This document shows positions 1-54,019 of a DNA stretch of 54,019 nt, piece by piece. Position 1 is the first letter of the stretch. Each line of letters starts with the position of its first letter. The DNA is from Octopus bimaculoides (taxonomy: Eukaryota), in assembly GCF_001194135.2 (NCBI RefSeq), contig NC_069006.1, forward strand, positions 4,414,259 to 4,468,277. The letters are read 5' to 3'. The position numbers and the translations under genes were made by a program. A model generated the notes under the pieces. It was not told the origin of the DNA and did not search any database. It saw only the letters and a program-made list of their open reading frames with translations.

Positions 1-109
1 ATATATATAGTCAATCTAAATAAGAACAAGCAATAAAAAACAACAACGCGAGGACGTGGAACAAGTACAGTGTTATTGGACGCTCAGGAAAGGAAAGAAA
101 AGAAAGAGG

Positions 110-143
110 ATCTCACGTTTCGAGCGGAGCTCTTCATCAGAAA
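110..143 (-). ncRNA. Minimal hammerhead-ribozyme-like motif in a Penelope-derived repeat
   Basis: The minus strand reads ttt-CTGATGA-a-GAGC-tcc-GCTC-GAAA-CGT-G-aga: intact core, 4-bp helix II and palindromic ACGT helix III. The cleavage triplet is GUG, so it is probably inactive. Confidence 0.6.
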
Positions 144-1972
144 TATAGAATAAGTCCAAAGAAGGGAAGTTGGAGAAGGAAAATCGCCAACGATACACAC
201 ACGGTCTGACTTTTGCTTTGTATTTGGACAAGTTGACTCCAAGTCTCACCCAGAGACCTCAAGAGACAACCAGTTAGAAGTCCTCTCTTACACTCACATT
301 CTTGTACCTCGAGAGTTTATACTCTAGCACTTCCTCCCTATCTTCTTTGATGTCCTTCTCAACTACTCCAACCAATCCCTTTATATAATGTGGAGTAGGT
401 ATGTATCTCCTCTATAGCAAGACACTTGTGTTTGTCCCTTTATCATACATTAGTACCTCAACATATGACATGAAGCCTATTTAGCAGGACGTGTTTTCCT
501 TTTTCTTTTTCTTTATTCTTGCTTTTTTCCTTTTCCTTTTTCCTTATTCTCAAGTGCCAGTGGAACATAAAAAAGCAGCCAGTACACACTGTAATTTGGT
601 TGGTGTTAGGAAGGGCATCCAGCTGTAAAAACCATGCCAAAACAGACAATTGGAGCCTGGTGCAGCCCTACAGCTCACCACATCCTATCAAACCATCTTA
701 TTATGCCAGTATGATGATGATGGTGGTAATGAATATGGTGATGATAATAGTGTTGGAGGTGGTGGTGGTGGTGGTGGTGGCAATGATGATATATGGCTGT
801 TATGCAGCTCACTTCACAATCATATGGTTTGGAGTTCAGTCCCACAACATGGTACCCTGGGAAAGTGTTTTCTGTAACCCTGGACTGACCAGTACCTCGT
901 GAATGAATTTTGTTGATAGAGACTGTATAGAAGCCCCTCATATACATATGTGTATATAACTCTGCGTGTGTTTATATGTTTTTGTACTTGTCCCTCACCA
1001 CTGTTTGCTAACCAGTGATGGTTTGCTTATGTCCATATAAATTAGTGGTTCAGCAAAAGGGACTGGTAAACCCAAAATATAAATAGTGGGGTTGATTTGC
1101 ATGACTAAACCCTTTAAGAGGGTGCCCCAGCATAATTGCAATTTCATAACTGAAACATGTAAATGAATATATATGTATACACACACATCTTCATCATGAT
1201 GATCATCATCATTTAACATCTTCTTTCCATGCTGGCATGGGTTGGACAGTTTGACATAGAGCTGGCTAGCAGGGAGCTGTCCGGACTCCAGCTGTCTGTT
1301 GTGACATGGTTTCTATGGCGGGATGTCCTTCCTAACACCAACCACTTAACAGAGTGTGCTTTTTTTACATGCCACTGGCATGGTGGATTTTACATGGCAC
1401 CAGCACAGGTGTGTTAACACAGCACTGATTTGGGTGCTTTGTAAGTGGCATCAGCACCTGAAGGACAAGCCTGTATATGTGGGACACAGTGATTCTACTT
1501 AGCTTGATGATGATGAATTCCAATATTTTAAATCCAGTTTTATCCCCATTAACAAGGGTGGCCGGATCTACCTCACTCTTACAGCAACCACCCTCACACC
1601 ATCTCGCCCTTTTTGGGTGTCCTTCCTCCTCAAGCCAACCCTCCCAATCTCTTCCTCCACCTGTCCCTTCCACGTTTTCTTTGGCCGACCTCGCTTTCGC
1701 GGTTCATTCACTTGACACATTTATCAAGTACAGCAACCATACATACATTCAGTGATGGCTCCCATGCCAGTGGCACATAAAAGCACCCACTACACTGTCG
1801 AAGTGGTTGGTGTTAGGAAGGGCATCCAGCTGTAGAAACCTTGTCAAACCAGATTGGAGCCTGGTGCAATCTCCCGGCTTGTTAGTTCTCAGTCAAACCA
1901 TCCAACCCATGTCTGCATGGAAAACGGACGTTAAATGACGATGACGATGATGATGATGACTTAGTCATACAC

Positions 1973-2380
1973 ACATACTCTTTTACTCTTTTACTTGTTT
2001 CAGTCATTTGACTGTGACCATGCTGGAGCACCGCTTTTAGTCGAGGAAATCGACCCCAGGACTTATTCTTTGGGAGCCTAGTACTTATTCTATCGGTCTC
2101 CTTTTGCCGAACCGCTAAGTTACGGGGACATAAACACACCAGCATCGGTTGTCAAGCGATGTTGGGGGGACAAACATATACACACAAACTTATACACATA
2201 CATATATATACATATATACGACGGGCTTCTTTTCAGTTTCTGTCTACCAAATCCACTCACAAGGCTTTGGTCAGCCTGAGGCTATAGTAGAAGACACTTG
2301 CTCAAGGTGCCACGCAGTGGGAATGAACTTGGAACCCATGTGGTTGGTAAGCAAGTTACTTACCACACAGCCACTCCTAC
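1973..2380 (-). mobile_element. tRNA-derived SINE, family A, near full length
   Basis: Head with TGGCTGTGTGGT box A and a GGTTC-type box B, a CA/TA microsatellite middle, and a tail ending gactgaaacaagtaaaagagtaaaaag. The same family recurs at 12870-13040, 15295-15620, 22130-22385, 24236-24610, 28555-28720, 42165-42320 and 49200-49430. Confidence 0.85.
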
Positions 2381-2419
2381 GTCAATGTACTTTTCCACAA
2401 TAAGACATCATATCTCAGG

Positions 2420-2680
2420 TACTAACAGACATGTGATAAGTGTATCGCAGAGAAGATTCACAAGATGGATTCTCCAAGCCAAGCCAAGCGAACCAGCTGG
2501 AGACTGAGGGGTAGATCAAGGATGAGATGATTGGATAATAGCCACAGATTCAGTTGTTCCCATTTGGAAAACCAGGCAGAAATTGTAATGATAGTTGCTT
2601 TTGACAGGACTCTAGGGAGGAGGTACCTAAGGTCTCCACCCCCATGACCTTCCCAGGAAAAGTGGAGACTTAAGATAGAT
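2420..2680 (+). mobile_element. Degenerate RTE-type LINE C-terminal fragment
   Basis: Translates as RRFTRWILQAKPSEP..LRGRSRMR, resembling the G.R.RGRP..RW end of RTE ORF2. Confidence 0.5.
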
Positions 2681-2701
2681 GGGTAGAGGGATGGATACAT
2701 A

Positions 2702-3410
2702 CGAGGGGGTACCTAAAGGTAACTGGAAATGTTCTCTGTGGAACAAGCCCATTGTAGTTCAGGCGTCAGCCATTTGATGCAACCCTCAGGCATCAGTCTG
2801 CTGACCAGCATTGTTCGGTGATTTTTGTGATGGCTGAAATGAAGGAATAGCCTGCTTCCACAAAATTCTGTTTTCTGCTGGGGAACAGCTTACAAGGCCA
2901 CTGCCATGAGCAAAACACAAGCTTACAAGTGGTTTCCATGCTTCAAGAATGGTCATTTGTTGCTCGAAGACCAACCTCTTTCAGGACAACCATTGACCTC
3001 CTGAACAATTGACAAACTTGTGGATCTGACTGGTGTGTCCTGGAGCTCCTGCCAAACAAAATTTATGTGAGGAATTTTGAATGAGAAGAAGTGCATCAAA
3101 ATTTGTGCTCGTGGAAGATCAAAAGCAGTCCTGACTGAATGTGTGTCGTAAACTGAAAGAACAGTCGGAAGTTGGTCTGGACCTCTTTTTGAAGGTCAGC
3201 ACTGGTGACAAAAGCTGTTGCCATGGAAGACGGGATGAAGAAAATGACAGAGGCACTAAAAGGCATCATTTTGCAAGGGTTCTAGGACTACTTCGAACAG
3301 TGGGAAACATGTCTGTACCGATGCATTGCTTCAAATGGAGAATACTTTGAAAGTGATAAAAGTGCAAACATATAAAACTAAGTGAATGAAATAACATTGC
3401 AAAATTCCAA
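2702..3410 (+). mobile_element. Internally deleted, decayed mariner transposon
   Basis: TA|CGAGGGGG left end. N-terminal KFCFLLG and MSKTQAYKWFPCFKNGHLLLEDQPLSGQP (mariner HTH/linker). C-terminal EQWETCLYRCIASNGEYFESD. Contains stops and deletions, and the right TIR is incomplete. Confidence 0.85.
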
Positions 3411-3499
3411 TATTTACACACATACACTCAGAGAGTGAGAGAGTTTTGTATGTGTGTATATGTATATGCATATATATGTATACCTTATGTATGTGTGTG

Positions 3500-3608
3500 T
3501 ATCTATCTATCTATGTCTATCTATCTATCTATATCTATATCCATCTATCGTTATCTATTTATCTATCTATCTATCTATCTATCTATATCTATCTATCTAT
3601 CTATCTAT
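3500..3608. repeat. (TATC)n microsatellite; similar tracts at about 4070-4112 and 6600-6780
   Basis: Directly visible tetranucleotide repeats. Confidence 0.95.
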
Positions 3609-4070
3609 TTGTCAAAGTACTGGAAGAATAAAAAGACTATATCCAATGCAGCACTCGACTCGAGCTTGAGGTTATTTATACTCTTGTATCATAGTCTTAA
3701 GTTAAATTGATATCCTTCACGTGTAGAAAATCCAGGTGTAACGTCAATAAAAAAACCAATATGTGGGTTTAGAGTAAAATATAATCGAAATAAGAAGACA
3801 AAGAAAGAGTTTATCACATCTTCAATGACCAGTTACAAATGTTTCTTTAACAACTCTGTTTTTAACTCCAATTCCATGAGGAAAGTTTAGTGAGTGTTGC
3901 ATGACTTTTATGTCCAATCCAATTGCGTTAAAAACAGAGTTGGTACAGAAAGAATTCTAACTAGTCATAAAAGGTCTGATAAATTGTTTTATTCTTCTTC
4001 ATGGTGTTATTTATCTATTTATCTGTCTGTTTCTACATGTTTATTTATCTAAGAGTGAAGCTATGTATAC

Positions 4071-4116
<46 letters not shown>

Positions 4117-5590
4117 GTGTCACTTTATCTATGTATGCATTGTTCTATCTGTCTGTGTCAATCTACGTAGGTCTCTATATATCTATCTGTTTGTCTGTGT
4201 GATGAAATATGAGAAGGCAAATGTCAGGATTAGACGTGTGTTATTGTGATCACAGTAAATTCATTTACTTCATACAGGGCAACAAACGAAGATAGCAACA
4301 AGCCCTATTTACTAAAGTGCCGGACTATATGGCCATCGATATTTAGTTACCTCCCTTTACGTATTCACTTGAAATTTTCCCATCACCTTCGTCTTTCTTT
4401 GAGAAATTAATTAATTAAATAAGTACCATTAATAAATGCTGCATTAACAGCCACCAATAATGAAATATATCTCTTATAACAAACTTAGAGAAAACGCTAT
4501 TACCTTTGTGAAAATTTGAAACGTGTGGCGATAAATGCCGAAGTAAATGTGATGATAAATGCCGAACTAAATGTCTTAAGTTATTTAATTATGTCCCTTC
4601 GTTCTTTTTAGTTTTTTTTTTTTAGTTCTTCTCTTTAGTTTTTGCTTTTTCCATATAATATGGGGGAAAGGGATTCATAAATTAATTAGCTATCATTAAT
4701 ATGCTGGAATGGATTAATAGTCGCCACAAACGTATTCGTGACCTTGCTCCAAAATAAGAAAACATTTAATGGAGAAAGTAAAGTTATTACGGATGTCATG
4801 GAATGAAAGGGAGCCATAACTAGATCTGTTGCGGGGGTTTAAATATCTGGGAATTTTTTGTTTTCTAATCACTTCCTTGCTGGAATAAACTTCTTCTCAT
4901 CCAGAATGATTTAAATAAATACTAATAATGTTCATAATAAGAATAATATAGGAGGAGGTCGATTGGCAAATATATTTTTGTCCTATGGCATCGGGCATTT
5001 GTAGAATGGTGCAAACAGATGCCTTCTGTGTATACACCCTCGTGTATATGTATGTGTGTGTGAGACGTGTGTATATATATATATATATATATAACGAGAA
5101 ATGAATGAAAAATAACACTCGAAATAAACTTATGGAGGTCTTCATCAACAAAAGATATCAAAAAGTTCGTATGTTGCCATACGAACATACTTTTTACGCA
5201 CTTCACTAATGACTGGAAGCTGCCTATACACACACACACACACACACAGAGTACTTCATGTACATGTTCGATTGAAATGCGAGAAATAGCAGCCAACTGC
5301 CCCTCAAATCTCGAATCATACACCATTCTCTTAGAAATGGTTGGAGTCGTTGAATTATTGTATTATGCAGTCTTACGTAGGAAATGGAAAATAAATATAA
5401 AAAAAATAAAAGAACCCGGATTGGGTGTAGATGGCTAAAATGTCTGAGTAATCATAGGTGTGTTGGTGTGTTCATTAAAACTAAAAAAAAATGAACTAGT
5501 GTTAAATAACTCGTCGTTTCCATTTTTTTTTTTTTTTTGTGTATGGTTGTAAAGAAAAAGAAATGTAGATATGTATTTGTGAGTGTATGC

Positions 5591-5644
<54 letters not shown>

Positions 5645-6050
5645 TAAAACGTTGTTTAGCTTGAGCTCGGCACTTGATTGAACATACCTATCTACGATCA
5701 ATGGCTTCCAACCGTGTCTCTCCTGTCTGAATTTTTATTCAACGACAGTCGCTTCAGATTTACAACAAAAATCATTCAAGTCATTCACACACCTATCTCT
5801 TATTATTAAGCGTTGTATATCTAGGGCTACGCTGTCGAATGTCTTTTACATTAAGGATAGATTTGGCTATTATTACTAGCATATGGGTTAGGCATATTGA
5901 TTCTTTTTTTATTTACTTGAAACTATTAAAAGGTTTGATGTGACTTATGTTTAGCAGATGGGATCTGGTTTGGTTGGTGGTGGCCATTTTCTCAATTTAT
6001 AAAGGAAATGGAATGGAAGATTTAAAATCACATGGAAACCTCTCTCTCGT

Positions 6051-6109
<59 letters not shown>

Positions 6110-6627
6110 TGTGTGTGTGTCTGTCTTTCTCTATGACCAACAGATGTGATAAGTGTTAATGTTAATGAAAATTTGGGTATCTTCGCTTTTACGGTCCTAA
6201 ATTGAAATTGGTCTTTTGACTGCGCTTATAGACATTACATACATACATACAAGTTTATATGTATATAATTGTTTGTGCGTGTGTAACGAGAAATGATTTT
6301 TACACTCATAAACAATAGTTATGAAAAAATTAATTCAACTCGTATTTCAAAGTAGTCGTTTCATCATCATCGTTACACACACACACACAGACATACACCG
6401 ATGATGATGATTTTGTAATTAGGTTGAGATAGATATAAACCTGTGTAAATAAGATTCTTTATTTCCAGATTGTCAAACAGTTCATCCAATGTGATAAAAA
6501 ATACATAGAACATTAAAAATAATTATTATATATATATATATTATATAGTGAGTTCTGTTTATCCTGTTTGCTCTATTTAAAGAATAGATGGCTAGGTAGA
6601 TAGACAAATAGATAGATAAATAGATAT

Positions 6628-6676
<49 letters not shown>

Positions 6677-7549
6677 CAGTTAGATAGATAGATAGATAGA
6701 TAGATACGTATAAATGGGTTTCTTGAAGATCTACGCATAGTCGTGTTTTATTAGATAGATAGATAGATAGATAGATATAAAGCCAGAAACAAAAGTGCAC
6801 ATTCTATATGTGCAATAAGAGCGTGTATATTATTTTTTATATCAGCAAACAATTTCTTGCTGGGTATGGCCATTTAACTCAACTTGGCAGAAAGCTGCCA
6901 TTGAGTTTAGGCATCGTATATTACCATAAGGTAATATATAATATAAGTGTTGTGGCGGTGGGGTTAAAGTACAGTCGAAAGACCAAGTTAAATTATCTAG
7001 GACCCAGTAATTAAGTGACGATACCCGAAAAATTCTTGGCCACTAAATATCAATCCAGATTTGGGGTGGACACGAAGGGAGATAACTCTTGCCGTTTGTA
7101 GGTGAATAACACATGCATGTCCCCCTCACCTTGTTAATGACTCCCTTTTCTCTTAACACCAAATATATTTCTCACCTTTATTATCAAGTCATTTCCTGTT
7201 TTTGATTCTCCAAAACCTTTCTTCAACGTTAACAACACCTTCTATTACTTGTGTTTCACTTTACTTTATTGTTTTATAGCTTTTTAGTAATTTTAGTTTT
7301 ATTTCATCTTCTTTTATAATTTTTTTTCTTTTCCTCTTTCGTCTTCCTAACCATTTTCTGTCCTATTCTATCCTGTATTTTCAATCTTTCGCGTTCTCTC
7401 CATTCTACGTTTTTATCCCTCACCCGTGTTTGGGTCTTTCTTTTTTTCCTTATAAAATAAAACTAAATTATTTGATATATTGTATTTTGTTTCGTTTTGT
7501 GAAAGAATTTTCCTAACGTTGGAGACGTATACATATGTATATATATATA

Positions 7550-7986
7550 NNNNNNNNNNNNNNNNNNNNNNNNNNNNNNNNNNNNNNNNNNNNNNNNNNN
7601 NNNNNNNNNNNNNNNNNNNNNNNNNNNNNNNNNNNNNNNNNNNNNNNNNNNNNNNNNNNNNNNNNNNNNNNNNNNNNNNNNNNNNNNNNNNNNNNNNNNN
7701 NNNNNNNNNNNNNNNNNNNNNNNNNNNNNNNNNNNNNNNNNNNNNNNNNNNNNNNNNNNNNNNNNNNNNNNNNNNNNNNNNNNNNNNNNNNNNNNNNNNN
7801 NNNNNNNNNNNNNNNNNNNNNNNNNNNNNNNNNNNNNNNNNNNNNNNNNNNNNNNNNNNNNNNNNNNNNNNNNNNNNNNNNNNNNNNNNNNNNNNNNNNN
7901 NNNNNNNNNNNNNNNNNNNNNNNNNNNNNNNNNNNNNNNNNNNNNNNNNNNNNNNNNNNNNNNNNNNNNNNNNNNNNNNNNNNNNN
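7550..7986. other. Assembly gap (others at 9777-9852, 28741-29020, 29812-30124, 43414-43855, 48305-48342, 49518-50337)
   Basis: Runs of N, mostly flanked by microsatellites or repeats. Confidence 1.
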
Positions 7987-8035
<49 letters not shown>

Positions 8036-9736
8036 ATGTATATTTTCCGATCAATCCAAAATTTAAATATACATACATGTATATTACTACAGATATTTTC
8101 TGCCGATTAGATTGAAAGTTATCCTATTCCAAGAAACATTTCCAAGAAAAAACAGAAATAACTACATATACATAATGCATAATATACCAATAGATAAATA
8201 AAAAACCTATTCGATTCTCTCTCTCACTCTATCCATTTCTTTTCTAAAAATTTACAATTGTACAAGTAAGGTTTGTGATTTTTTTCTCTATCCCCCTTCC
8301 TTGTTCAATCGCTCTTAGTTTTTATTATATTTTATTTCATTCTATTCTATTTAACTTTTAAAGAGAAACCTTCGGTCAAATCAGAAAAAAAACTACTGAA
8401 CACGGCCCGACTGCTCACCACCCTCTTCGCCGTCTCCTCCACCTTTTATAACTATCAACACCTCCACCACCATCATCGTCACCGTTATAACCACCACCAC
8501 CACCACCACCATCATCGGTATCACTGTACCCACCATCACCGCCACTATAACTATCACCGCCTCTTCCACCACCCCCTCCACGCGCACTGACGCTATTATA
8601 ACACCTAACTCCAATACTTGTACTACTGTTTATTAAACTACCAGTGCTGTCTGTCTCTATCTTCTGCCACTTCTCTCAGCTGAGAGCATTTTTTTGGTTA
8701 TTTATTTCTTAGTTTATTTTACTGCCTGAATCCATTCTAAAGACATACATACACACACTGCAAAGTAAGTAAAGTATATACATCTATATTAACATTGGTT
8801 TGTTTGAGAGGCTTTTTAGCTCTATGAAATAACTTCATCGTTTAAATATCCATTAGGAGAAAAAGATAGCAGGATAGGAAAGAAATTTGTTTTTGCCATT
8901 TCTTTTGTTTTTATCATTATTATTCCTCTCCCGATAAGTCCTGTTTTTGAGGTTCTAAAAGATTTCTTTTACCAACTTCCAACTTTCCTCCCCATCTTTT
9001 CCCCTCTCTCTCTGTCTTCATATTATTCCTATCCGAAAATATAATAATAGTTTTTGAGTTGGTTCTTTCTTACTTTAAACTTCAACTCCAAGTTAGTGGG
9101 GGGGTTGTGTCTTGTTATTTTCGCCCCCAGCTTTCTTGCTTTTATTTCAATTTATTTTTCACTCTGAGAGAGAGCGAAAGAGACCCTCCACTCATCCGAA
9201 AAAATACAATAATCACGTACAAGCTCTAATCTCTAAAACTATATATCACCGACAATTTCTAGATAAACCATTCACACCATTTAGATACCAATCATAATAA
9301 CGATTAGTATAATAACAGCGATTTCTTTTAATAATTATTATTAATGATGATGATGTTAATAAGATCAATGATTCCTAAGAGACGGGATTTTGAGGGTCTT
9401 CTTTCTCATTTAATTTAATATTTCCTGTCCTAATCGTTTGTTTTGGTTGTCAGTTTCATAAGATTAATAACAGTACTAGTTATAATAATAATACTAACCG
9501 TTGTTATTGTTATTAGTATTATTATTATTATTATCCTTGTTTAGTGACAACTATGCCAAACAGGGTCCGTTTCTCACTCTCTCTCTTTCTCCTCTTCTCC
9601 AATTCTTTGAGCTTCTCTGCTCATATGTATATATATACATATATAAATTTTCGCAACTTAATCATTTGTTGTTTGTACTGTTATTTTTGTTCTAATTTTT
9701 CTCTTGCTAGTTGCAACATTTGTGTGCCTGACATTG

Positions 9737-9776
<40 letters not shown>

Positions 9777-10814
9777 NNNNNNNNNNNNNNNNNNNNNNNN
9801 NNNNNNNNNNNNNNNNNNNNNNNNNNNNNNNNNNNNNNNNNNNNNNNNNNNNTATATATATATATATATATATATCCGTATCCTAAATACGAATAGAAAA
9901 TTTCGACCAAGAAAAAGAACGAAACAAAAATAACAGGAATTTAATTAGCCATAAAGAACATCAGATTAAACAGGGAACTACTAAACCCTTCAAATTCATT
10001 TGACGAATTGCTATTTTCTTTTTTCAGTTACAAATCTGTTAAAACAAACCTTCTAAACCACTTATCTATTTGTTCTTCTCTATATATCTCTCCCCACCTC
10101 TTTCTACTTGTATATGTATGCGTATGTGTGTGTTTTTAGAGTTTAACATAGGTTTTCAAGACTCAAGCTTTAATAACAGAGAGAGAGAGAAAAACAGGAG
10201 GTTGTAACGTTCATGCTTTATCCAAGGGCATTTAGCGACATAGTGAAATAATTATATGGCTATATCTCTCCTTTCTGCCATCAATGTTCTTCAAAAGAAA
10301 CACAAAAACTAGGTTGGTTGATTATTAAACTAACCCATTTCATTGACGATAAAGAAAATGAAGCAGCAATCTTTGTGGTTCGCCAAAGAAATGTCTTACC
10401 CTCTTTCCTGCTTTATTATTTTTTTCACTCTCACTCTCTCCATGTTTTTATCAAGGTTCAATTTATTCGAGGTAATAGTTTTGCTTTGTTTTGTTCTTTT
10501 TTTTTTAAACTTTTGTTGGATTCCTCTTCGGAAGGTTTAATATCTTTTTATTCGCTTTTTTTTCCTTCCCAAATTTCGATTTCATGAAATTGTATTTAAA
10601 GGTAATTCTTGGATGTTCACAATTACAAACTGTTAAATGTTCTCTGCGTAAACTTGTGTCGCTTTGGAAATGCAACACACATACACACGCTTATATATAT
10701 ATTGTGTGTGTGTGTTTGTAAATACATTAAGAAAACAAACTTTTGGTGTTTGTCATAACGCACCTGTTAATTACATTGAAATATGACTGGGTAAATAGTA
10801 AACATACATTCAAA

Positions 10815-11073
10815 TATATATATATATAAATATGTATATATTATGTATATCTATATCTGTGTATATGTATGTATATATATCTATATCTGTATGTGTGTAT
10901 ATATATGTGTGTGTGTATGTGTATGTATATATATGTGTGTGTATAATATATATCTATATCTATATCTATTTATGTGTGTATGTATGTATATATATATGTA
11001 TAATGTATATATCTATATCTGTATGTATGAGTGTGTATGTATATATATATATGTATGTGTGTGTGTATATATA

Positions 11074-11124
<51 letters not shown>

Positions 11125-11265
11125 GTGTAACATGTATACAAATATATACATTTATTTTTGTATATATATATAATTTATATTATGTATGTGTGTGTACACA
11201 TACATAATATAAATATGTATGTATTTTCATACATACACATAATGTGTATATATGAATATACATAC
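10815..11265. repeat. Compound (TA)/(TG) low-complexity tract
   Basis: Directly visible. It gives rise to the spurious YI/CV-rich ORFs. Confidence 0.95.
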
Positions 11266-11994
11266 ATTATATCATCAAATTTCGGGTGGGGGCGAAGTTT
11301 TATACAACCGGATGCCCTTCCTGTTGCCAAACCTCATCCTTTGAACATGACCATCAAATGGCTAGACCCCTTTTTAATGGGAAATTGCTTGTATGATGGT
11401 GATGTATGTTTACAAATCGTGTGCCATATCAAGACACAGACACGTATTCATGTGCAAATGAATAGTGACTCCTCCTTGGCTGGTGGAGCACCCAACATCA
11501 TGTGTGTGTTTATGATATTACTATCATCATCATCATCATACTCTGTTGGTATGGGTTGGATAGTGTATATGTGTGTGTATCTCTCTTTCTCTCTACATAT
11601 ATATATATCATCATCGTTTAACGTCCATGTTCCATGCATGCGTAGGGCGGTTGACAAGAGCTGACCAGGTAGAAAAACTACCCTAGGCTACTGTGTCTGT
11701 TTTGGCAAGCTTTTTACAGCTGGATGCCCTTCCCAACACCTACCACTCTGCAGAGTGGACTCATTGCTTTTTACATGGCACGAGCAGAGGCAAGGCCAGT
11801 TTGGCGTGATTTTTACAACTGGATGCCCTTCCAAATGCCAACCACTTTACAGGGTGGACTGGATGCCTTTTGCATGGCACCAGCACTGGTAGGATTACCA
11901 TACATACATACACACACACACTCATCAACATTTTAACTTGCACTTTTCCATGCTCACATGGGTTGTTTGGAATTTGTTGGGGGCAGATTTCTAT

Positions 11995-12850
11995 ATAAGA
12001 ACTATATCATCCACATAGAGGAGCTATCACTGGTTGCCAGTCTTAAACTGCTTTCATATAGCTTGGAAGATTTTAATGAACCGGAATGGCCTGTGTACAG
12101 AGTCCTGTTGTACCCCAACCTGAACCCTAAATTGGTTGCTGAACCCATTGCTAATTTTCTCCTTGCTGATTGCACCTCTGTACATGACTTACCTACCCTT
12201 CATCCATACCTACCCTTCTCATAATCCATAAGATCACAGAGCAGAGAACCCAGTCAAATAATTTTCACCTTGCTGATTGCACCTCTGTACATGACTTACA
12301 TGTTCCTCGCACACTATTCATCCATACCTAGCCTTCTCAGCATCCATAAGATCACAGAGCGGAGAACCCAGTTAACGGCCCTCTCTAGTTCATTAAATGT
12401 CAGCGATAGAGGTTTTCTCCTGGTTTAGTACTTCTCCCAAGCACAAAACCAAACTGCATTTCACCAAAGTGGAATTCTCATCCTAATTGGTTAAGCTTAT
12501 AATTCTTTTGGTAATCTTTATAACCTGTTCTAACAGTTTGATACACCTGTAATTACCTTTCTCTAAAGTATCACATTTACCTTTGTAATAGTTGATGATG
12601 ATGCTGCTACACCAGTCGTTAGGCATGGTAACTTCCTAAAACAACCTGATTGATCATACTGGTGACTAACTTGTATCCAATTCTGCTACAGAATTTTCAG
12701 CCTCTCGATAGTAACTTCTGATGAATCATCTCTTATTGGTTTATCAACCATACTGCTATCAATTTGAATGGCTGGTCCCTAGACCTTTCTCCCTATACAA
12801 CAGATATGATCTTCTCCTTTCCAAAGTTACAAGAAAAATGCTGACATTAA
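11995..12850 (-). mobile_element. Degenerate RTE LINE reverse-transcriptase fragment with an internal tandem duplication
   Basis: Minus-strand translation gives IPNDWCSSIIINYYKG, NYRCIKLLEQVIK, EMQFGFV, GVQQDS and LLYVDDIVLI (YADD-like motif). Many stops. Confidence 0.8.
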
Positions 12851-13424
12851 AAACAACCATCTATTATAGGTGTAGCTGTGTGATTAAGAAGTCAGCTTCT
12901 CAAGCATGTGGTTTTGGGTTCAATCTCACTGTGTGGCACCTTTGGCAAGTGTCTTCTACCACAGCTCCAAGCCAACCAAAGCCTTGTGAGTGGATTTGGT
13001 AGACAGAAAATGGAAGAAGCCCATCATGTTGTGTGTGTGTGTATACCCTTGTCTAGACATCACATGATTGTTGCAAATAAGCATTATCATCATATAAGTA
13101 AAGTTATTCATCTCCAGTCTTCCACAAAAACATGTCTGGTTATGGGCAAATGTTACCTTGCTTGGAAACAGGTGAAGGGTTGGCGACAGGAAGAGCGTGT
13201 GTCTGGAGAAAATATTCTCTAACAAATTCTGTCTGCTCCATGCACAGTTTAGCGGTGAGGGTGTTGAACTCATGAGTGTAAAATTGTGGTTTTGATCCCT
13301 GGACCAGGAGATGCGTCCTGGTCTTGAGCAAAACACTTCATTTCAAGTTGCTTCATCCACTCAGCTGATGAGAATGAGTAACCCTATGATGGACTGGTGT
13401 CTCATCCAGGATGGAGTATATATG

Positions 13425-13655
13425 TATTTCTTTATTGCCCACAGGGGGCTAAACATAGAGGGGACAAACAAGGACAGACAAAGGGATTAAGTCGATTACA
13501 TCGACCCCAGTGCGTAACTGGTACTTATTTAATCGACCCTGAAGGGATGAGAAGCAAAGTCGACCACAGCGGAATTTGAACTCGGAACATAACAGCAGAC
13601 AAAATACCACTAAGCATTTTGCTCAGTGTGCTAACCACTCTGCCAGCTCGCTGCC
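13425..13655 (-). mobile_element. tRNA-derived SINE, family B (ggcagcgagctggcaga...gagttcaaattcc...ggggtcgat)
   Basis: Box-B GAGTTCAAATTCC and a shared body. Further copies at 44270-44640, 45290-45720, 46330-46740, 47551-47700 and 52090-52250. Confidence 0.85.
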
Positions 13656-15847
13656 CTTTAGGATAGAATATATACACACCAGAAAAACCAGGGAAACTGG
13701 CTCTATGCTCCTTACAGAGTAATGTGGTGTAATCATGCAAGCTTGGGAAAATGAACATTGAAGGGTGTTGATCTGTGCTGCTTTTGTTGACATCTTGAAG
13801 GTGTTTCACCCTGTAAATAGGGAATGCTATGATTGGGTTCTCTCCATGGTTACTCAAGATTGGTCAGTTATTCCACATAGCCATGAATGAAATAAGCGGT
13901 CTTCTCTACCCTAGGGGAGTGAAACAGAGTTCTATGTTTACTCCCACCTTATTTCGCATCTTTGCTCTCATCCTGAAGCACACTTTTAGAACATTAACTT
14001 ATGAGGTTTACTTTCATATGAGATCAGATGCAAAAATGCTCGAACCTCTCCTGATTGTGAGGGAAAAAATAACCCAAAATACACATAAAGCATGGCTGCA
14101 TGGTAAGAAACTTGCAACCCTACCACTTGGTTTCTGGTTCAGTCCTACTGCACAGCATCTTCGACAAGTGTACTTGACTATAGCCCCAGACTAACCAAAG
14201 CCTTGCAAGTGGATTTGGGTAGGCAGAAACTGAAAGAAGCCTGTTAGAATGCTCAACCGGAATTTAAGAGGTTCATGGTTCAATTCTCTATAATGTCTTC
14301 CGGGTACTTTTTTTCCATCTTCTAAAGATATTTACCTGAATCTCCTAAGGATATTTATCTGAGTCTGCTATTCTGCATTCAAGATTTCCTTTATTTTCTG
14401 TAAAATACCAACTCACTCAGTGCTTTTACATTTGTTTACAAAAAATGTTCTCATGTTCCAAAAGCTCTTATTTAGCATAATAAAAGATAGTGTTTGTTGT
14501 CAGTGGTCACTAAGCATAGTAGTACGCAGCCTCAGCTAGAATTTGAGAGATACAAGATCTGATGTTCTGCCATGGCTTGCTGGCAACTTTTTCCCATCTT
14601 CTAGGGATATTTCCCTTATTTTCAAAGCTGTTTTCACAACTACTCTGTGTTCGAAATTTCCTTTATTTTCTGTGATATATATGTGTGTGTGTGTGTGCGC
14701 GTTTTCACGTTTGTCCCCCACATCACTTGCAAACTATGTTCCCGTAACTTAGCAGTTTGGCTTTAAGATACCAATACAAAGTACCGAGCATGAAAATAAC
14801 CTGCAATCCAATGACTGACACAAGTAAAACGAGGTGAAAGTAGTACTTTGGTAGAGGCATGCTATTTGCAAACAATGTGTAGTTGTACCACAATCAGAGG
14901 AGTAAATCAGTAGGTGGGAGTTAGGGTTACAAGAGTATGGAGGGAGAGTGAGAGATGGCTATCAACATGGACGTGGGTGGAGGATGATGATAAGAATGAT
15001 GGATGGATGTAAACTGAGATTAGCTCAGAGGAGGGGGGAATGGAATGTGGCTGCATAGAAATGATTTGTAGTTTACAGGTGAGGTTCTGATTTAACTGAC
15101 TTACAGCAGGAGAATAATATGGTAGTAAGGAGAGAGATGAGGGGATAAGTAACAGGGACATGGGGAATAGAGGATAAATGGTGCCAGGGTGTTGGGAGCT
15201 TGTTTATGAGGGATGAGGTTTATGAGGGTACGAGGTTCAACAATGATAAAAATGATATTAAATAGGGGTGAGGATGGTTGATATTCTTTTGATGGTTTGA
15301 GTCATTTGACTGCGGCCATGCTGGGGCACCGCCTTTAGTCAAGCAAATCGACCCCAGGACTTATATATACTTTTTATGTTTAGTACATAGTCTCTTACTG
15401 AACTGCTAAGTTATAGAAACATAAAGAAACCAACACAGGTTACCAAGCAGAGGGGCAGGCAAACACACACACACATACAAACGCAGACATACACAATGGG
15501 CTTCTAGCCAATGCACCGAGACGGTTTTGGTTGGCCTGGGGCTATAATAAAAGATGCCACAGAGTAGAACTGAAACCAGAACTTTCTGGTTGGGAAGCAA
15601 ACTTCTTGACCACGTAGTCACACCTACACCCATAAATCTGAGACACAAAAATAATGTTGAAAATAATTTTATCATTGATTTTGATTTTATTTTCAAAATA
15701 GTTTTTTTTTTTTTTTGTGCATGAAAAAAATATGCCTGTCTCTATATTTCCATGTTTCAGAGAATCTATTTAACTTAAATATTTTCTGATGATTTTTGCA
15801 GATGGAGATTTTAGTTTAAAACTGGTTCTGGATTTTATTCAGCGGCC

Positions 15848-15953
15848 ATGGCCACTAGTACGTCATCAGTCTCCACTGACGCGACCAAAGATAAAAGTGC
15901 TAAAATACTCCATGGAATCCTTTCAAAACCATCGAAGGTGGTTTCTGTCTCGG
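15848..15953 (+). CDS. PRDM2: First visible coding exon of the PRDM2-like zinc-finger gene (MATSTSSVSTDATKDKSAKILHGILSKPSKVVSVS)
   Basis: The ATG sits in a strong Kozak context (gcggccATGG). Acceptor tttttgcag| precedes 15802, there is an in-frame upstream TAG at 15812-15814, and the donor is cgg|gtaatt after 15953. The exon ends in phase 1 (G), which matches the phase-1 entry of the 25447 exon (G+AT = Asp). The symbol rests on the downstream fingers. Confidence 0.7.
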
Positions 15954-16022
15954 GTAATTATTCTTCGCTTTTATTCACTGTATTTTCCTGCATACAATTC
16001 AACGTAGCACATAGCATTAAAC

Positions 16023-16276
16023 CAGTTTTAAAACTGTGGTCCGTGGACAGCAAATACTTTTTATGGACAATTTGGTTTTATATATGTTTTTTAATCGAAA
16101 TCTTTTAATTGACAATAAACCTATTTGTTAAATACTGTTAAATAAATAAATGTAAAAATATATGTTATTTTAAGGAAATATTTATGTATAAATTTCATAA
16201 GCATTTATAAGGGGGTCCCTAAGGTAAAGCCTGAAATATAAAGGGGTCCGCAAGTCAAAAAGTTTGAAAATCCCTG
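16023..16276. mobile_element. Old hAT-like MITE
   Basis: Left end cagttttaaaactgtggtccgtggac and right end aaaagtttgaaaatccctg. The flanks gcattaaac / gcataaac resemble a decayed 8-bp TSD. Confidence 0.5.
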
Positions 16277-16374
16277 GCATAAACATATAAACATCATCAC
16301 TATCATCCCTAATACTTTTGTATTTTACAATCAGTTTTTGCTCCTCCAATGTTGTTTTCTTAAATAAGTTCAGT

Positions 16375-16670
16375 GAAGGCGCATTGGCTTACTGTTTAGG
16401 GTTTTCAGCTTGCAATTGTAAGGTCAGGAGTTCAATTCTCGGCAACGCATTGTGTCCTTGAGCAAGACTCTTTCACATTGTTCCAGTCCACTTACTTGGC
16501 AAAAAAGGAGTTGTGCCTGTAATTCAAAGGGCCATCCTTGTCACATTCTGTGTTATGCTGAATCTCCTTGAAAACTACATTAAGGGTACACATGTCTGTG
16601 AAATGCTTGACCACTTACATGTTAATTTCACAAGCAGGCTGTTTCATTGATTGGATCGACCGGAACCAAC
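16375..16670 (+). mobile_element. tRNA-derived SINE, family C (ggagttcaattc..gtgtccttgagcaag)
   Basis: Box-B-like GGAGTTCAATTC. A less diverged inverted copy lies at about 47200-47530, and related heads at about 13245-13410 and 21335-21520. Confidence 0.7.
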
Positions 16671-17053
16671 AGAGTGCTACTTATATGAGCTGACCTACCA
16701 TGTTTTACTGTCGATTTTGGTTTGAGAAATTTGATTTGTATGCCAGAAAATGCTGTATCCTATTTATTACACTCTCTTTTTCTATCCATCTGCTGCTCCT
16801 CATAAGCATTTAAAAAACCCCACCTACACTCCTTTTACTTGCCTCATATCTTGAGGGAGGGCCACCTGGACACTCATCACCACTATTTGTATCTATTTCT
16901 TTCCAACTCCAAATAGTTATTCTCTCCCTATCTTCCGAATGTGAGAGGACATGTAGTTCCTCTACAATAAGGACCTTTTCTCCCTCTCCATTTAACCCTT
17001 TAGTATTCAGTTCTACATTTGACGGATATTTGTCCTCATCTTGTTTTGTTGCT

Positions 17054-17099
17054 AACACAACGTTTCAGCTGATATACCCTCCAGTCTTCATCTGGTGTC
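17054..17099 (-). ncRNA. Minimal type-I hammerhead-like motif in the left inverted repeat
   Basis: gacac-CAGATGA-a-gactg-gagggtatat-cagct-GAAA-CG-TT-gtgtt. Helix I is gacac/gtgtt and helix III is the palindrome AACGTT. The core carries a U4->A change (CAGAUGA). Confidence 0.6.
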
Positions 17100-17786
17100 T
17101 TGGGGACATTTCGCACCTGGGTTCTCATTCCTAAGGTATTTTTCGATATTGTTATTATTATTCAGGTCACTGCCTGGAATTGAACTCTTAACCACTACGC
17201 CATATGCCCATGGGCAATTATGGAGTGGATTTTAGGGCTTATAAATCTAATATTCGACTACCCTTATTTTGAGTGGGGGGGGCATATTTCGCCTTTGTAT
17301 AAACCTACAAATATCTCCTTCAAGTAAAACCACCAATAGAAGATAATATGACCAAAGACTGTGTGTACTCCATCCCATGCAGCTGTGGTAGGTTATACAC
17401 AAGCAAAACATGCACCCCCCTCCTCAAAATAAGGGTAGACGAACATCGCAAAGCTGTGACACGAGGAGATATTGATAAATTGGGTATAGCTGATCATGTA
17501 TGGAAAAATGGAGACCACCTCCCCCTGTGGGATGAAGTTAAAATAATAGACAGAGAACACCACTGGAAAATACGAAAACTAACAGAAGCAGCACATATGC
17601 TAGGAGACAACAACCTCCTAAGCAGACCGAGTGCAGATATGAATAGCATATGGGAACCGGTATTAAGGAAGGATAAGAGAATATTAGATTCCGTGTTCGA
17701 TTCCAGGCAGTGACCTTAATAATAATAATGATAATAAAATCGAAAAATACCTTAGGAATAAGAACCCAGGTGCGAAATTTCCCCAA

Positions 17787-17827
17787 GACACCAGATGAAA
17801 GCTGGAGGGTATATCAGCTGAAATGTA
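17787..17827 (+). ncRNA. Second, more decayed hammerhead-like copy in the right inverted repeat
   Basis: gacac-CAGATGA-a-agctg-gagggtatat-cagct-GAAA-tgta. Helix II is a perfect 5 bp, but the 3' strands of helices I and III are disrupted. Confidence 0.5.
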
Positions 17828-18697
17828 TTAACAACAAACAAGATGAGGACAAATATCTGTCAAATGTAAATAATTATTTTATAGCTTCGAGATTTCAATG
17901 ACATAACCACTTATCTTTAGAATGACATTGTAGGGTTGGTGTGAGAGGCCAGATCTGACCAGTTTGAACATAGAACAGGTAGAATATTTGGGCTTCATAT
18001 GACCAGTTTAAATACTAAAGCATTAAGCTCTCATCCCCTTGAATAAAGCTGACCCCCCTCCTCCATCAGGGTTTGTCGTCTTCCAAGCTGTATAGCAACC
18101 TCACTTTTGTGATACAAAAGAAGCACCTAGTACAAGCTGTAAAGTGGTTGGTATTTGGGAGGACATCCCCCCACTGTAGAAACCATACTGAAGCAGTCAC
18201 TCAAGCACAGTGCTGTCCTCGGAACTAATGGATCATGTCAAACCATCGAACCCCTGCCAGGATGGAACGTTGGCATTTACTGAGAAGGCTGATGATATTT
18301 TATATATTAACTCAGCTTGCTCTTTTCATTTTGCTTCTCATCCTCTCTTCACCACACAACCCCATCACTTTTCACTTTCTTTCATTTTCCTTTTAATAGG
18401 CACAGCAGTTAAAACGTTTGCTTCCCAACCACATGGCTTCGGGTTCAGTCCTTGGTAAATGTCTTCTACTATAGCCTCAGGTTGACCAGAGCCTTGTGAG
18501 GTGATCTGGTAAATGAAAACTGTAAGAAGCCTGTTATGTAAATTTGTGTGGGTTTTGACATCGCATCATAGCTGTAAGTGAGCGTCACATCTTGCAGGTT
18601 ATGTCATTCACTTCCAAATTCTGTGTAAGCATACCTGGCCATAGGGAAATATTATTTAACCTATGCTGTAGGTACATAAACAGGGCAAATTTAGCTA

Positions 18698-19667
18698 CGA
18701 GATGGTATCAAAAAGTTCCCGGACTAGTTATATTTAATAAAAAATAAACTTATTTCCCTAAGTGTTAACATCATCTCCTTCGAAATAGTCACCTTGCACA
18801 GAAATACACTAGTCACAGCATTCCTACCACTTTTGGAATCTGGCCTGGAAGTTGTTTTCCGTAAGCAGGTCTAGGACCTTCTGTGATTTGCTCTGGATCT
18901 CAATATCATCATCATCATTTAACGTCCACTGTCCATGCTGGCATGGGTTGGACGATTTGACTGGGGACTGGCGAAGCGGATGGCTACATCAGACTCCAAT
19001 CTGACCTGGCAGAGTTTCTACAGCTGGATGCCCTTCCTAATGCCAACCAGTCCGAGAGTGTAGTGGGTGCTTTTTACGTACCACCGGCATGAGGGCCAGT
19101 CCGCTGGTACTAGCAATGGCCATGCTCAAATGGTGTTTTTTACATGCCACCTGCACAGGAGTCAGCCAATGTTTTGTTCACATGCCACCGGCACAAGTGC
19201 CAGTAAGGCGAAGCTGGAAACGATTGCACTCAAATGATGCTTTTTACGTGCCACCGGCACGGGAGCGAGACCGCTGCTCTGGCAATGGTGTTAAAATGGC
19301 AACGTTTGAGCTGCATTTTCATCTTGGGGAAGAGGCGGAAGTCTGCAAGGGCCAAATCTGGTGAATAGTGTGGGTGCTGAAGTGATATCGTGTTGTTTTT
19401 GGTGAGAAACTCATGAGTGAGTACACCTCAGTGGCAGGGTGCATTGTTGTCATGGTGAATCTAATTCTTAGCATTCCACAGATCTGGTCCCTTTTGCTGA
19501 ATCTTCTTCCTCAAATGCTTCAAAATGTCATAGTAGAACTCTCAGTTGAGTGTCTGCTCCTGGGGGACAAATTCCTGATGCACAATGCTACATTTCCTGG
19601 GAAGACACTCATGACAAGTCTTCCAGATTGTTCATCATCTTCCAGGGATGTTTTCCTCCTTTTGAAG
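18698..19667 (-). mobile_element. Decayed mariner transposase interrupted by a retro-insertion at 18905-19282
   Basis: Minus strand reads IVHQEFVPQEQTLN..HHDNNAPCH..HPHYSPDLALADFRLFPKMKMQLK, then EIQSKSQ..FQKW..CISVQGDYFEGD. Terminal TA|CGAG at 18696. CAAT is duplicated at both sides of the insertion. Confidence 0.88.
18905..19282 (-). mobile_element. RTE-LINE 3'-UTR-type non-autonomous repeat with (GAT)n tail
   Basis: Same body (ggaagggcatccagctgtagaaac...ccaacccatgc..aaacgatgatgat) as the copy at 45870-46240 and many others (560-720, 1200-1450, 1760-1960, 23490-23760, 27900-28200, 43860-44060). Confidence 0.8.
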
Positions 19668-21789
19668 TAAGTTCTGAATTAAAATCTTCCACCAAACCTT
19701 AGTCACAATTTATGTTCCTAACACTAGCTTAATGATAACTAAGTTATTTTACTAAATTCTGTTACATTTAAAATTAATTGAAAGAAACACAGAGCATCTC
19801 AAGATAAATACAATAACGAAAGGGTTAAAATATATAATAGAGAAACAATTCTTAACCATTTCGATACCAAACCGGCTGAAACCACCTCTGGCTCTGTCAT
19901 ACAAATGTCTTGTTTTCATAAGTTTTGAATTAAAATCTTCCACTAAACCTTAGTCACAATTTAGGTTCTTAACACTAGCTTAATGATAACTAAGATTTTT
20001 TTTTTTTATTTTGACATAGTAAGCATATGAATGCTTGACTATAAAATTAAAGATAAAACTTCATACTGTCTCATGTGAAAATCATTGTTGAAACCGAAAA
20101 CTTCTTTTAACTTCCATTACTATTTTGCATTTAAAATTATTTCAAGGGCATCATGCATTCATGGGGGAAAAAATTAATCTAACAGTGAATCATATGATTT
20201 TCATAGATTTATAAAGGAGTTACAAAGTGGGTATAATAACCTCTTGGATTTCATGAACTTTTAAGTGAATCCCTTAGCCTTATATTGTCTTTACTGTATT
20301 ATGGTTACAATAGACAATCGTTTGCACACTCAGGTAAACTTTGTCTCACTGTGTGATATTGCTTGATAACAACTGGGAATATGTCGTCACAACTGCAAAT
20401 GTCACCTTATTACCTCCCTTGACTATAACTTTCCGCCATGTTTGTTACTTAAAACTGTTCAAAAATTTGTTTTACTCTGTGTCTTTCTTACATCTTACAC
20501 AAATCTGACACGACAGGAATTATATCTACTTGTGTGTGACCCATTGTCTTATGGTAGATTAAAATAAATATTAGTTTTTAGCTATTTTTAGTTCTTACAT
20601 TAAATACAACAAACCACAGACATGAAATTTTGACACTGTTTGTGTATACAGACATTGTTTAATGAATTTTAACATTTTCATTATTGGAATGCCTGTGAGA
20701 TTCTCTTGCATAAGTTCTTCATTCATTACAAACTTTTCAGTAATAACAGTTAATTTTTGAATGGCTGTAAGAAAATAATCATTCAAGTATTTTCTTCTGA
20801 AATAATTGAATAAAGAAAACTAAAGTGGACAGTGTCTGAAAGTTGTCTAGGTTACTTGTGTATTGGGTGAGAGATTGATGTGAAAACAACGATAGATAGA
20901 TAGATAGATAGATGACTTTTCTTATTATAAAAAAAGTAACTTATTACAATTTAACAGAGCAAAAGGAATATTTATTCATGAGTTTTCTTAAGAGTAACAA
21001 GCTTACTTTTAAAAGAAGAAATTTTCTGTTATCGAAAGTGATAGCCTATGGACTGTGTGGAGAACTATACGTGCATGTGTTTCTGTACATTTATAGAGAG
21101 GTCAGGGGAAGTGCATTGGGTGAGAGTTCAAGGTAAAAAACAGTTACAATATTACCACTGCATCTCTGCTTATCTTTATGAAATTACACATCCTTTGGAG
21201 GAAAGTGTATGGACAGTACAAATGAGGCAGTACAAACAGATTCTAAAAATTATAATGCTGATCGATCTTCAACATCATTGACATTATAACTTATGTCTTT
21301 TATTTATATTTTATTATGGTGGCTGTTATTGTGGAGGGACATGGCTTAGTGGTTAGGGTATTGAGCTCATGATTGTAAGATTGTGGTTTCAATTCCTGGA
21401 CTAGGCAATGCATTGTGTTCTTGAACAAAACACTTCATTTTACATTGCTCCAGTCCTCTCAACTGGCTAAAATAAGTAATCCTGCAACAGACTGGAATCC
21501 TGTCCAGATGGGGGATGTATATGCCACAGAAACTGAGAAGCCTATGAGTCTATACAACTCCGGAAGTTTTTGTTTTTTTTTATTGTTTAGCTCATGGTCA
21601 GTTCTGATTGAGCAGTCCTATTGTCAACAGCTTTCAAACCGGCTTCTTTTAAGGCATAGTATATGTAGGATTATATTATACAATGTGTCTTCCGTTCCTT
21701 ATGAAGGTACTGTCTGGTTTGTAAGAAACTTACTTATTTCTACAAGGTCGAGGGACTGCATAGTGATTCCCTCTGGACCACTGCCATCA

Positions 21790-22005
21790 TTATCTTCACA
21801 TCCACTTTTCCTTGACAATGATGCTGCTCTGCCAGTCTTTGAGTTTGACACTTTCCTGAACTAACCTGTACTTTTCTCCACCGGAGACTTTAAATATCTC
21901 AGCAACTATTCTTCATGGATCAAGTGCCTTTTCTCTCCTCGTATCCTTAATCCCTCCATCTACCACACTGCTGTCGACTTGAATGGCTGGTCCTTCTATT
22001 GGGTC
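21790..22005 (-). mobile_element. RTE LINE ORF2 fragment
   Basis: EGPAIQVDSSVVDGGIKD..IVAEIFKVSG, homologous to the region near 12700-12800. Confidence 0.6.
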
Positions 22006-23286
22006 TACATGAACTACTCCCCCCCCCCTCAGACATTCTCCACATTCTAGACCCTCTTGTAATAACACATCCATGCCTCATTCTTACTAGTATCAGTAAG
22101 AGCAAGTGCTGTTTTACTTGTTTCACTCATTGGACTCTGGTACCACCTGCTAAGTTACAGGAGCATAAGCAAACCCATAACAGTTGTCAAGCAGTAGTGG
22201 TAGAGACACACACGCACGCATATATATGGTAGGTTTCCATACAGTTTCCATCTACCAAATACATTCACAAGGCATTGGCCAACCCAGGGCTATAGTAGAA
22301 AACAGTTTCCCTTAGTGCTATACAGTGGGACTGAACCTGAAACCACGTGGTTGGAATGCAAACTTCTTGACCACACAGCTATGCTGGCATCTTTCATTAG
22401 ATTCATTAAATTACTGGATCTGATTCAAATGAATGCATATTTCTATCACAAAAATTTACTTTGAATTTAAAAAGGACCTTATTTAAATTAATATTCATTT
22501 TAGCCATCTGTGTATCATATCGGATGTATATACATGTTTGATAGGCTACTTAATGCAACGTTTGTCCTGAGATAACATCTGTTATGGATGTACTTTGTTA
22601 AAAACACAAATATCAGAGGGAGATGAAAATTCACTCCAGCAGAAGCCAGCAAATGTGCCAGGTGCATTTTGGCCTTTTTGGATACTTTAAATGGCATATA
22701 CTCACAGCCAGCTTCATGGTTGAACTAGAATTTGTTGTTTCTAATATTGGAACAATTGAATAAAACATTCATTCACTGATGTTGCAAACTGCTACTAGCT
22801 GAATGAAAATCCAGTATATGCAATTGGGGCAGAATTTGATTAAAATGGCCATCTGTGTATCATATCTAATGTATACACAGTCGACGGGCCAGTTACTGCA
22901 GTATTTGTCCTGCGACATCTCTTACAGACTTGCCATGTTGCTCGGATGAATCTTTTGTTTCTCTCTCTGATATTTGTTGTGTTTTAACACAGTGAGTGCA
23001 TAAGAGATTTTATCCTTGGGTTTATTGGATCCTGTCAGGCTGTCCAACCCATGCCAGCATGGAAGACTGACATTAAATGAGGATGATGAGATGATGATGA
23101 TATATACGTACATACATATATATATTTATATATACACACACTCACCATCCTCGCATACACACACGCACATGCAAATCCTAGTTCAGCCAGGTCACTGTTA
23201 TTATCTCCCTTCCGCTCTACCTCTTTCTTTTGGTCATTTCATCATGTTGAATTGTTAATCGCTACACATTTTTTTACCTCTCAGAC

Positions 23287-23322
23287 CTTTCTGTCGAAGA
23301 GCAAAGGCTCAAAACATCAAAG
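23287..23322 (+). ncRNA. Decayed hammerhead-like motif in a third Penelope-type repeat
   Basis: cttt-CTGTCGA-a-GAGC-aaag-GCTC-aAAACATC-aaag. Helices I and II pair, while the core and cleavage site differ from CTGACGA/GAAACGTC by three substitutions. Confidence 0.45.
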
Positions 23323-23429
23323 ACTTTTCCATTCTTCTCAAGCTTTAAAGTGATACACCTGCTTGTTGTTCCCTCACCTGTCTTCATCTTTTGTTTTCTG
23401 TAAATTTGACCTATATATGTCTATCAACC

Positions 23430-23477
<48 letters not shown>

Positions 23478-24235
23478 GTTACATTACAAGCATAGGGTTA
23501 CGGTTAGGGTAACGTGGTTGGCGTCTGGAAGGGCAGCCAGCTGTAAAAATCATGCCGAAACTAACCTTGTCTGTGCTAGCGCCACGTAAAAAGCACTGAG
23601 TCCACTCTGCAGAGTGGTTAGTGTTAGGGAGGGGCATCCAGCCATAAAATCTCTGCCAAAACAGACACAGTGGCCTAGGGTTGATTTTCTACCTGGCCAG
23701 CTTCTGTCAACCGTCCTACCCATGCATACATGGAAGATGGATGTTAAACGATGATGATGAATGCTGTATATGCAATTGAGGCAATATTAAATTAAAATAA
23801 CTATCTATATATCATACTCAATGTATACACACTGTTGAAAGACCAATTACTGCACTTATGGACATGCAGTGTTAAAAACACAATAAGATAGGGATATGAA
23901 AAGTCACACAAACAATTGCCAGCAAGAACACCAGATGCATTTTCGCTCTTTTGAGCCATTCCAATTGCTCATACTTGCAGCCAGTCACATGTCTGGATGA
24001 AAATTCATCGCCTCTGATTTTACTTTTCATCCATTTTTCAATCTAGAATTCTCCTGGAAATGACTGCATCCTTCTTTTAGAAAAATTAGTTTTGAACTTT
24101 AATGAAAAAGAATGTTATTTAATGACTTTAAACCGACCATATCTGGCCCAAATATTCTACTTGTTTTATGTTCAAACTGACCAGATCTGGCTGCTCAAAC
24201 CTACCCTACAATGTCATTCTAAAAATAAACAATCA

Positions 24236-24610
24236 CAGGAGTGGCTGTGTGGAAAGTAGCTTGCTTCCCAACCACATGGTTCCAGGTTCAGTCCCACTGC
24301 ATGGAACCTTGGGCAAATGTCTTCTACTATAGCCATGGGCCAACCAAAGCCTTGTGAGTGAATTTGGTAGATGGAAATTGAAAGAAGCCCATCGTATATG
24401 TATATGTTTGTCTCCCACCACCACCACCATCACTTGACAACTGATGTTAGTGCATTTACATTCCCGTAACTTAGCGGTTCGGCAAAAGAAACTGATAGAA
24501 TAAGTACTAGGCTTCCAAAGAATATGTCCTGGGATCGATTTGCTCGACTAAAGGCGGTGCTCCAGCATGACCACAGTCAAATGACTGAAACAAGTAAAAG
24601 AATAAAAGAA
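24236..24610 (+). mobile_element. Full-length SINE, family A
   Basis: Head, middle and tail are colinear with the reverse complement of 1973-2380. Confidence 0.88.
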
Positions 24611-24612
24611 TA

Positions 24613-24849
24613 TTGGGTTGGTGCATAATTATTGCAGCTTTTATTCACCAAAAGCAATAGCAGCATTTAATAAAAACATCTTTAAATGATTATCCCGGAG
24701 CATATTCACCATCTACTTCAATTACTGTTTCCCATTTGCTTGGCAGACGGTCAGACCGTCATTTAAAGATGTTTTTGTTAAATATTATTATTGCTTTTGT
24801 TGGATAAAATTTATTGCAAAAAATCCACAATAATTATGCACCAACCCAA
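24613..24849 (-). mobile_element. Mariner-derived fold-back MITE with TA TSDs
   Basis: Perfect 22-bp terminal IR ttgggttggtgcataattattg with TA on both sides. The core encodes the transposase C-terminus RLPSKWETVIEVDGEYAPG* on the minus strand. Confidence 0.9.
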
Positions 24850-25446
24850 TATAAAACATTTAATAAACTATGCTGTATGTTATACTTGCATAATGAAATA
24901 TGGTGTGCTTACAAATCATTAGTATGACCATATGACTACTCCACCAACTGTAGCGCCTATGGCTCCTGTTAAGGCTCAGCTTGTGTGTGAAATATGTTTG
25001 ATAAGTCAAATTGGTATATCCAATAATGGTATATCCAATAATAGTCGAAAGCTCTGCATACCGGAAGCCAGCAAGTGTCTCCTGATGACCCCATACACTT
25101 GCTGGCTTCTGGTATGCGGAGATTTCGACTGGTAACACTTGCATGTGCAAGTTGTTTGCAAAACGTTGAAGTGGCTGTTTAAGTAATGAGTTCATGGATG
25201 GTTAATGAGTTGGATGGATGCTGATGAAGGATGCTGAAGAATTTGTGCAATATGGCATATACACCAATTACCCATTTTTCATCTTTGATCTCATTATTGC
25301 TTACATTAGGGGTACATGGATACAAAATGTTGTAATAAAATCAATGCTGGTTACAATTTCTATCGAAATCTGTAGAGACAAGTCTAACAAGTGAATGTTA
25401 TTTAACTTTATATTTATTTTACTTTTTTACTTTTACTTCAATCTAG

Positions 25447-26295
25447 ATGTTTCCTCTGAAAATGCAGACAAGAAAAGAGGACTTCGAAGAAAATTGGAGA
25501 GAAACGTGAATTCAGTTTATGCCAAGCGGTCGCTGTCGGATGCGAAACAAGAAAGTGTTACAAAGAAATTCAAGAAAACCAAAAGAGACAAATCTTATAG
25601 TTCCCAAACCTCAAAGAACACACCTTCCCGCAGTACTTCAACATCCACCAGGAGGCTCTCATCTGAGAGGAGGAATTCTGACAGACAACATTGGTTGGGT
25701 ACCAGAGTCACAGAGAACAACAAAACCGGCAAAATGCCACCATTGTCCACAGAGAATAAACAAGAGAAATCTAATGATGACGAAAAGTTCTACTATTATT
25801 TTGAGACACAATCAAGTCATATCATAGAAGAGAAAGGTACCAAATTATATGGATGTGAGGTGTGCAAAGGTGTTTACCGTTATGCTTTCAGTCTGAAGCG
25901 CCATTTTCTTCGGAACCATATAAACGTTAAGTATTTATCGGAGGCTGACATTTCAAACTGCATGATCAATGTTGCCCAGCAAGACTTGATTGCTAAACGT
26001 CATGCATCAGGCAAGCGCCTGAAGAGCAATTGTGCTGCAGCTGGTAGCCCTCGCGTCTCGATGCAGGCTAACTTTGTATCAAAAAGTGTGAGTCAATCAG
26101 AATTGTATCGCTGTAGTCTTTGCAGCGAACTCTTCGACTATAAAGAAGATCTTGTAGAACACACGCATAACCATATGACTGCTCCACCAACTGTAGCGCC
26201 TATGGCTCCTGTTAAGGCTCAGCTTGCGTGTGAAATTTGTGGTATGAAGTTCACCTACAAACAGAACTTGATACGGCACCAGGCTGTCCATTCTG
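25447..26295 (+). CDS. PRDM2: Internal 849-nt coding exon with a basic N-terminal region and three C2H2 fingers (YGCEVC..HFLRNH, YRCSLC..HTHNH, LACEIC..HQAVH)
   Basis: Pyrimidine-rich acceptor ttttacttcaatctag| and donor tctg|gtaagt. The frame is open across the exon (ORF track 25395-26504). Phase 1 at both ends. Confidence 0.9.
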
Positions 26296-26360
26296 GTAAG
26301 TTTTATTCATTTGTTCATTTGTGTGTGTGTGAGAGGGAGAGAGTGTATGTGTGTGTGTAT

Positions 26361-27740
26361 ATAGTTGAATCACTACCAGAACTAGAGAAGTTACAGGTAT
26401 GGAAGCAAGGTCTAGAATTGAGGGGCCTTAGAGTTAACCTAGCAAAAACCAAAGTCTTAGTAAGTAGGAAGGCAGACAAATCACAAGTCCCTTCAGGTAG
26501 ATGACCCTGTTTGATTTGTAGAAAAGGCGTAGGTAGAAACTCCATAAGATGTACCCAGTGTAAGCTTTGGACACATAAGGGGCACAGCAATATCAGAGGA
26601 AGGTTAACAGGAAGAATAGCTTTTGTGTGTGGAAGATGCACAGGAGCAATAAACACTGAAAATGTGCAGAGAATAGACTCCATCATATGGGGTGGGGGTA
26701 AGCTAGAAGTATTATAAAGCTTCTGTTATCTAGGTGACCAAGTTAGTAGCGGAAGGGGATACTTCAAGAGCATAGCTGTGAGAATAAGATTACGCTCGGC
26801 AAAGTTCAGAGAACTCCTTCCTCTGCTGGCAACAAAGGGCATCTCTTTCAGAGTGAAAAGTAGATTGTATGATGCCTGTGTGCAAACGGCTATGCTACAC
26901 AGCAGTGAAACATGGGCTGTGACATCCAAGGACATGTATAGGCTTGAAAGAAATGAAGCCAGTATGATTCACTGGATGTGCAATGTCAGTGTGCATGTTC
27001 GATAGAGTGTAAGCATCTTGAGAGAAAAGTTGGGCATAAGAGGCATCAAATGTGGTGTGCAAAAGAGATGATTGCACTGGTATGGTCATGTGATGCATAT
27101 GGATGTGGATAACTGTGTAATGAAGTTCCAGTCTCTAACTGTTGAGGGAACCCAGAAAGACATGGGATGAGGTGGTGACGCATGATCTTCAAACTTTGGA
27201 CCTCACAGAGGCAATGACTAGTAACCAAAACTTTTGGCAATATGCTATGCTTGAGAAGACCTGTCATGCCAAGTGAAATTTTGGTCATGGCTAATGCTGA
27301 TGTCACATAAATGGCACCCATGCCAGTGGCACATAGAATGCACCTTTCAAGCGTTGAGCTTCACGGAATCAAAGTGGCCGATACTGGTGGCACATGGAAC
27401 TTTTCATGTGCCACCAGCATCAGCCACTTTCAACTGCTGGGCCTCATGGAGGCAATGACCAAAACCTTTGGCATTGTGTCATGCGTGAGAAGACCCATCA
27501 AGCCAAGTAAAATTGCAGTCATGGCAGATATCAGCATCACACAAATGGCACCTGTGCCAATGGAACGTAAAAGCACCCATTACACTCTTGGATTGGTTGG
27601 CACTAGGAAGGGCATTCAGCCATAGAAACTATGCCAAATCAGACTGGAGTTTGGTGCAGCCTACCAGATTACCAGCCCTGGTTAAACTGTCCGACCCATG
27701 CCAAGATGGACAACAGATGCTAAATGATGATGATAATGAA
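26361..27740 (+). mobile_element. 5'-truncated RTE-clade LINE (3' part of ORF2 plus a 3' UTR with ~155-bp repeats and a GAT tail)
   Basis: LRVNLAKTK, CRKGVGRNSIRCTQCKLWTH..FVCGRC, FCYLGD, LYDACVQTAMLHSSETW, and W.GHVMHMD are RTE ORF2 motifs. Frameshifted. Confidence 0.9.
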
Positions 27741-28204
27741 ATATATATAAACATACTTTTCTATTAGCAATTATCAATAATGGAACAAAGTCGTGAGGAT
27801 TTTTGGTTGATATCTGATGAGAAATAAGCATGTCCATGTCTTTTGAGTGTTTTACCTATCTTCTGTATGCCCCTTTGTTGTCTTTTCACGCAAATTTTTT
27901 ACTCATTATCATCATCATCGTAATCATGATCATTTAACATACGTTTTCCATACTGGCATGGATTGGACGGTTTGACAGGAGCTGGCCAGCCAGCTGAAGA
28001 GCTGTCCAGGCTCCATGTCTGTTTTGGCATGGTTTCTATGGCTGTGTGCCCTTAATGCCAACCATTTTGCAGAATGTACTGGGTGCTTTGACACAGCACC
28101 GAAACAGGTGTGTTTACATGGTACCAGCACCCATGTGCCTGCAAGATTAGGAATGCTTAGCTGGAGAGGGATGTCGGGGACATGCCTGTATGCAAGGACA
28201 ACAT

Positions 28205-28455
28205 CAATTATACTTAGCTTGATGTGTCCTTTCAAGCACATCAAACTGCCAGAATTCTCAGTCTCTTGTCATCCCTTCTGTGAGGCCCAATGTCTGAAGA
28301 TCTTTTCTTCTCACCACTTCATCCCACATCTTCCTAGGTCTACCCCTTCCACACGTTCCCTCCACAATTAGAGATCGGCACCTCTTGATGCAACTATCAT
28401 TATTCATATGCATCGCATGACCCTACCACTGCAGTCTTCTCTCTTGCACACATCT
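28205..28455 (-). mobile_element. RTE LINE 3'-end fragment
   Basis: Minus strand reads VQERRLQW*GHAMHMNNDSCIKRCRSLIVEGTCGRGRPRKMWDEVV. Confidence 0.8.
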
Positions 28456-29365
28456 GATGCTTTCTCTCAAATCACTCGCACTCTGTCATACAGTCACACT
28501 GACATGACCCATCCACTGGAGCATGCTGGTTATATATAAACACACACACATATAGGTGGTGCACGTGTGGCTGTGTGGTAAGAAGCTTGTTCCCCAATCA
28601 CATGGCTCCAGGTTCAGTCCCACTGCATGGCATTTTTGGCAAATGTCTTATACTATAGCCTCTGGAAGACCAAAGCCATGTGAGTTGATTTGTTAGGCGG
28701 AAACTGAAAGAAGCCTGTGTGTATATGTATGTATATATATNNNNNNNNNNNNNNNNNNNNNNNNNNNNNNNNNNNNNNNNNNNNNNNNNNNNNNNNNNNN
28801 NNNNNNNNNNNNNNNNNNNNNNNNNNNNNNNNNNNNNNNNNNNNNNNNNNNNNNNNNNNNNNNNNNNNNNNNNNNNNNNNNNNNNNNNNNNNNNNNNNNN
28901 NNNNNNNNNNNNNNNNNNNNNNNNNNNNNNNNNNNNNNNNNNNNNNNNNNNNNNNNNNNNNNNNNNNNNNNNNNNNNNNNNNNNNNNNNNNNNNNNNNNN
29001 NNNNNNNNNNNNNNNNNNNNTATATAATATATAATATAAAAAAAGATGGATGGTACAATGAAATGAAGTATTGAATGTCTTATTGAATATATGGAATATG
29101 TCTTATTGAATATATGAAATATTGAGTGTTCAATATAAAGGATTAAATATATAAATATATAAAGGCGAATACGTATTTTCTATACCTTGTGGTATTTCAT
29201 CATGGCCAGTATGACAGACTGTAACAGACTATATCCCACATAAATTTTACAAGAATATAAATAAAAAACATAAAAAACAGACAGAGTTGGAACTCTTTTA
29301 AACAAAATAATATATTCCTCTATACACGATCATACAAAACCCTTTTTTTTGTATTTATTTTTACT

Positions 29366-29399
<34 letters not shown>

Positions 29400-30460
29400 C
29401 AGGGTACAATGGGTAAATTGTTGCCATTTTATATTTTTTTACTTTGCACATGTGCATTGTCTTTGATTTTGGGAACTACACAGTATAGTAGGGTCAGTTG
29501 GGCACTGTCTGCGAGAAAAACAGCACCATGATGCAATTCACCCTGCCAGAAATTTGGAATCAACATGCTGTACTGCTTGGCATTCATGCAGGAAGCTCCA
29601 ATATGAACATTTAAAAGTGTTTGGGTGTCAATCTGAGGACATGTTCTGAGAGTGATAAAAATCAAACACCCAGTCAACATCATGGTGTTGGGAGTGATCA
29701 CTAGTGATGGCGATGTTATGCCTCCATTCATCTTACCACATGGACTCAGACTCAACACGGAGACCTACATCAAGTGCCCGGAGGAGGTAGTGCTGCCCTG
29801 GGTCAAGAGAGNNNNNNNNNNNNNNNNNNNNNNNNNNNNNNNNNNNNNNNNNNNNNNNNNNNNNNNNNNNNNNNNNNNNNNNNNNNNNNNNNNNNNNNNN
29901 NNNNNNNNNNNNNNNNNNNNNNNNNNNNNNNNNNNNNNNNNNNNNNNNNNNNNNNNNNNNNNNNNNNNNNNNNNNNNNNNNNNNNNNNNNNNNNNNNNNN
30001 NNNNNNNNNNNNNNNNNNNNNNNNNNNNNNNNNNNNNNNNNNNNNNNNNNNNNNNNNNNNNNNNNNNNNNNNNNNNNNNNNNNNNNNNNNNNNNNNNNNN
30101 NNNNNNNNNNNNNNNNNNNNNNNNGGAGAACCCAGGAATGGCTATCAGACAATTTCTGCGACCACATCACCCCTAACATCTGGCCACCCAACTCCCCAGA
30201 CTGCAACCCCCTTGATTATTATGTGTGGGGCACAGTTGAGCGAGAAACAAACAAAACTCCTTGTAACAGCAAAGATGAACTGGAGGCAAGGATTATGGCA
30301 GCATTCGCCAACTTAAACAAGGAGACCGTCCTGAAGAGTTGCAGGAGATTCCGAAGTCGTCTGGAGGCCGTTGTTGAAGCGAACGGCGATTTTGTTGAAT
30401 AAATTTACTCTTTATTATCAAAAGATATTTTAATGTAATTTTGGTATCCATCGCATCCTG
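29400..30460 (+). mobile_element. Tc1/mariner superfamily element of maT (DD37D)-like type, internally deleted and spanning an assembly gap
   Basis: TA|CAGGGT left end and CATCCTG|TA right end. Translates as HPVNIMVLGVITSDGDVMPPFI..YIK..EEVVLPW and WPPNSPDCNPLDYYVWG..ERETNK..RFRSRLEAVVEANGDFVE*. The D-D spacing is hidden by the N gap. Confidence 0.85.
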
Positions 30461-30568
30461 TATGCACACACACACACGGACACACACATTCACTCTTATA
30501 TAATTTTTATGTATATTATTTTTTTCCCTATTTTTTAAATTATTTTTTCTCTCTCTTCCTAATTTCAG

Positions 30569-31051
30569 GAAACTTGCCCTTCCAGTGTGAGTACTGTCAG
30601 CGGTCGTTTCCGACTCTAATCAGCAAGAAACAACACATTCGCATCCATGTACACAACAAGAACAAGAATAAGGTTGTCAGCACAAGTAACAACAACAACA
30701 GCAACAACAAGAACAAGACCAGTAAGAACAACAGCACCCCTGTCCCCGCGTCCAGTACTACCACTACTACTATTTCTGTTACCACTGTTAATACCACCAC
30801 CCTTACAAACACTGCTACTGTCACTACAGCTGCTACTACTATATCTACATCTACTACAACTACTACTCCCTGTAGCAGCACCACCACCGCTGCCAGCATC
30901 ACCACTACGAAATCCACCAGCAGTAATCAGGCCAAAGCTTCATCAAGCGACTGTGGCAGCAGCACTAACGACGACAACAACAACAACAGCAGCAGTGACA
31001 TGGCCACCACCATCAACAGCAGTAGTAACAATAACAACAGTAGCAGTAGTG

Positions 31052-31087
<36 letters not shown>

Positions 31088-34000
31088 ATAGTAGTAGCAG
31101 TAATGGTAGTAGTTCTGGTCACAGTAGTAAATCAGCGTCTGTCCAATCTACATCTAGAACCACTACGAAAGCAGAACCGGAATCGGTAGATGATCTCCAG
31201 TGTAAAATCTGTGGCAAAGTTTTCTCTTGCTCATCATTCCTCATGAAACACATTGTATGTATGCACAACGGTGCTATGAAGCGCAAAGCAAATCAGAACC
31301 GAAAAGCAGCGAACAATCAAAAAGAATCTACTTCACAAACCATAAAACAAGAGCCTGGAACGGAAAGCCAGGTTAACCCTTCCAAAGAAAATATAACTGT
31401 AAAACCCTCGAAGCAGACCTCAAAAAAGAAGTGTAAATTCAAATACATCTGTACTGTTTGTAAACGCAAGTTCAGGTCATATGTCCAGATGTGCAAACAT
31501 AGACGTTCTGCTCATTCTAAGGTTAATGTCAGTGATAACAATCCTGCGTATTACGACATAGAACAAACTGATTTTGAAAATGAGTTGCTTCCAGGTGACT
31601 TTGAGGCTCCGTACCTTGAACCAAAGGATGTCGCCGAAAACGTCGCGCGGAATCTTTGTTGTTATATCGATGGTCGTGTCGATTCCTTCTCTGATTTTAG
31701 TAAATATGTAAAAGTCAAAGATTACACATCTTTGTTAGAACATGATCCAGAATATTTAAAACAAGAGTCTGATGCTATTTGGTCTGAATATAATTTCCCT
31801 TCCTCTTTCAAGACTGAAAATGAAATTTGCATATGTACAAAAAGTGAAGAATCGCCTTCTCTAAAGCATTTAAATTCTCAGGAATGTTCTCCAAAAACCT
31901 CAGTGAAAAATCAGAACGAATCAAGTTGTCAGTTGGATTCTCATTCTTCAAATGATCCGGAGGTTGATTCAAAACTGATGGACGATAGCTCACCCTGTGA
32001 TCAACAAACATTGACTTTAGCTACTCCTACCACATCAATACCTGTTACAAATGTCGTTAAGAATCACTTCTTGTCCCATTGTGGCCTTGATCTTGTGGAT
32101 AATGCACCTAGTTTGCATCCAGCAAATGAGGGGACAGCAAATACTGAGAATATCTGTGATAATTCTATCTACCCTCCTCTTTCTTCAGCCTCAGTTCCAT
32201 GTCTTGATTCTAGTTGTAAGCCAGCAGTTTGTTCAGGATTTCTAGCAACAAGTGATGCTTCCCTGAACCCGAAACCAGTAATTACTACATCTGTTCCCAC
32301 ATTGAGTCCTCCCACGTTTTCTTATTCTTCTGCACAACCAGAACCATCACTTTCAAAAGAAGATACAGAAAAACAAACCATTTCACCAGGAGACTCTTCT
32401 AATGATGGCAGCAATAATAACTATGCTAGTGTACAAGAAACACAAGAGTTTGTTTCAGATTCGGTTCCAAAACAGGTTCAATTTCAAAGTGCCTCTGTAG
32501 TACATAAGTATCCTACATGTCCCAAAACATTGTGCCATACTGCTTCCTCAAAGCAAGATGTTACAAATCCAGACTCATTGAAAACATGTGGTGCAAATTG
32601 TAATGAAATCTATGCAACTGTTGTGCCAAAAGTTGAGGGTCCTTGTCTTCAGTCAACCTCAAAGAACGATGACAAGAAGCCAAATGGATTACAACAGCAA
32701 TCTTGTTTGCATAATTGCAGCCAGTCTTCCACCCTGCTTAAGAATTCTGAAGTGGGTAAGGTTTCCACAGTGACGCCAACCTTTGACAGTGAATCAACCA
32801 AAGTTAACCGAGTCCTTAAATGTGGCCAGAAAGATGTCCTTTTTAGTGGACCACACATGATGACTGCCCACATTCACGAGAGAGGTCATTTGGTTTTGGA
32901 GTTTGGTAACGAAAATGAAATATCATCAAAAATTAAAAACAGTTCCAATGTCCGTCATGAAGAGCCACAGAAAGCATTTTCTTTGAAATCTTCGAGTTCT
33001 GTTAAAAAATCCAAAAAGAACCAAAATCTTTTAGATTTCAGTATCCAGCATATTGTTAAGAGTCGTGTTGAAGATTATAAGAAGTTTATGTTAGAAAATC
33101 ATATGTGGCCTATTGAAGTTAGCAGTGCCAGCCAAGTAGAAAATGGTGAAAACAAAGATTCTAACTTTATTAATTATCCCCAATATGACATTCCTACTAG
33201 ATTAGAGAAAGTAATTGACAAAAACTACAGTGATTCCGAAAAAATTTCCACCTTTATTAAAAGTGGTCTTCTGCCTTGTGAAAACTTGAAGGACTTAGAG
33301 AATTGTTTCCGTGGCGCCTGCTTTCAGAGCTGGAACTGTGAAGTACTCGATTACGATAAGATTGCTTTTGGTAAGCAAGGAATTGTTAATTTGATCTGTT
33401 CAGTGTGCCACAAACATTTTTTAGATTTGGATTCTTTGCTGCGACACCAACTGCATCGGCATCCCAGTATTGAGTGCAACTTTCTGGAAGTAGAACTTGG
33501 CCAGAGCATAGTCGCCTTGCACTACCCAACTCCTACCATCAAAGGCGTCCTTTGTTCTCCAAATATTGACCTTAGTGCCTCCAAAACCTTAGAGACCTAC
33601 AAATGCTCCAAATGTCGAAATCTGTTTCCGACTGTCTCTCGTCTCCATTCGCATATAATACGATGTGCTTCTAATCTGGACAATATGCTTACTACCAGTA
33701 ATTCTAAAATGGGCAAAAGGAAGTACAAGAAGCGCTTAAAGAAACGGCTCCGCGATGTGTTGAATGGTTCCAATACTTTTAAATTCCGATTGAAAGACTT
33801 TGCTGGATATGATCCGACTATTTTCCGAGAAAATCATACAACCCGAAGGAAGTTGGCCGACTGCGAGAACAGTAAGGTCACTTATATTGATGATGACCAT
33901 GACAAAAACCGTAAACGTCGTGGCCATGACTTGTCTTATGATCCTAAAAATCATGTTAGGCGAAGAGAATCAGTTGAGGTAATTGAAACACATCAGTGCC

Positions 34001-37000
34001 GGGGTTGTAGCATAAAGTTCAAGTCTCTGCCCTCACTTGAGAGACATGCCCCCAATTGTTCACATAAGGACAAACTTCAAAACCTCAAAGTACTCGAAGG
34101 TACTGCCCCTACACCACCAGTAAAATCAAAACCCCAACATAGATGTCACTACTGCAGCAAGCAGTTCACTTATCCTAAAAGCCTTTGTAATCATTATGTA
34201 AATTTATGTTCAGCTCGGAACCAACAAGAGAAATCTGGGACTCTTTCTGTGGAGGATCTTCAGAAAGAAGCAGCCGTTGCAAGATTGGTACAGCAAGAGG
34301 AAAAAGAGAAAGTGTCAGAGGTTCAAATTCCTGCTGAGAATAAGCCAGATGAAACAGAACAAAGCCCTAATTGTAAAGGTGTGAAAAGGAAATTGTCCAA
34401 GAATAATTTTTCTTGGACTTCAATAAAGAAGAAAAAGAATGAAAACTCCGAAAAGGCAAGTAGTGATGTTGAAAATGAAGATGAGGAGGAAGAAGAAGAA
34501 GATGAAGAAGAAGAAGAAGAAGAAGAAGAAGAGGAGGAGTTGGAGGAAGGAGAGGATGCCCTTGAATATGATAATGATGATGCTTCAGAAGAGAAGGAGG
34601 ATTGGTTGGCATTTAAGGGTGAAGTCAAAGAGGAGACTCAATCTTCATTGCATCATGACGATGAGGTTCCTGAAGGCAATGTTTGCAGAACGAAAGCTAA
34701 GTCTTCTGATGCTTGCCTAGAAGAACTCTTAGTAGAGAAGAAACCGTTGTTACATTCAAAAACCGTTGAAGAAAGTTCACAAAATGCTCTCAGCAAACAA
34801 TTGCGGAATTCAAATGTTGTAGAGAAACCATGCAATGTTACAAACAGTGAAATAAAATTGTCAACAAATAACATAGCCTGTAAAACTGAGACGTCTTATG
34901 AGCACCAAGGTGCTTACAAGAATATCTTGGAATCCGAACTGTATAAACAACTGACTAAACAAACTATGTTTGTCAGTGCTGCAGACAGTTCAAATGCAAA
35001 CGTTAAGCAGGAACCGAGGGACGTGGAATTAGCAGAAGCTTCAGTGACCGACGCCCAACCTTCTGTGTTTGAAGACCAATTGAATGAAGAGACTTCAAAA
35101 TCAGAAACTCAACTTGATGATGGAATCAATAGTCAGGCTTCAACAGTTGATATTGCAATTGAAAGATCAGAAGTTGTTCAAGAAATCCAAACAAGTGCAA
35201 TTTGTGATCAGGAAGAGGTGAAACCGAATTCTTTAGTGGTGCAGCTACCTGTTGAAATAGCTAATAAAACATCAGAAGATGGCCAAGATGTAAAATTACC
35301 AGAAAATGACACAGGAGACACAGACAATCAGCATCATTCTCTGCCTGAAGAATCTCCAGAAGAAGCAGACAAGGAATTCGGTGATGAAAGCAGCAGAGCT
35401 ACACAGTGTCATGTTAGTGATTCACTTCCCAAAGACACGTCAGCTGAAGTACCACAAATAACATCAGAAAGTCCTCTTACAGATGATGCTGGTACTTCCG
35501 ATGCATCTTATGTTTTAATGCCAAGCGAGTTTCTTTCTGGACAGCCCACGGTTAGAAATAATGGAGAAACAGTATCTTTATCTGGCAGCACCAATGTTGT
35601 AGCAGCAGAAAGAAATACAAGCAGTGTAAACGCCGAGGCTGAAGGTACCAAAGAAGCGGCAGATGTTCCTCTCTTACAGTTCTGTACTGATGGTTCTACA
35701 GTGGTTTTGTGGCCGGTTGGGATGGGAGGACTACCAAGCGGATTTAAGCCAGTTGTTGATAGAACATTAGGTATGACCATCCCTGAACTTCAGTTGAACC
35801 TCACAAACAGCAGTGACTCGGTTAGTTCAACATCAGTTTGTGAGAAAACAGCTACTGACAACAGTGTCTCTTCTGATATTGAGCCACTGCCCAAAGAAGT
35901 AGAAAGTCCAGCTACAGCAAATGAGTCTAATCTAAGTTTGGTTATTGATGACGGGGCTAAAATGCAGGACAGTGGTACAGAGAGACCGAGTGAAACAGTT
36001 AAATACCTTCTGACTCACCCAGCAGGACAAGATGCAGAAGGTTGTCAATCTCCATCTGCGGACAAGTTTGTACCACATGATGCTGATTTGTCAAAAGTAC
36101 AAATTGTGAGAGAGCCTGTCGAGAAGCACATCATGCGCAGCATTTTAAACAAGCCGCCTTTGGCAGCCCCTACTGCTACGTGGGATATGCTGGGAAATTC
36201 AACTTCGGCAGGACCCGTTATTAATTCTTCGTTAATTCCACTTCCTTCAGATAACTCTGCAGAAAGTACGTCTACTTCATGTGAATGTAACCCTGTTTTA
36301 AATCAGTCATTTCCTACAAATGTCGAAGTGAGTTGTGGATCTGAAAACATCAGCTTAAAAACATCTCAATTGATCTCTGATACAACTGTTGACACAACTA
36401 CAAATTATAAACCGAAGGAGAGTTCATCTTACTGTGACAGTGAGACACCCTTACTGGAAGCTACGTTGATACCTAAGTTGGAAACAGACAGCTTTGTTAC
36501 GGTGAATTCTACCTCTAAAGAACTTGATTCCACGACTTCTACAAAAACGCAATGTACTGGGTGTGATGTGAAACATGATAAGGCCATTTCATGTCCAACT
36601 GCAGGTTCCTGCTCAGTGAGCAACACATTCATTTCATCTGCTGAGGATTCTCATAGCAATGTTTTAAATGATCATCAAGAACCAGTGTCTGTGACAACAT
36701 CTGAATCATTGGAAAATGTTTCTCAACATGATTCCGAAACAGAGACAGATGGTCCTTCATGTGAAGTGACATCTTTGTCAGCTGATGTAACTGGTTCAGA
36801 GACTGAGACACTTTCTGCAAATGACTGTAGCTTGAACACTTCAACAAGCAACAATTCTACTGAGGAGTGCATTGTGGAAAAAAGCAGCATTTTTGAAGAA
36901 ATTACTGACAGCAACAAAACTGTGATGATTGAAGAAAGTTTGTCTGGTACAGAGATCTCTGTGTTGAATGAACCAATAGTAGCTATCTCTGAAAACCAAG

Positions 37001-40000
37001 TGCAAGAGGATGGCCCACGTGTCACCTACACAGACAACATAACAGAAGAACCTGTGACCCAAGAAACAGTCAGTGAACACTCGCAAGTAGATGTTTGTAG
37101 CCTTAATGTTGTTTATACACCTTTACCTGAGTTCTGTGAAGTAAATGTGACTCTGGTACCAGCAGTGTCGTATGATATGGGTGAGACTGAACCAAGTATT
37201 GTATCAGTAGTTGAAGAAGATGTACCTATAAACGAGACAGTGACAACAACTGTGTCGATGATGAGAGATGAATCTAAAAGCGAGATGGTGGAAGCTGTGT
37301 CTTTGCCAGTGGTGGGCAATGAGTCTGAAGTTGAAACACTAGAAGTTGTAGATGGTCAGTCTGGAAATGGAGTGGTGGACAGTGAACTTGACCAGACAAT
37401 AGAAACTTCTTCAACAGTGGACAGTGAGCCTGAAAGTGAGACACTGGACACTGCATCACTTGTCGACAGTAATTTTGAAAATGAGACAGAGCATGCTGCA
37501 GAAGTAAGGGACAGTATGTCTGATAATGAAATGGTGGAAACCACCTCAGCAGGAGATGACGAACCTGAAAATGAGGCAGTTGTGACTGCTTCAATAATAG
37601 ACTTGAAAGCTGAATGTGAGACAGAAGAGGTGTCTGTTGAAGTTAGCTGCCCTGTGAATGAAATAATGTCACCAGTTGATGCAGAAATAGAGAATGTCCC
37701 TATAAATGAGACAGTGGAGATTCTATCAGTTGGAGACAACTTGTATGGAAACGAAACAATGTCGACAACAGGCAGTGAATTTGAACATGAAACGACAGCA
37801 CAAGCTGTGCTGGTAGACTTGTCTGAAAATGAAACACCAGTTGAGGCTGAATCGGCAGCAAACATCATCTGTGACAGTGGAATGGTAACTAACGTGTCTA
37901 CAGCAATGCACAGTATTGCAATTGAGGGTCAGGTAACAGTACCAGGTTTGTCAATTTTGAGTGACACCCTTGAAAATGAGGTAGCTGTGGTTGAAGTGGC
38001 TGTGGGCCATGAGGGTGAAGAAGAAACATCTGTGGGTGTATCTATGAAAAGCCCTGAATCTACAGCTGAAACAAAGCTGGTTACACCAGGAATGAGCAGC
38101 ACATGGGAAGATGTGGTGCAGATGACAGAGTCAGTATCAAACAGCAGTATTTCAGCAACAGGTGATTTGCCTGAAAGCGAAACAGGTGTAAATGTGTTGG
38201 CAACAAACAACACATTGAGAAATGAGATGGCAGCAGTCGAGTGCGAAACAGATGAGGCATCTAAAAAAGAAACAGTACCTGAAATGACATCTGCAAGCGC
38301 TGCTGGTATTGCATTTGAAGATGATATATCTCAGTCAGGTATACCTGTCATTTGTTTAAGAGATGGGGTGAGTAACAAAGTGTCAACTGGTTATGTAGTA
38401 ATGGAGGAGAATTCATCACAGAGTAATTTTGTACCTGTTGTCACGGAAACAGATACATTATCTAATATTGTTGTGACTTTGTCTGATGTGAGCTGTGGAG
38501 GACCTCCACAAATGGAAACAGCAACACTGCCTGAAACATGCGTTACTCTACCAAATCCTAACCAAACGGTTTCGTTATTGGACAGTGCTGCTGCTCCTCA
38601 AATCATGACAATCATGGCAGAAACGGTAAGCAGTGTGTCCAGTCCTGGTGGAGATATGTCTGTAAGGGATACACACTTGCACCAAAAGGAAACCGCTGCG
38701 TTTGTAATGACCAAAGAAGCAGCAGGTACATCACTCATTCCTGCATGTAGTGCACCGAAAGACAAAACAACAGTACTTCATGTAGTGAGCAGTGGTGATA
38801 TACATGGAGTAGCTGAGTTCTCACCAGCTGAAACTGTAATATGTGATATACCTGGTAAGGAATCGACCCCAGTGTCAGTAATATATAGTGCTTCACTTGA
38901 AAAGAATTCTGCTCCTGTGGTATTTAGCAGCTGTTCTGGAAATGTAACACCAACCGTATCTACAGTGTACAGTACTGTACTCCTAAATGACGCAGCAACA
39001 AGTTTACCTGTGATGTGTGGCAGTGTATGTGGGGAAGTAATACCAACAGTACCTCTGGTGTGTAACATTGTATCTGAGAAAGAAGCAGCTGTTGTACCTA
39101 TGGTGTATAGCTCTCTGTGTGCAATGGAACCTGCAAACATATCTGTGATAGATAGCAACATGTCTGGGGAACAGGTGTCTGCTGTACCTGGGGGATGCAG
39201 TAAAGCACCTGCAATGTCAGCATCAGGGATGTATGGCAGCATACCTGGTGAAAAGACGGTGCTTGGTAGCGCAACCATACTTCCATCAGATAGCCATGTA
39301 GCTGAGACAGTATCGTCCTTGCCTGTTGAATGTAGTACTTTACCTGGGAATTTACTGCTCACACCTCAACCATCTGTTACATCTGGCGTTGTGTCGGGAA
39401 CAGCAACAGTTACAACTTTAACATGTAGCGGTGCACTGCCAAAGAAAACAGGACCTTTGTTACAGACATGTAGCACAATAGCGTCAGACAAATCTGCATC
39501 ACTAACATGTAACAGAGTCGTACAAAGTATAACGCCATTTATATCATCTACAGTTAGTAGTGGAGTACTCGGTACCGTACACATACCTCTGACATGTAAT
39601 GATGTTGTAGAAACATCAACATGTAGCAGTTCAATGGTGTCTGAAGTGATGGACTCCTCATCGCTCACATGTGGCGCAATAGAATCTGAGAAAAGACCAA
39701 CACCAAAAACTCTGAGAAACGATCGTATGACATCTGCATGTCTAACATGTTGCAGCAAAGTACCAGAAGAGGCAGCACATGTACCACTAACATGTAGTGA
39801 TGTAGTACTTGAGGATACAATGCTTACATCACAGACATGTGGCAATGCAATACCAGGGGAGACAGCAGCTACATTATTGGCATGTAGCAATGTAGTGCCA
39901 AAGGAGGTGGCACCTGCACCACAGACATGCAGCAGTGTAATACCAGAGAGGACAGTCCCTACATTATTAACAGGTAGCAATATAGTACAAGAGGAAACAG

Positions 40001-41271
40001 CACCTGCACAACTGACATGTAGCAGTGCAGTACCAGAGGACACAGCACCTACATTACTGGCATGTAGTGATGTAGTATCAGAGACAGTGTCTACACCACA
40101 AACATGTGGCACTGTAGTACCAGAGGAGACAGTACCTATAACACTGACATGTAGCAAAGCAACACCAGAGGAAACCAAGCCCCTGCATTTGACATGTGGC
40201 AATGTCCCAGGACTTGATATTTTAGCGCTATCAGTTACAAACAATTTTATTCCTGAGACTGAAAGCCCAGCTCCATTGGTTGAGGAGAGTATATCTTCCA
40301 AGGCTGATGCGGAATCAGAATCTCTTGTGCCCCCAAAGGTCAGCATCCCAATTGGGAACCCACATACCGAAAGCCTTATGTCTGTGCTATCAAAATGTTA
40401 CAATTCTGCTGCCAACACAAATAAGTCAAACCAACATTTGGACGAAGTAACAGCAAGATCTGAAAGAGTCTGCAACAAAGACCTTACCACGTGCATAGCT
40501 TCTTCAGAAAATAATTTTAGACTTCAAAATACATCAAAAAATTCTAGCTTTGATTATTTAACTCATTCTACTGTTACAGATAGTGGAAGTGCAAAATGCT
40601 GGAAATATGAAGTAAATGTACCTCAAGACATCCAGAATGATCCAAGAAATGAAACTGGAAATCAACAGCTCGGTGATCTTATTTCCTCATCTGCAAAACA
40701 TCTGGGTGATACAGAATCTGTGAAATCCCTTGGTGAGGATGTTCGGATCTTGATGGAGGAGCAAGACTCAGACTCCGACCCACTTGTAGTATTGTCTAGA
40801 GTTGCAGTAGCCAAAATCTCTGAGTCAGCAATGAAATCTGAAGAGAATCCGAAAAACGAGAGTGACTACACTGGAGTGACAACATTGAATTTTGAGAGTG
40901 AACTTGAGTTGGAAGTAGTTCCTGAGGCAATAATGGAAGGTGATATTCTGTACGAAGACTTCCCAGGTAGCTTTCCATTCCATACAGTCATCAGTCCTGA
41001 TACCAATGCAACATTAGAGACTCCACCTGACTGCCGTAAAATGATGCAGTATCTTTCCGACACATCAAGGACACTCAAACAATCATTACCTCCCCTGTCT
41101 CCACCTGCTCCACTCTTAAATCTCCCGCACAGGTACAAATCAGAAACGCCTGCTGCTCACTGTTTATCTTTTGATAACATTGAAGATTCAACACAAGCCA
41201 AACACATCAAAGTAACTGACTCTGTCCCTAAACCTGGTCTAAGCCTTAATCCTAGCCCTAACCCTAACTGA
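30569..41271 (+). CDS. PRDM2: Giant 10,703-nt coding exon: 7 zinc fingers (4 C2H2, 3 C2HC), low-complexity N/T/S tract, poly-Glu tract, long acidic repeat-derived C-terminus
   Basis: 3565-codon open frame with acceptor ttttctctctcttcctaatttcag|. Splicing from 26295 gives HSG-NLPF-QCEYC, a canonical finger linker. The fingers at 33379-33501, 33598-33672 and 34138-34209 resemble human PRDM2 fingers as recalled from memory. The 3' end (stop versus a donor near 41211) is uncertain. Confidence 0.92.
39745..40200 (+). repeat. Coding 45-bp (15-aa) minisatellite, about 10.2 units (TCS.VVPEET.P.LL)
   Basis: Units start with ACATGT/GCATGT every 45 bp from 39745. Unit 8 is 42 bp. Confidence 0.9.
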
Positions 41272-42098
41272 ACATAACAAGAGGAAGAATCTTTTGGCTA
41301 AATTTACACTTTTTTTTTCTTTTTAATATTCTTCAAATTTTCTGCTTTTCCTAATTATTATTCTATATCTGTTTTTGAGGAATATGGAAACAATAACCAA
41401 GAACAGGCAAAGAATTCTTATGAACTATTTCTATGAAATTTCAAAATTTGATTTTGGTATAAAAAAAAACACAACAAAAATAGTTTCTTATTGAAGGAGG
41501 CACAGAGCTCATTATTAGAACTCTGGGATTTTTTTCTTAATTTTATAAAGTATGACTCTTTATAAATCTATATATGCATACGACATATAAATATATATAT
41601 ATATACATATATATATATGTGTGTGTGTGCATGTATGTACTGCATATGTGTGTATGTATAAGTACACATGTACATACAAAATATATATATACATACTATA
41701 TACATGTATATATATACCATGTGTGTGTATGTTTCTGCACATACACATATACCCACACACTCCCACACATACAAAAGCTGTGATAATTTTTCGGGTATTC
41801 TATATTGTACGATCACAACATTGACACTTTTATTTCATTCCACTCCAAATCTAGCACCATAGAATCATGTCCACTTGGTACCACAAACACAATCACACAC
41901 ACGCACACACACGCGCACACACACACACACATGCACATACACATGCTAGAGATATATGTCTGCTTGTTTTGAACACACTAAGAGTATTTGATTTCAAATA
42001 TTAACTACACACAAATATCATATATATATGTATATGTGTATGTATGTGTGTATATTTGTATATGCATATGCATGTGTATATGTGTGTGTATATACATG

Positions 42099-42149
<51 letters not shown>

Positions 42150-42370
42150 ATGTATGTATACACATGCCATGGCTGTGTAGTTTAGAAGCTTGCTTTGCAG
42201 TCACGTGGTTTCAGGTTCAATCCCACTGTCTGGTACATTGGGCAAGTGTCTTCTGCTATAGCTCTGGGCTGACCAATGCCTTGTCAAGTGAATTTGATAC
42301 ACAAAACCCTGTGGAATCCTGTCATTTGTGTGTGTGTGTGTGTGTGTATTTATATATATGTGTATTTATA

Positions 42371-42404
<34 letters not shown>

Positions 42405-44202
42405 CCTCACCACCCCCCAGCTGCTTGACAACCAGTAACGGTCTGTTTGCGTCTCCTGTGACTTAACAGCTCATCAAAGAGAAACTGATCAGGTGTAAGT
42501 ATCAGACTTTTACTAAAAAAAAAATATATATCGGGGTGGGGGGGGAGGTTGATCTGTGTCAACTAAAACCCCTCAAAGCAGAGGCCCACCTTGGCAGCGA
42601 CCCAATGACTAAAGCAATTAAAAGGGAAAAAATATATAATGTGTGTGTGTATACACGTAATTTAATCATCAAGAATGTTCTACCCTACAACATATACAGG
42701 TTATATATATATATATATGTATGTCTACATATGTATATATATGATTAATTTATTTATTTCTACTCCTGCCACGCCATGTTTTTCCTGAAAATATTTATTC
42801 TCTATTATTTATTCTTCCTGTTGTTTTTCCTTTTCATTTATTATTTGCCCTTCAAACTCAGTGTTTTTGGCCTCCTCCGTCAGCGTCCTCTCTGACACTA
42901 TTAAGAGATCACACACATGCATATAATATATATATATGTTGTTTTATGGCATCAAAATTTAGAAACACGAAGTGGGTAAAATTAAAAATATAATAGCAAG
43001 TAAATTTGGGGTAAAAACACGCTTTTGGATAGTAAAAGCCAAAGGCAGCTGTGGGGCTTAGATGTCTGTTATGTTTACAGGGGGTGTAGGTTCAAGTCCC
43101 AAGCCCAGACTGACTTTTTCTATCCAGAAGGGTCTTTTTAACCCAATATTTACATGCTATTATTAGCTTTTTCTACTTCAAGTTCTACAGTTAAAAATGA
43201 ATTACACACAGATATACACAATTACATCATTTTCTAATTATATAAGACATTAAATCTTTCAATGAGTTTGGTGTGTGTATGAGTGAGTGTATGTGTGTGT
43301 GTGTGTTTTATATCTATATACATATATATATATAAAAAATATTCTTTGTAAATTTGGAAGGAGAAAATGAGTGAGAGATAGAAAGAGAGAAAATAGTGGA
43401 ACTTCATTCCTACNNNNNNNNNNNNNNNNNNNNNNNNNNNNNNNNNNNNNNNNNNNNNNNNNNNNNNNNNNNNNNNNNNNNNNNNNNNNNNNNNNNNNNN
43501 NNNNNNNNNNNNNNNNNNNNNNNNNNNNNNNNNNNNNNNNNNNNNNNNNNNNNNNNNNNNNNNNNNNNNNNNNNNNNNNNNNNNNNNNNNNNNNNNNNNN
43601 NNNNNNNNNNNNNNNNNNNNNNNNNNNNNNNNNNNNNNNNNNNNNNNNNNNNNNNNNNNNNNNNNNNNNNNNNNNNNNNNNNNNNNNNNNNNNNNNNNNN
43701 NNNNNNNNNNNNNNNNNNNNNNNNNNNNNNNNNNNNNNNNNNNNNNNNNNNNNNNNNNNNNNNNNNNNNNNNNNNNNNNNNNNNNNNNNNNNNNNNNNNN
43801 NNNNNNNNNNNNNNNNNNNNNNNNNNNNNNNNNNNNNNNNNNNNNNNNNNNNNNNGTTGTCATTTATTAACTGCCTTCCATGTCTTGGTTGGGTTGGACA
43901 GTTTGACAGGATCCAACAAAATACAGGACAGTCTCATCCTCCATCATCTGCTTTGGCATGGATTCTTGCTGCTGGGTGCTCTTCCCAGTGCCAACCACTT
44001 CATAGAGTGTGCTGGATGCTTTTTTTATTCTTTTGTGGCACCTGCACTAGTGAGGTCACCAAGTAAGTTGCAAGACAGAAAAGAGAAAAGCTTCTGTGAT
44101 GATTAAGTAGGTGGCTGGGGTGGGGAGAAGGAGGGCGTTTTTATGTCAAGTGCTGAGGAGCTGAAGTATGAGAGATGGACAAGCACTGGTGTCTTGTTAT
44201 AG

Positions 44203-44911
44203 CAGTGTTTCTCAACCTTTTTACCCTTGTGTAACCCTCAAAATAAATTCTTTTCTATTCTAGGCACAAGACCTGAAATTTTGTGGGAGTAGGCTAGTCA
44301 AATTGATTCCAGTATGCAAATGGTACTTAATTTATTGACCCCAAAAGGATAAGGATAAATGGCAAAGTTTACCTCAGCAGAATTTGAACTCAAAACGTAA
44401 AAGACGGATGAAATACCACTAAGCATTTTGCCCAGAGTGCTAACATTTCTTATTTCTTTATTGCCCACAAGGGGCCAGATATAGAGGGGACAGACAAAGG
44501 GATTAAGTTGATTATATTGACCTCGAAAGGATGAAAGACAAAGTCGACCTCGGCAGAATTTGAACTCAGAATGTAACGGCAGACGAAATACCGCTAAGCA
44601 TTTCACCCGGCATGTTAACGTTTCTGTCAGCTCACCGCCTTAACCATCAAATTAAATTACATGTCTCAAGGAATCACTGCACAAAAAAAATTATATACTA
44701 TATCTTTCTCATATTTTTTTCATCGTAGTTCATGTGGTAAATATCATATATATATGATTGTTATATTTTTTTGATAACATAATGGCTTAGATAGGATGAT
44801 GTCTATGTTACAATAACCAATAATGTTTTGCATGTATAGTAATATTACAATCATGAAATTAGCATTAGCTTATCTCACTCTTTCTCGGGGAACCCCGGTT
44901 GAGAAATGCTG
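44203..44911. mobile_element. hAT non-autonomous element with nested family-B SINEs
   Basis: TIRs cagtgtttctcaacc / ggttgagaaatgctg (13/15 match). 8-bp TSD tgttatag / tgctatag. Confidence 0.85.
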
Positions 44912-45869
44912 TGCTATAGAAAAGAAACATGGCTGCCTCACATTATATTAGTCGGTGGGAGTAACTGCAAAGATAAACAGGGTGATGGACAAGATGCTGG
45001 AGAAAACTTTCAAGACACAAGAAGGTGATAGATCAGGATGGAGAGGGTGTGTAATTTCATAAGAGTATGAGGAAAGAGGAACAGATAGTTAGGGGTGAAT
45101 GATGCAGCGTGTAATGAGCAAGGGTGGCGATGTGGTTGGTACAAAATGTCAGTAATGGAGATGGGTTGAGATGAAGGAAGTGGTTGAGTAAGTAAGTAAG
45201 GGGATGATGTACATGAGGTATAAATGGCAGAGGAGCCCAATAAAAATACATGCCTTAATTCTATTTCACTATCATTATTATTCTGCTGGGTCAACTTTGC
45301 TTTTCATCCTTTCGGGGTCAATAAAAAAATACCAGTTGAGTACTGGGGTCGATATAATGGACTGGTCCCCTCCCCCAAATTTTAGGTCTTGTGCCTATAG
45401 CAGAACGGATTATTATTATTATTATTATTGTATTTTGCCCATCGCTACGTTCTGAGTTCAAATTCCACTGAGGTCAACTTTGCCTTTCATCTTTATCATC
45501 ATTAAGGCAGTGAGCTGGCAAAATTGCTAGCATGCTGGACAAAATGCTTAGTGGCATTTGTTTTAACTTCATGTTTCTGAGTTCAAATCTTACCATGGTC
45601 GACTTGGCCTTTCATCCTTTTGGGATCAATAAAATATGAACCACTTGAGCACTGGAGGCATAATTGATTTAACTCCTTTCCTAAAATATTTCAGGTTTTT
45701 TGCTAAAAGTAGAAAGGCTTATTATCATTAAGAGATAATTTAAAAGTTGCTTCATTGCTCCAAACAATTTTTGTTAGAAAATGTGCATCTTTTGCATATC
45801 TTGTCAAATACCACCCACTCATTGGACACGAAACTCAGCTTGCGAAGACTTATTGGGGCAAGCGAAAGC

Positions 45870-46240
45870 GAAATCGGGATGGCACCTGTGCCCAGCATCG
45901 CCTTTCTGGCACTTGTGCCCATGACATGTGTAAGGATTTTCGAGTGAGATTGTTGCCAGTGCCCCTGGACTGGCTCTTGTGCAGGTGGCACATAAAATAC
46001 ACCATTTTGAGCGTGGCCGTTGCCAGTACCGCCTGACTGGCCTTCGTGTGGGTGGCACGTAAAAGTACCCACTACACTCTCGGAGTGGTTGGCGTTAGGA
46101 AGGGCATCCAGCTGTAGAAACTCTGCCAGATCAGATTGGAGCCTGGTGTAGCCATCGGGTTTCACCAGTCCTCAGTCAAATCGTCCAACCCATGCTAGCA
46201 TGGAAAGCAGACATTAAACGATGATGATGATGATGATGAT
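45870..46240 (+). mobile_element. Relatively intact RTE 3'-UTR-type repeat ending in (GAT)n
   Basis: Its CpGs are retained relative to the other copies. The GAT tail lies at about 46220-46240. Confidence 0.8.
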
Positions 46241-48697
46241 GAAAACTTCACTCTTCAGTCTAGAACATCATAGAGAGCGTGGAGTGCTCTTGGAATGCAG
46301 CTCTCCCAATGACAGCACTTCAAAATGTGGTGGACACTTCAGATAAAATGCTTTCCAGCATTTCTTTCAGTTCTTTACATTCTGAGTTCAATTTCCACTG
46401 CAGCCAACCTTGTCTTTCTTTTTTGAGGGTCAATAAAATAAAGTAACAGTCGAGTACCGGGGTTGATGTAGTTGACTTGCCCCCACCCCTCAAAATTTGC
46501 TGGCCACATTCCAAAATTAGGAAGCTTTCTGTCTGGCAAGCTGGCAGAATCGTTAGCATGTTGGACAAAATACTTTGTGGCATGTCTTCCACCTTTGTCA
46601 TCTGAGTTCAATTCCTGCTGAGGTTGACTTTGCCTTACTTCCTTTCAGGGTCAATAAAATAAAAGTACCAGTCAAGTACTGGGGTCAATGTAACTGACTT
46701 GCCCCCTTCCACAAAATTTCGGGCCTTCTAGTAGAAAGGATTATTATTATTATCATTGACGAGGCTGCAGAGGGAAACAAAAAGGACCCTTTGAATTTAG
46801 CTGATTGATCAACTGACAAAACAATTAATCAAATTAGTTAACTAACCTGGTGACTAATAATACTTGAAAAAAGTGAAACGGAACCAGTGTATGTTTTTTT
46901 TATTATTGGCATAATGACCCTCTCAAGATAATTACAAAATGAATTTATTTTTCCTTTTGTACTTTTTCCATTTTCATTCTTCTTCATGCTCCTGCGACTA
47001 CTCAGTGTGTTGATGGTAAGTTTGATCTGATAATGGTATAGTTGCAACAGCATCTCCCACACGCCAAGGCAACATTTGCTTGAACAGAGTCCACTCTGCA
47101 GAGTGGTTGGTGTTAGGAGGGACATTCAGCTGTAAAATCCCTGACTAAACAGACACAGTAGCCTGAAGTGCTCCTATCAGCCATTCTAACCATGCATGCA
47201 TGGTTGTTGTTGTTGGCACTCTGTCGCTTACGACGTCGAGGGTTCCAGTTGATCCGATCAACGGAACAGCCTGCTCGTGAAATTAACGTGCAAGTGGCTG
47301 AGCACTCCACAGGCACGTGTACCCTTAACGTAGTTCTCGGGGATATTCAGCGTGACACAGTGTGAAAAGGCTGACCCTTTGAATTACAGGCACAACAGAA
47401 ACAGGAAGTAAGAGTGAGAGAAAGCTGTGATGAAAGAGTACAGCAGGGTTCGCCACCATCCCTTGCCAGAGCCTCGTGGAGCTTTAGGTGTTTTCGCTCA
47501 ATAAACACTCACAACGCCCGATCTGGGAATCCGGGGGCTAGTCTATTAAAATGACCCCAGTATGCAACTGGTACTTAATTTATCGACCCCGAAAGGATGA
47601 AAGGCAAAGTCGACCTCGGCAGAATTTGAACTCAGAGTGTAAAGACAGAATGCTAAGCATTTCGCCTGGCGTGCTAACGTTTCTGCCAGCTCACTGCCTT
47701 AACAATAAAGAATCTAAACAAAACAATTATGGCAATACCAGATAACCCATTCATCTGTTTTTATTGTTACGCCACACTTGTTTTGCTGGGTAGTGTGTTT
47801 GTTCACTGAACACTGCTGTGAATTCCCCTTTGTTTTTCAAAAATCCCCCCTAAATCACAAAATAAGTGGGGAATACATGCCCTATTTTTCAGATCCTGGC
47901 AGTAACACTGAAGCTGGAAGCAGGATAATCTAATTCTACTCTTTATCGCATTCAAGAATACAAACATGTTTTTAAGCACAACACACACAGAGTCCAAAAG
48001 AAACACTACCTTTCACCAGCAATGCATTAACGACGGTGCTGTCTCTCCCTAGCATGAAGCTTCCTATCTCAGACATGTGAGCAAGCGCAAAACAGCCAAA
48101 CACTGCATCACTGGAAATGTGAAGCGCACAGTTCTACACAAGAATTTTTGTATTTTTTTCATAAACTAGGGGATGGCTACTGACTTTAAACTAAAGGACT
48201 ATATAATGTATGAAAAAGAATTTTTAAAAAAAGGACTCATTATATTGAATGTCATTGATAATATTGAGTGGAAATAGGGGGTGCTGCAGTGTAACTGACT
48301 TCCCNNNNNNNNNNNNNNNNNNNNNNNNNNNNNNNNNNNNNNGATCAGTTGAACCCTGGAATCGATGTAATTGATTATACCCCTCCTCCAAAATTTCAGG
48401 CCTTGTGCCTATAGTAGAAAAGATTATAAGTGGTGTTGGTTATAGTAGTAGTAATTTATAATTATTGTTAATACTACATGGCTTGGGTTGGGCATTATTG
48501 TTACATGACCTCCCTCATCAGCCAAACAATGAATGGAGATGACAGACGTCACTTGACCCACTTTCAAAAAAGAAAAAGAAAAAAAAAAACGCAAAGCTGA
48601 CACGTGATGGCGATGGAGACCGAAAACAAGTGAATATTGGATCTTGAAATGTTGACAAAAAAAACCTCCCCCACTTCCATTATCTTTTTCCCTTCAG

Positions 48698-48810
48698 GTC
48701 GGTGTTGGTTTTGAAATTTTAAAACACATTCAATTAATATGACTGCTTTTGGCCAGTGAAATGGAAATAAAAATATGAATGAGTTACACCTTTTATGGGG
48801 GAAGAAATAG
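48698..48810 (+). other. Candidate spliced exon (UTR or short coding) of unknown affiliation
   Basis: Strong acceptor ttccattatctttttcccttcag| and consensus donor aaatag|gtaagt in non-repetitive sequence. No long ORF. Confidence 0.35.
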
Positions 48811-50337
48811 GTAAGTAGGTCGTCTGGTGTCACTGTTTGTGACATATGTTATTACTGTCACAAATCATATCATCATTAGTTCAAGGCCAATGTAATTGCA
48901 TTATGAATACTAAAAATATTTGATGGGGAAGAACTGAGTCTATTTAATTTCCTACTCAAACAATTTTATATGATGGTTTCAAATTTTGGCTGAAGGCCAA
49001 AACTTAAGAGTGTTAGTTGATTTCAGTAACCCTTCAAATGTAATACTTATTTATGCACATTTTTCTGAATTAACTATTCATCATCCCTATAGCTTTGAGA
49101 TTTTGATGAAGTGACTGTTTAGTTTTAGAATGACATTGCAGGCTAGGTATGAGAGGCTGGATCTTACCAGTTTGAATATAAAACAGGTAGAATATTTGCT
49201 TACCAACCACATGGTTCTGGGTTCAGTCCCACTTTATGGCACCTTGGGCAAGTGTCTTCTGCCATAGCTTTGGGCCGAACAAAGCCCTGTGAGTGAATTT
49301 GGTAGACGGAAACTGAAAGAAGCCCCTTCTATATATATGTATGTTTGTGTCTGTTTGTCCCCCTACTTTCGCTTGGCAGTGCTCCAGCATGGCTGCAGTC
49401 AAATGACTGAAACAAATAAAAGAATAAAAGAACTGCATTGGATAAATAAAGGAACAAAACATAGGCAAACTAGGGAGCATTGCTCTTTTACTTGTTTCAG
49501 TCATTTTGACTGCGGCCNNNNNNNNNNNNNNNNNNNNNNNNNNNNNNNNNNNNNNNNNNNNNNNNNNNNNNNNNNNNNNNNNNNNNNNNNNNNNNNNNNN
49601 NNNNNNNNNNNNNNNNNNNNNNNNNNNNNNNNNNNNNNNNNNNNNNNNNNNNNNNNNNNNNNNNNNNNNNNNNNNNNNNNNNNNNNNNNNNNNNNNNNNN
49701 NNNNNNNNNNNNNNNNNNNNNNNNNNNNNNNNNNNNNNNNNNNNNNNNNNNNNNNNNNNNNNNNNNNNNNNNNNNNNNNNNNNNNNNNNNNNNNNNNNNN
49801 NNNNNNNNNNNNNNNNNNNNNNNNNNNNNNNNNNNNNNNNNNNNNNNNNNNNNNNNNNNNNNNNNNNNNNNNNNNNNNNNNNNNNNNNNNNNNNNNNNNN
49901 NNNNNNNNNNNNNNNNNNNNNNNNNNNNNNNNNNNNNNNNNNNNNNNNNNNNNNNNNNNNNNNNNNNNNNNNNNNNNNNNNNNNNNNNNNNNNNNNNNNN
50001 NNNNNNNNNNNNNNNNNNNNNNNNNNNNNNNNNNNNNNNNNNNNNNNNNNNNNNNNNNNNNNNNNNNNNNNNNNNNNNNNNNNNNNNNNNNNNNNNNNNN
50101 NNNNNNNNNNNNNNNNNNNNNNNNNNNNNNNNNNNNNNNNNNNNNNNNNNNNNNNNNNNNNNNNNNNNNNNNNNNNNNNNNNNNNNNNNNNNNNNNNNNN
50201 NNNNNNNNNNNNNNNNNNNNNNNNNNNNNNNNNNNNNNNNNNNNNNNNNNNNNNNNNNNNNNNNNNNNNNNNNNNNNNNNNNNNNNNNNNNNNNNNNNNN
50301 NNNNNNNNNNNNNNNNNNNNNNNNNNNNNNNNNNNNN

Positions 50338-50700
50338 GTCGTGGTCGATGCTAGTGTCGTGTAACTGGCACCCGTACCGGTGGCCCGTAGAAAGCACCGT
50401 TTGAACATTGGGCCTCTTGAAGGCAGTGACAAGTGACCGAGACCATTGGCAATATTCTGGACTTGAGAAGATCTGTCAAGCCAAGTGAAATTGCAGTCGT
50501 GGTCGATGCTAGTGTCGTGTAACTGGCACCCGTACCGGTGGCACGTAGAAAGCACCGTTTGAACATTGGGCCTCTTGAAGGCAGTGACCGAGACCATTGG
50601 CAATATTCTGTACTTGAGAAGACTTGTCAAGCCAAATGAGATCGTAGTCATGGCTGATGCTGGTGGCACGTAACTGGCACCCATGCTGGTGGGACGTAAC
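50338..50700 (+). repeat. Tandem 158/151-bp repeats of the RTE 3'-UTR unit, abutting a gap
   Basis: Unit starts at 50338, 50496 and 50647. The first two copies are near-identical. Confidence 0.85.
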
Positions 50701-52307
50701 TGGCACCCATGCTGGTGGTACATAAAAAACACCCGCTACACTCTTGGAGTGATTGATATAAGGAAGGGTGTCCAGCTGTAGAAACCATGCCAAATCAAAC
50801 TAGAAACTGGTGCAGCTCCCCAGCTTAAGTTTTCAATCAAACTGTCTAAAGGTTCTCAAAGTGGACGCTACCGCCCCCCACCCACCCACGGTGGACTTTG
50901 AGATAGTCCAGATGGGTGCTGGTGCCTAAGTGGGTGGTAGAGAAAAAGGAGGCGTTGGGAGGAAGGCAGTGGATTGGGGGATGCTATGAATTCATTATAA
51001 TATTATTATAGTATTGTATACAAATTATATAATATTATATTAAATATCGAATCTATTTTAAAACGGGAGCCACATTTTTTTACCGTCCGAAATTCACAAA
51101 TTTGTTGTTTTATTTGTCTTAACTTTTTATTTATAGTTGAATGGCTGTAGAATATCAGTTTGGCTTTTTACATTTAAATTGTAAAATATTTATGGTCATA
51201 TAACAAAATAAAAGTATATCAAAAAGAAAAACCTTTTAGATAGTATTTTGGCCATGTTAAATTATCAAAGGCAAGACGCTTTTTTTTTCCTCTCACTAAA
51301 ATCATGAAATACAATCCCAAGATACTCTAAAACTCAACATAAACACATTCTTAAACACACACACACCGAAGTCCGCTCCCATTCCATTGTGTTGTAAACA
51401 CGAGCCATATGTGTTATTCTTCGTCGACCTCTGACCTCAAGTGCTTATGATCCTACGACACGTCGTATGTTAGCCTTTAGGTCAAGAGCATACGTTATCT
51501 CGTATGTCCTTATTTTAAGATGCTAGGCTGAGTGAAAGCATAAAATGTCGGGTGTGTTTTTTTTTTTATAAGTAATCTAAGCAATGGTTACTACCATCCA
51601 TCAACTAGTTTTCTTTTCCTTTCTACTTCACACACATACACTCAGACAAATGTCCCTCAAGATACATAAACACTCACACTCTCACAGGCACACATACACA
51701 CTCACGTTATCTATAACATTGTCTCGAAAAAAAAATGTAGACAAGTATACACGCAAACATTCATTATAAAAGGAAAAAGTCCTGTGTTTAGCGTTTTGAA
51801 TACGAGAACATTTAAAGATATAATCACAATTTGGCCCCCCGTTTTATTCATTTCTTTATATCTTTTGGAAATATGCATATATTTTAAACGAAATTTTGCA
51901 GAGGTTTTTTTCTGTTTGGTAGATGAAGACATGAAAAAGAAAGCAGTTGGTGGATACTGTTTTAAACAGCGGATACAACAATACCATGTTATCTAGGTTA
52001 AAAGAAGTGTCTCTTTGTGAGCATGTATCTAACAAATACATTATTGGGATTGTGTATCCAACTTAAAGGAGACTAACTGATAGGACTGTTAGTATGTCGG
52101 ACAAAATGCTTAGCGGCATTATTTCAAACGCTGCCGAGAGCGATTTACTTTCATCCTTTCGCTGTCAATAAAACAAAGTACTAGTCAGTTACTGGAAGTC
52201 GATGTAATCGGTTTCCCCTCCCCTTAAAATTGCTGGACTCGTGTCAAAATTAGAATCAATTATGTATTCAACAAGCTGGCAGAATCGTTAGTGCTTAGAC
52301 AAATTGC

Positions 52308-52880
52308 GGATCTTTTTTAAAACGGGGGCCACATTTTTCATTAACGAAACACTTTGAAACTTGGAACACTGGTAGAATGTGTCATATAAAACATCTTTTT
52401 CTCTTAGTCTTCTTTAAAAAAAAGAAATCCATAAGTTATTCCATGCTAAAGTTGTCGTATTTCTGTAATTTCAACCAATCACTGACGTCCATTCAGCCGA
52501 TATACATTAAGTGCCGACTACATAAACAAACGATTCTGAAACAATTAACCCTAACCCTAACCCTAACCCTAACCCTAGGGTTAGGGTTAAAGCAAATTTA
52601 AAATGAAAAAAGCAAATAAAACGAAGGTATGGAGATTAAATACGCTTTACATCGCTTAATCAGCCAAAGGAGTAAATATAAACAACTGAATACTTGTCAG
52701 TGATTGGTTGAAATTATCGAAATAAGACAATTTTTTACATAAAATGAATTCGAATACAAAAATATTTTTCTGTTCTATAACACAAAATAGATAAGTATAC
52801 GAAGTTTTAAAGTCTTTCCGTACCAAAAACACTACGTAAAACATTAATGAAAAATGTGGCCCCCGTTTTAAAATAGATCC
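52308..52880. mobile_element. 573-bp non-autonomous DNA transposon with 37-bp TIRs and a perfect 8-bp TSD (Merlin- or hAT-like)
   Basis: TIR GGATCT(T/A)TTTTAAAACGGGGGCCACATTTTTCATTAA with 1 mismatch. TSD caaattgc at 52300-52307 and 52881-52888. Inserted in a family-B SINE. Confidence 0.9.
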
Positions 52881-53879
52881 CAAATTGCTTAGCGGCATTT
52901 CTTTCGACTCTTTATGTTGAGAGTTAAATCCTGCGCAACTCAACTTATTATTTTTAGCCTTTCAGGGTCGATAAGATAAATACCAGTTCAGCACTGAGGA
53001 TGGTGCAATCGACTAACCCCTCCCCCTTACAGTTACTAGCTTTGCACCAAAATTTGAAACAATATTCAACGTGCTATACTGAAGCTGTTAGCAAACTGGA
53101 TTTCTGCTCTCTGAAATTCCGCAATGGTACTCGTGACCTAGAGGTTCGGCATAGGTACCCGACAGAATAAATACTAGGCTTTTAAAAAAAATACTAAGAT
53201 CAATGTGTTCGACTAAACCCTTCAAGTAAAATCGCCAACAATGTACAATGAACTTATCGTGTAGAGTGGAAACTCTAATGTTTCGGACAGTCGTTTCTTC
53301 ATGGAAAAGTTGATAAGAGAGAAATTAAAGAGAAACAGCAGAGTTTTACATCCACTGACCAGTTTTTCTAAGTTAGTGGATATAAAAGTCTGATTGTGAC
53401 TTTCCTACGTCTATTAAGTTTTTCTTGAAGAAGGACTATGTTCGAAACGCTGGATTTTCCACTCCCTACAACGAGTACAGTGTACTCGTTGTCCATACAT
53501 ACATACATATATATTATGTGGCTGTATGGTAACAAGCTTGCCGTATTTAATCGATATATATAATATATGTCGCCATCAAAATACTTGAATATTGCCTGCA
53601 CTTGTTATTGAAGCCAAATAGTTGCTTCATTTCCTAGAAATAGCAGCCAAATATTCCTCAGATCAAACTCTACCATCATTTAGAAAATAAGTTAGTGAAT
53701 ACACGGTACATAGAAAATTAGCGAAAAGTTGTTGAACAGAAAATAAATACAAACACAGATTTGATTTGCTCCTTCCCTCAAAAACCAGGCCTTGTGCCTA
53801 TAATAGAAAGGTTTATTAGCTACTGCCAATATGCTTCAGCCATTTTTTGACAAGGAAATAATAATTTTATCACCGATAG

Positions 53880-54019
53880 AATTGCTTCACAATCGTTTGT
53901 TTATGTAGTCGGCACTTAATGTATATCGGCTGAATGGACGTCAGTGATTGGTTGAAATTACAGAAATACGATAACTTTAACATGGAATAACTTATGGATT
54001 TCTTTTTTTTAAGAAGACT
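53880..54019 (-). mobile_element. Inverted partial copy of the left arm of the 52308 element, cut by the window end
   Basis: Reverse complement of about 52406-52546 with few mismatches. Confidence 0.85.

What the first reader, a model, noticed from the sequence alone, without database searches (positions are those of the whole stretch)
15848..41271. Giant PRDM2/RIZ-like zinc-finger gene with no visible PR/SET domain
Seen: a spliceable 3885-aa ORF with ten fingers. Recalled knowledge of human PRDM2, not a search: GIVNLICSVCHKHFLDLDSLLRHQLHRHPSIECNFLEVELG aligns with GVGNIFVCSVCKKEFAFLCNLQQHQRDLHPDKVCTHHEFESG, including the non-ligand C and E.E.G. LHSHIIRCAS aligns with LHKHILACAS, HRCHYCSKQFTYPKSLCNHYVNLC with HICPYCNREFTYIGSLNKHAAFSC, and KFTYKQNLIRH with KFTTKQGLERH. 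Human PRDM2 also keeps its fingers in one very large exon and has a PR-less isoform (RIZ2). Inference: this may be a constitutively PR-less invertebrate PRDM2 more than twice the human length. Caveat: an alternative acceptor at 15842|15843 is in phase 1, so upstream PR exons could exist outside the window or in a gap.
Basis: partly seen in the sequence, partly recalled or inferred. Interest (0 to 1): 0.75.

Follow-up and report, generated by a model that had tools for sequence, protein, structure and literature searches.

The report
Octopod PRDM2 gene lacking PR domain
This is the octopus-lineage copy of the chromatin regulator gene PRDM2/RIZ, a 3885-residue zinc-finger protein whose three exons for the core of its methyltransferase-like PR domain are missing from the genome, so it is a natural case of an animal that appears to make only the PR-less ("RIZ2-like") form.

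Summary
Exons 15848-15953, 25447-26295 and 30569-41271 (+) join through GT/AG sites into one 3885-aa reading frame with ten C2H2-like fingers. Both assembly gaps lie in intron 2 and do not touch coding sequence.

The gene is a PRDM2/RIZ orthologue. Its conserved finger blocks match, in the same order, large mollusc, sea-urchin and amphioxus proteins (amphioxus named PRDM2). Many of these carry an N-terminal PR domain. A profile comparison with vertebrate PRDM2 gives E 1.6e-17.

The PR domain is absent from the locus. In the cuttlefish Sepia pharaonis the same gene has coding exon 1, three PR-core exons, then the first finger exon. In this window and in Argonauta hians, exon 1 is kept: same start codon, same 5'UTR acceptor, same phase-1 donor. 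It is followed by a fully sequenced intron (9.5 kb and 2.4 kb) with no PR exon. Because both flanking introns are phase 1, the frame survives.

The PR loss is specific to octopods, not general to invertebrates. The protein's length is ordinary for molluscs. The function proposed, a nuclear zinc-finger scaffold without methyltransferase activity, is inferred only.

The parts
15802..15847 (+). 5'UTR part of coding exon 1. It starts at a conserved acceptor (cag|ATGG), holds a short uORF at 15802-15819 (MEILV*), and has an in-frame TAG at 15812-15814 before the start codon.
   Evidence: Conservation with Argonauta begins exactly at this acceptor, and the reading frame between acceptor and ATG is not conserved (46 vs 47 nt). 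Sepia has the same cag|ATGG...GCCATGG arrangement.
15848..15953 (+). It encodes MATSTSS...KILHGILSKPSKVVSVS, the retained N-terminal strand of the former PR domain.
   Evidence: Homologous to Sepia exon 1 (103 nt, phase 1) and Argonauta exon 1 (112 nt, phase 1). Shuffle test p=0.0006. Omega about 0.19.
15954..25446 (+). Intron 1, 9.5 kb with no N. This is where the three PR-core exons sit in Sepia, and none is present here.
   Evidence: tblastn and a PR-domain HMM on the six-frame translation find nothing above noise. The same HMM finds the core exon in the cuttlefish-like locus L002 at E 8e-21.
25447..26295 (+). Coding exon 2 (called exon B here): basic and serine-rich linker plus fingers 1-3 (25854-25919, 26112-26174, 26229-26291).
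   Evidence: The finger-1 block FSLKRHFLRNHINVKYLSEADISNCMIN is conserved in Haliotis and in chelicerates at E about 1e-33 to 1e-43. 80.5% nucleotide identity to Argonauta; omega 0.02.
26296..30568 (+). Intron 2, holding both assembly gaps (28741-29020 and 29812-30124) and transposon-like debris.
   Evidence: The orthologous introns are about 0.6 kb in Argonauta and Sepia.
30569..41271 (+). Giant last coding exon: 3566 codons plus the stop.
   Evidence: The corresponding frame in Argonauta is open for at least 4186 codons.
30586..31515 (+). Fingers 4, 5 and 6 (30586-30654, 31201-31266, 31450-31515), separated by a Ser/Thr/Asn-rich low-complexity tract.
31444..31809 (+). Conserved block 2: finger 6 plus the ...NLxxYIDGR...WSEYNFPSSF motif.
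   Evidence: Aligns in the same order with Haliotis (E 1e-17), amphioxus PRDM2 and chelicerate relatives.
33328..34293 (+). Conserved module of about 320 aa characteristic of PRDM2, with fingers 7-10 (33397-33462, 33604-33666, 33997-34065, 34144-34209).
   Evidence: 94 library hits at E<=1e-10 for the whole query, which spans this module. Consensus. hhalign against vertebrate PRDM2 gives E 1.6e-17. 81% amino-acid identity to Argonauta.
39759..40205 (+). 45-bp x10 coding tandem repeat (15-aa units of the type TCS..VPEET.P) within the lineage-specific C-terminal half.
40828..41109 (+). C-terminal motif conserved only among cephalopods.
   Evidence: Matches P0036 at E 4e-23 and Sepia locus L003 at 64% identity. 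No match outside cephalopods.

Best explanation
The locus is the octopod orthologue of PRDM2/RIZ.

Shown: the ancestral cephalopod gene, as still seen in the cuttlefish Sepia pharaonis, is built from a non-coding leader exon, coding exon 1 (start codon plus the first PR strand, phase-1 donor), three exons for the PR core, a phase-1 acceptor into the first finger exon, and then a giant finger exon. In the lineage leading to Octopus-like octopods and Argonauta the three PR-core exons are gone. Because the introns on both sides are phase 1, exon 1 joins the finger exon in frame. The result is a 3885-aa protein that keeps every conserved zinc-finger block but has no SET/PR fold. The gene is under purifying selection.

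Inferred: the protein acts like the human PR-minus isoform RIZ2, as a nuclear zinc-finger DNA-binding or scaffold factor with no histone-methyltransferase activity of its own. A PR-skipping splice form may have existed before the exons were lost. This is plausible because skipping exons 2-4 is frame-neutral and because the cuttlefish PR domain is already unusually divergent.
For: Gene model and fingers.

Family: the search of 1.84 billion representatives gives 146 hits. 31 of them have an N-terminal PR domain matching human PRDM2 PR (sequence verified against PDB 2qpw) at E 1e-14 to 1e-40. Named hits include PRDM2 of Branchiostoma lanceolatum, plus Haliotis, Solemya, Potamilus, Mactra and Diadema proteins.

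Blocks in the same order as amphioxus PRDM2 and the Haliotis protein.

Vertebrate link: BLASTP gives three HSPs in the same order; hhalign gives probability 98.9% and E 1.6e-17.

PR present in the decapodiform orthologue: the PR exon in L002; P0225/P0276 from Sepia pharaonis with Pfam PRDM2_PR at 78.8 bits; exon map of L003.

PR absent in octopods: Pfam, tblastn, and a six-frame HMM search with a positive control. The exon 1 to finger-exon interval is free of N in both species.

Exon 1 homology.

Selection: omega 0.19 and 0.02, and giant ORFs open in two species.
Against: - No transcript data were available, so splicing is inferred from consensus sites, conservation, and the deposited Argonauta and Sepia gene models.
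- Only 15.8 kb (window) and 10 kb (Argonauta) upstream of exon 1 were visible. The window's upstream part has two small gaps (7550-7986 and 9777-9852).
- Whole octopod genomes could not be scanned for a displaced PR exon or a PR-bearing paralogue.
- The PR domain alone does not separate PRDM2 from PRDM5, PRDM14 or MECOM. The PRDM2 assignment therefore rests on the finger blocks and on the amphioxus and echinoderm bridge.
- My PR profile A3 contained the human sequence, so searches are biased toward PRDM2.
- The exon 1 peptide homology is short: p=0.0006 for the window, only 0.05 for Argonauta.
- No [LI]xCxE Rb-binding motif is present, so the Rb-related part of RIZ biology cannot be transferred.
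Confidence: 0.8

Rival explanations
1. PR-core exons still exist in octopods but lie outside the sequence seen, far upstream with their own start exon. They would splice into exon B while skipping exon A, so a PR-plus isoform is still made.
For: Cephalopod introns can be huge: Sepia introns 1-2 are 19 and 14.5 kb. Only 10-16 kb upstream was visible. A conserved acceptor at 15801|15802 shows that at least one further upstream exon exists.
Against: Exon A is the homologue of the exon that directly precedes the PR-core exons in Sepia, with the same start codon, 5'UTR acceptor and donor phase. The ancestral position of the PR exons is therefore intron 1, which is completely sequenced and empty in two species. 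All three frames of Argonauta exon A carry stops, so nothing can read through it.
Confidence: 0.07
2. Octopods carry two PRDM2 paralogues, and this is a PR-less duplicate while a PR-bearing copy sits elsewhere in the genome.
For: Whole octopod genomes could not be searched. A synteny test with the Sepia locus found nothing either way.
Against: The library includes the deposited Argonauta hians protein set. The search returned only one Argonauta protein (P0037) and one cuttlefish-like protein among the close hits. The next hits are at bivalve or gastropod distance, 33-38% identity. The exon structure matches the single Sepia gene exon for exon.
Confidence: 0.07
3. The missing PR exons are an assembly artefact, a collapsed or deleted segment.
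For: The window comes from a gap-rich assembly with seven N runs.
Against: Intron 1 contains no N. An independent, gap-free Argonauta contig of 18 Mb shows the same architecture with a 2.4-kb intron.
Confidence: 0.02
4. The gene is not PRDM2 but an unrelated large C2H2 protein whose fingers resemble PRDM2 by chance.
For: Pairwise E-values to human are modest, 1e-3 to 2e-5. The first word-based search found nothing.
Against: Three to five blocks match in the same order. The profile comparison gives E 1.6e-17. Family members carry a PR domain and include named amphioxus PRDM2, to which human PRDM2 gives 220 bits.
Confidence: 0.02

Closest known systems
Human PRDM2 isoform RIZ2 (PR-minus; Q13029-3, lacks residues 1-201)
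   Same: Lacks the PR domain while keeping all zinc fingers. It shares the ZF1-3-type block, the finger plus YIDG motif, and the C-terminal module of atypical fingers, in the same order. PMC4009873 describes RIZ1 and RIZ2.
   Different: RIZ2 arises from an internal promoter in a gene that also makes PR-plus RIZ1; here the PR exons are absent from the locus. The octopod protein is 3885 aa against 1517, has one extra C2HC finger (finger 9), lacks the two fingers that precede the GVGN finger in vertebrates, has no [LI]xCxE motif, and has a long lineage-specific C-terminal half.
Sepia (Acanthosepion) pharaonis PRDM2 orthologue (CAE1277981.1, locus L003) and the cuttlefish-like ENA contig L002
   Same: Same gene. 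About 51% identity over the 1041-residue query and 58-66% in the conserved blocks. Same exon 1, exon B and giant-exon structure, and same intron phases.
   Different: It has three additional exons that encode a PR core recognised by Pfam PRDM2_PR.
Mollusc PRDM2 with a PR domain (e.g. Haliotis asinina XP_067658758.1, 3048 aa; Mulinia lateralis Ml-PRDM2, 1969 aa, 1 PR, 11 fingers, PMC10451705)
   Same: Very long proteins with the same three finger blocks. Size range 1690-3895 aa.
   Different: They have an N-terminal PR domain.
Chelicerate relatives without a PR domain (Centruroides sculpturatus XP_023226573.1 'zinc finger protein 850-like', Ixodes hexagonus CAN7986042.1)
   Same: All three conserved blocks in the same order and no PR/SET domain by phmmer or Pfam. 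They appear to be a second PR-less lineage.
   Different: Much shorter (1200-1400 aa). Their gene structure was not examined, and their N-termini rest on deposited annotation only.
PR-minus products of other PRDM genes (EVI1 from MECOM/PRDM3, PRDI-BF1 beta, MEL1S)
   Same: The same PR-plus / PR-minus logic (PMC4009873).
   Different: Those are isoforms of genes that keep the PR exons, and they belong to different paralogues.

Membership tests
PRDM2/RIZ orthology group (by descent) | C-terminal module of atypical fingers (GxxNxxCSVC...HP..C..E.E.G; LHxHIxxC; FTYxxSLxxH....C) in the same order as in vertebrate PRDM2 | tested here: met
   BLASTP gives three HSPs in the same order against P0001 and P0013. 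hhalign gives E 5e-9 with the single sequence and E 1.6e-17, probability 98.9%, with the family profile.
PRDM2/RIZ orthology group (by descent) | The forward search of a universal protein library returns PRDM2-type proteins (PR domain plus the same finger blocks) as the relatives | tested here: met
   146 hits, 31 with an N-terminal PR domain, and amphioxus PRDM2 named. Human PRDM2 gives 140-220 bits to the deuterostome members P0133, P0129, P0120 (Diadema), P0135, P0140, P0124 and P0171.
PRDM2/RIZ orthology group (by descent) | Strict reciprocal best hit against a complete vertebrate proteome, and a finger-region phylogeny against the other PRDM families | not testable with these tools
   No complete vertebrate proteome or PRDM paralogue set could be retrieved. 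The PR domain alone does not discriminate paralogues.
PRDM2/RIZ orthology group (by descent) | Shared exon and intron architecture with a PR-bearing cephalopod orthologue | tested here: met
   Exon 1 start codon, 5'UTR acceptor, phase-1 donor and the phase-1 acceptor of the finger exon are all conserved with Sepia.
PRDM2/RIZ orthology group (by descent) | Conserved synteny with the cuttlefish locus | tested here: inconclusive
   tblastx of the downstream flanks found nothing. Only 8-13 kb was available.
PRDM protein family (by domain definition) | A PR (SET-related) domain in the protein | tested here: not met
   Pfam finds no PRDM2_PR or SET match in the model or in Argonauta P0037, while Sepia scores 78.8 bits and Haliotis 109.7 bits. 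No PR exon is found anywhere in the 54-kb window or the 26-kb Argonauta locus.
PRDM protein family (by domain definition) | An array of C2H2 zinc fingers | tested here: met
   Ten fingers by pattern, with Pfam zf-C2H2 and zf-C2H2_4 matches.
RIZ2-type PR-minus product | Generated by an internal promoter of a gene that also encodes a PR-plus product | tested here: not met
   The locus has no PR exons. The PR-less protein starts at the ancestral start codon in exon 1.
RIZ2-type PR-minus product | Rb-binding LxCxE-type motif (IRCDE in human) | tested here: not met
   The model contains no [LI]xCxE.
RIZ2-type PR-minus product | Nuclear DNA-binding or co-regulator activity without H3K9 methyltransferase activity | not testable with these tools
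   This needs biochemistry. Only the absence of the catalytic fold is shown.

The most novel reading that the evidence does not exclude
Loss of the PR domain from the genome, with the giant zinc-finger body retained under purifying selection, has happened repeatedly in PRDM2 orthologues, at least in octopods and in chelicerates. The conserved, indispensable function of PRDM2 would then be PR-independent. Surveys that define Prdm genes by their PR domain would have scored some such lineages (for example ecdysozoans) as having lost Prdm2 when only the PR exons were lost.
Probability: 0.45. Interest if true: 0.6.

Novelty: new variant of a known kind. Interest (0 to 1): 0.45.

Why it matters
PRDM proteins are defined by their PR domain, and the balance between PR-plus and PR-minus products (RIZ1/RIZ2, MDS1-EVI1/EVI1) is central to how they are thought to work in development and cancer. 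An animal lineage whose PRDM2 locus can encode only the PR-minus form, yet keeps a 3885-codon gene under purifying selection, is a natural separation-of-function experiment. It argues that the finger body has an essential role independent of methyltransferase activity.

It also gives a concrete route for domain loss: removal of phase-compatible exons. And it warns that PR-based gene-family censuses miss PR-less orthologues. No paper in the searched library links PRDM2 with cephalopods.

Tried and rejected
- Word-indexed homology search with the octopod module found nothing. That index seems to return only short proteins. The exhaustive representative search was what worked.
- A PDB search with the acidic region gave only noise and was wasted.
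- PR-profile searches put vertebrate PRDM2 first. The profile contained the human sequence, so I do not count them as evidence of paralogue identity. Unbiased single-sequence queries (Sepia, Haliotis) do not separate PRDM2 from MECOM, PRDM5 or PRDM14.
- A search for a conserved upstream non-coding exon or promoter between the window and Argonauta found only dispersed repeats.
- The synteny test against the Sepia and L002 downstream flanks gave no hits.
- Exact look-up of the 3885-aa model and of two giant-exon products found none of them in the collection.
- Pfam on transposon-like intron ORFs gave no confident family, so their identity rests on my recollection only.
- The C-terminal 2100 residues have no relatives outside cephalopods.
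Full report
**1. The observation**

The window is AT-rich eukaryotic DNA with seven N runs and abundant TA/CA microsatellites. On the + strand there is a 10.7-kb open frame at 30574-41271.

Joining 15848-15953, 25447-26295 and 30569-41271 gives 11658 nt, 3885 codons and a single terminal stop. The junctions are GT/AG and both introns are phase 1. Ten C2H2-like fingers fall at model residues 172, 258, 297, 325, 530, 613, 1262, 1331, 1462 and 1511 (coordinates re-translated).

**2. The gaps**

The program's warning about gaps was tested first. Both gaps (28741-29020 and 29812-30124) lie inside intron 2 (26296-30568). The finger 3 to finger 4 linker HSG|NLPFQC spans the junction with the canonical seven residues between His and Cys. 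The same peptide is contiguous in the Argonauta and Sepia proteins. The orthologous introns in those species are about 0.6 kb and gap-free. Nothing coding is hidden in the gaps.

**3. What family it belongs to**

A word-indexed search with the central finger region found nothing.

An exhaustive HMMER search of 1.84 billion representative proteins with model residues 520-1560 gave 146 hits. 49 of them were below 1e-30, and most were proteins of 1200-3900 aa matching a module of about 320 residues at model 1239-1560.

Using the human PRDM2 PR domain, whose sequence I verified against PDB 2qpw and 2jv0, 31 of these proteins have an N-terminal PR domain at E 1e-14 to 1e-40. Named members include:
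- PRDM2 of Branchiostoma lanceolatum
- proteins of Haliotis asinina, Solemya velum, Potamilus streckersoni, Mactra antiquata, Sinanodonta woodiana and Diadema
- a Plakobranchus protein of 3895 aa mislabelled PRDM14

The octopod protein matches amphioxus PRDM2 and the Haliotis protein in the same order, in three blocks:
- the fingers 1-4 block
- finger 6 plus a YIDG...YNFP motif
- the module

A profile of 50 invertebrate modules aligns with a profile of 18 vertebrate PRDM2 sequences at probability 98.9% and E 1.6e-17, across three fingers. Human PRDM2 gives 140-220 bits to the deuterostome invertebrate members. The published survey of Prdm genes already places Prdm2 in deuterostomes and lophotrochozoans (PMC4760075), and a bivalve PRDM2 of 1969 aa with 11 fingers is described (PMC10451705).

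Caveat: the PR domain by itself does not discriminate PRDM2 from PRDM5, PRDM14 or MECOM. My PR profile included the human sequence, so searches are biased. The PRDM2 assignment therefore rests on the finger blocks and on the amphioxus and echinoderm bridge.

**4. Is the PR domain really missing?**

Pfam finds no SET or PRDM2_PR match in the model. tblastn with human and mollusc PR domains finds no exon in the window.

The closest relatives supplied the decisive comparison.

*Argonauta hians.* The protein GAB1602279.1 (P0037) starts with the same MAS..KILHGILSKP peptide. Its locus L001 has no N, an exon 1 to exon B intron of only 2.4 kb, and no PR exon within 10 kb upstream or in the gene.

*The cuttlefish-like relative.* P0036, on locus L002, is 51% identical to the octopod query and carries a PR-core exon at 4193-4351, upstream of its exon B. 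The spliced protein P0225 clusters with Sepia (Acanthosepion) pharaonis CAE1277981.1, which has Pfam PRDM2_PR at 78.8 bits.

*The Sepia locus L003*:

| Exon | Coordinates | Notes |
|---|---|---|
| Exon 1 | 10001-10103 | 103 nt, phase-1 donor |
| Exon 2 | about 29331-29428 | PR core |
| Exon 3 | 43998-44156 | PR core |
| Exon 4 | 47920-47995 | PR core, ends in phase 1 |
| Exon B | 48972-49886 | first finger exon |
| Giant exon | from 50542 | |

A PR HMM run on six-frame translations finds the core exon in L002 at E 8e-21. It finds nothing above noise in the window or in Argonauta.

**5. Exon A is the ancestral first coding exon**

The best match of the cuttlefish N-terminus in the whole window is exon A, in frame, with the two initiator Met residues aligned (alignment; shuffle test p=0.0006 for the window and 0.05 for Argonauta). 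Several DNA features agree across the three species:
- the start context GCCATGG (GTCATGG in Argonauta)
- a 5'UTR acceptor cag|ATGG about 45-60 nt upstream that opens a short uORF
- a phase-1 donor 103-112 nt after the ATG

Between the conserved acceptor (15801|15802) and the ATG, the main frame carries a stop in both octopods. The spacing differs by one base, as expected of untranslated sequence. All three frames of the Argonauta exon contain stops. Upstream coding exons therefore cannot read into this exon.

**6. Mechanism of the loss**

The ancestral position of the PR-core exons is intron 1. In this window intron 1 is 9.5 kb and contains no N. Exon 1 ends in phase 1 and exon B begins in phase 1, so removing or skipping exons 2-4 is frame-neutral. 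The octopod protein keeps about 35 residues that include the first PR strand (GILSKPSKV against GIILKQSQV) and then continues directly into the linker before finger 1.

The cuttlefish PR domain is itself the most divergent of 23 compared. It changes 6 of 27 invariant or near-invariant positions, against 0-3 for the others. This fits relaxed constraint before the loss, but that reading is an inference.

**7. Is the gene alive?**

The giant exon is open for 3566 codons here, and for at least 4186 codons in Argonauta up to the end of the fetched locus. Omega is about 0.19 for exon 1 and about 0.02 for the 3' part of exon B, where dS is saturated. The module is 81% identical at the protein level. 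The C-terminal 2100 residues are acidic and Ser/Thr/Val-rich, have relatives only in cephalopods, and contain a 15-aa x10 repeat.

**8. How it probably works**

Shown: a protein with all conserved PRDM2 finger blocks and no SET/PR fold.

Inferred from what is established for human RIZ1 and RIZ2 (PMC4009873): it acts as a nuclear zinc-finger DNA-binding or scaffold factor that cannot methylate histones itself. There is no [LI]xCxE motif, so Rb binding should not be assumed.

**9. Rivals**

- A distant PR-plus first-exon set that splices to exon B, skipping exon A.
- A PR-bearing paralogue elsewhere in the genome.
- An assembly artefact.
- Chance resemblance to PRDM2.

Each is addressed in the Rival explanations section. 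Together I give them about 0.2.

**10. Novelty and score**

PRDM2 in molluscs is known, and very long mollusc orthologues are ordinary. What is new is that the octopod locus has lost the exons for the domain that defines the family. I found no paper linking PRDM2 with cephalopods.

In passing, scorpion and tick proteins share all three blocks in the same order and also lack a PR domain. This suggests a second independent loss, and that PR-based surveys under-count PRDM2 orthologues.

I rate this a new variant of a known kind, interest 0.45.

Noticed in passing
P0102, P0131, P0125, P0127 (hits): Chelicerate proteins (Centruroides sculpturatus 'zinc finger protein 850-like', Ixodes hexagonus and two unnamed) share all three PRDM2 finger blocks in the same order with the octopod protein. 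They have no PR/SET domain and only about 65-85 residues before finger 1. The published survey scores Prdm2 as lost in ecdysozoans, so this may be PR loss rather than gene loss.
   Followed up: partly
window 15802-15819; L001 9954-9971; L003 about 9963-9989: A short uORF starts exactly at the conserved 5'UTR acceptor in all three cephalopods: MEILV*, MEVYV*, MALQFSEW*. It may be a conserved translational control element.
   Followed up: partly
window 24923-25000: Intron 1 holds a partial copy of the 3' part of exon B (YDHMTTPPTVAPMAPVKAQLVCEIC against HNHMTAPPTVAPMAPVKAQLACEIC), about 450 bp upstream of the real exon. It matches Argonauta exon B in blastn.
   Followed up: no
window 39759-40205: A 45-bp x10 (also 90-bp x3.9) tandem repeat inside the coding exon, giving 15-residue units of the type TCS..VPEET.P.
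   Followed up: no
window 30811-31113 and 34477-34532: Coding microsatellites: (AGT)x25 in a Ser/Thr/Asn tract and (GAA)x18.7 in an acidic tract. The Ser/Thr/Asn tract is much longer in Argonauta, about 170 extra residues.
   Followed up: no
L001 13848-26405: The deposited Argonauta hians model GAB1602279.1 stops at 1000 aa. The giant exon frame stays open for at least 4186 codons to the end of the fetched locus, so the annotation is truncated.
   Followed up: partly
L003 10001-57591: The deposited Sepia pharaonis model CAE1277981.1 (524 aa) skips most of exon B and of the giant exon. The neighbouring model (Aa_trans, 53172 onward) overlaps the giant exon. Both look like annotation errors at a 47-kb gene.
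   Followed up: partly
P0225 / P0276 residues 1-140: The cuttlefish PR domain changes 6 of 27 positions that are invariant or nearly so in 22 other PRDM2-type PR domains (for example G to R in FGPxxG, and W to Y in EELLTW). The other sequences change 0-3.
   Followed up: partly
window 33997-34065 (finger 9): The C2HC finger preceded by YDPKNHVRRRE is conserved in molluscs and in amphioxus PRDM2 but has no counterpart in vertebrate PRDM2. Conversely, the two canonical fingers that precede the GVGN finger in vertebrates and amphioxus are absent in the octopod.
   Followed up: partly
P0038, P0039, P0052, P0083 (one search hits): Bivalves (Potamilus, Solemya, Mactra, Sinanodonta) have PR-bearing orthologues, although the 2015 survey inferred loss of Prdm2 in bivalves. 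The Plakobranchus orthologue is labelled PRDM14 and the Mactra one 'histone-lysine N-methyltransferase'.
   Followed up: no
window 17303-17710, 26340-27002, 29637-29811: Intron ORF fragments that look to me like transposon remnants: a GIY-YIG/Penelope-like piece, a reverse-transcriptase tail with a PHD-like Cys motif, and a mariner-like transposase that runs into the gap at 29812. Pfam gave no confident match.
   Followed up: partly
window 597-650, 1187-1355, 1800-1960, 11693-11748, 18897-19057, 27589-27644 and others: A short dispersed repeat (SINE-like, about 50-170 bp) is shared in many copies between this window and the Argonauta locus.
   Followed up: no
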